Below, piece by piece: positions 1 through 64,000 of a stretch of DNA of 64,000 bases. Every line of letters starts with the position of its first letter. Within the stretch, counting starts at the first letter, position 1. The DNA lies in assembly GCA_038087875.1 (NCBI GenBank), contig CM075985.1, positions 25,358,001-25,422,000 on the forward strand, written 5' to 3'. Below the pieces are notes generated by a model. That model saw nothing but the letters and a program-made list of their open reading frames with translations. It had not been told where the DNA came from and did no database searches. The stretch is from Malacoraja senta (taxonomy: Eukaryota). A program made the translations under genes and the position numbers.

Positions 1-397
1 TTATCAAGGACCGAAATTATGAAAAGACATTGTGATTTTTCAAAGAAAGTTCTGAACTCCTTTATTGATCCATTTTGGAAAAATCATTGAGCACAAACAA
101 AACTGTTTAACAGCGTTGCCATGACCAAAAACTCCCGAAATAGTGGAAGAGGCGAAGGGAAGAGACCTTTTCTATAAAAGTGCCAGCCTCTATGCTATTT
201 TTAAAATTATTTAGGCAACCAGCACCAAAAGGCCACCTTAATATGGTAGAGGCTTCTATATTTTCGTGGTGAGAAACTACATTTTTTGAATAAAGGAATG
301 AACAAATATTCCTGAAGAGGGTGCTGTGTAGACCTTCACTAAACAAAGCACAGTCCTAAAGGAAAAGCTAACAAGATTGATAGATGATGTTACTAAC

Positions 398-439
398 CTG
401 ATGTAGTGCTGGTGGTGGTCTCAGTTGTTGGTGTCGTTT
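398..439 (-). CDS. MUC19: PTS micro-exon A, unit 1 (ETTPTTETTTSTTS)
   Basis: 42 nt, ttctttctttcactag acceptor, gttagt donor, phase 1-1. Confidence 0.85.
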
Positions 440-916
440 CTAGTGAAAGAAAGAATGCTGTATTCAAGTGGAGCAGCCAAGAGGAATTGGTACACGGTTA
501 TAAAGCCATCAACAGCAATTCATGAGCTGGCACATTTAATGAAAGTGTTTTAATATGTAGATTGGTTACTTCTTAATAATATATGCAAAGATAAACTGCT
601 CAGCAACAACAGACTGTGTCCCCCGCGGCCTCTCCACGGCGTTCAGCGCCCAGCTCGCCTATTTCACCACCTCAACTCGGTGGGTCTCCGGTGATGGCCC
701 CGGTCACTTCCCCGGTCACTTCCCTGTCATTTCACCAGTGAATTGAATAAAGCATGCGGCCATACTATACGGCTGCATTACTTTTTCCTTGTCAATCAGC
801 AGCTGAATATTTCAGGGCCATCATAAACAATTTCAATTTCTTAATGTACCAACTTCAGATTTTGTGGAAGCTCAGCAAGTATTCTAAGAACTACTGATCA
901 GAAATTTAGAACATAA

Positions 917-1052
917 GGAGCGGTAAAGTGCCACAGCTGGTGCAACTCCTACCTCACAGCACCAGAGAATTCAGATTGATTTGTTCCACAGGTGTTGTGT
1001 GCATGGAGATTACATGTACTCCTGTTGTGTGTGCCTTTCCTACAAGTGTCTG
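917..1052 (+). mobile_element. Degenerate tRNA-derived V-SINE/HE1-like 5' head, repeated beside every B, D and E exon (also ~2084-2215, ~2580-2715 and later units)
   Basis: cctcacagcaccagaga...gtgtgcatggagattacatgtactcctg aligns by eye with the SINE at 51973. Confidence 0.7.
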
Positions 1053-1070
1053 AAATATATTGTCACTAAC

Positions 1071-1121
1071 CTGATGTAGTACTGGTTGTGGTCTCAGTTG
1101 TTGATGTAGTTGTTGGTGTTT
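1071..1121 (-). CDS. MUC19: PTS micro-exon B, unit 1 (ETPTTTSTTETTTSTTS)
   Basis: 51 nt (54 nt to 1124 with CAG), gttagt donor, phase 1-1. Confidence 0.85.
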
Positions 1122-1811
1122 CTACTGAAAGAAAATAATGCAATATTCAACCAAGGCAGCCAAGAGGAATTGGTATACACCTAACAATTGGTAGTCAGGA
1201 AAACATCAGCAGGAATTCATATGCTGGCACACTTTATTAAAATGTTTAACAGATGGCATTTTTGTTCTTCGTAGAATAAAATGGCAGGCCAAATTATATC
1301 TGATCAATCAGCAGCTGAATATTTCTGTGCCATCACAAATAAACCTGTTCTCTCTATATACCAGTTGCAGATTTCCTGGAAGATCAACCGTCTTCCAAAT
1401 ACCGCAAGGTCTACTTAATACCATATTTTCTAATACCATTATTCGTTGATCCATTTTTGAAAAATCTTTGAGCTGAAACAAAACTGTTTAACAGCGTTGC
1501 CATGACCAAAAACTCCCGGAATAGTGGAAGAGGCGAAGGGAAGAGACCTTTTCTATAAAAGTGAAAATCCTTATCCATATCTACTGTAAGGTGCCAGACT
1601 CAATTCACTTTTTAAATTATTATTGCAGGCAATCAGCACCAAAAGGCCTCCTTAATTCGGTAGTTGTTTCTATATTTTCTTGGTGAGAAACTACATTTTT
1701 GGAATAAAGCAATGAACAAATATTCCTGAAGAGGGTGCTATATAGAGCTTCACTAAACAAAGCACAGTCCTAAAGGAAAAGCTAACAAGATTGATAGATG
1801 ATGTTACTAAC

Positions 1812-1853
1812 CTGATGTAATGCTGGTGGTGGTCTCTGTTGTTGGTGTCGTTT
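1812..1853 (-). CDS. MUC19: PTS micro-exon C, unit 1 (ETTPTTETTTSITS)
   Basis: 42 nt, tag/gttagt, phase 1-1. Confidence 0.85.
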
Positions 1854-2233
1854 CTAGTGAAAAAAAAGAATGCTGTATTCAAGTGGGGCAGCCAAGAGGA
1901 ATTGGTACGCAGTTATAAAGCCATCAACAGGAATTCATGAGCTGGCATATTTTATGAAAACGTTTTACTAGTTGTCACTTTCTTCATCAGTCAATAAAGC
2001 ATGCGGCCATACTATATGGCTGCATTGATTTTTCCTCGTCTTTCAGAAATTGCAGCTGATCAGGCATTTAGTAAGATTGAGTTGGCACAGATGTGCAGCT
2101 GGTAGAGCTGCAGCCTCATAGTGTTAGAGATTTGTATTCTATCCTGACCTCGGTTGCTGTCTATGCTGGGATTGCACGTTCCCCTTTTCACTGCCTGTGA
2201 TCCCCCAAGTTTTTAACAGAGGATAATACTGAC

Positions 2234-2272
2234 CTGATGTTGTGGTGGTCCCAGATGTTGATGTAGTTGTTT
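2234..2272 (-). CDS. MUC19: PTS micro-exon D, unit 1 (ETTTSTSGTTTTS)
   Basis: 39 nt, tag/gtcagt, phase 1-1. Confidence 0.85.
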
Positions 2273-2733
2273 CTAGTGAAATAAAAAAATGTTATGTTCC
2301 ACTGAGACAAAGAAGAGGAATTGTTATGCAGTTTAGAATCCTTCAACAGGAATTTATCAACTGGCACCTTTTAATAAAACATTTTACACTTGATATTTCC
2401 TTATCAGTGATAAAGCGTGCGGCCATACAATGCGGCTGCATTACTTTTTCCTTGTCAATCAGCAGCTGAATATGTCAGGGCCATCACAAACAATTTCAAT
2501 TTCTTAATGTACCAACTTCCGATTTTGTGGAAGCTCAGCAAGTATTACAAGAACTACTGATCAGAAATTTAGAACATAAGGAGCGGTAAAGTGCCACAGC
2601 TGGTGCAACTCCTACCTTACAGCACCAGAGACTTCAGATTGATTTGTTCCATGGGTGTTGTGTGCATGGAGATTACATGTACTCCTGTTGTGTGTGCCTT
2701 TCCTACAAGTGTCAGAAATATATTGTCACTAAC

Positions 2734-2784
2734 CTGATGTAGTACTGGTAGTGGTCTCAGTTGATGATGTAGTTGTTGGTGTTT
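2734..2784 (-). CDS. MUC19: PTS micro-exon E, unit 1 (ETPTTTSSTETTTSTTS)
   Basis: 51 nt, tag/gttagt, phase 1-1. Confidence 0.85.
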
Positions 2785-3464
2785 CTAGTGAAAGAAAATA
2801 ATGGAATATTCAACCAAGACAGCCAAGAGGAATTGGTATACAGCTAACTATTGGTAGTCAGGAAACCATCAGCAGGAATTCATATGCTGGCACACTTTAT
2901 TAAAATGTTTAACAGATGGCATTTTTGTTCTTCATAGAATAAAATTGTAGGGCAAAACATACTTTTGATCAATCAGCAGCTGAATATTTCTGTGCCATCA
3001 CAAATAATCCTGTGCTATCTATACACCAGTTGCAGATTTCCTGGAAGATCAACCGTCTTCCAAAGACCGCAAGGTCTACTTAATACCATAATTTCTAATA
3101 GTATGGAATGTGTGTACTATGGGTAAGCATGTCTGTTCATATGTCCCATTGATACATGATTCTCAACTTGCATAAAATGTGTTCATATTAATCATGGTTT
3201 TGTTTTTTGCTACGGAATGTCCGAAGAAATAGAGAAGCAGAAAACACCAACACATATCCTCCACAAATCTGAACTATTTTGAAATTGTGTCATAATTTGG
3301 TACAATTGTTATGAGCCAAACATTGACATCTTAACGTGTATATTTGCACAATTTATGCCAATAATGTAAGCAAAGATGCAAGAAGTAAGTCACAGAGCTG
3401 ATGTTAGAAATGTTGTTTCATTGTCTTTGATTTGCCAATGTTTATGGAAAGTGGTTTGACTCAC

Positions 3465-3527
3465 CTGTTGTGGAACTGGAGGTGGACTCAGTTGTACCAG
3501 TTGTCAAAGATGTTGTTGGTGTTGTTC
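3465..3527 (-). CDS. MUC19: PTS micro-exon F, unit 1 (GTTPTTSLTTGTTESTSSSTT)
   Basis: 63 nt, aag/gtgagt, phase 1-1. Confidence 0.85.
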
Positions 3528-4120
3528 CTTGAGAGCAAATAGAAAAGTATTTACAAATTGAATTGCAAGAGTCACCAATCAATTTCAGTACGATACTGCA
3601 CATTTTCCTGAGACTGGGCTGAATTTTAACAATGTTCATTGTTCGTGCCTAAGCAAAGGACATTTAGAAGTTAACCAAATTTTGCTTCGTCATTTATCAA
3701 GGACCGAAATAATGAAAAGACATTGTGATTTTTCAAAGAAAGTTCTGAACTCCTTTATTGATCCATTTTGGAAAAATCATTGAGCAGAAACAAAACTGTT
3801 TAACAGCGTTGCCATGACCAAAAACTCCCGGTATAGTGGAAGAGGCGAAGGGAAGAGACCTTTTCTATAAAAGTGAAAATCCTTATCCATGTCAACTGAA
3901 ACGTGTCAGCCTCAATGCTCTTTTTAAAATTATTTAGGCAACCAGCACCAAAAGGCCACCTTAATATGGTAGAGGCTTCTATATTTTCCTGGTGAGAAAC
4001 TACATTTTTTGAATAAAGGAATGAACAAATATTCCTGAAGAGGGTGCTGTGTAGAAGTTCACTAAACAAAGCACAGTCCTAAAGGAAAAGCTAACAAGAT
4101 TGATAGATGATGTTACTAAC

Positions 4121-4162
4121 CTGATGTAGTGCTGGTGGTGGTCTCAGTTGCTGGTGTCGTTT
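4121..4162 (-). CDS. MUC19: PTS micro-exon A, unit 2 (variant ETTPATETTTSTTS)
   Basis: 42 nt, tag/gttagt. Confidence 0.85.
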
Positions 4163-4793
4163 CTAGTGAAAGAAAGAATGCTGTATTCAAGTGGAGCAGC
4201 CAAGAGGAATTGGTACACAGTTATAAAGCCATCAACAGCAATTCATGAGCTGGCACATTTTATGAAAGTGTTTTAATATGTAGATTGGTTACTTCTTAAT
4301 AATATATGCAAAGATAAACTGCTCAGCACCAACAGACTGTGTCCCCCGCGGCCTCTCCACGGCGTTTAGCGCCCAGCTCGCCTATTTCACCACCTCAACT
4401 CGGTGGGTCTCCGGTGATGGCCCCGGTCACTTCCCCGGTCACTTCCCCGTCATTTCACCAGTGAATTGTATAAAGCATGCGGCCATACTATACGGCTGCA
4501 TTACTTTTTCCTTGTCAATCAGCAGCTGAATATTTCAGGGCCATCATAAACAATTTCAATTTCTTAATGTACCAACTTCAGATTTTGTGGAAGCTCAGCA
4601 AGTATTCTAAGAACTACTGATCAGAAATTTAGAACATAAGGAGCGGTAAAGTGCCACAGCTGGTGCAACTCCTACCTCACAGCACCAGAGAATTCAGATT
4701 GATTTTTTCTACAGGTGTTGTGTGCATGGAGATTACATGTACTCCTGTTGTGTGTGCCTTTCCTACAAGTGTCAGAAATATATTGTCACTAAC

Positions 4794-4847
4794 CTGATGT
4801 AGTACTGGTTGTGGTCTCAGTTGTTGATGTAGTTGTTGGTGTTTCTT
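4794..4847 (-). CDS. MUC19: PTS micro-exon B, unit 2 (CAGAAG tandem acceptor; 54 or 51 nt)
   Basis: gttagt donor; acceptor boundary at 4847 (CAG) or 4844 (AAG). Confidence 0.82.
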
Positions 4848-5534
4848 CTGAAAGAAAATAATGCAATATTCAACCAAGGCAGCTAAGAGGAATTGGTATA
4901 CACCTAACTATTGGTAGTCAGGAAACCATCAGCAGGAATTCATATGCTGGCACACTTTAGTAAAATGTTTAACATATGGCATTTTTGTTCTTCCTAGAAT
5001 AAAATGGCAGGCCAAATTATATCTGATCAATCAGCAGCTGAATATTTCTGTGCCATCACAAATAAACCTGTTCTCTCTATATACCAGTTGCAGATTTCCT
5101 GGAAGATCAACCGTCTTCCAAATACCACAAGGTCTACTTAATACCATATTTTCTAATACCATTATTCGTTGATCCATTTTTGAAGAATCTTTGAGCTGAA
5201 ACAAAACTGTTTAACAGCGTTGACATGACCAAAAACTCCCGGAATAGTGGCAGAGGCGAAGGGAAGAGACCTTTTCTATAAAAGTGAAAATCCATATCCA
5301 TATCTACTGTAAGGTGCCAGACTGAATTTACTTTTTAAATTATTATTGCAGGCAATCAGCACCAAAAGGCCTCCTTAATTCGGTAGTTGTTTCTATATTT
5401 TCTTGGTGAGAAACTACATTTTTGGAATAAAGCAATGAACAAATATTCCTGACGAGGGTGCTATATAGAGCTTCACTAAACAAAGCACAGTCCTAAAGGA
5501 AAAGCTAACAAGATTGATAGATGATGTTACTAAC

Positions 5535-5576
5535 CTGATGTAATGCTGGGGATGGTCTCTGTTGTTGGTGTCGTTT
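5535..5576 (-). CDS. MUC19: PTS micro-exon C, unit 2 (variant ETTPTTETIPSITS)
   Basis: 42 nt, tag/gttagt. Confidence 0.85.
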
Positions 5577-5956
5577 CTAGTGAAAAAAAAGAATGCTGTA
5601 TTCAAGTGGGGCAGCCAAGAGGAATTGGTACGCAGTTATAAAGCCATCAACAGGAATTCATGAACTGGCATATTTTATGAAAACGTTTTACTAGTTGTCA
5701 CTTTCTTCATCAGTCAATAAAGCATGTGGCCATAATATATGGCGGCATTGATTTTTCCTCGTCTTTCAGAAATTGCAGGTGATCAGGCATTTAGTAAGAT
5801 TGAGTTGGCACAGATGTGCAGCTGGTAGAGCTGCAGCCTCATAGTGTTAGAGATTTGTATTCTATCCTGACCTCGGTTGCTGTCTATGCTGGGATTGCAC
5901 GTTCTCCTTTTCACTGCCTGTGATGCCCCAAGTTTTTAACAGAGGATGATACTGAC

Positions 5957-5995
5957 CTGATGTTGTGGTGGTCCCAGATGTTGATGTAGTTGTTT
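5957..5995 (-). CDS. MUC19: PTS micro-exon D, unit 2
   Basis: 39 nt, tag/gtcagt. Confidence 0.85.
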
Positions 5996-6442
5996 CTAGT
6001 GAAATAAAAAAAATGTTATGTTCCACTGAGACAAACAAGAGGAATTGTTATGCAGTTTAGAATCCTTCAACAGGAATTTATCAACTGGCACCTTTTAATA
6101 AAACATTTTACACTTGATATTTCCTTATCAGTGAATAAAGCGTGCGGCCATTACTTTTTCCTTGTCAATCAGCAGCTGAATATGTCAGGGCATCACAAAC
6201 AATTTCAATTTCTTAATGTACCAACTTCAGATTTTTTGGAAGCTCAGCAAGTATTCCAAGAACTACTGATCAGAAATTTAGAATATAAGGAGCGGTAAAG
6301 TGCCACAGCTGGTGCAACTCCTACCTCACAGCACCAGAGACTTCAGATTGATTTGTTCCATGGGTGTTGTGTGCATGGAGATTAAATGTACTCCTGTTAT
6401 GTGTGCCTTTCCTACAAGTGTCAGAAATATATTGTCACTAAC

Positions 6443-6493
6443 CTGATGTAGTACTGGTAGTGGTCTCAGTTGATGATGTAGTTGTTGGTGTTT
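6443..6493 (-). CDS. MUC19: PTS micro-exon E, unit 2
   Basis: 51 nt, tag/gttagt. Confidence 0.85.
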
Positions 6494-7173
6494 CTAGTGA
6501 AAGAAAATAATGCAATATTCAACCAAGACAGCCAAGAGGAATTGGTATACAGCTAACTATTGGTAGTCAGGAAACCATCAGCAGGAATTCATATGCTGGC
6601 ACACTTTATTAAAATGTTTAACAGAAGGCATTTTTGTTCTTCATAGAATAAAATTGTAGGGCAAAACATACTTTTGATCAATCAGCAGCTGAATATTTCT
6701 GTGCCATCACAAATAATCCTGTGCTATCTGTACACCAGTTGCGGATTTCCTGGAAGATCAACCGTCTTCCAAAGACCGCAAGGTCTACTTAATACCATAA
6801 TTTCTAATAGTATGGAATGTGTGTACTATGGGTAAGCATGTCTGTTCATATGTCCCATTGATACATGATTCTCAACTTGCATAAAATGTGTTCATATTAA
6901 TCATGGTTTTGTTTTTTGCTACGGAATGTCCGAAGAAATAGAGAAGCAGAAAACACCAACACATATCCTCCACAAATCTGAACTATTTTGAAATTGTGTC
7001 ATAATTTGGTCCAATTGTTATGGGTCAAACATTGACATCTTAACGTGTATATTTGCACAATTTATGCCAATAATGTGAGCAAAGATGCAAGAAGTAAGTC
7101 ACAGAGCTGATGTTAGAAATGTTGTTTCATTGTCTTTGATTTGCCAATGTTTATGGAAAGTGGTTTGACTCAC

Positions 7174-7236
7174 CTGTTGTGGAACTGGAGGTGGACTCAG
7201 TTGTACCAGTTGTCAAAGATGTTGTTGGTGTTGTTC
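7174..7236 (-). CDS. MUC19: PTS micro-exon F, unit 2
   Basis: 63 nt, aag/gtgagt. Confidence 0.85.
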
Positions 7237-7829
7237 CTTGAGAGCAAATAGAAAAGCATTTACAAATTGAATTGCAAGAGTCACCAATCAATTTCAGTAC
7301 GATACTGCACATTTTCCTGAGACTGGGCTGAATTTTAACAATGTTCATTGTTCGTGCCTAAGCAAAGGACATTTAGAAGTTAACCAAATATTGCTTCGTC
7401 ATTTATCAAGGACCGAAATTATGAAAAGATATTGTGATTTTTCAAAGAAAGTTCTGAACACCTTTATTGAACCATTTTGGAAAAATCATTGAGCAGAAAC
7501 AAAACTGTTTAACAGCGTTGCCATGACCAAAAAATCCCAGAATAGTGGAAGAGGCGAAGGGAAGAGACCTTTTCTATAAAAGTGAAAATCCTTATCCATG
7601 TCAACTGAAAAGTGCCAGCCTCAATGCTCTTTTTAGAATTATTTAGGCAACCAGCACCAAAAGGCCACCTTAATATGGTAGAGGCTTCTATATTTTCGTG
7701 GTGAGAAACTACATTTTTTTAATAAAGCAATGAACAAATATTCCTGAAGAGGGTGCTGTGTAGAACTTCAATAAACAAAGCACAGTCCTAACGGAAAAGC
7801 TAACAAGATTGATAGATGATGTTACTAAC

Positions 7830-7871
7830 CTGATGTAGTGCTGGTGGTGGTCTCAGTTGTTGGTGTCGTTT
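7830..7871 (-). CDS. MUC19: PTS micro-exon A, unit 3
   Basis: 42 nt, tag/gttagt. Confidence 0.85.
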
Positions 7872-8502
7872 CTAGTGAAAGAAAGAATGCTGTATTCAAG
7901 TGGAGCAGCCAAGAGGAATTGGTACACAGTTATAAAGCCATCAACAGCAATTCATGAGCTGGCACATTTTATGAAAGTGTTTTAATATGTAGATTGGTTA
8001 CTTCTTAATAATATATGCAAAGATAAACTGCTCAGCAACAACAGATTGTGTCCCCCGCGGCCTCTCCACGGCGTTCAGCGCCCAGCTCGCCTATTTCACC
8101 ACCTCAACTCGGTGGGTCTCTGGAGATGGCCCCGGTCACTTCCCCGGTCACTTCCCCGTCGTTTCACCAGTGAATTGAATAAAGCATGCGGCCATACTAT
8201 ACGGCTGCATTACTTTTTCCTTGTCAATCAGCAGCTGAATATTTCAGGGCCATCATAAACAATTTCAATTTCTTAATGTACCAACTTCACATTTTGTGGA
8301 AGCTCAGTAAGTATTCTAAGAACTACTGATCAGAAATTTAGAACATAAGGAGCGGTAAAGTGCCACAGCTGGTGCAACTCCAACCTCACAGCACCAGAGA
8401 ATTCAGATTGATTTGTTCCACAGGTGTTGTGTGCATGGAGATTACATGTACTCCTGTTGTGTGTGCCTTTCCTACAAGTGTCTGAAATATATTGTCACTA
8501 AC

Positions 8503-8553
8503 CTGCTGTAGTACTGGTTGTGGTCTCAGTTGTTGATGTAGTTGTTGGTGTTT
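8503..8553 (-). CDS. MUC19: PTS micro-exon B, unit 3 (last Ser changed to Ala)
   Basis: 51/54 nt, cagtag/gttagt. Confidence 0.85.
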
Positions 8554-9243
8554 CTACTGAAAGAAAATAATGCAATATTCAACCAAGGCAGCCAAGAGGA
8601 ATTGGTATACACCTAACTATTGGTAGTCAGGAAACCATCAGCAGGAATTCATATGCTGGCACACTTTATTAAAATGCTTAACAGATGGCATTTTTGTTCT
8701 TCGTAGAATAAAATGGCAGGCCAAATTATATCTGATCAATCAGCAGCTGAATATTTCTGTGCCATCACAAATAAACCTGTTCTCTCTATATACCAGTTGC
8801 AGATTTCCTGGAAGATCAACCGTCTTCCAAATACCGCAAGGTCTACTTAATACCATATTTTCTAATACCATTATTCGTTGATCCTTTTTTGAAAAATCTT
8901 TGAGCTGAAACAAAACTGTTTAACACCGTTGCCATGACCAAAAACTCCCGGAATAGTGGAAGAGGCGAAGGGAAGAGACCTTTTCTATAAAAGTGAAAAT
9001 CCTTATCCATATCTACTGTAAGGTGCCAGACTCAATTCACTTTTTAAATTATTATTGCAGGCAATCAGCACCAAAAGGCCTCCTTAATTCGGTAGTTGTT
9101 TCTATATTTTCTTGGTGAGAAACTACATTTTTGGAATAAAGCAATGAACAAATATTCCTGAAGAGGGTGCTATATAGAGCTTCACTAAACAAAGCACAGT
9201 CCTAAAGGAAAAGCTAACAAGATTGATAGATGATGTTACTAAC

Positions 9244-9285
9244 CTGATGTAATGCTGGTGGTGGTCTCTGTTGTTGGTGTCGTTT
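9244..9285 (-). CDS. MUC19: PTS micro-exon C, unit 3
   Basis: 42 nt, tag/gttagt. Confidence 0.85.
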
Positions 9286-9665
9286 CTAGTGAAAAAAAAG
9301 AATGCTGTATTCAAGTGGGGCAGCCAAGAGGAATTGATACGCAGTTATAAAGCCATCAACAGGAATTCATGAGCTGGCATATTTTATGAAAACGTTTTAC
9401 TAGTTGTCACTTTCTTCATCAGTCAATAAAGCATGCGGCCATACTCTATGGCTGCATTGATTTTTCCTCGTCTTTCAGAAATTGCAGCTGATCAGGCATT
9501 TAGTAAGATTGAGTTGGCACAGATGTGCAGCTGGCACAGCTGCAGCCTCATAGTGTTAGAGATTAGTATTCTATCCTGACCTCGGTTGCTGTCTATGCTG
9601 GGATTGCACGTTCTCCTTTTCACTGCCTGTGATCCCCCAAGTTTTTAACAGAGGATGATACTGAC

Positions 9666-9704
9666 CTGATGTTGTGGTGGTCCCAGATGTTGATGTAGTT
9701 GTTT
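9666..9704 (-). CDS. MUC19: PTS micro-exon D, unit 3
   Basis: 39 nt, tag/gtcagt. Confidence 0.85.
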
Positions 9705-10168
9705 CTAGTGAAATACAAAAAAATGTTATGTTCCACTGAGACAAACAAGAGGAATTGTTATGCAGTTTAGAATCCTTCAACAGGAATTTATCAACTGGCA
9801 CCTTTTAATAAAACATTTTACACTTGATATTTCCTTATCAGTGAATAAAGCGTGCGGCCATACAATGCGGCTGCATTACTTTTTCCTTGTCAATCAGCAG
9901 CTGAATATGTCAGTGCCATCACAAACAATTTCAATTTCTTAATGTACCAACTTCAGATTTTGTGGAAGCTCAGCAAGTATTCCAAGAACTACTGATCAGA
10001 AATTTATAACATAAGGAGCGGTAAAGTGCCACAGCTGGTGCAACTCCTACCTCACAGCACCAGAGACTTCAGATTGATTTGTTCCATGGGTGTTGTGTGC
10101 ATGGAGATTAAATGTACTCCTGTTATGTGTGCCTTTCCTACAAGTGTCAGAAATATATTGTCACTAAC

Positions 10169-10219
10169 CTGATGTAGTACTGGTAGTGGTCTCAGTTGAT
10201 GATGTAGTTGTTGGTGTTT
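10169..10219 (-). CDS. MUC19: PTS micro-exon E, unit 3
   Basis: 51 nt, tag/gttagt. Confidence 0.85.
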
Positions 10220-10899
10220 CTAGTGAAAGAAAATAATGCAATATTCAACCAAGACAGCCAAGAGGAATTGGTATACAGCTAACTATTGGTAGTCAGGAAA
10301 CCATCAGCAGGAATTCATATGCTGGCACACTTTATTAAAATGTTTAACAGATGGCATTTTTGTTCTTCATAGAATAAAATTGTAGGGCAAAACATACTTT
10401 TGATCAATCAGCAGCTGAATATTTCTGTGCCATCACAAATGATCCTGTGCTATCTATACACCAGTTGCGGATTTCCTGGAAGATGATCCGTCTTCCAAAG
10501 ACCGCAAGGTCTACTTAATACCATAATTTCTAATAGTATGGAATGTGTGTACTATGGGTAAGCATGTCTGTTCATATGTCCCATTGATACATGATTCTCA
10601 ACTTGCATAAAATGTGTTCATATTAATCATGGTTTTGTTTTTTGCTACGGAATGTCGGAAGAAATAGAGAAGCAGAAAACACCAACACATATCCTCCACA
10701 AATCTGAACTATTTTGAAATTGTGTCATAATTTGGTACAATTGTTATGTGCCAAACATTGACATCCTAACGTGTATATTTGCACAATTTATGCCAATAAC
10801 ATAAGCAAAGATGCATGAAGTAAGTCACAGAGCTGATGTTGGAAATGTTGCTTCATTGTCTTTGATTTGCCAGTGTTTATGGAAAGTGGTTTGACTCAC

Positions 10900-10962
10900 C
10901 TGTTGTGGAACTGGAGGTGGACTCAGTTGTACCAGTTGTCAAAGATGTTGTTGGTGTTGTTC
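10900..10962 (-). CDS. MUC19: PTS micro-exon F, unit 3
   Basis: 63 nt, aag/gtgagt. Confidence 0.85.
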
Positions 10963-11554
10963 CTTGAGAGCAAATCGAAAAGCATTTACAAATTGAATTG
11001 CAAGAGTCACCAATCAATTTCAGTACGATACTGCACATTTTCCTGAGACTGGGCTGAATTTTAACAATGTTCATTGTTCGTGCCTAAGCAAAGGACATTT
11101 AGAAGTTAACCAAATTTTGCTTCGTCATTTATCAAGGACCGAAATTATGAAAAGACAATGTGATTTTTCAAAGAAAGTTCTGAACTCCTTTATTGATCCA
11201 TTTTGGAAAAATCATTGAGCAGAAACAAAACTGTTTAACAGCGTTGCCATGACCAAAAACTCCTGGAATAGTGGAAGAGGCGAAGGGAAGAGACCTTTTC
11301 TATAAAAATGAAAATCCTTATCCATGTCAACTGAAAAGTGCCAGCCTCAATGCTCTTTTTAAATTATTGTAGGCAACCAGCACCAAAAGATCTCCTTAAT
11401 TTGGTAGTTGCTTTTATATTTTCGTGGTGAGAAACTACATTTTAGAATAAAGCAATGAACACATTTTCCTGAAGAGGGTGCTATATAGAGCTTCACTAAA
11501 CAAAGCACAGTCCTAAAGGAAAAGCTGACAAGATTGATTGATGATGTTACTAAC

Positions 11555-11596
11555 CTGCTGTAGTGCTGGTGGTGGTCTCAGTTGTTGGTGTTGTTT
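11555..11596 (-). CDS. MUC19: PTS micro-exon, A/C intermediate, short unit 4 (ETTPTTETTTSTTA)
   Basis: 42 nt, tag/gttagt. Confidence 0.85.
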
Positions 11597-11976
11597 CTAG
11601 TGAAAGAAAATATTGCTGTATTGAAGTGGGGCAGCCAATAGGAATTGGTACACAGTTATAAAGCCATCAACAGGAATTCATGAGCTGGCATATTTAATGA
11701 AAACGTTTTACTAGTTGTCACTTTCTTCATCAGTCAATAAAGCATGCGGCCATACTATATGGCTGCATTGATTTTTCCTCGTCTTTCAGAAATTGCAGGT
11801 GATCAGGCATTTAGTAAGATTGAATTGGAACAGATGTGCAGCTGGTAGAGCTGCAGCCTCATAGTGTTAGAGATTTGTATTCTATCCTGACCTCGGTTGC
11901 TGTCTATGCTGGGATTGCACATTCTCCTTTTCACTGCCTGTGATCCCCCAAGTTTCTAACAGAGGATGATACTGAC

Positions 11977-12015
11977 CTGATGTTGTGGTGGTCCCAGATG
12001 TTGATGTAGTTGTTT
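11977..12015 (-). CDS. MUC19: PTS micro-exon D, short unit 4
   Basis: 39 nt, tag/gtcagt. Confidence 0.85.
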
Positions 12016-12478
12016 CTAGTGAAATAAGAAAATGTTATGTTCCACTGACACAAACAAGAGGAATTGTTATGCAGTTTAGAATCCTTCAACAGGAATTTAT
12101 CAACTGGCACCTTTTAATAAAACATTTTACACTTGATATTTCCTTATCAGTGAATAAAGCGTGCGGCCATACAATGCGGCTGCATTACTTTTTCCTTGTC
12201 AATCAGCAGCTGAATATGTCAGGGCCATCACAAACAATTTCAATTTCTTAATGTACCAACTTCAGATTTTGTGGAAGCTCAGCAAGTATTCCAAGAACTA
12301 CTGATCAGGAATTTATAACATAAGGAGCGGTAAAGTGCCACAGCTGGTGCAACTCCTACCTCACAGCACCAGAGACTTCAGATTGATTTGTTCCATGGGT
12401 GTTGTGTGCATGGAGATTACATGTACTCCCTGTTATGTGTGCCTTTCGTACAAGTATCAAAAATATATTGTCACTAAC

Positions 12479-12529
12479 CTGATGTAGTACTGGTAGTGGT
12501 CTCAGTTGATGATGTAGTTGTTGGTGTTT
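12479..12529 (-). CDS. MUC19: PTS micro-exon E, short unit 4
   Basis: 51 nt, tag/gttagt. Confidence 0.85.
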
Positions 12530-13209
12530 CTAGTGAAAGAAAATAATGCAATATTTAACCAAGACAGCCAAGAGGAATTGGTATACAGCTAACTATTGGT
12601 AGTCAGGAAACCATCAGTAGGAATTCAGATGCTGGCACACTTTATTAAAATGTTTAACAGATGGCATTTTTGTTCTTCATAGAATAAAATTGTAGGGCAA
12701 AACATACTTTTGATCAATCAGCAGCTGAATATTTCTGTGCCATCACAAATAATCCTGTGCTATCTATACACCAGTTGCGGATTTCCTGGAAGATCAACCG
12801 TCTTCCAAAGACCGCAAGGTCTACTTAATACCATAATTTCTAATAGTATGGAATGTGTGTACTATGGGTAAGCATGTCTGTTCATATGTCCCATTGATAC
12901 ATGATTCTCAACTTGCATGAAATGTGTTCATATTAATCATGGTTTTGTTTTTTGCTACGGAATGTCCGAAGAAATAGAGAAGCAGAAAACACCAACACAT
13001 ATCCTCCACAAATCTGAACTATTTTGAAATTGTGTCATAATTTGGTACAATTGTTATGAGCCAAACATTGACATCTTAACGTGTATATTTGCACAATTTA
13101 TGCCAATAATGTAAGCAAAGATGCAAGAAGTAAGTCACAGAGCTGATGTTAGAAATGTTGTTTCATTGTCTTTGATTTGCCAATGTTTATGGAAAGTGGT
13201 TTGACTCAC

Positions 13210-13272
13210 CTGTTGTGGAACTGGAGGTGGACTCAGTTGTACCAGTTGTCAAAGATGTTGTTGGTGTTGTTC
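13210..13272 (-). CDS. MUC19: PTS micro-exon F, short unit 4
   Basis: 63 nt, aag/gtgagt. Confidence 0.85.
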
Positions 13273-13835
13273 CTTGAGAGCAAATAGAAAAGCATTTACA
13301 AATTGAATTGCAAGAGTCACCAATCAATTTCAGTACGATACTGCACATTTTCCTGAGACTGGGCTGAATTTTAACAATGTTCATTGTTTGTGCCTAAGCA
13401 AAGGACATTTAGAAGTTAACCAAATTTTGCTTCCTCAGTTATCAAGGACCGAAATTATGAAAAGACATTGTGATTTTTCAAAGAAAGTTCTGAACTCCTT
13501 TATTGATCCATTTTGGAAAAATCATTGAGCACAAACAAAACTGTTTAACAGCGTTGCCATGACCAAAAACTACTGGAATAGTGGAAGAGGCGAAGGGAAG
13601 AGATCTTTTCTATAAAAGTGCCAGCCTCTATGCTCTTTTTAAAATTATTTAGGCAACCAGCACCAAAAGGCCACCTTAATATGGTAGAGGCTTCTATATT
13701 TTCGTGGTGAGAAACTACATTTTTTGAATAAAGGAATGAACAAATATTCCTGAAGAGGGTGCTGTGTAGAACTTCACTAAACAAAGCACAGTCCTAAAGG
13801 AAAAGCTAACAAGATTGATAGATGATGTTACTAAC

Positions 13836-13877
13836 CTGATGTAGTGCTGGTGGTGGTCTCAGTTGTTGGTGTCGTTT
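13836..13877 (-). CDS. MUC19: PTS micro-exon A, unit 5
   Basis: 42 nt, tag/gttagt. Confidence 0.85.
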
Positions 13878-14508
13878 CTAGTGAAAGAAAGAATGCTGTA
13901 TTCAAGTGGAGCAGCCAAGAGGAATTGGTACACAGTTATAAAGCCATCAACAGCAATTCATGAGCAGGCACATTTAATGAAAGTGTTTTAAGATGTAGAT
14001 TGGTTACTTCTTAATAATATATGCAAAGATAAACTGCTCAGCAACAACAGACTGTGTCCCCCGCGGCCTCTCCACGGCGTTCAGCGCCCAGCTCGCCTAT
14101 TTCACCACCTCAACTCGGTGGGTCTCCGGTGATGGCCCCGGTCACTTCCCCGGTCACTTCCCCGTCATTTCACCAGTGAATTGAATAAAGCATGCGGCCA
14201 TACTATACGGCTGCATTACTTTTTCCTTGTCAATCAGCAGCGGAATATTTCAGGGCCATCATAAAGAATTTCAATTTCTTAATGTACCAACTTCAGATTT
14301 TGTGGAAGCTCAGCAAGTATTCCAAGAACTACTGATCAGAAATTTAGAACATAAGGAGCGGTAAAGTGCCACAGCTGGTGCAACTCCTACCTCACAGCAC
14401 CAGAGAATTCAGATTGATTTGTTCCACAGGTGTTGTGTGCATGGAGATTTCATGTACTCCTGTTGTGTGTGCCTTTCCTACAAGTGTCTGAAATATATTG
14501 TCACTAAC

Positions 14509-14559
14509 CTGATGTAGTACTGGTTGTGGTCTCAGTTGTTGATGTAGTTGTTGGTGTTT
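14509..14559 (-). CDS. MUC19: PTS micro-exon B, unit 5
   Basis: 51/54 nt, cagtag/gttagt. Confidence 0.85.
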
Positions 14560-15249
14560 CTACTGAAAGAAAATAATGTAATATTCAACCAAGGCAGCCA
14601 AGAGGAATTGGTATACACCAAACTATTGGTAGTCAGGAAACCATCAGCAGGAATTCATATGCTGGCACACTTTATTAAAATGTTTAACAGATGGCATTTT
14701 TGTTCTTCGTAGAATAAAATGGCAGGCCAAATTATATCTGATCAATCAGCAGCTGAATATTTCTGTGCCATCACAAATAAACCTGTTCTCTCTATATACC
14801 AGTTGCAGATTTCATGGAAGATCAACCGTCTTCCAAATACCGCAAGGTCTACTTAATACCATATTTTCTAATACCATTATTCGTTGATCCATTTTTGAAA
14901 AATCTTTGAGCTGAAACAAAACTGTTTAACAGCGTTGCCATGACCAAAAACTCCCGGAATAGTGGAAGAGGCGAAGGGAAGAGACCTTTTCTATAAAAGT
15001 GAAAATCCTTATCCATGTCTACTGTAAGGTGCCAGACTCAATTCACTTTTTAAATTATTATTGCAGGCAATCAGCACCAAAAGGCCTCCTTAATTCGGTA
15101 GTTGTTTCTATATTTTCTTGGTGAGAAACTACATTTTTGGAATAAAGCAATGAACAAATATTCCTAAAGAGGGTGCTATATAGAGCTTCACTAAACAAAG
15201 CACAGTCCTAAAGGAAAAGCTAACAAGATTGATAGATGATGTTACTAAC

Positions 15250-15291
15250 CTGATGTAATGCTGGTGGTGGTCTCTGTTGTTGGTGTCGTTT
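15250..15291 (-). CDS. MUC19: PTS micro-exon C, unit 5
   Basis: 42 nt, tag/gttagt. Confidence 0.85.
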
Positions 15292-15671
15292 CTAGTGAAC
15301 AAAAAGAATGCTGTGTTCAAGTGGGGCAGCCAAGAGGAATTGGTACGCAGTTATAAAGCCATCAACAGGAATTCATGAGCTGGCATATTTTATGAAAACG
15401 TTTTACTAGTTGTCACTTTCTTCATCAGTCAATAAAGCATGCGGCCATACTATATGGCTGCATTGATTTTTCCTCGTCTTTCAGAAATTGCAGCTGATCA
15501 GGCATTTAGTAAGATTGAGTTGGCACAGATGTGCTGCCGGTAGAGCTGCAGCCTCATAGTGTTAGAGATTTGTATTCTATCCTGACCTCGGTTGCTGTCT
15601 ATGCTGGGATTGCACGTTCTCCTTTTCACTGCCTGTGATCCCCCAAGTTTTTAACAGAGGATGATACTGAC

Positions 15672-15710
15672 CTGATGTTGTGGTGGTCCCAGATGTTGAT
15701 GTAGTTGTTT
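15672..15710 (-). CDS. MUC19: PTS micro-exon D, unit 5
   Basis: 39 nt, tag/gtcagt. Confidence 0.85.
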
Positions 15711-16159
15711 CTAGTGAAATACAAAAAAATGTTATGTTCCACTGAGACAAACAAGAGGAATTGTTATGCAGTTTAGAATCCTTCAACAGGAATTTATCAA
15801 CTGGCACCTTTTAATAAAACATTTTACACTTGATATTTCCTTATCAGTGAAAAAAGCGTGCGGCCATACAATGCGGCTGCATTACTTTTTCCTTGTCAAT
15901 CAGCAGCTGAATATGTCAGGGCCATCACAAACAATTTCAATTTCTTAATGTACCAACTTCAGATTTTGTGGAAGCTCAGCAAGTATTCCAAGAACTACTG
16001 AACAGAAATTTAGAACATAAGGAGCGGTAAAGTGCCACAGCTGGTGCAACTCCTACCTCAAGCACCAGAGACTTCAGATTGATTTGTGAGCATGGAGATT
16101 ACATGTACTCCTGTTATGTGTACCTTTCCTACAAGTGTCAGAAATATATTGTCACTAAC

Positions 16160-16210
16160 CTGATGTAGTACTGGTAGTGGTCTCAGTTGATGATGTAGTT
16201 GTTGGTGTTT
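16160..16210 (-). CDS. MUC19: PTS micro-exon E, unit 5
   Basis: 51 nt, tag/gttagt. Confidence 0.85.
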
Positions 16211-16890
16211 CTAGTGAAAGAAAATAATGCAATATTCAACCAAGACAGCCAAGAGGAATTGGTATACAGCTAACTATTGGTAGTCAGGAAACCATCAGCA
16301 GGAATTCATATGCTGGCACACTTTATTAAAATATTTAACAGATGGCATTTTTGTTCTTCATAGAATAAAATTGTAGGGCAAAACATACTTTTGATCAATC
16401 AGCAGCTGAATATTTCTGTGCCATCACAAATAATCCTGTGCTATCTATACACCAGTTGCGGATTTACTGGAAGATCAACCGTCTTCCAAAGACCGCAAGG
16501 TCTACTTAATACCATAATTTCTAATAGTATGGAATGTGTGTACTATGGGCAAGCATGTCTGTTCATATGTCCCATTGATACATGATTCTCAACTTGCATA
16601 AAATGTGTTCCTATTAATCATGGTTTTGTTTTTTGCTACGGAATGTCCGAAGAAATAGAGAAGCAGAAAACACCAACACATATCCTCCACAAATCTGAAC
16701 TATTTTGAAATTGTGTCATAATTTGGTACAATTGTTATGAGCCAAACATTGACATCTTAACGTGTATATTTGCACAATTTATGCCAATAATGTAAGCAAA
16801 GATGCAAGAAGTAAGTCACAGAGCTGATGTTAGAAATGTTGTTTCATTGTCTTTGATTTGCCAATGTTTATGGAAAGTGGTTTGACTCAC

Positions 16891-16953
16891 CTGTTGTGGA
16901 ACTGGAGGTGGACTCAGTTGTACCAGTTGTCAAAGATGTTGTTGGTGTTGTTC
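16891..16953 (-). CDS. MUC19: PTS micro-exon F, unit 5
   Basis: 63 nt, aag/gtgagt. Confidence 0.85.
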
Positions 16954-17546
16954 CTTGAGAGCAAATAGAAAAGCATTTACAAATTGAATTGCAAGAGTCA
17001 CCAATCAATTTCAGTACGATACTGCACATTTTCCTGAGACTGGGCTGAATTTTAACAATGTTAATTGTTCGTGCCTAAGCAAAGGACATTTAGAAGTTAA
17101 CCAAATTTTGCTTCGTCATTTATCAAAGACCGAAATTATGAAAAGACATTGTGATTTTTCAAAGAAAGTTCTGAACTCCTTTATTGATCCATTTTGGAAA
17201 AATCATTGAGCAGAAACAAAACTGTTTAACAGCGTTGCCATGACCAAAAACTCCCGGAATAGTGGAAGAGGCGAAGGGAAGAGACCTTTTCTATAAAAGT
17301 GAAAATCCTTATCCATGTCAACTGAAAAGTGCCAGCCTCAATGCTCTTTTTAAAATTATTTAGGCAACCAGCACCAAAACGCCACTTTAATATGATAGAG
17401 GCTTCTATATTTTCGTGGTGAGAAACTACATTTTTTGAATAAAGGAATGAACAAATATTCCTGAAGAGGGTGCTGTGTAGAACTTCACTAAACAAAGCAC
17501 AGTCCTAAAGGAAAAGCTAACAAGATTGATAGATGATGTTACTAAC

Positions 17547-17588
17547 CTGATGTAGTGCTGGTGGTGGTCTCAGTTGTTGGTGTCGTTT
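17547..17588 (-). CDS. MUC19: PTS micro-exon A, unit 6
   Basis: 42 nt, tag/gttagt. Confidence 0.85.
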
Positions 17589-18207
17589 CTAGTGAAAGAA
17601 AGAATGCTGTATTCAAGTGGAGCAGCCAAGAGGAATTGGTACACAGTTATAAAGCCATCAACAGCAATTCATGAGCTGGCACATTTTATGAAAGTGTTTT
17701 AATATGTAGATTGGTTACTTCTTAATAATATATGCAAAGATAAACTGCTCAGCAACAACAGACTGTGTCCCCCGCGGCCTCTCCACGGCGTTCAGCGCCC
17801 AGCTCGCCTATTTCACCACCTCAACTCGGTGGGTCTCCGGTGATGGCCCCGGTCACTTCCCCGTCATTTCACCAGTGAATTGAATAAAGCATGCGGCCAT
17901 ACTATACGGCTGCATTACTTTTTCCTTGTCAATCAGCAGCTGAATATTTCAGGGCCATCATAAACAATTTCAATTTCTTAATGTACCAACTTCAGATTTT
18001 GTGGAAGCTCAGCAAGTATTCTAAGAACTACTGATCAGAAATTTAGAACATAAGGAGCGGTAAAGTGCCACAGCTGGTGCAACTCCTACCTCACAGCACT
18101 AGAGAATTCAGATTGATTTGTTCCACAGGTGTTGTGTGCATGGAGATTACATGTATTCCTGTTGTGTGTGCCTTTCCTACAAGTGTCTGAAATATATTGT
18201 CACTAAC

Positions 18208-18258
18208 CTGATGTAGTACTGGTTGTGGTCTCAGTTGTTGATGTAGTTGTTGGTGTTT
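18208..18258 (-). CDS. MUC19: PTS micro-exon B, unit 6
   Basis: 51/54 nt, cagtag/gttagt. Confidence 0.85.
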
Positions 18259-18948
18259 CTACTGAAAGAAAATAATGCAATATTCAACCAAGGCAGCCAA
18301 GAGGAATTGGTATACACCTAACTATTGGTAGTCAGGAAACCATCAGCAGGAATTCATATGCTGGCACACTTTATTAAAATGTTTAACAGATGGCATTTTT
18401 GTTCTTCGTAGAATAAAATGGCAGGCCAAATTATATCTGATCAATCAGCAGCTGAATATTTCTGTGCCATCACAAATAAACTTGTTCTCTCTATATACCA
18501 GTTGCAGATTTCCTGGAAGATCAACCGTCTTCCAAATACCGCAAGGTCTACTTAATACCATATTTTCTAATACCATTATTCGTTGATCCATTTTTGAAAA
18601 ATCTTTGAGCTGAAACAAAACTGTTTAACAGCGTTGCCATGACCAAAAACTCCCGGAATAGTGGAAGAGGCGAAGGGAAGAGACCTTTTCTATAAAAGTG
18701 AAAATCCTTATCCATATCTACTGTAAGGTGCCAGACTCAATTCACTTTTTAAATTATTATTGCAGGCAATCAGCACCAAAAGGCCTCCTTAATTCGGTAG
18801 TTGTTTCTATATTTTCTTGGTGAGAAACTACATTTTTGGAATAAAGCAATGAACAAATATTCCTGAAGAGGGTGCTATATAGAGCTTCACTAAACAAAAC
18901 ACAGTCCTAAAGGAAAATCTAACAAGATTGATAGATGATGTTACTAAC

Positions 18949-18990
18949 CTGATGTAATGCTGGTGGTGGTCTCTGTTGTTGGTGTCGTTT
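18949..18990 (-). CDS. MUC19: PTS micro-exon C, unit 6
   Basis: 42 nt, tag/gttagt. Confidence 0.85.
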
Positions 18991-19370
18991 CTAGTGAAAA
19001 AAAAGAATGCTGTATTCAAGTGGGGCAGCCAAGAGGAATTGGTACGCAGTTATATAGCCATCAACAGGAATTCATGAGCTGGCATATTTTATGAAAACGT
19101 TTTACTAGTTGTCACTTTCTTCATCAGTCAATAAAGCATGCGACCATACTATATGGCTGCATTGATTTTTCCTCGTCTTTCAGAAATTGCAGCTGATCAG
19201 GCATTTAGTAAGATTGAGTTGGCACAGATGTGCAGCTGGTAGAGCTGCAGCCTCATAGTGTTAGAGATTTGTATTCTATCCTGACCTCGGTTGCTGTCTA
19301 TGCTGGGATTGCACGTTCTCCTTTTCACTGCCTGTGATCCCCCAAGTTTTTAACAGAGGATGATACTGAC

Positions 19371-19409
19371 CTGATGTTGTGGTGGTCGCAGATGTTGATG
19401 TAGTTGTTT
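19371..19409 (-). CDS. MUC19: PTS micro-exon D, unit 6 (variant ETTTSTSATTTTS)
   Basis: 39 nt, tag/gtcagt. Confidence 0.85.
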
Positions 19410-19873
19410 CTAGTGAAATTAAAAAAATGTTATGTTCCACTGAGACAAACAAGAGGAATTGTTATGCAGTTTAGAATCCTTCAACAGGAATTTATCAACT
19501 GGCACCTTTTAATAAAACATTTTACACTTGATATTTCCTTATCAGTGAATAAAGCGTGCGGCCATACAATGCGGCTGCATTACTTTTTCCTTGTCAATCA
19601 GCAGCTGAATATGTCAGGGCCATCACAAACAATTTCAATTTCTTAATGTACCAACTTCCGATTTTGTGGAAGCTCAGCAAGTATTCCAAGAACTACTGAT
19701 CAGAAATTTAGAACATAAGGAGCGGTAAAGTGCCACAGCTGGAGCAACTCCTACCTCACAGCACCAGAGACTTCAGATTGATTTGTTCCATGGGTGTTGT
19801 GTGCATGGAGATTACATGTACTCCCTGTTATGTGTGCCTTTCCTACATGTGTCAGAAATATATTGTCACTAAC

Positions 19874-19924
19874 CTGATGTAGTACTGGTAGTGGTCTCAG
19901 TTGATGATGTAGTTGTTGGTGTTT
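19874..19924 (-). CDS. MUC19: PTS micro-exon E, unit 6
   Basis: 51 nt, tag/gttagt. Confidence 0.85.
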
Positions 19925-20604
19925 CTAGTGAAAGAAAATAATGCAATATTCAACCAAGACAGCCAAGAGGAATTGGTATAGAGCTAATTATTGGTAGTCA
20001 GGAAACCATCAGCAGGAATTCATATGCTGGCACACATTATTAAAATGTTTAACAGATGGCATTTTTGTTCTTCATAGAATAAAATTGTAGGGCAAAACAT
20101 ACTTTTGATCAATCAGCAGCTGAATATTTCTGTGCCATCACAAATAATCCTGAGCTATCTATATACCAGTTGCGGATTTCCTGGAAGATCAACCGTCTTC
20201 CAAAGACCGCAAGGTCTACTTAATACCATAATTTCTAATAGTATGGAATGTGTGTACTATGGGTAAGCATGTCTGTTCATATGTCCCATTGATACATGAT
20301 TCTCAACTTGCATAAAATGTGTTCATATTAATCATGGTTTTGTTTTTTGCTACGGAATGTCCGAAGAAATAGAGAAGCAGAAAACACCAACACATATCCT
20401 CCACAAATCTGAACTATTTTGAAATTGTGTCATAATTTGGTACAATTGTTATGAGCCAAACATTGACATCTTAACGTGTATATTTGCACAATTTATGCCA
20501 ATAATGTGAGCAAAGATGCAAGAAGTAAGTCACAGAGCTGATGTTAGAAATGTTGTTTCATTGTCTTTGATTTGCCAATGTTTATGGAAAGTGGTTTGAC
20601 TCAC

Positions 20605-20667
20605 CTGTTGTGGAACTGGAGGTGGACTCAGTTGTACCAGTTGTCAAAGATGTTGTTGGTGTTGTTC
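20605..20667 (-). CDS. MUC19: PTS micro-exon F, unit 6
   Basis: 63 nt, aag/gtgagt. Confidence 0.85.
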
Positions 20668-21603
20668 CTTGAGAGCAAATAGAAAAGCATTTACAAATTG
20701 AATTGCAAGAGTCACCAATCAATTTCAGTACGATACTGCACATTTTCCCGAGACTGGGCTGAATTTTAACAATGTTCATTGTTCGTGCCTAAGCAAAGGA
20801 CATTTAGAAGTTAACCAAATTTTGCTTCGTCATTTATCAAGGACCGAAATTATGAAAAGACATTGTGATTTTTCAAAGAAAGTTCTGAACTCCTTTATTG
20901 ATCCATTTTGGAAAAATCATTGAGCTGAAACAAAACTGTTTAACAGCGTTGCCATGACCAAAAACTCCCGGAATAGTGGATGAGGCGAAGGGAATAGACC
21001 TTTTCTATAAAAGTGAAAATCCTTATCCATGTCAACTGAAAAGTGCCAGCCTCTATGCTCTTTTTAAAATTATTTAGGCAACCAGCACCAAAAGGCCACC
21101 TTAATATGGTAGAGGCTTCTATATTTTCGTGGTGAGCAACAACAGACTGTGTCCCCCGCGGCCTCTCCACGGCGTTGAGCACCCAGCTCGCCTATTTCAC
21201 CACCTCAACTCGGTGGGTCTCTGGTGATGGCCCCGGTCACTTCCCCGGTCACTTCCCCGTCATTTCACCAGTGAATTGAATAAAGCATGCGGCCATACTA
21301 TACGGCTGCATTACTTTTTCCTTGTCAATCAGCAGCTGAATATTTCAGGGCCATCATAAAGAATTTCAATTTCTTAATGTACCAACTTCAGATTTTGTGG
21401 AAGCTCAGCAAGTATTCTAAGAACTACTGATCAGAAATTTAGAACATAAGGAGCGGTAAAGTGCCACAGCTGGTGCAACTCCTACCTCACAGCACCAGAG
21501 ACTTCAGATTGATTTGTTCCACAGGTGTTGTGTGCATGGAGATTACATGTACTCCTGTTGTGTGTGCCTTTCCTACAAGTGTCTGAAATATATTGTCACT
21601 AAC

Positions 21604-21654
21604 CTGATGTAGTACTGGTTGTGGTCTCAGTTGTTGATGTAGTTGTTGGTGTTT
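21604..21654 (-). CDS. MUC19: PTS micro-exon B, edge unit 7
   Basis: 51 nt (54 with the upstream CAG), gttagt donor. Confidence 0.85.
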
Positions 21655-23348
21655 CTACTGAAAGAAAATAATGCAATATTCAACCAAGGCAGCCAAGAGG
21701 AATTGGTATAAACCTAACTATTGGTAGTCAGGAAACCATCAGCAGGAATTCATATGCTGGCACACTTTATTAAAATGTTTAACAGATGGCATTTTTGTTC
21801 TTCGTAGAATAAAATGGCAGGCCAAATTATATCTGATCAATCAGCAGCTGAATATTTCTGTGCCATCACAAATAATCCTATACTTTCTATACACCAGTTG
21901 CGGATTTCCTGGAAGATCAACCGTCTTCCAAAGACCGCAATGTCTACTTAATACCATATTTTCTAATACCATTATTCGTTGATCCATTTTTGAAAAATCA
22001 TTGAGCAGAAACAAAACTGTTTAACAGCGTTGCCATGACCAAAAACACCCGGAATAGTGGAAGAGGCGAAGGGAAGAGACCTTTTCTATAAAAGTGAAAA
22101 TCCATATCCATGTCAACTGAAAAGTGCCAGCCTCAATGCTCTTTTTATAATTATTGTAGGCAATCAGCACCAAAAGGCCTCCTTAATTTGGTAGAGGCTT
22201 CTATATTTTCATGGTATTTTTGTTCTTCATAGAATAAAATGGTCGGGCAAAATATACTTTTGATCAATCAGCAGCTGAATATTCTGTGCCATCACAAATA
22301 ATCCTGTTCTATCTATATACCAGTTGCGGAATTCCTGGAAGATCAACCGACTTCCAAAGACCGCAAGGTCTACTTAATACCATAATTTCTAATAGTATCG
22401 AATGAGTGGGGTAAGCATGTCTGTTCATATGTCCCATTGATACATGATTCTCAACTTGCGTAAAATGTGTTCATTATATTCATGGTTTTGATTTTTGCTA
22501 CGGAATGTCTGAAGAAATTGAGAAGCAGAAAACACCAACTAATTTCCTCCACAAATCCAAACTATTTTGAAATTGTGTCATAATTTGGTAAAATTATTTA
22601 CTTTATGCCATTATTACTAATAGTGTGTGATATGTCTGGGAATAATGTGCATTTATGTTCGCATATCCAAAAGTGACATGATCCCCAACCTGCACATAAT
22701 TTGCAGATTATAATTATGCATTTTTCTTGTTCCTGCTGAATATATGTGGAAATGAGAAACAGTAAATACCATAAAAAAATGTTCTTCCACATTTCCTATG
22801 TTTTACTAAGATTACATCATAACTTTATATAATTGATTTGAGGCAAACATTGAAATCTTGACATGTATGTTTGCACCATCTATCTCAATAATGTAAGCAA
22901 AGGTGCAAGAAGTAAGCCAGGGACCTGATCTTGCCTAGTTCCTTCGCTCCATAGCTGCTGCCTCACCTGCTGAGTTCCCTAGTTCTATCTTGGCTTCAGG
23001 TGCTGTCTGTGAGGAGTTTGCATGTTCTCCCTTTTACCATGTGGGTTCCCTCCAAGTGTTTGACAGATGTTGTTACTAACCTTGTTGTTACAAGGCAGCC
23101 AATAGGAATTGGTACGCAGTAAAGAAACTTCCAACAGTAATTCATCAGCTGGCACATTTTAATAAATCCTACACTCGAACAATCCTACACTCTTGACACT
23201 TCGATTGCGGATTTCATGAAGAATTTACAAGGCCCTTCTTAATTCAGAAGTTGTTCTCCTATTTTCCGAGTGAGAATTATTAAATATTTGCAGCAACACC
23301 ATGAACAAGCAAGAGGAAAATATAGAGCTTCACTTTAACGTTACTTAC

Positions 23349-23399
23349 CTGATGTAGTGCTGCTTGTGGTCTCAGTTGCTGATGTTGTTGGTGTTGTTT
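23349..23399 (-). CDS. MUC19: PTS micro-exon, divergent (ETTPTTSATETTSSTTS)
   Basis: 51 nt, aag/gtaagt, phase 1-1. Confidence 0.83.
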
Positions 23400-23909
23400 C
23401 TTGAGGAAGAAGAGAAAGTTTTATTCAACCAATATATCTCAAAAGAATTAGCATGCGGTTGAAAAACCTTCAATAGGATTTTTTTTAAGCTGGTAACTTT
23501 GATCAGAATGTTTTATGGTGTTATTCTCTTCATTGCAAGTAATCTGAATTATTTATAAACTCCTGCACTGACTTATTTAGGAAATGTCAGAGTGCAGAAT
23601 CTAAAGCACTGTACATTGCAACTCCTCACACTTTTACTAACTGGTGTGAATCTTGGAACATAGTCCATTTAATAACCTTGCCATGACCAAACACCAGCGC
23701 AATGCTGCTTTTGAAACTACTGTGGAAATCAGAACCACAAGGCCTAACTATAATTCAAAAACAGTTCCCATATTTTCATAGTGGAAAACTACATTTTGGA
23801 TGCAAAACAATGAACAAAGGTTCGTCAGAGGGAAGTGTAGATTTTCACATCACAGACCACAGAGTTACTGAAGGATACACTAACAGTTATGGAAGATATT
23901 GTTCCCAGC

Positions 23910-23957
23910 CTGATGTGGTACTGGTGGTAGTCTCAGTTGTAATGTTGTTGGAATGTT
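23910..23957 (-). pseudogene. Decayed PTS pseudo-exon
   Basis: Body still reads ..TTETTTSTTS, but the donor is gctggg, the pyrimidine tract is gone and the 5' part is out of frame. Confidence 0.7.
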
Positions 23958-25224
23958 CTCTTAAACCATCGTAGCCAAGATAAGCAACTTTTAACATGAA
24001 TTGGCAATCATTGATGAGTTATCACATTTCCCAAAAATGCTGCACTGCGTGCATTATTTTCCTCTCATGAGACTGATGTGTAGAACAAAATCTTTGTTAC
24101 ACTGATTGTACATTCATGCTGTCATGTTTTTTTTTATTAACTACATCTGATTGTTTCTAAAAGGAACATATTTATGTCTATTGAAGAATGATAGGCACAA
24201 GCTTTGTTCCATAACGTTGATATTCTGCAATGTCTCCACATCCTACGTTACCAATAGTTATGGATTCCATTACTAGTCTTTTTCTTACAAAGAGCAGCCC
24301 GTCAAAATTAATCTTCATACCTTCTGATTTAAATTGGGAAAAGTGTTGATGGTCTTTGCTCTGGTATTTGCTCTTTCCGATAGTAAGGACGGGATTTAAT
24401 TTGGATCAGAAAGCTCATTCTCACTGCATGATTGCTGAAGATTTTCACTACCTTCTTTTGAGAAAAATTAGGAACAAATGCTTTTGCAATGAAGTTGGTG
24501 AAGTGAACACATGAATGCACTTAAAACATAGAAGATTGTGCTGCAGAGACATTGGCACGGCAGAATGCTTTCATTCCTATGAGCTCTTTTTGATTACTAT
24601 CATTGATTATTATCTTCCCTGTGCATCTAGAGACCATGGACTCTTATCTGCTTATTATGAGTTTAATTTGCTAACATCCAGTTTGCTGATAGAATATTCC
24701 CCAGCAGAGTTACTGACAGTATCTTGAAAATGTTTGGATGTTGTGATTCACATACATGTTTATTATTGTTTGTCTATGTGGAATTAGTCATTATAAACTG
24801 TTTTGGAAAATGAATCCTTTTACTTTTGCCCAGTTTTAAGAATGCATTATTGTGCTTGATGAGCAAAAGGAAAGTATTTATCTGGCAAGGAACTACTGTG
24901 AAAAAATAGCAGTATATCAAAATGTCAAAAGGTGCCCTGTCCCTCAAGCTGTGCACTATTTGGTGATTGAAGTAATGCTTTTCCTTCTGACTCTATCAAA
25001 GACAATGTGGCATCAGTCTCCAACTCTACATTTCTTACATTTTTGAAAATTTGCACCAGAAATTGGCATAAATGTTTTTAGCAAAATTGTGAAAATCTTT
25101 TACAAATATTTACAGTATGTACGTTCACAAAGTAAGTTAATATGGTAGAAGATCTGGAACATATTGGAAATGTTCATTTATATCTTAGAAATATGCAGTT
25201 TTTACTGAAATAAATTTGATTCAC

Positions 25225-25269
25225 CTGTTGTGGTACTGGTGGTGGACTCAGTGGTTGTAGTTGTTTTTT
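25225..25269 (-). CDS. MUC19: PTS micro-exon, divergent (EKTTTTTESTTSTTT)
   Basis: 45 nt, strong ttctgttttcttgcag acceptor, gtgaat donor, phase 1-1. Confidence 0.85.
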
Positions 25270-25415
25270 CTGCAAGAAAACAGAAGTGTTTATAATCACG
25301 ACATACATCTTGATATGCTTCAAGGAAGGTGCTTCAAGGGAAAAATGATAAAGGCCTTCACCAACTGAGTATTATAGCTTTGAGGATAAAGACTAAAGCA
25401 CATAATTATAATGAA

Positions 25416-26105
25416 GTGTGTAGGAAGAAACTGCAGATGCTGGTTTATACCAAAGATGGACACAAGATGCTGGAGTAACTCCGGGTCAGGCAGCGTCTTT
25501 GATGAATTATCAGATCGGAACCCTTCTTCAGACTGAATGCAGAGATGAGGATGAGTGGGGGGGGGGGGGGGGTAGGTGTTGGGGGGGGGGGGGGTAGGTG
25601 TTGGGGGGAGTAGGGAGGGAGAAATTGCCAGAAATAAATCAGGGCCAACAACAGATGACCTCAGGAAGGGTGGAGCCCATAATGACTCATTGTTAGGTGG
25701 AGAGTGAGGCAACATACAAATTCGAGGAACAGCAACTCATATTCCGCTTGGACAGCTTACAACCCAGCAGTATGAATATTGATTTCGTTAATTTCAAGTA
25801 ACTCCTCCATTCCCTCCCCCACCTTAATCATCCTACCAGTTCCACTGTTTGTTTCTTTGCATCCATTTTTTTATCACCCCTTCTCCAACCAACAATGGGG
25901 CATTATGGGTTCCACCCTTCCTGAGGTCATCTGTTGCCGGCCCTGACTTTCTGTCCTTTTCTCGCCTGCAGTTCCTCCCCCCCCCACCCATTCCCCCTCC
26001 CCCACCTCAAATTGCAGTCTGAAGAAGGATTCCAATCCGAAACGTCACCAATTATTTTTCTCCCGAGATATTACTTGACTTGCTGAGCCTCCAGCATTTT
26101 GTGAC
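25416..26105 (+). mobile_element. Penelope-like element 3' fragment with inverted terminal copy
   Basis: 25706-25801 encodes EATYKFEEQQLIFRLDSLQPSSMNIDFVNFK*, like the GIY-YIG C-terminus; 25637-25694 is the inverted copy of 25891-25949; ctgaaga...cgaaacgtc motif at 26019. Confidence 0.85.
26016..26050 (+). ncRNA. Minimal type I hammerhead ribozyme motif, PLE-derived
   Basis: GU CUGAAGA A GGAU UCCA AUCC GAA ACGU C AC; core intact, stem I only 2 bp. Confidence 0.5.
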
Positions 26106-27119
26106 TAAAATGAAGAGCTTTAGTTCTTTCTCATCTGAATTCCATAGCTTAATATTGAAATGTCACCCAAAAGCATTCCCCGTGTATTAAGGTACTTATT
26201 GAACCTCATCATCCTTTCAGTAAATGCCATGATGACGTTGAACAGAATGTCACAATTTTCATTTCAATTTCTTCATTATCTTTGCAACGATAAGAAAGAC
26301 ATTTTAAGGTCATTCATTTACGAAACTGTATTTTTCTGTATGCATCTTGGAACATTCTGTATTCATTAATCTCGCCAAAGAAGCACAAAACCCCCTTCCA
26401 TAATTCATAAGCTGTTTCCGTATTCTCACCTTAAAAGATATGAATTGATTAGAGCAATACGGTGAACATTATGAATCCAATTTTACTTTGTGATATTAAA
26501 ATATAAATCATGGTTGTTGAAGAAAGGAGTCATGTAGCTTCGAAGTAGAGAGCATAATGATGTTCTCAACCTCATGCTAACATTCATGTAAATACTTAAT
26601 TCCTTACTCAGTTCAAAAGGAGGATTGAATATCATTGTGCCCGTTGTTGCTTTTGTCATCATTGTTTAAATTGAAAGAAAACAAAATTATTTTTATTTGG
26701 AACTCTCAATTTGAATTTCTGCCACATCCAGTATTTCAATAGGAATCAATAATTATTGAAGAGATAATGCAAAATTCATAAAAATATTACACTACTTGCC
26801 TGCAGAAAAAGTGTCTACACCATTCAATATTTGCATCTAAAGCATAAAATCATGTGAGAATGTATCAACCTTTATGTATCTTGAAACATTATCTTTGGTA
26901 ACCTGGCCATGATCTATAGCTCTAAGAAACGTAGCAAGAGTCTGCCAGGCAGAGGGAAGAGTCGTTCTAAAAAGGCACTGATGCTGTAAATTAAAATCCT
27001 TGTCTATTAAAATGTGCCATGCACAATGTTTCATTTTGAAATTATTTTGAGCAATCAAAACCAAAGGCCTCTCCTTAATTTAGAAGCTGTACTCATATAT
27101 TCGCTGTGAGAAACTGTAA

Positions 27120-27292
27120 AGGGCCTGTCCCACTTACGCGATTTTTTCGGCGACTTGCCGGCACCCGCCATAGTCGCAGCAGGTCGCCGAAAATTTTCAA
27201 AATGTTGAAAATCCAGCGGCGACCAGAAAAAGGTACAACTCTTTGGGCGACTACTCACAACCATACAGGCGTCACCCCACGACATGTCGTCT
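27120..27292. mobile_element. Truncated PIF/Harbinger-like MITE, left end only
   Basis: taa followed by agggcctgtcccactt, the same TIR as the complete copy at 48638. Confidence 0.75.
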
Positions 27293-27339
27293 AATTGTCT
27301 TCAGATTTGCCAATGTTTATTGAAAGTGGTTTGACTCAC

Positions 27340-27402
27340 CTGTTGTGGAACTCGTGGTGGACTCAGTTGCGCCAGTTGTCGAAGATGTTGTTGGTGTTGT
27401 TC
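27340..27402 (-). CDS. MUC19: PTS micro-exon, F type (GTTPTTSSTTGATESTTSSTT)
   Basis: 63 nt, cag/gtgagt, phase 1-1. Confidence 0.87.
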
Positions 27403-27904
27403 CTGGAGAGAGAGTACAAACATGTTATAATTGCAAGAGTCAGCAATCAATTTCAGTACGATTCTGCACATATTCCAGAGACTGGGTTGAATTTTATCAA
27501 GGTTCATTGCTCGTTGCTAAGTAAAGGTCATTTAGAAATTAACCAAAATTTGCTTTATCATTTATCAAATGGACCGAAACTATGAAAACATTGATTTTTC
27601 CAACAAAGTTCAAAATTCCTTCGTTGATCCATTTTGTAAACATCATTGAGCAGAAACAAAACAGTTTAATAACGTTGCCATGACCAAAAACTCCCGGAAT
27701 AGTTTAAGAAGCGAAGGGAAGAGACTTTTTCTATAAAAGTGAAAATCCTTATCCATGTCTACTGAAAGGTGCCAGACTCAATGCTCATTTTAAAATTATT
27801 GCAGGCAATCAGAACCAAAAGGCCTCCTTAATTCTGCAGCTGTTTCTATATTTTTGTGGTGAGAAATGACATTTTTGTAACAAAGCAATGAACAAATGTT
27901 CCTG

Positions 27905-28217
27905 GGGGAGTCCAGAACCTGGGGCCACAGTTTAAGAATAAGGAGTAAGCCATTTTGAACGGAGTCGAGGAAACACTTTTTCTCACAGAGAGTGGTGATT
28001 CTGTGGAATTCTCTGCTTCAGAGGGCGGTGGAGGCAGGTTCTCTGGATGCTTTCAAGAGCTAGATAGGGCTCTTAAAAATAGCGGAGTCAGGGGATATGG
28101 GGAGAAGGCAGGAACGGGGTACTGATTGGGGATGATCTGCCATGATCATATTGAATGGCGGTGCTCGCTCGAAGGGCCAAATGGCCTGCTCCTGCACCTA
28201 TTGTCTATTGTCTATTG
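27905..28217 (+). mobile_element. CR1-type LINE 3' fragment
   Basis: GESRTWGHSLRI...FFSQRVVILWNSL ORF2 tail, (tattgtc)n 3' end; interrupts ttcctg|aagaggg, which is empty in paralogous introns. Confidence 0.9.
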
Positions 28218-28303
28218 AAGAGGGTGGTATATGGAGCTTCACAAAACAAAGTACAGAGGTCCGAAAGGAAAAGCTAACAAGATTGATAGATGATGTTACT
28301 AAC

Positions 28304-28345
28304 CTGATGTAGTGCTGGTGGTGGTCTCAGTTGATGGTGTCGTTT
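28304..28345 (-). CDS. MUC19: PTS micro-exon, A type (ETTPSTETTTSTTS)
   Basis: 42 nt, tag/gttagt, phase 1-1. Confidence 0.85.
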
Positions 28346-28830
28346 CTAGTGAAAGAAAAGAATGGTGTATTCAAGTGGGGCAGCCAAGAGGAATTGGTAC
28401 GCAGTTATAAAGCCATCAACAGGAATTCATGAGCTGGCACATTGTATGAAAACGTTTTACTAGTTGTCATTTTCTTCATCATTGAATAAAGCATGCGGCC
28501 ATACTATACCACTGCATTTCTATCTATACGGCTGCATTACTTTTTCCTTGTCAATCAGCAGCTGAATATTTCAGTGCCATCACAAACAATTTAAATTTCT
28601 TAATGTACCAATTTCAGATTTTGTGGAAGCTCAGCAAGTATTCCAAGAACTACTGATCAGAAATTTAGAACATAAGGAGCGGTAAAGTGCCACAGCTGGT
28701 GCAACTCCTACCTCACAGCACCAGAGAATTCAGATTGATTTGTTCCATGGGTGTTGTGTGCATGGAGATTACATGTACTCCCTGTTATGTGTGACTTTCC
28801 TACAAGAGTCTGAAATATATTGTCACTAAC

Positions 28831-28881
28831 CTGATGTAGTACTGGTAGTGGTCTCAGTTGTTGAAGTAGTTGTTGGTGTTT
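28831..28881 (-). CDS. MUC19: PTS micro-exon, B/E type (ETPTTTSTTETTTSTTS)
   Basis: 51 nt, tag/gttagt, phase 1-1. Confidence 0.85.
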
Positions 28882-29557
28882 CTAGTGAAAGAAAAGAATG
28901 CAATATTCAACCAAGACAGCCAAGAGAAATTGATATACAGCTAACTATTGGTAGTTAGGAAACTATCAGCAGGAATTCATATGCTGGCACACTTTATTAA
29001 AATGTTTAACAGATGTCATTTTTATTCTTCATTGAATAAAATGGCTGGGGAAAATATACTTTTGTTCAATCAGCAGCTGAATATTTCTGTGCCATCACAA
29101 ATATTCCTGTTCTCTCTATACACCAGTTGCGGATTTCCTGGAAGATCAACCGTTTTCCAAAGACGGCAAGGTCTACTTAATACCATATTTTCTAATAGTA
29201 TGGAATGTGTATGGGTAAGCATGTCTGTTCATATGTTCCATTGATACATGATCCTCAACTTGCGTAAAATGTGTTCATTATAATCATGGTTTTGCTTTTT
29301 GCTACGGAATGTCCGAAAAAAATGAGAAGCAGAAAACACCAACTCAGTTCCTCCACAATTCTGAAATTTTTTGAAATTGTGTCAAAATCTGGTATAATTG
29401 TTATGAGCAAAACACTGACATCTTAACATGTATATTTGCACAATTTATGACAATAATGTAAGCAAAGATGCAAGAAGTAAGTCACAGAGCTGATGTTAGA
29501 AATGTTGTCTCATTGTCTTCAGATTTGCCAATGTTTATTGAAAGTGGTTTGACTCAC

Positions 29558-29620
29558 CTGTTGTGGAACTGGTGGTGGACTCAGTTGTGCCAGTGGTTGA
29601 AGTTGTTGTTGGTGTTGTTC
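29558..29620 (-). CDS. MUC19: PTS micro-exon, F type (GTTPTTTSTTGTTESTTSSTT)
   Basis: 63 nt, cag/gtgagt, phase 1-1. Confidence 0.87.
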
Positions 29621-30209
29621 CTGGAAAGCAAATTTACAAATTGAATTGCAAGATTCAGCAATCAAATTCAGTACGACTCAGCACATTTTGCTTAGATTGT
29701 GCTGAATTTTATCAATGTTCATTGCTCATGCCTAAGCAACAGATATTTAGAAATTAACCAAATTTTGCTTCATGATTTATCAAATGGACCGACATTAAGA
29801 AAATACATTGTGATTTATTGATGTAAGGTCTAAACTCCTTCGTTGATCCATTTTGGAAACATCATTGAGCAGAAACAAAACAGTTTAATAACATTGCTAT
29901 GACCAAAAACTCCCGGAATAGTGGAAGAGGCGAAAGGAAGAGACTTTTTCAATAAAAGTGAAAATCCTTATCCATGTCTTCTGAAAGGTGCCAGACTCAA
30001 TGCTCTTTTTCAAATTATTACAGGCAATCAGAACTAAAAGGCCTCCTTAATTCGACAGCTGTTTCTATATTTACGTGGTGAGAAACTACATTTTTGGAAC
30101 AAAACAATGAACAAATGTTGCTGAAAAGGGTGCTATATCGAGCTTCACTAAACAAACCACATAGGTTCGAAAGGAAAATCTAACACGATTGATAGATGAT
30201 GTTACTAAC

Positions 30210-30242
30210 CTGATGTGGTGGTCTCAGTTGTTGGTGTTGTTT
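30210..30242 (-). CDS. MUC19: PTS micro-exon, A type with in-frame 9 nt deletion (ETTPTTETTTS)
   Basis: 33 nt, tag/gttagt, phase 1-1. Confidence 0.82.
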
Positions 30243-30707
30243 CTAGTGAAAGAAAACAATGCTGTATTCAACTGGGACAGCCAAGAGGAATTGGTACACA
30301 GTTATAAAGCCATCAACAGGAATTCATGAGCTGGCACCTTTTATTAAAATGTTTTAATAGTTGTCATTTTATTCGTCATTGAATAAAGCATGCGGCCATT
30401 CTGTACCGCTGTGTTTCCTTTTCCTTGTCAATCAGCAGCTAAATATTTCAATGCCATCACAAATAATTTTACTTTCTTAATGTACCAACTGCAGATTTTG
30501 TGGAAGCTCAGCATGTATTCTAAGAACTACTGATCAGAAATTTTGAATATAAGGAGCGGTAAAGTGCCACAGCAGGTAGAGCTCCTACCTCACAGCACCA
30601 GAGACTTCAGATCGATTTGTATCTTGGGAGTTGTGTGCATGGAGATTACATGTACTCCCTGTTATGTGTGACTTTCCTACAAGTGTCTGAAATATATTGT
30701 CACTAAC

Positions 30708-30758
30708 CTGATGTAGTACTGGTAGTGGTCTCAGTTGTTGATGTAGTTGTTGGTGTTT
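30708..30758 (-). CDS. MUC19: PTS micro-exon, B/E type (ETPTTTSTTETTTSTTS)
   Basis: 51 nt, tag/gttagt, phase 1-1. Confidence 0.85.
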
Positions 30759-31312
30759 CTAGTGAAAGAAAATAATGCAATATTCAACCAAGATAGCCAA
30801 GAGGAATTGGTATACAGCTAACTATTGGTACTCAGGAAACAATCAGCAGGAATTCATATGTTGGCACACTTTATTAAAAAGTTTAACAGGTGGAATTTTT
30901 ATTCATCGTAGAATAAAATGTCAGGGCAAAATATACTTTCGATGAATCAGCAGCTGAATATTTCAGTGCCATCACAAATAATCCTGCTCTCTCTCGACAC
31001 CAGTTGCGGATTTCATGGAAGATCAACCGCCATCCAAAGACCGCAAGGTCTACTTTATACCATAATTTCTAATAGTATGGAATGTGTGTACAATGGGTAA
31101 AATGTCTGTTTGTACTGCAGAGTCCCATTGATACATGATCCTCAATTTGTGTAAAATGTGTTCACTATAATCATGGTTTTGCTTTTTACTACGGAATGTC
31201 CGAAGAAAATAAGAAACAGAAAACACCAACTCTGTTCCTCCACAATTGAATTTAACAGATCTCAGACATTATCAAGGAAAAGCAAACATGATTGATATAT
31301 GTTGTTACTAAC

Positions 31313-31351
31313 CTGATGTAGTGCTGGTGGTGGTCTCAGTTGTTGTTGTTT
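31313..31351 (-). CDS. MUC19: PTS micro-exon, A-like (ETTTTETTTSTTS)
   Basis: 39 nt, tag/gttagt, phase 1-1. Confidence 0.85.
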
Positions 31352-32233
31352 CTAGTGAAAGAAAAGAATGCTATATTCAACCAAGACAGCCAAGAATAAT
31401 TGGTATGCAGTGGGAATACCATCAATAGAAATTCACGATCTGGAACATTTTATTGAAATGTTTGACAGGTGACATTTTCTTATTCGTAGGATTAAGTGGT
31501 AGGGCATACTATATTGTAACATATCTTTCTCTCAATCATCAGCTGAATATTTCATGACCATTACAAATAATGTGACTCTCTTAACACACCAATTGCGGAA
31601 TTCATGGAAGATCAACCTTCTTCCTAAGACTGAATGTTCTACATAATATCATCACTAATAGTATGGGATGCACCTGCAAACAATCAGTTTCATATGTCGA
31701 AACGTGCCATGATAGCCAGTCTGTATTTCTTTCTCTTTGTCAATCAGCAGCTGAATGTTTTTGGGCGTTCACAAACAATCCCGCTCTCTTAACGAATAAT
31801 TGCGGATTTTAGGGAAGTTCAACTATGTCATCCACTGTATTGTCTAGTGTATGCCATTATTTCTCATAGATTGTGATGTATCTGTAAACAATGAGTTTTT
31901 GTGTTCATATGCTCAAACTTTGCCATTATCCTCTTCCTGCGAGAAACTTGCTAATTGTATTCCTGTATTTGCTTGTTCCTGCGGAATATCCGAGGAAAAT
32001 AAGAAGTAGAAGACACCAATTCAGTTCCTCTATATTTATATAGCTTTTTGTAGATTGGGTCAAAACCTGGTATAATTGTTAAGAGCCAAACATTGTCATC
32101 TTAACATGTATATTTGCACAATTTATGGTAATAATGTAAGCAAAGATGCAAGAAGTAAGTCACAGAGCTCATGTTAGAAATGTTGTCTCATTGTCTTCAG
32201 ATTTGCCAGTTTATTGAAAGTGGTTTGGCTCAC

Positions 32234-32296
32234 CTGTTGTGGAACTGGAGGTGGACTCAGTTGTGCCAGTTGTTGTAGATGTTGTTGGTGTTGTTC
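32234..32296 (-). CDS. MUC19: PTS micro-exon, F type (GTTPTTSTTTGTTESTSSSTT)
   Basis: 63 nt, cag/gtgagc, phase 1-1. Confidence 0.85.
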
Positions 32297-32486
32297 CTGG
32301 AGAGAGAATACAAATGTGTTTACAACTTCAATTGCAAAAGTCGGCAATCAGTTCCAATACAACTCAACTTCATCAGTGATAAAGAAAACACTGTTTAGTA
32401 ATGTCCATTGTAATAGTAATTGTTGAGTCCATCAGATGATGAATATCTGTGTATCTTATGAGATTCCATATTAATATCTATCAATT

Positions 32487-32566
32487 TGACCAAAATATTA
32501 CCAAAATGAACAAAATGTGACCAAAATAAACAAAATAAACAAAATATGACCAGTATAAACAAAATG
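32487..32566. repeat. Degenerate tandem repeat (accaaaat / aacaaaat)
   Basis: Direct reading of the sequence. Confidence 0.7.
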
Positions 32567-32994
32567 TTGTTTGTCGAAGAAATTTATAAGCTCTGCCTGA
32601 TTTTGGAATCATCATTGTGCAGAAGAAACTGAAGTGCTATACTTTGCAAGTCATCACACCGTTACTAACTGGTCATATACACTATGTCTTGGAACATATG
32701 GAATAAGAGTCTGCCGTGTGAAGAGAAGAGTCTTTTCCTAAAAAGGCACGACTGCTGAAAATTCTTATTTGTATCTATTGAAAGGTTGCTTAATGCTCCT
32801 TTCAAACTTATTGCATGCAAACAGCACCAAAAAGCCTCCTTAATTCAGAAGCTGTTCCCATATTTTCACAGTGGGAAACTACCCATGTATAAATAATTGG
32901 AGCACAACAAAGAACAAGTGTTCTTGAAGAGGGAAAAGTTTAATTGAACAGATCTCAGACGTACTCAAAGAAAAGCAAACCTGATGTTACTAAC

Positions 32995-33045
32995 CTGATG
33001 TAGTGACGGTGGTGGTCTCAGTTGTTGGTGTTGGTGGTGTTGTTT
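32995..33045 (-). CDS. MUC19: PTS micro-exon (ETTPPTPTTETTTVTTS)
   Basis: 51 nt, tag/gttagt, phase 1-1. Confidence 0.85.
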
Positions 33046-33754
33046 CTAGAGAAAGAAAATAATGTTATATTTAATCAATGAGGCCAAGATGAAGTGGTTC
33101 ATGGTTGTGAAATATTCAACAGGAATTCATAAACGGGCGAATTTTAATAAAACGTTTTACGAGGTGACATTTTCATCATAGTTTAGTAAAGTTGGAAGGC
33201 ATACTATACAGCTGTATGTCTTTCTCTTTGTCAATCAGCTGGTGAATGTTTCATTGTGTTCACAAACAAACCCATTCTCTTAATATACCAATTGTGGATT
33301 TCATGGAAGCTCAACCATGTCTTCCATGATTGTATTGTTCTGTATTGTCCAGTGTATGCCATTATTTCTCATAGTGTGTAATGCATCAGTAAACAATGAG
33401 TATTTGTGTCCAAACGTGTTATGATCGTCAACCTGTGCAAAATGTGTTCATTGTACTCCTGCATGCGCTTGTTCCTGCGGAATGTCTGAGGAAAATGAGA
33501 AGTAGAAGATACTAACTCAGTTCCTCATTATATTTTTATGCCCATCTGTATTGATATTTATCAAATGGGTCGAAGTGTGATGTGAAAGGTGCAGGAAAGG
33601 TACTGCTGCTGAAAATTCTTATCCATGTTGCCATTGTTTATATTGAAACAAAATCAATTATTTTATTTTGCTGCTCTGAATTTAAATTGCTGCAGTATCT
33701 AGTGCTCCAATAATTATTGGAGAAATTATGCAAAATTATTCAAAATGTTACACT

Positions 33755-34548
33755 GTGAGGCACCATCAGCGATGGCAGCCTCGTCAACAGTCTGTCTGTC
33801 TATTTGTCTTTTTTGTTATTTTTATTGTTTTAAAATTAGGTGTTAATGTTCTCTGGTTTGTTTAATGTGGGAAGTGGGGAAGGGAGTTGGGGAAAACTTT
33901 TTTCAATCCCTTACCTTGCCGGAGATGCAATGTTTTTCCTGATCGTATCTCCGGTCGCTTTGCGGCCTAACATCATGGAGCTGGTGACCTAACATCATGG
34001 AGCTGGCGGCCTTGCTCGAGTCTGACTTTGAGCCTCACTGCAGGGCCATGCACTTGCCATCGGAGCTTGCGATCCCTTGCCTGGGATCGATGCTCCAACC
34101 ACAGCCTGCAGATTTCAACATCGATGAGCTCGCAGTCTCGGGTAGAGACTGATGTCGGGTAGCTCCAAAGTTGCAAGAGTTTCGACCAGCCCCAACCCAA
34201 GGTCAGATCGCCCGGCGCGAGGGAGCTGGGATTCCCCGATGCAGGAGCTTGATCTCCCCGACGCTGAGGGCTCAACCGTCAGCTGCAGGAGCCAAGATTG
34301 CCTCGACAATGGAAGGTTCAATGCCCCTGACCATGGGAGGACAAAGAAGGGAAGAAGATTGAACTTTTTCTGCCTTCCATCACAGTGAGGAATGTGAGGG
34401 AGTCGCTGTGGTGGATATTAATGCTCAAAATTTATTTGGGTGTCTTGTTGCTTTTTGTTGGTACGACTATAGCAAATCAAATTTGTCGTATGTTGCAAAA
34501 CATACTTGGCTAATAAAGTACTATTTTGATTTTGATTATGATTATCAT
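33755..34548 (+). mobile_element. ~790 bp GC-rich non-autonomous retroelement-like insertion, family not identified
   Basis: AATAAA and (tgattt/tgatta)n tail; empty site visible in the paralogous intron near 26793. Confidence 0.7.
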
Positions 34549-35057
34549 ACATGCCTCCAGAAAAAAAAGTCTTGATCACTCATATTTGCAATCCTATGAA
34601 TAAAAATATGTAAGCATGAATCTAAGATCCTCAAAACACTCGGAATGATGCACCAGTTGCATCATTTTGTTGCACCCTATTAATCTATATATTTTATATT
34701 TTATGCTGATGGAAGTTACCATCAAATACATATAATTTGGTTATCAGGAGACTGAGAAGGTCAAAGCACTCAGAGCATTTCCCTTCCAGTCAAGAAATAG
34801 CAAGAGCGTCTTATTTGTCATATGGACCAGATAGGAACTGGTACAGTGAAATTCTTGCTTGCTGCAGCTATGCAGGCACCATAGATGTATCAACAGCAAA
34901 ATAAAATGTACAATAAATTACAAGTTATTCAAAGTAAACTACACCATGATAGTGCAATAATCAAATTATATAGAGCATTTGCAGTATAAACATTCACAAT
35001 ATGGTGAAAATATAAGGAAACTTGAGCGTCTTGAAATGTTTACAACCTTAGCAAAGT

Positions 35058-35297
35058 GTTCACCCAGACAGTTGTGAACCTGTGGAATTCTCCGCAACAG
35101 ATGGCAGTGGAGGCCAATTCACTGGATGTTTGCAAAAGAGAGTTAGATATAGCTCTTAACGCTAATGGAACAAGGGATATGGGGAGAAAGCAGATACGAG
35201 GGCTAGGTTTAGCAGCCATGATCATATTGAATGGTGGTGCTGGCTCGAAGAAGCGAATGGCCTCCTCTTGTACCTATTTTTTAGGTTTCTATATTTA
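35058..35297 (+). mobile_element. CR1-type LINE 3' fragment
   Basis: FTQTVVNLWNS.PQ.AVEA.SL motif and the same 3' UTR type as 27905-28217. Confidence 0.85.
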
Positions 35298-35344
35298 AAG
35301 TTAGAGATGCTTTTCTTAGTAATTCAACAGCTGAATATTTCAAA

Positions 35345-35640
35345 GCTTGTTTTCTCTGGAATGTCTGAGGTTGAGGAGAGATCTGATAAAAGTATATAAA
35401 ATTATAAGAGGCATAGATAGACAGTCCGAATCATTTCCTAGGATGGAAAAGTCAAATGCTAGAGCGCATACAAATATTATCTTAAGTTTAAAGGTGATGT
35501 GCAAGGCAAGTACACAGGGAGGTTAGTGCTTGGAATCTTCTGTTGGGGGTGATGGTGGAGGCAAGTACATGGATATACAGGGAATGGCGAGTTATGGATT
35601 ATGTGCAGGCAGATGAGTTGGTCTTGGCATCTTAAATGTC
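35345..35640 (+). mobile_element. Old CR1-type LINE 3' fragment
   Basis: gaggagagatctgataaaagtatataaaattataagaggcatagatag (RGDLIEVYKI-like). Confidence 0.7.
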
Positions 35641-35861
35641 TGGCACTGTCGAAGGTGACTTGGGTACGAGATATTCATGGGAATATCATAAACCTAACTT
35701 AAGTATAAATCATTAATTCATAATTATTGATAGTTACTGCAACTTTGGACATTGAGATTTAAGCCACTTTAATCTTGTAAAATTGAAATATTCAGCCAAG
35801 ATTGTGGCATTAATTTTCAAATTTGATTCTTTATTAAAATAGAAAACTAAGATGTCTTTAC

Positions 35862-35936
35862 CTGTACTGGTGGTTGAAGAAATCGTAGTTGTCGATGGTG
35901 TGGTGACTGTTGTTGTCGCAGTTGTGGTTGTTATTC
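35862..35936 (-). CDS. MUC19: First, unique PTS exon (ITTTTATTTVTTPSTTTISSTTST)
   Basis: 75 nt, cag/gtaaag, phase 1-1. Confidence 0.9.
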
Positions 35937-37153
35937 CTGTTGTAATAAATATACGAACAATAAAGCAGGAGTCCTAATTAATTTGAGCCATTTGACGAAC
36001 TCTTATTAAGCAGAAGTATAAGCATTGTTTTATATGAGGCACATTGTTTTACATTAGGCACAAAGAATTTGTTATGACAATCAGAGTGCGACATAAATTT
36101 CCAGGTGACTCAACAGCTATTGTACTTCATGCTGGGGAATAAAGCTGATATCCCATATCCATTTCTGGAGAGAATGCCAATTGAATGAACTGAGTCAAAA
36201 TGACCAATGGGAGAAGTCAAGTTCCATATTCCATATTATTACTGTCTTTATGATTTTTGTTATTTGGTTGGTTCCAAGTGATTAATCAGATTACTGAAGA
36301 ACTCCAGTATAATTTTGATGGTTGATTCCTACCGCTCCATTCCGTGTTGAGCCTGGGAATTACATTAGTATGCTTCATTGCATGCAGAGCACAAACAATC
36401 TGCCATGTATAAGACCACTAATGTTATGTTGGAAGTTGCAGATGGCTCACTAAAACCTCTGCAATAGTATCTCCTAAACCTATGGCCTCTACTAACTAAA
36501 ATAATAACTGCAATAGGTGCATGAGAGCACCACCACCTAAATAAATCTCCTCTCACTAACTCCAATTGGCCTGGAAATATGGCTGTTACCATTGCTGGAT
36601 TTCTAGGCCTTAAATGTTGACTTTGCTGTCAATACTCATGCCACAAATAAATAAACAAAAACATCACAGAATTGTTGATCCTTCAAAAGAATGGGTGGGT
36701 GCATTTGCGATATGAGAGTGTGAATAAGAAGTGTTTTAAATTGACATTATAATAAACTGTTTATGGTCAAGTTTATCTGCCACAACTTCAGCAGAAGAAA
36801 CACAACAACACAAGAAATATGGTGTGATTATGGTTCATTCCTTGTTGTTCATGTTTTTTGTGGATTTCCTTGCAAACATTGATGGAGAAATAGAGAACCT
36901 AACAATTAAACGGGATCTTAGTAGAGAAATATATAACTACTGCAATGATATCAACTCATTTGTATTATTTTTGCTGTAGATTTAATTGGGAGCTAATTAG
37001 TATTTGGAAAGTATTTTAGAACCATTCAGGTTAATCGTTAATAACATTAATATTGCATTGTTGACAAAACCAATATTAATATGATCATAAATATGATAAT
37101 TCATTCCATAATTCTGGTCTATGAACAAGTGAATGCTAAACAAAGTTACTTAC

Positions 37154-37185
37154 GTTTGCACGTAGTGATTCCATCTTCGCACATA
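37154..37185 (-). CDS. MUC19: Mucin exon, end of E3 (MCEDGITTCK)
   Basis: 32 nt, cag/gtaagt, phase 2-1, bridges E3 to the PTS exons. Confidence 0.9.
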
Positions 37186-37429
37186 CTGTAAAACAAACAA
37201 GATATTAAAACTACAAATGACTCAAAATAGATATTTATATTAACTACATGGAGGATAGTGAGAACAGTGTAGGGAAAACTAACATGCTAGGGGCTCTTTG
37301 AGATTAAGAAGGATGCAAAACTGGGATAACATAGAACTAGTGTGAGTGGGTGATTGAGTTTGTTGTGGACTGCGGACCGAAATGGCCTGTATCCCGGCTG
37401 TATTTCTATTTCTAGTCTCTCTTGACTCT

Positions 37430-38110
37430 TGTAGTTCTGGTCGAACCTTTACAAAAATGATGTGGAGGCTTTGGAAAAAGGTGCAGAAGAGGTTTATCAG
37501 AATGCTGCCTGGATTAGAAGGTATTAGCTATAATGAGGGGGGGGGAGATTGCAACCTTCACGTGGTCCACCCTGTTTCTAATGCAATCAGCCCGACGTGC
37601 ACAAACAAAAGATCAAATAGAACAAGTTGACCTACTACTTTAGGCTGTGCACGCTATACGCAAGAAGAAGAAGAAGAAGAAGCTATAACGAGAGTTTGGA
37701 CAAACTTGGATTCTTTGATTCTTCTGGGGCATCGGAGGTTGAGGGAAGACCTGATAGAAGTATGTAAAGTTTTGAGAGGCATATATAGGGTAGATAGTTG
37801 GAACATATTTTCCAGAGAGGAAATGTTATAGCCCAGAGGGGATAACTTTTGACACAGATAGTGGTGGTGCATGTAAGGTGCTGCTTGGGGGTGGTGGTGG
37901 AAACAGATACAATAGTGGTGTATCACAGATACAACAGATATAATAGATATAATAGTGGTGTTTGAGAGGTCTTTAGATCGGGATATGGATATGCAGAGAA
38001 TGGCGGGCTATAGATCATTTGCAGGCAGAAAAGATTAACCTGGTATCATGTTTGACAGACAATATGGGCCAAAGGGCCTGTACCTTTGTTCTACTGTTCT
38101 ATGTTATATT
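37430..38110 (+). mobile_element. CR1-type LINE 3' fragment with a nested insertion
   Basis: KVQKRFIRMLPGL and REDLIEV.K motifs; gggccaaagggcctgt 3' end. Confidence 0.8.
37538..37680 (+). mobile_element. Short (GAA)n-tailed non-LTR insertion with 12 bp TSD
   Basis: agctataatgag at 37526-37537 and agctataacgag at 37681-37692. Confidence 0.75.
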
Positions 38111-38339
38111 TTCTAAAAATTATGGGCAACCAATGGGCATTATGTCAACAGAGAAAAGGTAATGTCAGTTCCAACTGAAATCATTATCAAAGCTTTTAAA
38201 GTGCAGGTTAGCGGATAGCAAAAGAGAATTACGAGGGGTTTTACTTATAGGAATCAAAATTAACAAAAGTTGATATTGCAGAACAAAATCAAGACACAGT
38301 TGAAGGAAATGGGAATGCTTAATCTTAATAAATCATAAT

Positions 38340-38730
38340 GCATAATAAAGGACGAGTCGCACCTTGGCCACCCTCTTTTCCCCTCTCCCATCAGGCAAAA
38401 CGTAAAGAAGAGTGAAAACGCACACCACCAGATTTGGGGTCAATTTCTTCCCAGCTGTTATCAGACAACTGAATCATCCTACTACAACCAGAGAGCAGTG
38501 CTGAACTACTATCTATCTCTTTGATGACCCTCGCATTATCCTTGATCGGACTTTGCTGGCTTTCCCTTGCACTAAATGTTATTCCCTTATCATTTGTCTG
38601 TACACTGTAAATGGATCGATTTTAATTGTGTATTGTCTTTCTGCTGACTGGTTGCACGCAACAAAAACTTTTCACTGTACATTGGCACACGTGACAATAA
38701 ACTAAACTGAACTGAAACTGAACTGAATAT
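38340..38730 (+). mobile_element. Rex1/Babar-like LINE 3' end
   Basis: Paralog of 48295-49100; KDESHLGHPLFSPLPSG motif; aataaactaaactgaactgaa tail. Confidence 0.75.
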
Positions 38731-39121
38731 ATGAAGGAGTTTGAAACAACGAATGAGAATTTTGTAGTTGGGAATTAGTACAGGCTGTATTTTTTTAATT
38801 GTCAAAATATCTATTTTATAATCTAGTTCTTCAATATGAATCGAGAAAATAATTTTTATTCAAGAATATAAAATTTCCATCTAAATTTGGTAATTGTCAA
38901 ATAGAAATATATATTTTAAATTAATCTAGCGTGTTTGCTGTTTACAAGAAAAACCTTTTCTTCTTTAAAGGGCTATGAAACACTAAGTGAAACCCACTAC
39001 ACCCTATAACTGAATAGTTAAATGTGTTAAAGATTCCAGACCCACTTTCATGACAAGATTATTGCTTTCAACATAAGAATCAAGATGAATTAAATAAAAT
39101 GCTCTCTTTTAGATAATTTAC

Positions 39122-39263
39122 CATTCTTCACAACCATTTCTTGTTGTTTCACTGGGTTGCAATATCCTTCCCTCATAATAGCATGTACACTGAGGTAATG
39201 CAACGCACTTCATTGTATTTTCATCCAAATAAGGAGCACTCTCTGGGCATTTGGCATAGCAAC
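39122..39263 (-). CDS. MUC19: Mucin exon, TIL3/E3 ([19 protein letters not shown]...NGCEE)
   Basis: 142 nt, aag/gtaaat, phase 1-2. Confidence 0.95.
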
Positions 39264-39570
39264 CTTAAATATTGAGAAGTAAAAGTCACTATAAAGATAA
39301 ACAGGAACTCTGTGAACTCTGGATATTTTAAGTAACAACAGAATCAGATAGCCAGTGACAAAACTCAGTGAACTCAAAAACAGCGATTAAACAAAATTTG
39401 AATCCAGTTCATTGAATCCCTTTAAATAAAGCAAACACTTAGATGTTGCCACAACTGAGCCTAAATTAGGGAATACCAAGAGAGCATTGATATATTTGTT
39501 GATTTTGCATCTTGTCTGCCATCTTGTGCATGTAAGTAGGAATACCAGTCCATCTGATTCTTTGAACCGT

Positions 39571-39704
39571 TGTGTTAAAGAAGGAACTGCAGATGCTGGA
39601 AAATCGAAGGTACACAAAAATGCTGGAGAAACTCAGCGGGTGCAGCAGCATCTATGGAGCGAAGGAAATAGGTAACGTTTCGGGCCGAAACCCTTCTTCA
39701 GACC
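39571..39704 (-). mobile_element. Penelope-like element terminal repeat
   Basis: ggaactgcagatgctgg...aactcagcggg...cgtttcggg...cccttcttcagac, same family as 25416 and 63609. Confidence 0.8.
39671..39704 (-). ncRNA. Minimal type I hammerhead ribozyme motif, PLE-derived
   Basis: Minus strand GGU CUGAAGA A GGGU UUCG GCCC GAA ACGU U ACC: complete core, stem II, palindromic ACGU, 3 bp stem I. Confidence 0.65.
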
Positions 39705-41191
39705 GACTCTTTTATGAAGATTGTGGATGATCTTCCACCTTGGAGTAATTTTCCAGCTCTATCATCTTATCGTTTGATTTCTGTAATGTGCAGAAATCTT
39801 TCAATCTATGAATAAATGACATTATCTAACCATTGGGTAGAGAACTCCAATGGAGCACTGCCCTCTGAATGAAGAATTATTTCTCCATCTCAGTCATAAA
39901 TTGCCTGTCACTATATTCAGTGCCCTCTGGTTCTAGACTTCTCAGTCAATTAATATATCCTCCTTGCATCCAGCCTGTTGAGCTACGAAAAAATCTTGTA
40001 CGTTTCGATGAAATTTGCCACTCTTCTACACTGCTGACTGTCCCAGTCCTCACACATCAAACTTGCCATCTCCTATCATTTTAGAGCATCTTTGCTGCAG
40101 CCCACTCACCCCCCAGCAAATACATCCTATCTTAAGTAACAAGACCAATACTGTACATAATCACTCCAGGCATAGATTCAACAAGGGCCCATATAATTAC
40201 AACAAGACTCCCTTACCCCTGTGATAAAACTCTTTCATTATAAAGACTATTATACCGTTTGTCTTCTATTCCCCCTCATTGTATTTAGTTTGAAAACTGG
40301 TTTCAATCCATATTGGTATATTATCATTGATTCATGTGCTCTTATGTTATTGACTGCTCCCGGCAAGCAACAGGCGGGATGCTCCCAGCAAGCAGGCCAG
40401 ACTTGCCTGCTGCAGACTGACCTCGGAGGAGGACTCACCCACCGGGAACCGGCCCGAACACTCGTCGGTGTCTGCCTAAAGGCTCGAGGTCGCCGGGTCC
40501 TCACCCAAAGGCTTGGCGTCAACAGAACCGGGAACCTGTCTGAAGGCTCGTTGGAGTCCACCCAAAGGCTCATGGTCAGCAGGACCTCATGGTCGGCGGG
40601 ACCTCAACCAAATGTCTGTCAACGGGATTGGGAAACCACCCGAATGCTTGGCAGATGCCATAACCAGGAGGGAGCTGGAGAAGTCATCCCGAGGAGCAAG
40701 GACTGGTAGGAGGGTGAACCAGGGTAATTCCTCCAGTGCCTTCAGGTAGGCTGCAGGAGGCACTCCCGGGATACAAAGTTGGCCGTGTGAGGAGAGGAGA
40801 GGGACGTTGGTTCGCGGAACCTGCTGGGATACTTCGGGCATGCAGACCGACTGAGCTTTGGACTTTGAATAATGGTGCCACAAACAGCAGCGCCCGCATG
40901 TGTAATATAATATTATATATAATATAATATAATAACTATTGACTATTGGACTTTGTCAAAAGCCTTATTGAAATCCAAATGTATTACATCCACTGGCTCC
41001 ACTCATCTACTCTAGCAATCAATAATTATATTACTTATGCATTATTGATTGTTAGAAACTGGGATTCTTTACATATCTTTATCAAAAGGTACAAATAATT
41101 TAAAGAAAATTAATTAATATTATATTGGATACAGTAATTTAAAACATTTTGGAATAGGTCATAAAATTTGAAAACGTAATCTATACAGCAC

Positions 41192-41317
41192 CTTCAAGAA
41201 CTGCCGAATACTTCTTTCCAATGAAATGGCCGGTACATGTTCTTGTTGTTATGGTTCCACATGGCTGATAGTGCCAGCTGCATTCATTGGGAGCATTATA
41301 ATAGTCACAGTACACAG
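41192..41317 (-). CDS. MUC19: Mucin exon, TIL3 ([20 protein letters not shown]...YSAVLE)
   Basis: 126 nt, cag/gtgctg, phase 1-1. Confidence 0.94.
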
Positions 41318-41574
41318 CTGTAATATGAAATAGTATTTTAAAATGGTATTTTTAATTGCTCTTTTAATACACTTAAGTAAGATGATCTTTAATCTGGACT
41401 GTCGGACGAATTCTGTCTGGCAGAGTTTCAATCCCAACATTCACTAACACTCAACTTGTTCCTCCCCAAAAGTTTTTATTGCAGTTAATACTGATACGGC
41501 TGTAATCACTTGTAAGAAAAAGAACGGTGACGATTTTGATTATTTTCAGGCTGCAGGTCACAGATCATTCACAA

Positions 41575-41735
41575 GGTCGTAGAGTTCTACAGCATGGAAA
41601 CAGGCACTTTGGCCCAACCTGCCCACACTGGCCAACATGTCCCATCTACACTAGTCCCACCTACCTGTGTTTGGCCCATACCCCTCTAAACCAGTCTTAT
41701 CCATGTACCTGTATAAATGTTTCTTAAATGCTGTG
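41575..41735 (-). mobile_element. CR1-type LINE 3' end
   Basis: acagcatggaaacaggc..ttggccca...ccatacccctctaaacc...tccatgtacctgt. Confidence 0.7.
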
Positions 41736-41784
41736 CTGTTGAAGAAGAGGTTAGGGGATCTTATCATCCTTGAGTCATCCTTGA

Positions 41785-42270
41785 GTCATACAGTACAGAA
41801 ACGGGCTCTTTGGCCAACTGTGTCCACACCAGCCATCCATTACCCTTTATACACATCCCTTCTTTAAATATATAACCTAAATGTCGGAGTAACTCAACGG
41901 ATCAGGCAACATCTCTGGTGGACATGGACATTCATGTCCTCCAGAGATACTGCCTGACCTGCTGAGTTATTCCAGCACCTTGTGCTATATGCATGATTTC
42001 AGCATCTGATGTTCCTAGTGTTCCAATTATTTTTAATTCTTTCCACATTTCCATCAAATTCCTCAGGATTCCAGTTTATCTAAATAGGAGGGGCAATTTA
42101 CAATGGGCAATTAATCCAACATGCAGCACAATTTGGGATGTGGATGGAATTCAGAGCACCCAGAAGAAAACCAGTGGCCACAGGGAGAACATGAAAACTC
42201 CACACAGACAGCACTGGAATTTAGAATTGAGCTTGAGTCACTGGGAGTTGTGAAGATCAAGCTCTTATCA
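41785..42270 (-). mobile_element. V-SINE/HE1-like SINE with a nested PLE-derived inverted fragment (~41880-42025)
   Basis: cacagggagaacatgaaaactccacacagacagcac SINE core; gagtaactca..ggatcaggca..atctctgg paired with ccagagat.ctgcctgacctgctgagtta. Confidence 0.7.
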
Positions 42271-42671
42271 GCTGCAAAAAAGAGATGGGTATATGAAAAA
42301 GAAAATATTGTTTATTTATTTGCTGTCGTTATAAATTGGGCTCAACATAACAGAAATTAGTATCAGATATGAATAGTGATGTTATTTGTTGGTCAGCGTG
42401 TTACACGTGCAGGAGCCAATTAAGTTGGTGTTCTGAACTTTAAACATGTGCTGCCGTGCCTTTGATGAATAGGACAGTAATTGTATTTAAGAAAAAAATG
42501 AGTGATGCAAATGCTGATCACATGGAAGCTGGAGGTAACTGATCACTTAATGCACAAACAATTCCCTGAGTTTCTTTGGAACCATGTTCAAGAAGAGGTG
42601 AGGATCTCACTGTTTATAGAGTCATCCTTCAACCATCTGTGTCTGTTAAATATGCATTAGGTTACACTTAC

Positions 42672-42828
42672 GACAAAGTTCAGGGGTTCTCCAGCGAATA
42701 CAAACTTCAGCTTTATTACAAGCTTCCGCATACACAGCTACAGCAGTACAGAAACCAAGGTACTTTCCCTCCATATCACAGGCACAAGCTTCTTGAATAC
42801 AAGCATCATAAAATGGAATTGGATCAAC
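42672..42828 (-). CDS. MUC19: Mucin exon, C8-3 ([37 protein letters not shown]...WRTPELC)
   Basis: 157 nt, cag/gtaagt, phase 0-1. Confidence 0.96.
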
Positions 42829-42925
42829 CTGGAAAAGTAACAGTGTCAGAAAAAGAATGATGGAAATGCAGCTCATTTCATATAATATAACAAATGTGTT
42901 ATATCTCAAATGCATTGTCTCTTAC

Positions 42926-43165
42926 CTTTTTATGGCATGCTTGAAAGATTGCGCTATGAATTAAGTTGCACCTCTTCTGCGCCCATGACAAACAATATGG
43001 ATTGTTATCACATGGATATATCTCATTTACTGTATCAGAGCAAAGCTGTGTGGATTTCCAGCTGTTCCCAAAATCCAAAGTGTTGGTCAGCAAGGTGTTC
43101 CCCTTTGATGTTAAGTCATCTTCAAGATCATTGTTGAGATTTCCACAAAGACCACAAACTTTATT
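42926..43165 (-). CDS. MUC19: Mucin exon, end of VWD3 and C8-3 (NKVCGLCGN...FQACHKK)
   Basis: 240 nt, aag/gtaaga, phase 0-0, CGLCG motif. Confidence 0.96.
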
Positions 43166-43748
43166 CTTTAGCACACAGGAGAAACATATTGATGGTTACT
43201 ATTCTAAAATTACAATTACTGGTTTATACTATTCTTCCAAATTAAATAAAAATCTAACCCAGCAGAAAAAATTGGTCAATAGAGTGCTTTGAGATCTGTT
43301 AAAATTGGGCAATACAAATGTGAATTTACCAATCTATTTTTTATATTCAATTGGTTTTTTTTGTTGTGTTTTTTTTGTCTCTATATTTATGTAAAACATT
43401 CTGTGCAGCTTCAAGAGATTTTCCTGAAGTTGTGAACAGTCCTAACTAAATACAAGTTTCCATTTTTTTTTTTTATGACATGAACCATGACACGATTACA
43501 TAGAATAAAATAGTCCATAGAGTGATGTGGTAAAATCTCTGGTTGTTTTCTGGAAACCACCAAATCCTTGAACGAGAAGTCCCCAGCATGTTTCTGGATG
43601 GATGCATTACCTTATAGATGGAATGGCCTTTTTCGTAATTATAATGAGTGAGCTTTTGTACAGATTTTTTTCATTCTAGGTTTAAGAAAAGGCTTTTAAA
43701 ATAGACATAAAAGGGAAAATATATACATTTAAAATAGAACATGAATTT

Positions 43749-43980
43749 AGTAGGAAGGAACTGCAGATGCAGGTTTAAACCGAAGATAGGCACATAAAGG
43801 TGGAGTACCTCAATGGGTCAGACAGCATTTCTGGAGAAAAGGAATGGGGGACGTTCGGAATTAACCCTGCTTCATATTAATGTCTGAAGAAGGCTCTCGA
43901 CATGACAATTCACCTGTTCCCTTCCTCCAGAGATGCTGTCTGACCTGCTCAGTTACTCCAGCTTTTTGTGTCTATCTTCA
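43749..43980. mobile_element. Inverted pair of Penelope-like terminal repeats
   Basis: Left arm is the reverse complement of the right arm (tctggagaaaaggaa / ttcccttcctccagaga); hammerhead motifs decayed. Confidence 0.75.
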
Positions 43981-44191
43981 GAACATGATTTGAGCCTGGA
44001 TTATTAAACTTTAATAAAAGCTTTCATCCTCAACTTCAATTTACTGCAGCTCTTGATTCCTCCACATCTTTGCTATGTACATTTCCTGCACAGATTACTG
44101 CTGCATTGTTTACTCCTCACAGTTTAGGTCATCCTTAAAACCATTCACATCATAATTCATGGTCCATATGTGTACATGATTCATATATATG

Positions 44192-44318
44192 GTGTAGGAC
44201 GGAACTGGAGATGCTGTTTAAATGGAAGATAGACACAAAATGCTGGAATAACTCAGCTCTCCCCAGTGATGCTGCCAGTCCTGCTGAGTTACTACAGCAT
44301 TTTGTGTCCATTCTTCTT
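44192..44318. mobile_element. Short inverted Penelope-like terminal fragment
   Basis: gacacaaaatgctggaataactcagc paired with gctgagttactacagcattttgtgtc. Confidence 0.75.
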
Positions 44319-44513
44319 CTTATCGAGTCCACACACAAGATTAGAAGTTGTTCAGCCAGAGCTGAACACACTTCTCGGCATCTGCATGCAATAGTGTCTT
44401 TGTCGCTTCTTGTGCTCCTTGAGCGTGGTGGTGGAAAGATTGGTGGAAACTGGGCCGTGACGTGAACGCTCTTTCCTTGACCCCTGTGTCCATTCATATA
44501 TATGGTTTAGATC

Positions 44514-45450
44514 TATTTATTTTTATTTATTTATTTATTTATTTATTCCGAACAAGTAAAGACATTAAAGACATTGATATTAACAAAATCGAAATTATCA
44601 AACAATTGAACATTGCAATCAACATTTACAATTGAGAAGAACAAAATCAAGGTTCCAATGTCCAACTCAGAGTCTGTACAAGCTCGAAAAGGAGTGAGAA
44701 GAAGAATAACTTATTAAATCTCACCCCTTTTCCCCAACACTTCTATCGTATTTAAAAATCAATTCCTTACTAATAATAGTACTGCCCTAGGCAATTTCCC
44801 ATAATACATACAGACACTTATATACATTCAACTATTATGTACATACAATCTTCATATTTGAAGTACCCAACATCAGTGAACAATAGTAAACAAGATAAAC
44901 ATCAACAATATTAACAAGATAAACATCAACGATTGTAAACAAGATAAACATCAACCCCCACTTGTCAACCATCCCCTCCATCCCTGTACCCCTTGAGCAT
45001 TATTTTTTTATATATCATTTTAAAATGATTCATGTTTGTGCATTGCTTCAATTCCCCGTTCAATTTATTCCACACTCCTACTCCACAAACCGAAATACAA
45101 AAGGATTTTCTAGTCGTACGGACTTGTTGTTTCTTAAAGTTAAATATTCCTCTTAAATTGTAACCCCCCACACGCTCGTTAAATAATTTTTGAATGTTTC
45201 CAGGTAAATTTTTATTTTTGGCCCTAAACATTATCTGAGCTGTTTTGAATGTGACCAAATCTTCTAATTTTAATAATTTTGACTCTAAAAATAATGGATT
45301 CGTATGACCCAGATACTTAGCATTATGGATAATACGAATTGCTCTTTTTTGCATCATGGTTAATGAGTGTATCGAATTTTTATAATTATTTCCCCAGACT
45401 TCTGTACAATAATTTAAGTAGGGTAAAATTAATGTACAATAAATCTGTGC
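44514..45450 (-). mobile_element. L2/Crack/Daphne-like LINE 3' fragment with open ORF2 tail
   Basis: IYCTLILPYLNYCTEVWG...QKRAIRII...HTNPLF...YNLR motifs, ~160 codons uninterrupted; (AATA)n tail at 44514-44548. Confidence 0.85.
44888..44956. repeat. Three-copy tandem repeat in the LINE 3' UTR
   Basis: aacaagataaacatcaac three times. Confidence 0.85.
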
Positions 45451-46218
45451 CTGTGACCATGTAGTAGAAATTCCTGACAATAAATGGCACTACAAGAATA
45501 CATTTCTGAAACTGCCCTTATTTCCTCGTTTTCAGGAAAATAATTTCAATTTTATACAGATGATATATCCACTCGTGGATTTTGAGTCATGATCTTTTCA
45601 CAAAGTATTGCTTTCCCACACTGCTACTTCTAACCACTTGGCATTCGGCCATGTCGTGAGCCAGCTTTAAATTGGCAAAGTTTTCCCCGCCTCACCCTGG
45701 CCGTTTCAGCCTCAGGTTCTGAATGCTCACTCCCATTTTAACAAGTCCAACTCTTACTCAGTAAATCTGTTGAAAAACCAGTAAATCCCTGACCATCAGC
45801 ATCTAATCCAATTATATTTTCCACACTTTAAATTCTGACAGTTTTCCTTTGTTTTTTGAATAACTCAATACTGTTTCACATATATATAGAAAAATATAGC
45901 CCAGCAAAATTTGTTATGAGGCTACCTATTATATCATGTAATATATCATGAAATTTAGAATATTGATGTTATTGTTGTTTTATGGATTCTATACTCCAGA
46001 TCTTCTGAGAGTGATTCCTTCATTTACCACCAAACCTTGGCTTTGCCATCCGTCATTTTTCTGTGCTCTATCAAACTTTACAGATTTTCCCATCTGTATT
46101 CTGTGAGTTTTGATGTAAATATCTATATATGAAATGAATCAAGCTTCCCAATAATTCCAATATTGGATTATACTTTCTGTATTATTAAGCAGAAATTTAA
46201 TTTTCAATCCCCACTCAC

Positions 46219-46407
46219 CTTCCATTTTGGATCCAGTGTGATTGAAAGTCGTGTCCGTTTATCCCAAACCAAAGTGATCCCATTGGAAAATGACAGGATT
46301 AAGTAGAGTCCAACTGTGTGAATTGTATATGAATTATCTGCGCACTGGCTGTATTCAGAGGACACCTCACGTACTCCAGTTGCACTCGATAAAGTTAGTT
46401 CTCTCTC
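46219..46407 (-). CDS. MUC19: Mucin exon, VWD3 (ERELTL...GLYLIL...LVWDKRTRLSITLDPKWK)
   Basis: 189 nt, cag/gtgagt, phase 0-0. Confidence 0.95.
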
Positions 46408-46520
46408 CTGTAAGCATAAATTTGAAAATAAATTATTTTATAAGATGAATGATTTCCGATTATACACTGCAACTGCATAACCTACAGTTCCTCTTATGTG
46501 TAATAGATTAAAAGACATAC

Positions 46521-46625
46521 CCCAATCAAGATTCTGATTTCTCTTGAACATGTCACTCCATTTTCACAGCAGGGAACACTTTGTGTCATTATTTGGAATG
46601 TACCAATCTCTCGTCGACATTTGTC
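46521..46625 (-). CDS. MUC19: Mucin exon, VWD3 ([35 protein letters not shown])
   Basis: 105 nt, tag/gtatgt, phase 0-0. Confidence 0.95.
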
Positions 46626-46872
46626 CTAAGGTTAAAACATGTTGAAATAATTAGTGTAATGAGAATTCAACACATAATTTGTTATTACACTGCCAGTTCA
46701 ATGTGTACAATTTTCCAATTTTAGAATTGTTTACACACGTTATCGGATTCAAAGAATTTCGATCACTGCCCTCCCTGAAATAGTAATTTGTTTGGTGTCT
46801 TTATCTCCCAAGCTAGCCAGTGCAACACACATTTTCCATACGTTAAAGTGTATCTAAATCCAACACAATTGA

Positions 46873-47060
46873 ACAGCAGTATAGTTGCTGCCTTATGGCA
46901 ACAGAGACCCAGGTTTGATTCTGACTACAGGTGCTCTCTGTATGGAATTTGTACGTTCTTCCTGTGACTTCATGGGTTTTTTTCTGGGTGATCCAGTTTC
47001 CTATCACATTCCAAAGATGTGCAGGTTTGTAGGTTAAATGGCTTCTGTAAATTGTCACTT
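46873..47060 (+). mobile_element. V-SINE/HE1-like SINE, 3'-truncated
   Basis: gttgctgccttatggcaacagagacccaggtttgattctgactacaggtgct...gtaggttaa. Confidence 0.8.
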
Positions 47061-47172
47061 ACAAAGATATATTTTGAGAAAAATGGGATTGGAAAAATAA
47101 CTTAATAACATCTGTAATTAGACAGAATTGACTGTGGAAACAGCCGTGTTAAATGTGACTCCTTCATCTTAC

Positions 47173-47311
47173 CTCCACAAAGATATATTCACAGTTGCCA
47201 TCAAATTTGTATCTTTTTCCATCAAATGTTATGTAGTGACCATCTCCATAAACAGTGCAGGTCTTTGGACATGAAATATCAGTGCATTCCCATTCTCCAC
47301 CATTGCATGTG
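47173..47311 (-). CDS. MUC19: Mucin exon, E' and start of VWD3 (TCNGGEWEC...[26 protein letters not shown])
   Basis: 139 nt, tag/gtaaga, phase 2-0. Confidence 0.96.
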
Positions 47312-47407
47312 CTATAATGTAGAGTATAGAGATATATCATTTTACAGTTGTATGCAGTTAGTGTTATATTTTATGGGGTCATTCCTCTCAGTATTTGTTT
47401 TGCTCAC

Positions 47408-47556
47408 CATGTATTGCAATCAATGGTGATTGTTTCTCCACCACCAAAGGTTTCACCTCCAAATAAACAGGGACATCGGTATGGTTCAATGCATCCTTCA
47501 GTGGAATCCTCCACCAAACCATCAGGGCAGACACAACCTGGGACACATGGGTCTGG
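47408..47556 (-). CDS. MUC19: Mucin exon, TIL'/E' (PDPCVPGCVCPDGLV...IDCNT)
   Basis: 149 nt, aag/gtgagc, phase 0-2. Confidence 0.95.
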
Positions 47557-48536
47557 CTTTATAGAGAAAAAAACATTGTATCAATTGGCAGAAAAACAAT
47601 ATATAACATATGAACAATCAGGTGATGATAGGGGACAAATGATCCTCTATGATCTCTATGATAATCCTCAACACTGGTGCTCCGCAAGGATGCGTTCTCA
47701 GCCTCCTTCTTGTACACCCACGACTGTGCAGCCATGTATAAATCTAATTCAATTTTCAAATTCATAGACGACACCACCATTGTGGGCCGGATATCAAATA
47801 ATGATGAGATGGAGTACAGGAAGGAGATCGAGAATCTCGTGTCCTGGTGTCGAGACACCAACCTTTCTCTCAATGTCAGCAAGACAAAAAAGTAGCGATC
47901 GACTTCAGGAAGTGAAGCAGTACACATACCCCGGTTTGCATTGACGGTGCCAAGGTAGAAAACCTCAAATTCGTAGGAGTCAATTTCACCAACAACTTCT
48001 CCTGGACCACCCATATTGAAGCAACGACTAAGAAAGCACACCAATGCCTCTATTTCCTTGGAAGGTTCAGGAAGTTTGGCATGTCTCCTACAACTCTCAT
48101 CAACTCTCTACAGATGCATCATAGAAAGCATTTTATCAGGATGCATCACAGCTTGGTTTGGGATCAGCTCTATCCAAGACCACAAGAAATTGCAGCGAAT
48201 TGTGGACTCAGCCCAGACCATCACACAAACCAACCAACCTCCCTTCTATTGACTCCATTTATACCTCATGCAGTCTCGGCAAAGCCAGCCACATAATCAA
48301 GGACGAGTCGCACCCTGGCCATTCCCTCTTCTCCCCTCTCCCATCAAGCAAAAGGTATAAAAGTGTGAAAACCGTCACCTCCAAATTCAGGACAGTTTCT
48401 TCCCAGCTATTACCAGGCAACTGAATCATCCTACCACAACCAGAAAGCAGTGCGAAACTACAATCTACCTCATTGATAACTCTTGGACTAGCCTTGTTTG
48501 GACTTTGATGGCTTTAACTTGCACTAAACATTATTC

Positions 48537-48961
48537 AATAGACAATAGACAATAGACAATAGGTGCAGGAGTAGGCCATTCGGCCCTTTGATCCAGCACC
48601 GCTATTCATTGTGATCATGGCTGATTATCCACAATCAAGGGCCTGTCCCACTTGCCGATTTTTTTCAGCGGCTGCCAGCATCATTGACTGACGTATCAGG
48701 TCACCGAAAAAGTTGCAGCGTGATGCGGCGTGACGACTTATTGATGCGTGGTGTTTCCTCCATTTTGCAACAGTTTTTTGTCACCGATGGATTTTGAAAT
48801 GCTCAAAATCTTTTGGTGACCCTGATATTTCAGTCAATTGCGCCAGCAGTCGCCGAAAAAATTGCCAAGTGGGACAGGCTCTTCAGTGCCCCATTCCTGC
48901 CTTCTTCCTATATCCCTTGACTGCTATCTTTAAGAGCTCTATCTAACTCTTTCTTGAAAGC
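48537..48961 (-). mobile_element. CR1-type LINE 3' end nested in the Rex1-like element
   Basis: (caataga)n tail, reverse complement of the 28100-28217 family; attc duplicated at both junctions. Confidence 0.85.
48638..48882. mobile_element. Complete PIF/Harbinger-like MITE, 245 bp
   Basis: TIRs agggcctgtcccacttg / caagtgggacaggctct; TCA target duplication. Confidence 0.85.
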
Positions 48962-49332
48962 ATTCCCTTATCTTGTATCTAAACACTGGAAATGGCTCGA
49001 TTGTAATCATGTATTGTCATTCTGCTGACTGGATAACACCCAACAAAAGATATTCACTGTAGCTCGGTACACGTGACAATAAACTAAACTAAACTGAAAA
49101 CTGAAAAACATATATAGGTAATCATCACATATTAAAAATCATAGTAATTATCCAGTATATGCTTAGTAATTACGTTTTATAACTTGTATTGAATATCATA
49201 ATGTAGACTTCTAAATGGGTTGCATACTTCATTCTACAATGATCATGTAAAATAAAATAGACTGAACATATTGTTCAATCTATAAAAGAAGATACATAAG
49301 CAGCAAGCTAGTATTTGTACATGTTCACTTAC

Positions 49333-49412
49333 ACATGGTTTGTTTAGAGTTTCACACGTCCTCTTACATAAACTGGTATTGGTACAGTCCGAAAATTGTT
49401 TATCTTGGCAAT
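49333..49412 (-). CDS. MUC19: Mucin exon, TIL' (CQDKQFSDCTNTSLCKRTCETLNKPC)
   Basis: 80 nt, tag/gtaagt, phase 1-0. Confidence 0.92.
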
Positions 49413-49520
49413 CTAAAGAAAAGCAAGGTGTTCTTTTATATACACATGTTAATTATTATTTTGATGATAAATTTAAATGTTGCACCTCAATAATGGAAAA
49501 AAGTTTGGAAAATTATTAAC

Positions 49521-49579
49521 CTTCTGAAATGGGCAGGCTGCTTTCATCAGGGCAGGACGGGACTCCATTCTGGCATAAA
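49521..49579 (-). CDS. MUC19: Mucin exon, end of E2 (LCQNGVPSCPDESSLPISE)
   Basis: 59 nt, cag/gttaat, phase 2-1. Confidence 0.88.
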
Positions 49580-49668
49580 CTGAGAGAAAAAATTACATGT
49601 TATCACTTTATGATTGTAGGCAACAAATAATTGGATTCAAACTGTGCAGCTCAACATCAAATGCTCAC

Positions 49669-49915
49669 CAATCCATTCCATTTATTGGAATCATTTCACC
49701 TTTGTTTGTAATGATTCCATTAACATAACAAGGACATTCTGATATTTCTACACATGTTGCTTTGTCGTCCATGTACGTTCCCTCAGGGCAACCACAGCCA
49801 TCAACTGGAGTGTCTTGAAACTGACATGTGAAGTCAAACTTTGACAGAAATTCACAGGTGCGATTACAGGCTCTCATATTGTAATGGTAAACTTGTGTGC
49901 TGGGGCAAGTTATTG
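49669..49915 (-). CDS. MUC19: Mucin exon, TIL2/E2 (ITCPSTQVYHYNMRACNRTC...PVDGCGCPEG...GMD)
   Basis: 247 nt, aag/gtgagc, phase 1-2. Confidence 0.95.
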
Positions 49916-50259
49916 CTTGAAAGAAAAGAATTACAATGTTAGCATATGATTTTAGCCATTTGCCATATATATAGTGGAATGCTAATATTAAGATATTTTA
50001 CGAGTAAAGACACAACCAAATTAGCTTATTCTCTGCAGACACATCCAAATGAGATTAGTCTCTTCTGTTGATGCCATTTTTTGATTATATTATCATATTT
50101 ACATTACAGTACCCATATTTTTTATGTCTATGACATCCCCTTTGCATTTGCTCTTTGATAAAATATATTTAATGTAAAATATTATTCATGATATTTAACA
50201 TTCTACAGAAAAGACATTATATATTGTCTAGTGCTTATATTATTTTTGAATTTCAGTAT

Positions 50260-50563
50260 TTTTAGTTTAGTTTAGAGATACAGTGTGTGGAAACAGGCCC
50301 TTCAGCCCACCATGTTGACCAGTGATCACTACACATTAACAAAATCCTACACATACTTGGGAAAATTTACATTTATACCAAAGCCAATTAACCTACAAAC
50401 CTGTACGTATTGTGTTGTGGGAAGAAACTGAAGGTCTCGGAAAAACCCACGCGGTCACGAGGTGAACATACAAACTCCGTACAGATAGCACTCGCAGTCA
50501 AGATCAAACCCGGGTCTCCGGATCTGTAAGGCAGTAACTCTACTGCTATGCCACCGTGTGCCC
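50260..50563 (-). mobile_element. V-SINE/HE1-like SINE, near full length
   Basis: tRNA-like head gggcacacggtggcatagcagtagagttactgccttacag on the minus strand, (ctaaa)n tail. Confidence 0.85.
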
Positions 50564-50642
50564 AAGTGCGAAGCTGGGTTATTAATCAATTGTATATTTT
50601 CCCCTTACATTCGTTCTCCCATAGTGCTACATCTCTCACTTA

Positions 50643-50810
50643 AGGGCCTGTCCCACTTTCACGACTTAATTCACAACCTTATTTACTCGTGGACATTTTT
50701 CATCAGGCTAGAAAAATGCCCTGACCTATTTGATGGCACGAGTACCTACAACTAGCATCATGACCTAACTGTATCCCACTGTATAATTTGACAGCCCACG
50801 ATTGCTTCAC
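50643..50810. mobile_element. Truncated PIF/Harbinger-like MITE, left end
   Basis: tta followed by agggcctgtcccactt; right boundary uncertain. Confidence 0.6.
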
Positions 50811-51695
50811 AGTCATCTGCAAACTTACTAACTGACCTGTCTACATTTATGTTCAACCCATCTATTTCTATCACAAACAGCAGAGGTCATCAATCAGCTT
50901 CAATGTCCACAGCCACAACAAAAAGTGAGGGATGATAGAGCAACTCTATGGATGTTACTGATTTGATGCATTAATAAAGAATATAATATTCGAAAGACAT
51001 GCCTTGCAAATGTGGTTAAATGCTGGATCAAATCTATGATATTTATCAGGCTTCAATATGGTCTAAATTAAGTGGAATCATGTTATGAGCTAGAGTTTAA
51101 CTGAAGTTGATGATATTTTTAAGTAAATGGACTGTGTTGCTAAGAGGTCATAAGTACTGTCCATGGGTATAACAATGACCTTTTTACAGACCTGATGGAA
51201 GCATTAATGCTGCATTCAAGGCTTTAATATGTTAGCAATAGCTATGTTGCTTAGGGGGTGAAGATGTTAGATGAATATGTTAGACCCCCAAAAAGAAAAT
51301 GGAAATAAATTTCTGTTATGAACATGTAATTTCATAAACTGTTCCAAAAGATTAGTGTAATTGTAAAGGTGAAAAGATTAGATCAATGTAATGCTCGGAA
51401 TGGTTATTTGCCCCCTCAGTATGATAAAAATGAAACATTTTTTTACTCATGTTACATTTGAAACAACATTCCTTATAATCCTGTAAACACTGGAACAGGT
51501 GTTGCTTTTGCATCTAACTGACATATTTTCTTAAGCGTATCAAGGAAAATAGAGTAAAAGTGGGGAAATGGAGTAGAATTAGTCAGCAATTATGTAATTG
51601 AATGGCACAGAATAGTTTAGCAGCTGAATGGCCTTCTCCTGTTCTAAGTGATCCTTTTATTTCTATAATGGAAATTATAACCAAAAACTACATAC

Positions 51696-51822
51696 CGCAA
51701 ATTGATCTCCTCCAGTTCATCACAACGATGCCTTTTGCGGAACAAGCATGAACATATGCTTCCATTGCCGCACACACACAGTCATCGAGTTTTACACAAT
51801 TACATGAAGCAGCTTTACACAT
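51696..51822 (-). CDS. MUC19: Mucin exon, C8-2 (MCKAASCNCVKLDDCVCAAMEAYVHAC...WRRSIC)
   Basis: 127 nt, tag/gtatgt, phase 0-1. Confidence 0.95.
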
Positions 51823-51972
51823 CTAAAAATATAAACATGATTTGTTATCATTTAAAATGTTTCAATAGTGGATATTATCATAACTTTCAAATCTTTAACC
51901 TGAATTGAAAAAAAATCATTTTAGCTTATTTCCATAAACCTAAATCACTCAAAGTTTGTTATTTTCAACACA

Positions 51973-52238
51973 GGGGTACAGTGGCACAGCTGACAGAGCT
52001 GCTGCTCACAGCGCCAGAGATCTGGGTTTGATTCTGACCTGAGGTGCTGCCTGTGTTGAGTTTGAAGAATCTCCCAGTGATCACATGGGTTTCCTGCGGA
52101 TGTTGCAGTTTCTTCCCACATCACAGAGACGTGTGGGTTTGTAGATTGAATGATCTCAGTAAATTGCTCCTTGCATGTAGGGTGATTGATGGTCAGTGTG
52201 GACATGGTGGGCCGAAGGGCCGTTTTCCCTGCTGAATC
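51973..52238 (+). mobile_element. V-SINE/HE1-like SINE
   Basis: A/B-box-like head (gtggcacagctg..., ggtttgattc), V-domain-like core, gggccgaagggcc CR1-type tail. Confidence 0.85.
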
Positions 52239-53418
52239 TTGCAACCACTCATCAAATCCAGCTTTATGCTTTAGCATAAAATTGCATTGTTATGAAAGTG
52301 GGTGGCTTTGGTGTATCAGAATTATTGGCAGTGAAAGCTGATTTCCAAACCATGGGAAATGTTTATTCAAGTTGCAATGGTACATTATACAGTATGTAAT
52401 CCCAACTGTGAGGAATAATTCATTCAAAATCTGTATAAAGGAGAAAAGTTTGAATGTAAATCAGTACTGATTTTAACCTGTGCTGGATTTGGGATAATAT
52501 ACAAAATTCTATCATAGAAACGTATTTACTTAGAAATTTCACTTTGCATCCAAAATAACGCATTGCGTCAAGGAGAGTCAATGACCCCCTGAGGTGTCAT
52601 CCCTCCCATTACAAAAAAATGAAAAACCTGTTGCTGGTCCAGACATAAATATAAATGCTGATCCCTTGCAACCCCCAACCGAACAGAAGAATGTGGTGTT
52701 GCAAAGTATATCGGCTCAGTATTTGTCAGATTTGAAATCGGGTTTGACTCAACATCAGAAGTGGAGAAATTAAAAACAGCATCAGGAAAGGAAGATTGGA
52801 AGCAACATTAGGAGAAGAGGATGTGAAATGTCATTGGGAGAGAGATGAGGGGGATGACATTGGGAGAGACAGATGAAGAGCTGTGTTGGGAAAGGAGGAT
52901 TGGGTTCTTCATCAAAATGGAGATCATCATCACAAAGGAGTACAACGTCTGGAAAGGATTAGAGAGAGAAGCATTAGGAAATGGGGATGAGAGCAACTTT
53001 GCTTAAAGAGAGAGGCCTGGGCAGCAGCATCAAAAGAGAGGAACATAAGGAGAGATTGATGGGAAATAACATCAGTAAAGAGGAAATCAGAAGAGTGAGA
53101 TTAGGTAAGCCAGCATTGAGTTTGATTGGGGATGAGGCCAGATGAATCAAAATGTTTATTTCAGAAACATAAGCAAAAGGATTATGCAGCTGCTGGGCTT
53201 TAGATTGATGTGTCTGGGGCATGTGGGACATCACTCCATGCACCTCTGAAGTGAAGTCACATCGGGGTAACAAGGATCAATCACAACAGGAAGTGCTGAG
53301 TCAAATTTCATAGTTGCATATTTTGATGCTGAAATTATTTATTTTCTGAATAGCTTTAAGCTGGTTAATTTGATAAAATATTTTTTTCCGCAAAAATTCA
53401 TACAAAATCCTGACTTAC

Positions 53419-53513
53419 TTCATAATACACCATATACTCCACTACAGAATGACAGTTGGAAAAAGCCCCCGTTGGGTCTTTTATATATGCACATTGCTCT
53501 CTGGCATAAGTTT
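53419..53513 (-). CDS. MUC19: Mucin exon, C8-2 (TYAREQCAYIKDPTGAFSNCHSVVEYMVYYE)
   Basis: 95 nt, cag/gtaagt, phase 1-0, FxxCH motif. Confidence 0.95.
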
Positions 53514-54839
53514 CTGCAATGAAGATGAAAGATACAATTATTTACAACGTGAAGATACCAGATCATTCCTGATCAGTGTAGTGACTAATGATGACTGTGT
53601 GTATCTGAGTTTGACAAGCAAGGGCACAATCAGTATCTGGCACTATAGTTTCATCATCCCTGTCCATATTTTAATCATGGTGCAACTTTGAGATCCTTGC
53701 AATCAAACATACAAATAATAATGGTGCAATTTACAGTAAGAATATTGCTCTAAGTTAAATTCAGTATTCAAGAGGCTGGAATGAAATTGCGCTTTCAATA
53801 TTCATTTAAGTTAGAATTGCTAAAAATGGTGACAGTTAGGAGATCAATACCTCAGAGGGCTTGGGATTCTTTCATTGTCACTGAACCTAGCCAATTCTAT
53901 ACGCAGGATTTGGGCAAATAAGGAGTCTGGTCAAGTTGGAACAGAAAAACTTAGTTTTAAATTTCGGGAAATCTCTTGATCCAGAGCCAGACATTTTAGC
54001 AAACAGCAATGTGATTCAGGCCAATCAGGGGCTGGGTTCCTGGAATCTATTTTTTCGGTTAATTGTGAATTGAACTGGAAGCTCTGCTTTCACGCTTTTG
54101 CTTATGTAGGAACAACCTGTAATTTTATCAATGTTTCCAGAGCTGGTATGGGGCTAAGACCACTGCAGCCACAGGCTATTCTTGCACTGCACTGGTCAAC
54201 TACCCATGTTGTCCAACTTCCGAGCTCTCAGGCTGGGTAAGCAAAACCAGCACCCGTTTAAAGCAGCAGGAATAGAGCAGATTCCATTAAGATGAATGAG
54301 AGACAGGCCAATGTGAAACAAGTGTGACTAAGGCCATATTTAATTATTTATTTACTTCTGTTTTGATGCTTTTAATTACTTTTAATATATGAATGTGGTT
54401 TTAGAATGCTAAAGATGAAATAAAAATGTTTTAAAACATTTTTCAACCAGTTGCAACCTATTTGCAATAATCGAAATGCCCAATAATAATGACAGCTCTG
54501 ACAGCCTTGAACTTGGTGGTTGGGTCTCAGCAGCTTTCACAGCCTTTTTGTGATTTCAATAGGTTGCCTGCACTGAAGCAACTCCTATGACACACTGCGC
54601 TCTCATTTGTGGACTGTGTGCAGGCAATGTGGAACAGTGAAATGCAGGGTGTGGCCCAGGGCAGTCCACCAGTGATTTTGAGGCAATCAGAGGATTACTC
54701 CACTGTTACCTCACAAAGTACAGGTAAAATAAACCAAGTGAATCTGTTTCAATTCGGCTTAATTTGATGTTTTGTTCACTTAATATGTCTATTGTGCATT
54801 TAATTTTTTTAAATCCATCTTCATGTTATTATTTAGTTA

Positions 54840-55500
54840 AATATCACCAGCAACCTGTCCTGGACTAGCCATATCGAAGCAATGGCCAAGAAAGCACACC
54901 AACGCCTCCCTTCCTTAGAAGGCTAAGGAAGTTCAGCATGTTCCCCCAACAACTCTCACAGCTTTTACAAATGTGCCATAGAAGGTATTTAATCGGATTG
55001 CATCACAGCTGGTTTGGGAACAGCTCCATCCAACACCACAAGAAATTGCAGAGCATTGTGGACGCAACCCAGACCATCATGCATATCAACCTCCCTTCTA
55101 TTTGACTCCATCTACACTCCACACTGCCTCGGCATAATCAAGGGTGAGTCTCACCCCGCTCATTCCCTCTTCTCCCTCTCTCATCAGGCAAGAGGTACAG
55201 AAGTGTGAAAACACATACCTCCAGTTTAAGGGCATGCTACTTGGCAAATGAACCATTTTATCTCCAAGTAGAGAGCAGTCCTGAGCTATCGTCTATCTCA
55301 TTGGAAACCCTCGGACCATCGTTAATTGTACTTTACTGGACTTTATCTTGCACTAAACATTATTAGCTTTATCTTCTATCTGTTCACTGTGGACAGTTTG
55401 ATTGTAATCTTGTATCATCTTTGTGCTGACTGGACAGCACACAGCAAAAAAGCTTTTCACTCTACCTCGGCACATGACAATAAATGAATTTAAACTAATT
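54840..55500 (+). mobile_element. Rex1/Babar-like LINE 3' fragment
   Basis: Paralog of 47985-49100 (aagaaagcacacca, gcatcacagct, aagaaattgcagagcattgtggac). Confidence 0.8.
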
Positions 55501-56019
55501 TCAGATTGCTATTTAGCCTGAAACATCTACAGGACAAAGAATATATCTGTTCCCATTACATTCTGTTTTACTGCTTCTCTTTCCTGAGACTTCGTCTCTG
55601 AATGAATATCATTTTATTCTTTTCCTATAAACAATGTATTCTGAATAAAATATTTTTGCAGTGACTCTAGCAATGTATGCTTAAATTTGTAATCCTCGTC
55701 TCATGTTTAATGGCTTTCAACTTCAGTTTTGTTGATTAGTTATAAGACCCAATTAAAAATTTTAATAGGAAATATTTACAGAAAAATGCCGCCAAATTAT
55801 AAGATGTATCTGTAATAATGCAGAGGCTGCAGAAGCAGATGAGGGTTTATGGGATAAAGTGACATTTATGCATGAATATACTGAAATCCTGCAAATAAAG
55901 ATGAAAAGCTTTAAAATATAATTATATTATTTGACAGTTGCATTTCACAATATACTATCTTAAATGAAATGTCATAAATATTGTGAAATATGGTAAGGAA
56001 GATCCTGTGAAAGAATTAC

Positions 56020-56175
56020 CATGTTCTGAGCTAACACAGGTTGGATTCACTATTGGTGAAGGACATTCATCACTGGATTTCCACGATTCACTGAAAGGAA
56101 CATATGTGAACTCGACAATGCCCTGTGATGATAGAAAGTCATCTTCTGCATTGTCGTTGTAGGTGCCGCACAAAC
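56020..56175 (-). CDS. MUC19: Mucin exon, end of VWD2 (GLCGTYNDNAEDDF...CVSSEH)
   Basis: 156 nt, tag/gtaatt, phase 1-1. Confidence 0.95.
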
Positions 56176-57195
56176 CTAGGAAAAGTACAGTTCAGTTGAT
56201 CATAAGGGAGCAGTTATGTTCTTATTTCATCTGTTATCAACTCTTAATAAAACTATTCCATTAATAAACCACAATTCATTCCATTGTTACAAAACTATAT
56301 ATTATTTTCTTTAAACAGACAACATTAATCTAAGTTGATCATTAAGAAATTGGCAGGGTCAAAAGCAAGGCTGATTTATTTCCACAGCAAGAATTTACTC
56401 TCCAGCAAAGTAAATGGGACATTTTACTGGGAAGCAAAGCTATTTTGCCTCTCCTGTCTTATCAGTTTTTGGAAATGGAGGTTGTGCTAAAATTCTTCCA
56501 TGTACGTTTTGGAAAGTCTTCATTTCTTTACTTTTTTAGATCAATCCACCTCACAAAATCTCTCACAGATATAACCAATTATTTCTCATGCAGAGTATGT
56601 AAATTAACTTTTACCGATAACTTAATGTGGTTCCACGAGTAGTTTTACAGAAATAACTGATCCATGGACTATGACAATGATAATGCTGTGCATGGCCTAA
56701 TTATTTCTGGTGAATCCACTTACTTGACTACGTCAACAGGAAGAACGTCAACACAATATTAAAGCAGCTTTTAATGGATCTGATGTATGGATTGTAAATT
56801 TTAAGTTTGAATCTGTTCGGGTACTTCATAATTGTAATGGTAAACCCAAAGGATGAAAAATATCAAATCATATTTCCTTATATCCTGAAATTCATGGAGA
56901 ACATATTATCACATGGATAACACAATGTTGCTTCATATCCTACTCTTTGGTTTGTATATTTTGTTACTTCAGTCTGTGAAGGTCAAAGAAGCAAATTATA
57001 AAGTTAAGAGTGAGTCTAGATGATGAAGAATGTGACTGCTACATTGATTCATGAAGCTACATAGTGCAAACTTGAAACAGATTGTGAAAAAAATTCAACA
57101 GTCGTATATTCAGCAAAAGTCCAGCAGTTCCATCTCATAACAAAATGTTCAGTCAATGCATTATTCATTTCTAGGAAATACATAAATAATTATAC

Positions 57196-57333
57196 CTTTA
57201 GTGGTTCCTTTGGCAGTTTTGGGCAGTGACATGTAAAGCTGCATGATGGGAGATATCAGGACCTGTATCTTCAGACCATCTTTTGTGATCAATTGAATGT
57301 ACAGTGATGACTGTTGAAATATCATTATTTCAC
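57196..57333 (-). CDS. MUC19: Mucin exon, VWD2 (EIMIFQQSSLYIQL...PIMQLYMSLPKTAKGTTK)
   Basis: 138 nt, cag/gtataa, phase 1-1, PxMQL motif. Confidence 0.93.
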
Positions 57334-57421
57334 CTGTGCAAAGAGATTAGAACAGGATAACTTCACTTTAATCATTATCAGTTTTGTTGCTTGAAAGATG
57401 AACTGATTAAAAGCTATTTAC

Positions 57422-57494
57422 CATTTCCAAAAGGCAATCCCACTTGGTTGTCATTCTGATAAATAGCGCCTTTGTTATTGATTGAATAGGAGTT
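57422..57494 (-). CDS. MUC19: Mucin exon, VWD2 (NSYSINNKGAIYQNDNQVGLPFGN)
   Basis: 73 nt, tag/gtaaat, phase 0-1. Confidence 0.9.
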
Positions 57495-57577
57495 CTAAAA
57501 TGGGAAGATGCATGTTATAAAATTCATACAAAAAAACTGGAAAAGGAAAGGTGTGAATGAAAATCATAAAATTCTAC

Positions 57578-57670
57578 CTGAAATTTTGTGAATGTTACTC
57601 GCTGTAGACATGTCTGTCTATATGCTGAATGACATGGATGCATTTCAATTTTCACTGACCAGTCCGTAGT
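57578..57670 (-). CDS. MUC19: Mucin exon, VWD2 (TTDWSVKIEMHPC...TKFQ)
   Basis: 93 nt, cag/gtagaa, phase 0-0. Confidence 0.9.
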
Positions 57671-57801
57671 CTGTGAAAAGTAATTAAAAATGCAAAACTC
57701 AGAAATATATTCCACAGATAAATGTGATAACAGATACAAAGTATTTTTGAAAACTAAGTAACATTAATTAAAATCAATTGATGCAGCAAGAGCTCACGTA
57801 C

Positions 57802-57940
57802 GACAATTGCATAGTACGAGCAATCTCCGATCAAATTATAGTATTTGCCATCAAATGTTGTGATATGAGTTCCTTCTTCAATTTGGCATATTTTAGGGCA
57901 GTTAAGATCAGTACATTCCCAGATTCCACTCGTGCAGGTG
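57802..57940 (-). CDS. MUC19: Mucin exon, E1 and start of VWD2 (TCTSGIWEC...HITTFDGKYYNLIGDCSYYAIV)
   Basis: 139 nt, tag/gtacgt, phase 2-0, TFDG motif. Confidence 0.93.
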
Positions 57941-58033
57941 CTAAAAACATAAGAACATGTAATTATATAAAGTGTTTCTGATAAAAGCATTTGAACGTTA
58001 ACTTATTGATAACTACATGATTTGAAATATTAC

Positions 58034-58154
58034 CAAGAATGGCACAAGGAATTGTGTGTTTCTCCAGAATTATATATTTGTCCATTATATTCACAAGGAC
58101 AATCCATGTAATTGATACATGTGTTACTGCCTCTGACATTATCAAGGACAGTCC
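58034..58154 (-). CDS. MUC19: Mucin exon, TIL1/E1 (TVLDNVRGSNTCINYMDCPCEYNGQIY...CHS)
   Basis: 121 nt, cag/gtaata, phase 1-2. Confidence 0.95.
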
Positions 58155-58852
58155 CTGAAAAACAATGAAATGAATGTCTAAGTATTTTTCTATCAACAAA
58201 AACAAAACTTGCAACGTTCATCTGAAGATTAGGTAGAATTTGTTGAGGAAAAATGAAACTTTCCAATAGAAGTGAGTTACCTCCAGATACCCATACAACA
58301 GGATTATGAATTAACTGAATTCATAATAATCTAAAAAAATGTAGAATTACACATTCTCCACTGTCTTTTTCAAAAATATTTCATGCCATTTACTTTCTGA
58401 ATATATAATTTTGGCATTAACAAAAGTACACAGAATGAAGACTACTGAATAATCTTAGTTAAAGAAGTGCATAATGTATTGAAGGAGGAAATACTTCATC
58501 AAAGGAACACATTAAAAAAAAATAACTCGTTTAGAAATTACATCATGCAAACTTCATTCCAGTTTATGAAATATGTTTTTGTTGTACATGATACAGGTGT
58601 CTTAAATAATAAATATGTTTTGTTTCAGAAACATTAATCAGAAAGAAAAAGAAAAAATACAAGCATATATATCTGGGGACAAAAAGTTTGATTCAGCCTT
58701 TTTCATCTTGTTATACTTTTTGTAAAAACTAATACCTCCATTCCAAAGTGATTGCTTTTAAAGAAAATATACGTGTACAATTACTGAGAAGTATTTGATA
58801 AGTTGTTGTTTAAAACAAAGTTAAAATGCCAATAAATAGTCAATATAATTAC

Positions 58853-58978
58853 CTTGCGGACAATCACATGTATTCACACACTGATCACACTGTTGTTCTG
58901 AATTTGGGTCAGTGCAGGTTGACATACAAACAGGACCACAATCTTGGTAAACCTGATTCCCTGGACAAGTGGGCCATG
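58853..58978 (-). CDS. MUC19: Mucin exon, TIL1 (WPTCPGNQVYQDCGPVCMSTCTDP...CDCPQ)
   Basis: 126 nt, cag/gtaatt, phase 1-1, TIL pattern. Confidence 0.95.
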
Positions 58979-59124
58979 CTGAAGAGGAAAAGTTTTTGAT
59001 TTTATAATTTGAATTACAAATTGTTGTTAAGCAGCCAAAGATAATATACTCAAGCTAGAAATTGAAAAAGTCTATTGAATTTTAAAAGGTTGAAGTTCTG
59101 ACTGGCTCCACAAAAATAACTTAC

Positions 59125-59326
59125 TGCATTGGACAGAATCCCTCCATGTGTCCCAGCTTGATGGATCTACAAGCACACACTCTTTTGATGCTTCATTAAA
59201 GGTGGAACAATGGGATTGCACTTCTTCATTATTAGTACAAACATCCTTCTGACACATTTCCACAAATTTATCGTTGATGGCAGGAGAAGAGCATGCTGTG
59301 AAAAGCTCTCGGATTGCTGAACAATT
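59125..59326 (-). CDS. MUC19: Mucin exon, C8-1 (NCSAIRELF...TWRDSVQC)
   Basis: 202 nt, cag/gtaagt, phase 0-1, Cys spacing ending W-R-x-x-x-x-C. Confidence 0.9.
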
Positions 59327-60289
59327 CTGAACAAGTACAGGAATAAAAGAATAATAATTTAATGAAAACATTTTCAAAACAGATTTCTTGAGTTGCAATA
59401 TACAAAAGCAAAATAAGTGATTTTGCTAAATCGTGTTTTCTGTATATATCATAAATAGGTCACGTAAGTAAGGGCGGTAATTTATCTGCAGCAAGATTGC
59501 CAGTTTATGCAATGTGAATTTTAGTGCTGTGAAATTTTGGATCGTTAGAGGGTGGGATGAGGAAGAGTGGTAGAGTTAAGAGAATAGATATGTCTATTGA
59601 CTAAATGGTTAAAATTCAAATGTCTACTTTAATTTGCAATGTACATTTGCATTATGTGCCTATCGAGTCTAATGCAAGATGTGAAATCTGTCCAAAGGCC
59701 TTTTAAATGTTGCAATAGAAACTGCTTCCACTACCACCTCTGGCAGCTCACTCCAAATATTCATCACTCTCTGGATGAAAACTTACCCTTTGATCTCCAT
59801 GTCAGTAGCAAGTAGCCAGTGGTAACCTAGTGTTTGCAACCAAGGGCTACTGTTGCATTTGTTTCAGAGTGGTGAAATTATGCCGATTGAACTCAAGCTT
59901 CCAACATATAAAGGGTGGAAACTTTGTGGCTACAAATGTGTAGAAGTTACACTGAAAACAATATATTAATAAGTAAGAGTAGACACCGAGATTTTTTTAA
60001 TTCAGCACCAAAGACTGATGGAGCTTGATGGAGAATTGTAATTAACCAATATTATATAGAATACTGGCAGATTAAAATGAAATATGATTTATAAAGGAGA
60101 TATGCATCATGCTTAATAGGATGGAATATTGCTGGATCTGGTTCTGGGGAATGTAGAACATCAACATGGCATAGGACAGGAACAGCCCATTGCATATGCT
60201 GAACATGATGCCATGATTAACATCCATCTATCCCTGCATATTCATGTGCCTATCTAAAAACGTTTTCTTACCGAATATATGTAACTTAT

Positions 60290-60405
60290 CTATATCCCAC
60301 TGTATTCTTTGAGAGCCTTCCTTGCTCTCCGCAATTCCAATTTTGGTGTTGTCTGCAAATTTAGTAACCAACCCATCTATATTTATATCCAAGTTGTGTG
60401 CATAT

Positions 60406-60459
<54 letters not shown>

Positions 60460-61640
60460 CAAAATACAGGGTCCCATCATACATCTCTGCAAGCACATCA
60501 CTTGTCATAGACCTCCTGCCAGAATAACATGACCTCCTATGTGTAAGCCAGTTCTGAATCTAAACTACCAAGTCACCATGGATCCCATGCAACTTTATCT
60601 TCTGGATCAGCCCACCATGCGAGACTTTATCAAATGCCTTACCAAAATCCATGTGGATAACATCAACTGCTTTACCCTTATCAATCATCTTCATCACCTC
60701 CTCAATCAACTTAGCAAGATATGACTTGTCACGGACAAACCCATGCTAACTGTATCTAATTATCCCCATCTCTGGATAAATATGAGTAAATCATATTCTG
60801 AGGAACCTCCCCAATAATATACTTGCCTCTAACATGAGGCTCACCAGCCTATAACTTCCTGGATTATCTCTACTTTTCCAACTTATCAAAGGAACAGCAT
60901 AAACTATGCCCCAGTTCTCCGAGATCTCGCCTATGACTAGAGAGGACACAAAGATATTTATCAAGGCACCTGCACTCTCCTCTCTTGTCCTTCTCAATAA
61001 CAGGATGGATCCCAAAAGACCCTGGATATCTATTCACGTTGATGCTTTTCAAGAGACCCAACACCACCTTTATCTTGATCTAGAACAATCCTAGCATACA
61101 GGTATTCCCCTGATGTCACTACCCTCCCTGTCCTTCGCTTTGGTGGATACAGATGCAAAATATTGGTGTGGTACCTGCCTACATCCTCTGACTCCAAATA
61201 TAAATTTTCTCCCTTATCCTTGAATGGTCGTAACTTCTCCCTTATTACTCTCTTATTTTTAATGTACATTTAAAAACCCTAGGAATTTTCTTTCATCCAA
61301 CTTGCCAATGACATTTCATGGCCCATTATGACCCTTCTAATTCTCTGTTTACTTTCCTGCTTGCTTTATATTCCTTAAAAAAAAAGTAATCTTCCGAAAC
61401 GTTACGCATTTCACTTTCCTAAATCTTCTTTTTTCTTTATGAACAAATTTACAACCTCTGTGGACATCTAAGATTCCCTTACCTTGCCATCCTAATCTCT
61501 CTTTCTTACTGGAATATGACGATCCTAAACTTAATCAGCTTGTCTTTAAATTACTCCTAAAAGTTAGATGCGGATTTACCAGATAACAACTGGTCCCATT
61601 TTACTCTCCATAGCTCCTGCCTAATATTGTTGTGATCTGC
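60290..61640 (-). mobile_element. Decayed CR1-type LINE ORF2 remnants
   Basis: YIKNKRVIREKLRP.KDKG, WGIVYAVPL, NPGSYRLVSL, DF.KAFDKV and KFADNTKIG-like motifs with frameshifts. Confidence 0.8.
60409..60455. repeat. (TA)n microsatellite
   Basis: About 23 TA units. Confidence 0.95.
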
Positions 61641-62358
61641 CTTACTCATAAAATGAGATAGGACAAGAGACATTCGGAGTTTTCTTGAAACAAAGAAATA
61701 ATCATGATGTAAGTTTTAGATTTGTATTCGAGAAGAACAAGGAGCAATTAAACTAGAATTTTTAAATATAAAAATGTAATAGGAGATCTTTAATGAGGAG
61801 ATGCTTCAGATACAGTGTAGATGCTTTCCTTAATGAATGAAAAGCAGGAGAACCAAACTTATGGCTCCTTGGATGATGAGGTGGATGGAGAATGTGATGA
61901 AATAAAAAAGCTATATTAAGCATGGGAGGTAGTTTTTTTGTGAGATCCATGCAAAATATATCAGACGTGAAAAAGAAAATAAGCTGGCAAAGAATGAGTA
62001 TGTAAGTAAAGTGGCAGCTAATATTAATAAGATCGGCATGTAAAAAGTAAACTGGTATAAAGGATAGGATCTGACAAGGATAAGGAACATAGCATATCTT
62101 TATAAATACAGGACAAGATCAGAATATATACCAAATGCATTATGTTATTATCAGTGCTTACAAAGGAATGGGGTGCAGTCAAAATATTGGTGGAAGTGAC
62201 GAACATGGAGATTATTATCGTGGTACGTAAGTATTTGCACAATTTACAGCATGCAATAATTTTCATGAGGTGATAGGACATTTCTTCACCAGATACATTT
62301 TTAACAATTTTGCTTCAAAGAGCTGCAATTCAAGTACTCCTAGTACAATGCAACTTAC

Positions 62359-62450
62359 ATCTGCTGATGCGCAACTGTTTACTTCGGAGAATTGGACAGT
62401 GCAGTTTGCATTCCATGCATCCAATTTGTACGCATAGATGTAGTTCAAAT
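62359..62450 (-). CDS. MUC19: Mucin exon, VWD1-C8 linker (LNYIYAYKLDAWNANCTVQFSEVNSCASAD)
   Basis: 92 nt, tag/gtaagt, phase 1-0 fits both neighbours. Confidence 0.85.
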
Positions 62451-62454
62451 CTAA

Positions 62455-62920
62455 AGTAAAGCCAAGTCAAGAGTTAAAAATGGTTTTTGTCATGTGTCCA
62501 AGAGCAATGAGATTTTTATTTGCAGCAGCACAACCAATTTGTAAGCAAAGTACTCTGTAAAAACAATAATAAACAAAAAATTGTTCAGTATATATATATA
62601 CACTGAATATTTTTTGTTTAATATGGATTTTACAGAGTACTATGTTTACATATCAGTTGTGCTGCTGCAAATAAAAATTACATGTCCATATATATGAAAT
62701 GAACAGACAAATAAATAAATAATAATAGTGCATAGTCAAGACTAATGCCCACAAATCTGTAGCTTAGAGCCTGTGTGGAGATTGTAGCGTATAATAGCCT
62801 GATGGTTGTAGGGTGAAACTGCTCCTGAACCTGGTCATTATAGTTTTCAGACTCTGATACCTTCCCAAAGGCAGGAGTGAAATAAGAGCGAGGCCAGTGT
62901 AATGAACAACTGCTTTCCAT
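62455..62920 (-). mobile_element. Old LINE 3' fragment with short inverted duplication
   Basis: tttgcagcagcacaac (~62520) and gttgtgctgctgcaaa (~62657) are inverted copies; gcctgatggttgtagggtgaaactgctcctgaacctgg is a Rex1-like tail. Confidence 0.55.
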
Positions 62921-62973
62921 TCATTGAAGTATTATTTTATATTATAATACAAAGAACATTGATTTATCATTAC

Positions 62974-63052
62974 CATAGGTTGTTGAGATGGTATCATCAA
63001 AGGGTCCACAGAGGCCACATAATAGTCCCTTATATTGAGAATCAACTGTTAT
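62974..63052 (-). CDS. MUC19: Mucin exon, end of VWD1 (ITVDSQYKGLLCGLCGPFDDTISTTY)
   Basis: 79 nt, cag acceptor, gtaatg donor, phase 0-1, CGLCG motif. Confidence 0.92.
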
Positions 63053-63608
63053 CTGAAAAGTAAAGAACATAACAAATTAAAGAAAATGTTAATGGAAACA
63101 GATATAGGGAATAAAACCTCTTGAGCCTGCTCAATTATTCATTAAGATGCTGAACATTTTGCTGGTAGATCTCCAAATTCTCTGATTTCCTTAATGTGCG
63201 AAATTCTTTCAGCTTTGTATACTCAACCACTATCTGCAGATATCTGAAGTCAAGAATGGCAAAATTCTGCATCAAGAAATTTCTGCTCATAACAATCCTA
63301 AATGACTGACCTCTTATCCCGAAATGATGCCCATAATGTTTTGGCTCTTCAGCAAGAGCAAGATTTGCCCTGAAAATCCATGTTGGATACCTATATGTCA
63401 CAGATAGAGGCCAACTAATACCTGTCCTCATGAGCTAACCTTCTCAGCTAAGGAATGAGTCTAATGAAGCAAGTGAATCCACATTGCACTGGTTCCAAGC
63501 TAGAAAGACTCAAATTCTGTACAATTTCAGCAAAACGTCCAACCTTTGCAATAAAGACCATCAGATCCTTTGCCTTCTTAATAGCTGGTGTATTGCTGTT
63601 TGTTTTCC

Positions 63609-63742
63609 GTCTGAAGAAGGGTCTCGACCCAAAACCTCATCCATTCCTTTTCTCCAGAGATGCTGCCTGTCCCGCTGAGTTATTCCAACTTTTTGTGTCT
63701 ATCTTCAGTTTAAACCAGCATCTGCAGTTCCTTCCTACACAT
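63609..63742 (+). mobile_element. Penelope-like element terminal repeat
   Basis: gtctgaagaagggtctcgaccc...ccagcatctgcagttccttcctacaca; hammerhead GAAA mutated to AAAA. Confidence 0.8.
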
Positions 63743-64000
63743 TTTGTTTGCTTTCTGCATCTTGTGTATAATATTTCAGTATAACTCTACACACCAGCAT
63801 TTTATCATTTCTCATTATTTTACAAAAATTCTGCTTTACTATTCTTTCTATCATTATGCATAATATAATATTTATATACTTTATGCTCCAATTGCTCTCT
63901 ATGGCCATTGTCTACATTAGCTTTATTTTTATTTTCTAAAACTTACCTTATCATTTAGCTTTGAATCATAATCAGTCTGATACGTTTCACTGTATCTTTT

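What the first reader, a model, noticed from the sequence alone, without database searches (positions are those of the whole stretch)
1..21870. 3.7 kb exon-plus-intron macrosatellite acting as a coding VNTR (96 aa per unit)
Seen: each unit has six exons, transcribed F-E-D-C-B-A, totalling 288 coding nt (under 8% of the unit). The unit peptide is GTTPTTSLTTGTTESTSSSTT ETPTTTSSTETTTSTTS ETTTSTSGTTTTS ETTPTTETTTSITS ETPTTTSTTETTTSTTS ETTPTTETTTSTTS. Introns are about as similar between units as exons. I found no unit-specific TE insertion in ~21 kb, whereas the rest of the gene has many. Inference: recent expansion or ongoing concerted evolution, with the introns supplying long homology for unequal crossover.
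Basis: partly seen in the sequence, partly recalled or inferred. Interest (0 to 1): 0.8.

Follow-up and report, generated by a model that had tools for sequence, protein, structure and literature searches.

The report
Skate mucin core: micro-exon macrosatellite
The 3.7-kb repeat is real and coding. It is the near end of a roughly 126-kb tandem array whose ~200 tiny in-frame exons encode the sugar-carrying core of a MUC19-type mucus protein in a cartilaginous fish; the design has precedents in chicken, frog and shark mucins, and variation in copy number between individuals is untested.

Summary
Window 1-22215 holds tandem 3.7-kb units, each with six minus-strand exons of 63, 51, 39, 42, 51 and 42 nt (288 nt, 96 aa). 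All are phase 1-1 with AG/GT splice sites.

The window cuts the array. It runs another ~104 kb to the left: about 126 kb, 38 units, 203 micro-exons and 3282 aa, with 59% Thr, 20% Ser and no stop codon.

It lies between D-domain exons (VWD/C8/TIL, window 39-59 kb) and VWC-like plus cystine-knot exons, with no D4 assembly. That is a MUC19/MUC6-type gel-forming mucin. The nearest named relatives are elasmobranch and mammalian "mucin-19-like" proteins.

A probable RNA run covers only the exons and joins them at the predicted GT..AG borders. Exons carry no indels (0 of 288 columns, against 145 of 3454 in introns).

Nested multi-unit duplications (9.7, 20 and 46 kb at 99.2-99.9%) and species-specific variants shared by many copies support recent unequal crossover or homogenisation. 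Copy-number variation between individuals could not be tested.

Multi-exon mucin domains are known (chicken Muc13, Xenopus MucXS). A shark mucin-19-like gene model shows the same layout. This scan has already reported adjoining parts of this same array. It is a new member of a known kind.

The parts
1..22215 (-). The 5'-proximal ~22 kb (5 full units, one short unit, one partial) of a homogeneous 3.7-kb tandem array. The array continues about 104 kb beyond the window's left edge (G000:C9:25253900-25380215 in all).
   Evidence: Self-BLAST and unit BLAST; unit table.
3465..3527 (-). Exon F of the reference unit (63 nt, 21 aa beginning GTTPTTS). Repeated at 7174, 10900, 13210, 16891 and 20605.
   Evidence: AG acceptor, GTGAGT donor. 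A probable RNA run covers it.
2734..2784 (-). Exon E (51 nt, 17 aa).
   Evidence: The E->D joint 5995->6443 with CT..AC ends, seen in the neighbouring unit.
2234..2272 (-). Exon D (39 nt, 13 aa).
   Evidence: The D->A joint 4162->5957 with CT..AC ends.
1812..1853 (-). Exon C (42 nt, 14 aa). It is a sub-repeat copy of exon A.
   Evidence: Flanks of A and C are ~91% alike over 380-520 bp.
1071..1121 (-). Exon B (51 nt, 17 aa). It is a sub-repeat copy of exon E.
   Evidence: Flanks of B and E are ~94% alike over ~690 bp.
398..439 (-). Exon A (42 nt, 14 aa).
   Evidence: The A->next-F joint appears as a 'goes back' joint.
11263..13572 (-). Short four-exon unit (2310 bp). It lacks the 1413-bp segment that carries exons A and B.
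   Evidence: The same junction (3928->5342, skipping 1413) is seen in DNA contigs of two species, and is far more abundant in the second.
27281..32596 (-). Older, divergent copies of the unit (85-90% identical) with F-, E- and A-type exons.
23349..35946 (-). Unique Thr/Ser-rich micro-exons that link the D3 assembly to the array (for example 23349-23399, 25211-25273, 32995-33045, 35854-35946).
   Evidence: They are colinear with exons of a paralogue at C9:25667916-25697049.
39121..59425 (-). N-terminal D-assembly exons of the same gene: VWD, C8 and TIL pieces of D1 (part), D2, D' and D3.
   Evidence: Pfam hits. PDB matches to the D3 assemblies of MUC5AC, MUC2, MUC5B and VWF.

Best explanation
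The repeat is the central O-glycosylated (PTS) domain of a gel-forming, MUC19-type mucin gene of a cartilaginous fish, transcribed from the minus strand. Mammalian gel-forming mucins encode this domain in one giant repetitive exon. Here it is written as about 200 micro-exons of 39-63 nt. Each is a multiple of three and in phase 1-1, so any number of exons or units keeps the reading frame.

Six such exons and their ~600-bp introns form a 3.7-kb unit, repeated about 34-38 times over ~126 kb. The product is about 3300 residues of Thr/Ser-rich sequence, with a Glu or Gly at each exon junction.

The array grows, shrinks and stays homogeneous by out-of-register recombination between units and multi-unit blocks. 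The long, nearly identical introns give the homology for this (inferred).

Shown: the anatomy, the gene context, exon-only coverage with canonical joints in a probable RNA run, exclusion of indels from exons, and nested recent block duplications. Inferred: the recombination mechanism, heavy O-glycosylation, and length variation between individuals.
For: Anatomy:
- 203 exons with AG..GT, 9846 nt, 3282 aa, no stop; T 59%, S 20%, E 10%, P 5%.
- Splice signals were read directly.

Gene context:
- VWD/C8/TIL exons lie upstream.
- VWC-like and cystine-knot exons lie downstream at about window -109,500 to -116,000.
- There is no VWD between the array and the knot.
- A D3 exon is 54-59% identical to elasmobranch 'mucin-19-like' proteins and 53% to a marmot 'Mucin-19-like', against 44-50% for mucin-2/5AC/6-like models.

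Expression:
- Run X25 covers only the bins that hold exons.
- Its joints are 5995->6443, 4162->5957 and 4844->7174, all CT..AC on the plus strand, which is GT..AG on the minus strand. There is also an A->F 'goes back' joint.

Coding constraint: 0 of 288 exon columns have gaps, against 145 of 3454 intron columns.

Turnover:
- Blocks of 9722 bp (three copies, 99.89%), 20037 bp (two copies, 99.48%) and 13.4 kb at a 46.3-kb offset (99.24%), against a 97.6-98.3% background.
- A young TE insertion was co-duplicated with the 20-kb block.
- Several sites differ on all multi-copy contigs of species J and on none of species A.
- The flanks are 93-94% identical to a paralogue, while units within the array are ~98% alike.

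Copy number: in DNA run X1, near-identical contigs have word depths of 439-760, against 21-27 for ~10%-divergent contigs. That is roughly 20-30 copies.
Against: - X25 is only guessed to be RNA, and it carries a different species label from the best DNA holder. Its reads could come from an orthologue or paralogue.
- The only certain RNA run (X28, a related species, tissue unknown) gave almost no reads on the exons.
- Exon variants are 6 synonymous to 18 non-synonymous, which shows no purifying selection on residue identity.
- Two C exons have a GG in place of the AG acceptor.
- The assignment to MUC19 rests on automatic names and on architecture. A COR-A search for an LRRK2 neighbour found nothing on this contig.
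- The single-copy depth baseline used for the copy estimate is assumed, not measured.
Confidence: 0.82

Rival explanations
1. The assembly has over-expanded the array. The near-identical 9.7-kb and 20-kb blocks would be false duplications, and the true array would be shorter.
For: Some units are identical over 3.7 kb (distance 0.0). Blocks reach 99.89% identity. No reads spanning the array were available.
Against: - The blocks are not perfect copies: 18 and 87 mismatches respectively.
- Word depth in a DNA run is 16-35 times that of divergent copies, which matches the ~26-38 assembled copies.
- A related species also holds the unit in many copies.
Confidence: 0.1
2. The array is a decaying or silent copy. 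The RNA signal would come from a paralogue or orthologue with similar exons, so this locus would be a non-functional macrosatellite.
For: - At least one paralogue with near-identical exon peptides lies 300 kb away, within a large mucin cluster on the contig.
- X25 pieces are mostly 95-99% alike rather than identical.
- The synonymous to non-synonymous ratio looks neutral.
Against: - There is no stop codon in 3282 codons, and 203 of about 205 exon copies keep AG/GT.
- There are no indels in the exon columns, although introns have many.
- Intact D-domain and cystine-knot exons flank the array.
Confidence: 0.06
3. The micro-exons act as an alternative-splicing cassette that tunes mucin length within one animal, rather than being constitutive exons. 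This is not exclusive of the best explanation.
For: All exons are symmetric in phase 1-1. Joints D->A and E->B, which skip exons relative to the reference unit, occur in X25. The idea was raised for chicken Muc13 (PMC1552070).
Against: Those joints are also the genomic order in the short and variant units (FEDA, FBB). The genome behind X25 is unknown. No read shows two alternative partners for one identifiable exon.
Confidence: 0.1

Closest known systems
Chicken Muc13 and Xenopus MucXS (Otogl): mucins whose PTS domain is multi-exonic
   Same: The mucin domain is split into many small exons, each encoding one repeat. The exon sequences are nearly identical to one another (PMC1552070; PMC5789918).
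   Different: Muc13 is a transmembrane SEA mucin with at least 12 repeats of 20 aa. Here the gene is a gel-forming mucin, and a six-exon 3.7-kb higher-order unit is repeated about 34-38 times, giving 203 exons over 126 kb.
Mammalian gel-forming mucins MUC19/MUC6 (and MUC2, MUC5AC, MUC5B)
   Same: The architecture is D1-D2-D'D3, a PTS domain, then a C-terminal cystine knot. [quoted passage not shown] The PTS domain is a tandem repeat.
   Different: [quoted passage not shown] Here introns make up 92% of the repeat unit.
Heptranchias perlo mucin-19-like (XP_067860680.1)
   Same: [quoted passage not shown]
   Different: The repeat peptide and unit length differ. The gene model is truncated at 680 aa. 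No paper found in these searches describes it.
Human LPA kringle IV-2 coding VNTR
   Same: It is a kb-scale tandem unit of exons plus introns that adds an in-frame protein module per copy. The unit is 5.6 kb, with 1-40 units per allele (PMC11462820).
   Different: The KIV-2 unit encodes a folded kringle in two exons, and its copy-number polymorphism is proven. Here the unit has six low-complexity micro-exons and polymorphism is untested.

Membership tests
Gel-forming mucin, MUC19/MUC6 architecture | N-terminal VWD-C8-TIL assemblies (D1, D2, D'D3) | tested here: met
   Pfam VWD, C8 and TIL hits on minus-strand exons at 42649-59425. PDB hits to the D3 assemblies of MUC5AC, MUC2 and MUC5B. The VWD part of D1 was not located.
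Gel-forming mucin, MUC19/MUC6 architecture | Central Pro/Thr/Ser-rich domain | tested here: met
   3282 aa; T 59%, S 20%, P 5%; no stop codon.
Gel-forming mucin, MUC19/MUC6 architecture | C-terminal cystine knot and no fourth VWD assembly | tested here: met
   Cys_knot and DAN hits on L012:3976-4173 and L012:5375-5503. The single pieces score 23.3 bits against a cut-off of 24. No VWD-like ORF or Pfam VWD hit lies between the array and the knot.
MUC19 orthologue group | Groups with MUC19 in a phylogeny of the N-terminal region, or lies in conserved synteny | tested here: inconclusive
   The D3 exon is nearest to 'mucin-19-like' models of whale shark, sevengill shark, an electric ray and a marmot (53-59%), against 44-50% for models with other names. 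These names are automatic. No tree was built. The COR-A (LRRK2-type) search found no hit on contig C9.
Multi-exonic PTS mucins (Muc13/MucXS type) | Each PTS repeat lies in its own exon, with transcript support | tested here: met
   Splice sites and phases. Exon-only coverage and GT..AG joints in X25; the RNA status of that run is a guess.
Coding macrosatellite VNTR (LPA KIV-2 type) | In-frame kb-scale tandem unit of exons plus introns | tested here: met
   3.7-kb unit with 288 coding nt; 26 full-length copies at ~98% identity.
Coding macrosatellite VNTR (LPA KIV-2 type) | Unit number differs between individuals | not testable with these tools
   There is no second haplotype in the assembly.

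The most novel reading that the evidence does not exclude
Cartilaginous-fish MUC19-type mucins may build and resize their whole glycosylated core through intron-mediated unequal crossover of micro-exon macrosatellites. That would make mucin length hypervariable between individuals and species. With ~200 symmetric exons, length might also be adjustable by exon skipping within one animal. This would be one of the largest coding macrosatellites known in a vertebrate, and a second, intron-based route to mucin VNTRs alongside the single-exon route of mammals.
Probability: 0.3. Interest if true: 0.65.

Novelty: new member of a known kind. Interest (0 to 1): 0.45.

Why it matters
Papers on the human mucins describe the mucin domain as one large repetitive exon. 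This locus shows a gel-forming mucin where 92% of the repeating unit is intron, and where the domain's length is set by recombination between 3.7-kb units rather than by slippage inside an exon.

It also gives a clean natural example of concerted evolution of a coding macrosatellite, with nested higher-order blocks, a dated TE marker and a paralogue for comparison. It warns annotators that such 'satellites' in shark and ray genomes are expressed coding sequence that gene models tend to truncate.

Tried and rejected
- Tandem Repeats Finder found nothing, because its longest period is 500. A k-mer offset histogram and BLAST were used instead.
- My first regex exon finder mis-called acceptors and missed the 51- and 63-nt exons. 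It was replaced by fuzzy matching to the six reference exons.
- The protein-atlas look-up of a D3 exon returned only RING-finger noise.
- The COR-A search for an LRRK2 neighbour, a MUC19 synteny marker, gave hits only on other contigs.
- Cys-rich ORF scanning up to 30 kb right of the window did not reveal the D1 VWD exon or the first exon.
- RNA run X28, from a related species, gave almost no exon reads. Its few reads sit on SINE-like intron segments.
- A purely non-coding satellite was rejected on the splice signals, the indel-free exons and the exon-only coverage.
Full report
**1. What is in the sequence**

A 20-mer offset histogram peaks at about 3.7 kb and at sums of unit lengths. Self-BLAST shows tandem units of 3681-3726 bp at 97-98.5% identity from window 1 to about 22215. 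One unit, at 11263-13572, is only 2310 bp. Older copies at 85-90% identity lie at 27281-32596. TRF reports nothing only because its period limit is 500.

Six-frame translation finds Thr/Ser-rich segments almost exclusively on the minus strand. Reading one unit directly shows six exons of 63, 51, 39, 42, 51 and 42 nt. Each is preceded by a pyrimidine tract and CAG or TAG, and followed by GTGAGT, GTTAGT or GTCAGT.

Each exon ends with a G that begins the next codon (G|AA gives Glu, G|GA gives Gly). All exons are therefore in phase 1-1 and are multiples of three.

**2. The array is much larger than the finding**

The window is G000:C9:25358001-25422000 in a 1.94-Gb genome. Fetching 140 kb to the left shows that the same unit continues to about window -104,000.

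Fuzzy matching to the six reference exons, requiring AG and GT, finds 203 exons between window 32296 and -103256. Joined, they give 3282 codons without a stop: T 59%, S 20%, E 10%, P 5%.

There are 38 units delimited by exon F:
- 26 are full length.
- Four or five are short four-exon units.
- Two are 5.2-kb units.
- Two C exons have a GG in place of the AG acceptor.

**3. Gene context**

Upstream in the direction of transcription, minus-strand ORF pieces at 39121-59425 hit Pfam VWD, C8 and TIL in the order expected for D1 (part), D2, D' and D3. The C8-3 piece matches the D3 assemblies of MUC5AC, MUC2, MUC5B, FCGBP and VWF in the PDB.

Downstream of the array there are a VWC-like exon and two cystine-knot exons at about -109,500 to -116,000. 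No VWD lies between them and the array. According to Lang et al. [quoted passage not shown]

A profile-free search of 1.8 billion representatives with a D3 exon, followed by a name look-up, gave these nearest relatives:
- 'mucin-19-like' of Rhincodon and Heptranchias, 57% each.
- 'mucin-19-like' of Narcine, 54%.
- a marmot 'Mucin-19-like', 53%.
- models named mucin-2-like, mucin-5AC-like or mucin-6-like, 44-50%.

These names are automatic. A COR-A search for an LRRK2 neighbour found nothing on this contig. I therefore call the gene MUC19-type with moderate confidence.

The contig carries a large cluster of VWD genes between 24.8 and 27.5 Mb.

**4. Is it expressed and spliced?**

No run on record as RNA holds the stretch. 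Run X25 is guessed to be RNA and carries another species label. Laid on window 3400-7300, it covers only the bins that contain exons F', A, B, D, E and F, with zero depth in purely intronic bins.

Its contigs join:
- 5995 to 6443 (E to D).
- 4162 to 5957 (D to A).
- 4844 to 7174 (F to a 51-nt exon).

All have CT..AC ends on the plus strand, which is GT..AG on the minus strand. X25 also joins A back to F of the next unit.

DNA runs X1 and X26 cover exons and introns alike. A certain RNA run of a related species (X28) gave almost nothing.

The exon-only pattern with exact canonical joints is hard to explain other than by spliced RNA. The locus of origin could still be an orthologue or a paralogue.

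**5. Coding constraint**

In a MAFFT alignment of the 26 full units, no exon column contains a gap (0 of 288), against 145 of 3454 non-exon columns. Mean pairwise difference is 1.2% in exons and 1.9% in introns.

Exon variants are 6 synonymous and 18 non-synonymous, close to the roughly 1:3 expected without selection. Selection seems to preserve frame, splice sites and composition rather than residue identity. That fits an O-glycosylated low-complexity domain.

**6. How the array evolves**

The nearest relative of a unit is usually not its neighbour. Whole-array self-BLAST shows:
- a 9722-bp block present three times at 99.89% (18 mismatches in 15.9 kb).
- a 20,037-bp block present twice at 99.48%.
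- a 13.4-kb block repeated 46.3 kb away at 99.24%.
- a background of 97.6-98.3%.

These offsets are sums of whole unit lengths, as out-of-register exchange would give.

A 1.44-kb element has at least 40 genome-wide copies at 98-99% identity. It inserted into one unit and is now present, identically, in both copies of the 20-kb block. So the array does accept TE insertions, and that block duplication is very young.

The short unit lacks exactly the 1413 bp that separate the A-type and C-type sub-repeats. Its junction (3928 to 5342) appears at low depth in DNA of species A, and at high depth, on several contigs, in species J.

At several sites (for example 4225, 5082, 5477 and 5908) all multi-copy contigs of species J carry one base and all of species A carry another (table 3).

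The array's unique flanks occur once in the assembly. They match a paralogue about 300 kb away at 93-94%. That paralogue shares the proximal unique exons in the same order, yet its units are only 84-90% like ours. Units within the array (~98%) are therefore more alike than the duplicated flanks are.

Together these are the marks of homogenisation or expansion after both the gene duplication and the species split.

**7. Is the copy number an assembly artefact?**

In DNA run X1, contigs nearly identical to the unit have word depths of 439-760. Contigs about 10% divergent have depths of 21-27 (table 8). If the divergent contigs are single-copy, the array has roughly 16-35 copies, in line with the assembly. 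The baseline is assumed, and the run may come from the assembled animal. This argues against gross over-expansion but says nothing about polymorphism.

**8. Comparison with what is known**

[quoted passage not shown] A recent pangenome preprint states that all mucins harbour a large VNTR exon (PMC13345508).
- Exceptions are published. The PTS of chicken Muc13 is encoded by multiple exons, one repeat each, with alternative splicing suggested (PMC1552070). The mucin domain of Xenopus MucXS is multi-exonic (PMC5789918).
- I also checked a shark gene model. The PTS of Heptranchias perlo mucin-19-like maps to 48-60-nt exons inside a ~4.6-kb tandem unit that is 99% identical between neighbours. The layout is thus shared by sharks and skates, and is partly captured by automatic annotation. 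I found no paper that describes it.
- As a genomic object it works like the LPA KIV-2 coding VNTR, which has a 5.6-kb unit and 1-40 copies (PMC11462820).

**9. Earlier notes of this scan**

Follow-up reports on adjoining windows of this same array, and on a neighbouring gene, reached the same reading: a skate micro-exon mucin core, MUC19-type, with known precedents. I used them as leads. I re-derived the anatomy, the splicing evidence and the literature independently. New here are the full extent of the array, the higher-order block structure, the TE marker, the indel test, the paralogue and species comparisons, and the shark locus.

**10. Verdict**

It is unproven on polymorphism. It is a new and very large member of a known kind.

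Noticed in passing
L010:4460-5900 (C9:25262460-25263900) and C9:25282492-25283932: A 1.44-kb GC-rich interspersed repeat has at least 40 genome-wide copies at 98-99% identity, out of 1777 first-look candidates. It looks like a very young, possibly still active element. It is inserted in two array units that are 100% identical over 2 kb.
   Followed up: partly
G000:C9:25559234-25697049: A paralogous mucin gene lies about 300 kb away. Its flanks are 93-94% identical and its proximal unique exons are colinear with ours. It seems to have its own array with a ~4.6-kb period (matches at 25580789, 25585383 and 25590005). VWD-like hits at 25570160, 25604601 and 25648619 fall inside that interval and are unexplained.
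   Followed up: partly
G000:C9 24.83-27.49 Mb and 29.15-29.20 Mb; C3 39.6-40.8 Mb; C8 24.39-24.50 Mb: There are large clusters of VWD-domain exons. This suggests an expanded family of gel-forming mucin or FCGBP-like genes in this genome.
   Followed up: no
window 2560-2700, 940-1020 and 5800-5860 (introns): SINE-like segments sit inside the introns of both the B and E sub-repeats, so they predate the sub-repeat duplication. Reads from all DNA runs and from the RNA run X28 pile up there with loose ends, as expected for a high-copy element.
   Followed up: no
window -65580 and -85605 (outside the window; C9:25292420 and 25272395): Two C exons have GG instead of the AG acceptor while their coding sequence is intact. 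This is probable exon loss by splice-site mutation, and it was copied with the 20-kb block.
   Followed up: partly
window 44965-45480 and 47559-48424: Reverse-transcriptase-like ORFs of LINE-type elements lie in the introns of the D3 region.
   Followed up: no
L022:39848-53978 (Heptranchias perlo CM068660.1): The shark mucin-19-like gene model stops at 680 aa inside a 4.6-kb tandem array that runs off the fetched locus. The automatic model is probably truncated within its micro-exon array.
   Followed up: partly

Follow-up and report, generated by a model that had tools for sequence, protein, structure and literature searches.

Symmetric micro-exons in the threonine-rich domain of a probable MUC19-clade mucin gene of Malacoraja senta

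Exon map of the locus

We analyzed a 64,000-nt stretch of the Malacoraja senta genome (contig CM075985.1 of assembly GCA_038087875.1, positions 25,358,001 to 25,422,000 of the forward strand; hereafter "the window"). Its minus strand probably holds about half to two thirds, on the 5′ side, of a large gel-forming mucin gene. Exons of the D1, D2 and D′D3 assemblies (39-63 kb) precede a PTS array in transcription order. Pfam VWD, C8 and TIL domains match minus-strand exons at 39-59 kb, and colinear tblastn matches span residues 156-1182 of a Hypanus relative (P0028). The best PDB match of D′D3 is MUC2 D3 (residues 964-1050). The start of D1, with the 5′ part of the gene, falls to the right of the window, and the 3′ part falls to the left; no neighboring gene lies inside the 64 kb.

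To define the PTS exons, we scanned both strands for segments of the form AG/exon/GT whose length is a multiple of three, whose phase-1 frame is open, and whose Thr, Ser and Pro content is 60% or more. This independent scan recovered 47 minus-strand loci between 398 and 35936. All 47 are phase 1-1, a multiple of three in length, start with AA or GA, and end in CAG. With a CAG/GT donor selected per locus, they total 2313 nt or 771 aa (59% Thr, 19% Ser and 5% Pro), reproducing the original prediction exactly. Exon lengths run from 33 to 75 nt: 51 nt (16 exons), 42 nt (12), 63 nt (9), 39 nt (7), and one each of 75, 45 and 33 nt. Donors are strong (CAG/GTRAGT) and acceptors are pyrimidine-rich YAG or AAG sites. 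On the minus strand the same scan yielded no PTS exon candidate past 36 kb; on the plus strand it gave just 11 matches, all weak and unrelated.

The PTS domain sits directly after D3 and is joined to it in frame by a predicted 32-nt linker exon, which matches the "CxCxxGITTC" motif of the Hypanus and Narcine relatives. As read from the sequence, the last D′D3 exon (39122-39263) leaves in phase 2 and the linker leaves in phase 1, and the linker therefore feeds the 75-nt exon that opens the array. This first junction gives Arg (C/GA). Since all 47 exons are phase 1-1, any subset of them stays in frame.

Table 1. Features on the minus strand, in window positions (lengths in nt in parentheses).
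Feature	Position	Strand	Basis or detail
VWD1 exon end, CGLCG motif	62975-63058	-	tblastn, Hypanus P0028 residues 156-183
C8-1 and TIL-1 exons	58803-59323	-	Pfam C8 and TIL; tblastn
D2 assembly exons (VWD2, C8-2, TIL-2), intron-separated	49671-58164	-	Pfam VWD/TIL; colinear tblastn, P0028 residues 320-718
D′D3 exons (TIL′, E′, VWD3, C8-3, TIL-3, E3)	39122-49578	-	Pfam; PDB match; tblastn
Linker exon (32), C-M-C-E-D-G-I-T-T-C-K, enters phase 2, leaves phase 1	37154-37185	-	predicted from sequence
First PTS exon (75)	35862-35936	-	scan prediction
PTS exon (51)	32995-33045	-	scan; covered by RNA, with joint 32286>32994
Older diverged units, 85-88% identical to young unit	27340-32296	-	scan; unit alignment; RNA run X1
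Older-unit exons	32234-32296 (63), 31313-31351 (39), 30708-30758 (51), 30210-30242 (33)	-	
Older-unit exons	29558-29620 (63), 28831-28881 (51), 28304-28345 (42), 27340-27402 (63)	-	
PTS exon (45)	25225-25269	-	scan prediction
PTS exon (51), AAG acceptor	23349-23399	-	scan prediction
E-type exon (51 or 54, cagTAG tandem acceptor), within partial unit	21604-21657	-	scan; unit alignment
Young unit	17547-21144	-	exons 20605-20667 (63), 19874-19924 (51), 19371-19409 (39), 18949-18990 (42), 18208-18258/61 (51 or 54), 17547-17588 (42)
Young unit	13836-17546	-	exons 16891-16953 (63), 16160-16210 (51), 15672-15710 (39), 15250-15291 (42), 14509-14559/62 (51 or 54), 13836-13877 (42)
Short four-exon unit	11555-13835	-	exons 13210-13272 (63), 12479-12529 (51), 11977-12015 (39), 11555-11596 (42)
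Young unit	7830-11554	-	exons 10900-10962 (63), 10169-10219 (51), 9666-9704 (39), 9244-9285 (42), 8503-8553/56 (51 or 54), 7830-7871 (42)
Young unit	4121-7829	-	exons 7174-7236 (63), 6443-6493 (51), 5957-5995 (39), 5535-5576 (42), 4794-4844/47 (51 or 54, cagAAG), 4121-4162 (42)
Young unit	398-4120	-	exons 3465-3527 (63), 2734-2784 (51), 2234-2272 (39), 1812-1853 (42), 1071-1121/24 (51 or 54), 398-439 (42)
Start of next unit; array exits left edge of window	1-397	-	176-397 against unit positions 3502-3723, 96.8%

Splicing and inclusion of the PTS exons

RNA contigs from five public runs cover the array exons and never cover unique intron sequence. These are de Bruijn contigs (k=31), probably from related species rather than the sequenced individual, and they therefore show which types of exon and junction occur, not which genomic copies are used. 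Across 27250-33150, run X1 has depth only in bins with predicted exons, apart from two interspersed-repeat bins, and its CT..AC joints fall at predicted borders (for example 30757>31312/3). Across 13150-17650, all depth of runs X12, X14, X15 and X1 lies in exon bins and the intron bins have none; joints connect 16953 to 17547, 15710 to 16160, 14562 to 16891, and 13272 to 13836. The only raw-read RNA run, X8, has an exon depth of about 2 or less and no listed joints. The 33-75 nt exons are thus spliced into one open frame: the contigs contain exons only, and their joints coincide with the predicted borders. Both the proposal that this gel-forming mucin builds its PTS domain from many spliced symmetric micro-exons and the junctions predicted for it are borne out.

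The junction residues are more varied than the invariable Glu or Gly originally predicted. Six of the "51-nt" exons (at 1071, 4794, 8503, 14509, 18208 and 21604) have tandem acceptors, cagTAG in five of them and cagAAG in the one at 4794. In three runs the RNA contigs splice to the upstream CAG, which makes the exon 54 nt long; the 51-nt form is seen in one run. The 54-nt form creates a Val-Glu junction (Glu-Glu at 4794), so the rule is not strictly true and breaks down at the tandem acceptors.

We think that most cassettes are included constitutively, and that the symmetric design is probably for the most part a consequence and an enabler of block duplication rather than a device for regulated combinatorial splicing. 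The main alternative is that combinatorial splicing of cassettes lets a single gene produce mucin rods of many different lengths, which might vary with tissue. All 47 exons are compatible with this in frame, many fall below 51 nt in length, and the acceptor of the young 63-nt exons is a weak AAG; moreover, alternative splicing has been proposed to control length in chicken Muc13 (PMC1552070). Some contigs also join exons out of genomic order: 63>54>42 and 63>39 in X12, X14 and X15, and 27402>29558 and 27403>28833 in X1. However, 63>51/54>42 and 63>39 are ordinary neighbors in the older units (29558>28831>28304; 32234>31313), and 63>51 is an ordinary neighbor pair in the young units. The out-of-order contigs carry 2-6 mismatches and are identical across three differently labeled runs, and so their source is probably another species whose units are composed differently. 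The other two joints, both from X1, are short-sided (21-30 nt) or lie 1-2 nt off the borders, and k=31 contigs can be chimeric where cassettes are nearly identical. Donors are close to consensus, and the RNA run data examined give no read-level sign of two isoforms from one individual.

Coverage of individual exon types bears on the same question. The D-type 42-nt exon (for example 15250-15291) has RNA cover in none of four runs, which would fit skipping, and only one of those runs covers the B-type 51-nt exon; these exons could be skipped, or the sampled species could lack them. Overall, the tuning of rod length by exon skipping that the original prediction put forward is permitted by frame compatibility but finds no support in these data so far, and we regard combinatorial splicing as unlikely. 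A more far-reaching version is slightly less likely again: it makes the phase 1-1, ..CAG/GT, purine-start cassette ancestral to the MUC19 family (more than 400 million years, from rays to rodents), with combinatorial skipping in cartilaginous fishes producing polydisperse rods.

Relation to MUC19 and to other divided PTS domains

We placed the gene by its D′D3 region in a midpoint-rooted tree built with a quick IQ-TREE method. The window sequence falls within a 17-row chondrichthyan clade (SH-aLRT 97), and a 31-row clade with SH-aLRT 100 unites 16 chondrichthyan rows, the window, 10 mammalian mucin-19 rows and 4 unnamed rows. The closest proteins carry the name mucin-19-like and come from Rhincodon, Heptranchias, Narcine and Callorhinchus; mammalian mucin-19 is next.

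Some automatic names of relatives ("mucin-2-like", "mucin-5AC-like") would instead suggest a MUC2/MUC5-type gene. Among full-length relatives, the closest (Hypanus P0028, Pristis P0029 and Mobula P0040) do bear CysD modules and a fourth VWD assembly (D4), and P0029 and P0040 also carry C-terminal VWC and cystine-knot domains, which serve dimerization; tblastn found no CysD in 1-36 kb of the window. CysD and a fourth VWD assembly are present in MUC2 and MUC5, whereas mammalian MUC19 has neither (Lang 2016, PMC4948705). Against this, the tree joins all chondrichthyan rows to mammalian MUC19 and sets them apart from the amphibian MUC5-like rows, and the window D′D3 is 54-56% identical to mammalian MUC19 but at most 48% identical to the next group. 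Moreover, three Muc19 paralogues are reported for Callorhinchus, and a fourth VWD for Muc19-related spiggins (Lang et al. 2016, PMC4948705). A MUC2/MUC5-type gene is therefore improbable. We consider it likely that the whole account holds, namely a minus-strand gel-forming mucin of the MUC19 clade with its PTS domain in spliced symmetric micro-exons, expanded by block duplication and mostly included constitutively.

Similar designs occur in other members of the clade. In a MUC19-like model from the kangaroo rat Dipodomys ordii (L003), the PTS exons after D3 are phase 1-1 and end in ..CAG/GT as in the window; they begin with G[GCA], giving Gly or Ala junctions, and they are arranged in three-exon blocks of about 5 kb that recur along the locus. 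The annotation of human MUC19 has about 170 exons, mostly small. Mammalian proximal PTS exons, which lie before the giant central exon, are 36-429 nt and rich in Gly, Ala, Ser and Thr, compared with 33-75 nt and about 60% Thr in the window, which also shows no counterpart to the VNTR exon of about 12 kb in human MUC19 (PMC10557577). Among cartilaginous fishes, a bamboo shark paralogue (Chiloscyllium punctatum, L002) encodes the PTS that follows D3 in micro-exons of 42-60 nt that are phase 1-1 and have the same ..CAG/GT design, and a stingray RefSeq model (Hypanus sabinus XP_059842765.1; 2506 aa over 110 kb) has the same Thr-rich cassettes of 16-20 residues, joined by E, VE or GE, after D3. A Narcine bancroftii model (XP_069763811.1; 72% D′D3 identity to the window) seems to read its own cassette array out of frame. 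These chondrichthyan "mucin-19-like / mucin-2-like" RefSeq models are automatic predictions for which we found no descriptive papers.

MUC19 clade membership, together with the same phase and splice motif in the rodent model, suggests an old design that typifies the family and may have been inherited from a common ancestor of the MUC19 family. MUC19 is an apter precedent for a multi-exon PTS domain than the original prediction claimed, as this gene groups with that clade and the rodent MUC19 model has the same design. Because mammalian MUC19 shares it, the locus clearly exemplifies a known kind rather than a new one, and it overturns nothing known.

PTS domains are divided over many exons elsewhere too. 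The Thr-rich repeats of Xenopus integumentary mucins are separately spliced exons. These skin mucins (FIM-A.1, FIM-B.1 and FIM-C.1) show polydispersity and genetic polymorphism, and the published statement that places their modules in class 1-1 exons concerns TFF modules (PMC7350206). In chicken, each PTS exon of Muc13 is one repeat unit (PMC1552070), and the repeats of MUC2 span exons 32-45 (PMC3549977); however, both belong to different mucin families, Muc13 being a transmembrane SEA mucin, and the exons of both are far fewer and larger (69-aa MUC2 repeats).

Growth of the array

About 35 of the 47 exons fall in a 3.7-kb, six-exon genomic repeat, with about five complete copies (about 98% identity), a short unit and a partial copy; we see this unit only in the window. 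The array grew through tandem duplication of exon-plus-intron blocks, as expected from the original proposal of growth by genomic copy number, although the units, 3.7 kb long and 98% identical, could have been miscounted through assembly error. The six-exon block (63-51-39-42-51-42) arose from an older three-exon block (63-51-42) and was amplified recently. With every exon symmetric, blocks gained or lost by unequal crossing-over inside introns would leave the frame intact, so that changes in the genome may alter rod length harmlessly.

Mucus gel properties are set by mucin rod length, and in the best-studied human mucins this length varies through VNTRs within one huge exon. Following the disulfide-polymerization domains D1-D2-D′D3, the Thr/Ser-rich, heavily O-glycosylated rod of this gene is encoded by a long string of 33-75 nt exons, not one giant exon. 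The locus is a clean, RNA-supported case of this alternative solution, with a rod made from symmetric micro-exons and lengthened by exon-plus-intron block duplication. It offers a tractable system for asking whether micro-exon arrays ever tune length by splicing, and it is useful for annotation, since arrays of this kind can easily be overlooked or translated in the wrong frame, as seemingly in the Narcine model.

Joint copying of exons and introns at 98% identity means that an open frame in young copies proves little by itself, but a non-coding macrosatellite with Thr-rich frames open by chance between AG and GT is almost certainly wrong: it is already contradicted by intron-free RNA contigs joined at predicted borders, and further by the frame running on from D3, the same cassettes in orthologous stingray gene models, and the lack of comparable candidates on the other strand in our scan. 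Exons are also less diverged than introns, both among young units (0.82% versus 1.97%) and between old and young units (8.8% versus 12.4%). At the left edge of the window, 176-397 aligns to the repeat unit and the array runs on past the edge, consistent with the original expectation of more cassettes there.

Array architecture and splicing

The gene, a gel-forming mucin of the MUC19 clade, encodes its PTS rod in spliced, symmetric micro-exons, and block duplication has lengthened the rod. We scanned both strands for segments bounded as AG/exon/GT whose length is divisible by three, which are open in phase 1 and whose Thr/Ser/Pro content is at least 60%. The minus strand yielded 47 loci between positions 398 and 35936 and, within the window, none beyond 36 kb. 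With a CAG/GT donor picked for each locus, these exons total 2313 nt and encode 771 residues, exactly the figures of the original prediction, and all 47 end in CAG and begin with AA or GA, as it had also stated. Exon lengths are 51 nt (16 exons), 42 nt (12), 63 nt (9) and 39 nt (7), with one exon each of 75, 45 and 33 nt. Thr makes up 59% of the encoded residues, Ser 19%, Glu 10% and Pro 5%. Donors lie near consensus (CAG/GTTAGT, GTGAGT, GTAAGT) and acceptors are preceded by pyrimidine-rich tracts, with an AAG acceptor in the 63-nt exons of the young, recently copied units (n = 6).

The plus strand gave 11 weak hits, unrelated to the array and none carrying the motif, and was rejected as the coding strand. 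A GC-rich element of ~130 nt (601-740, recurring at 4370, 8079, 14085, 17796 and 21180) is the source of "PSSPISPPQL" pseudo-hits on that strand; each six-exon unit holds one copy, in the intron adjoining the 42-nt A-type exon.

Contig sets from public RNA runs show that the array is transcribed and spliced. Across the diverged old units (27250-33150), depth in set X1 is confined to the nine predicted-exon bins and two interspersed-repeat bins, with the other intron bins at zero, and joints with CT..AC ends (GT..AG on the minus strand) fall at predicted borders, for instance 30757 to 31312/3 and 32286 to 32994. Across a young unit (13150-17650), depth from X12, X14, X15 and X1 occupies exon bins only, every intron bin being zero, and joints link 16953 to 17547 and 13272 to 13836 (42-nt to 63-nt exon), 15710 to 16160 (51 to 39) and 14562 to 16891. 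RNA contig joints match the predicted junctions in both regions. The observation of 47 exons holds and the exons are genuine; on the RNA evidence, we rejected a non-coding macrosatellite. In X8, the sole raw-read RNA run, depth at exons is about 2 or less. The intronic interspersed repeat at 27841-28234 (also 30402-30598) reaches word depths of up to about 10^7 in the DNA contig sets and is also deep in RNA runs; a SINE or LINE fragment abundant in this lineage is its probable identity.

The prediction that every junction encodes Glu or Gly needs amending for six tandem-acceptor exons, given the 54-nt form seen in RNA contigs. At a cagTAG tandem acceptor, the joint from 14562 to 16891 takes the upstream CAG, producing a 54-nt exon with a Val-Glu junction; the 51-nt form (14559 to 16891) is seen in X1. 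The stingray mucin model P0028 (Hypanus sabinus, RefSeq) is rich in "...STTV/ETTTP..." junctions, which fits the 54-nt form.

Repeat units and possible exon skipping

Self-BLAST reveals a 3.72-kb unit with six exons in the mRNA order 63-51-39-42-51-42. Tandem Repeats Finder returned no repeats from the window at its period limit of 500 nt, because the unit of ~3.7 kb exceeds that limit. Between 398 and about 21.1 kb, six-exon units follow one another in head-to-tail order with 97.7-98.4% identity, supporting the proposed growth by genomic copy number; a short four-exon unit (see table) and a partial copy reaching 22.2 kb are also present. The array extends past the window's left edge, in line with the expectation of further exons beyond it. 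Old copies (27.3-32.4 kb) show 85-88% identity and include a three-exon unit, 63-51-42 (29558, 28831, 28304). The six-exon unit itself arose by internal duplication, as judged from the resemblance of its two 51-nt exon regions (94.8% alike) and its two 42-nt regions (92%). Among young units, divergence is 0.82% in exons versus 1.97% in introns, with 6 of 291 exon columns variable; between old and young units it is 8.8% versus 12.4%. This lower divergence of exons is modest evidence of constraint.

Two RNA contig types, 63-54-42 (136 nt; one sequence shared by X12, X14 and X15) and 63-39, are out of order relative to the young unit. We rejected exon skipping as their explanation, since 63-51-42 and 63-39 are ordinary neighbours in old units; an X1 joint of 63 to 51 on the old stretch is an ordinary neighbour pair of young units. 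These contigs carry 2-6 mismatches and recur unchanged in three runs with different labels; their source is probably a related species whose array has its own unit composition. Two further X1 joints (27402 to 29558, 27403 to 28833) have short sides or miss the borders by 1-2 nt. The D-type 42-nt exon TTPTTETTTSITS (15250-15291; copies at 1812, 5535, 9244 and 18949) has RNA cover in none of the four contig sets, its neighbours being covered, and the B-type 51-nt exon is covered in X1 only of the four. These exons may be species-specific or skipped, and cassette skipping in the array is a possibility.

Upstream domains and family placement

Cysteine-rich exons with Pfam matches to VWD, C8 and TIL lie upstream on the minus strand at 39-63 kb, colinear with P0028 residues 156-1182, corresponding to D1 (part), D2 and D'D3. 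Among solved structures, the VWD3/C8-3 exon best matches the D3 assembly of MUC2. Read from the sequence, an open frame passes from D3 into the array via the 32-nt exon (see table), and ray relatives share the window's order of "CxCxxGITTC" followed by Thr-rich sequence. Introns of the D3 region contain ORFs resembling retrotransposon reverse transcriptase tails (44965-45480, minus strand; 47677-47895, plus strand), and a D1-region intron contains a (TA)n-type microsatellite (60364-60504).

Positions of the short repeat unit and of the exons joining D3 to the PTS array
Feature	Position	Strand	Remark
Short four-exon unit	11555-13835	-	self-comparison
75-nt PTS exon	35862-35936	-	comes after 32-nt exon
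32-nt exon "CMCEDGITTCK"	37154-37185	-	ends in phase 1
Last D3-side exon	39122-39263	-	ends in phase 2

Queried with the VWD3/C8-3 exon, an exhaustive HMMER search returned chondrichthyan mucin-19-like proteins at the highest identities (57-59%; Rhincodon, Heptranchias, Narcine, Callorhinchus), followed by mammalian mucin-19 (40-53%). In a D'D3 tree of 146 rows, the window falls in a 17-row chondrichthyan clade (SH-aLRT 97), with Narcine and Hypanus nearest. A larger clade of 31 rows (SH-aLRT 100) unites this group with all 10 mammalian MUC19 rows, and the amphibian MUC5-like rows stand outside it. The grouping fits the three Muc19 paralogues of Callorhinchus (Lang et al, 2016). The nearest full-length relatives have CysD modules and a fourth VWD assembly, as do some spiggins, whereas mammalian MUC19 lacks them; "MUC19-clade" is therefore a safer label than "MUC19 orthologue".

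Exon design in relatives

The cassette design is probably inherited rather than new, and is common to the clade, since PTS exons following D3 are also phase 1-1 in a kangaroo rat and a bamboo shark. By mapping the model protein back onto the Dipodomys ordii MUC19-like locus, we found post-D3 PTS exons of 36-429 nt, all phase 1-1 and ending in ..CAG/GT, which begin with G followed by G, C or A. Its PTS (47877-63101) consists of a ~5-kb block of three exons in repeated copies, in which the mapped exon stretches measure 72, 99 and 219-429 nt; between the repeats, the model seems to leave the reading frame in places (residues 1650-1763). In the Chiloscyllium punctatum paralogue, the PTS micro-exons directly after D3 measure 42-60 nt and are phase 1-1. 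At the Galemys MUC19 locus, ~4 kb after D3 precede an assembly gap, and two candidate phase-1 PTS exons there lend weak support to a shared design.

Published descriptions of PTS domains split over several exons exist for chicken MUC2 (PMC3549977) and for chicken Muc13, which has one repeat per exon and for which splicing-based length control has already been proposed (PMC1552070). Our literature search found no paper on the exon structure of cartilaginous-fish mucins, and no relevant literature on symmetrical or phase-1 exons in mucins or on small exons in MUC19. In the Narcine bancroftii mucin-19-like protein, residues about 740-930, after D3, form a 19-residue repeat, QKLLERAQLAPPTQQPVPR, which resembles an out-of-frame translation of a Thr-rich cassette array; this would be an annotation error of a kind typical for such loci.
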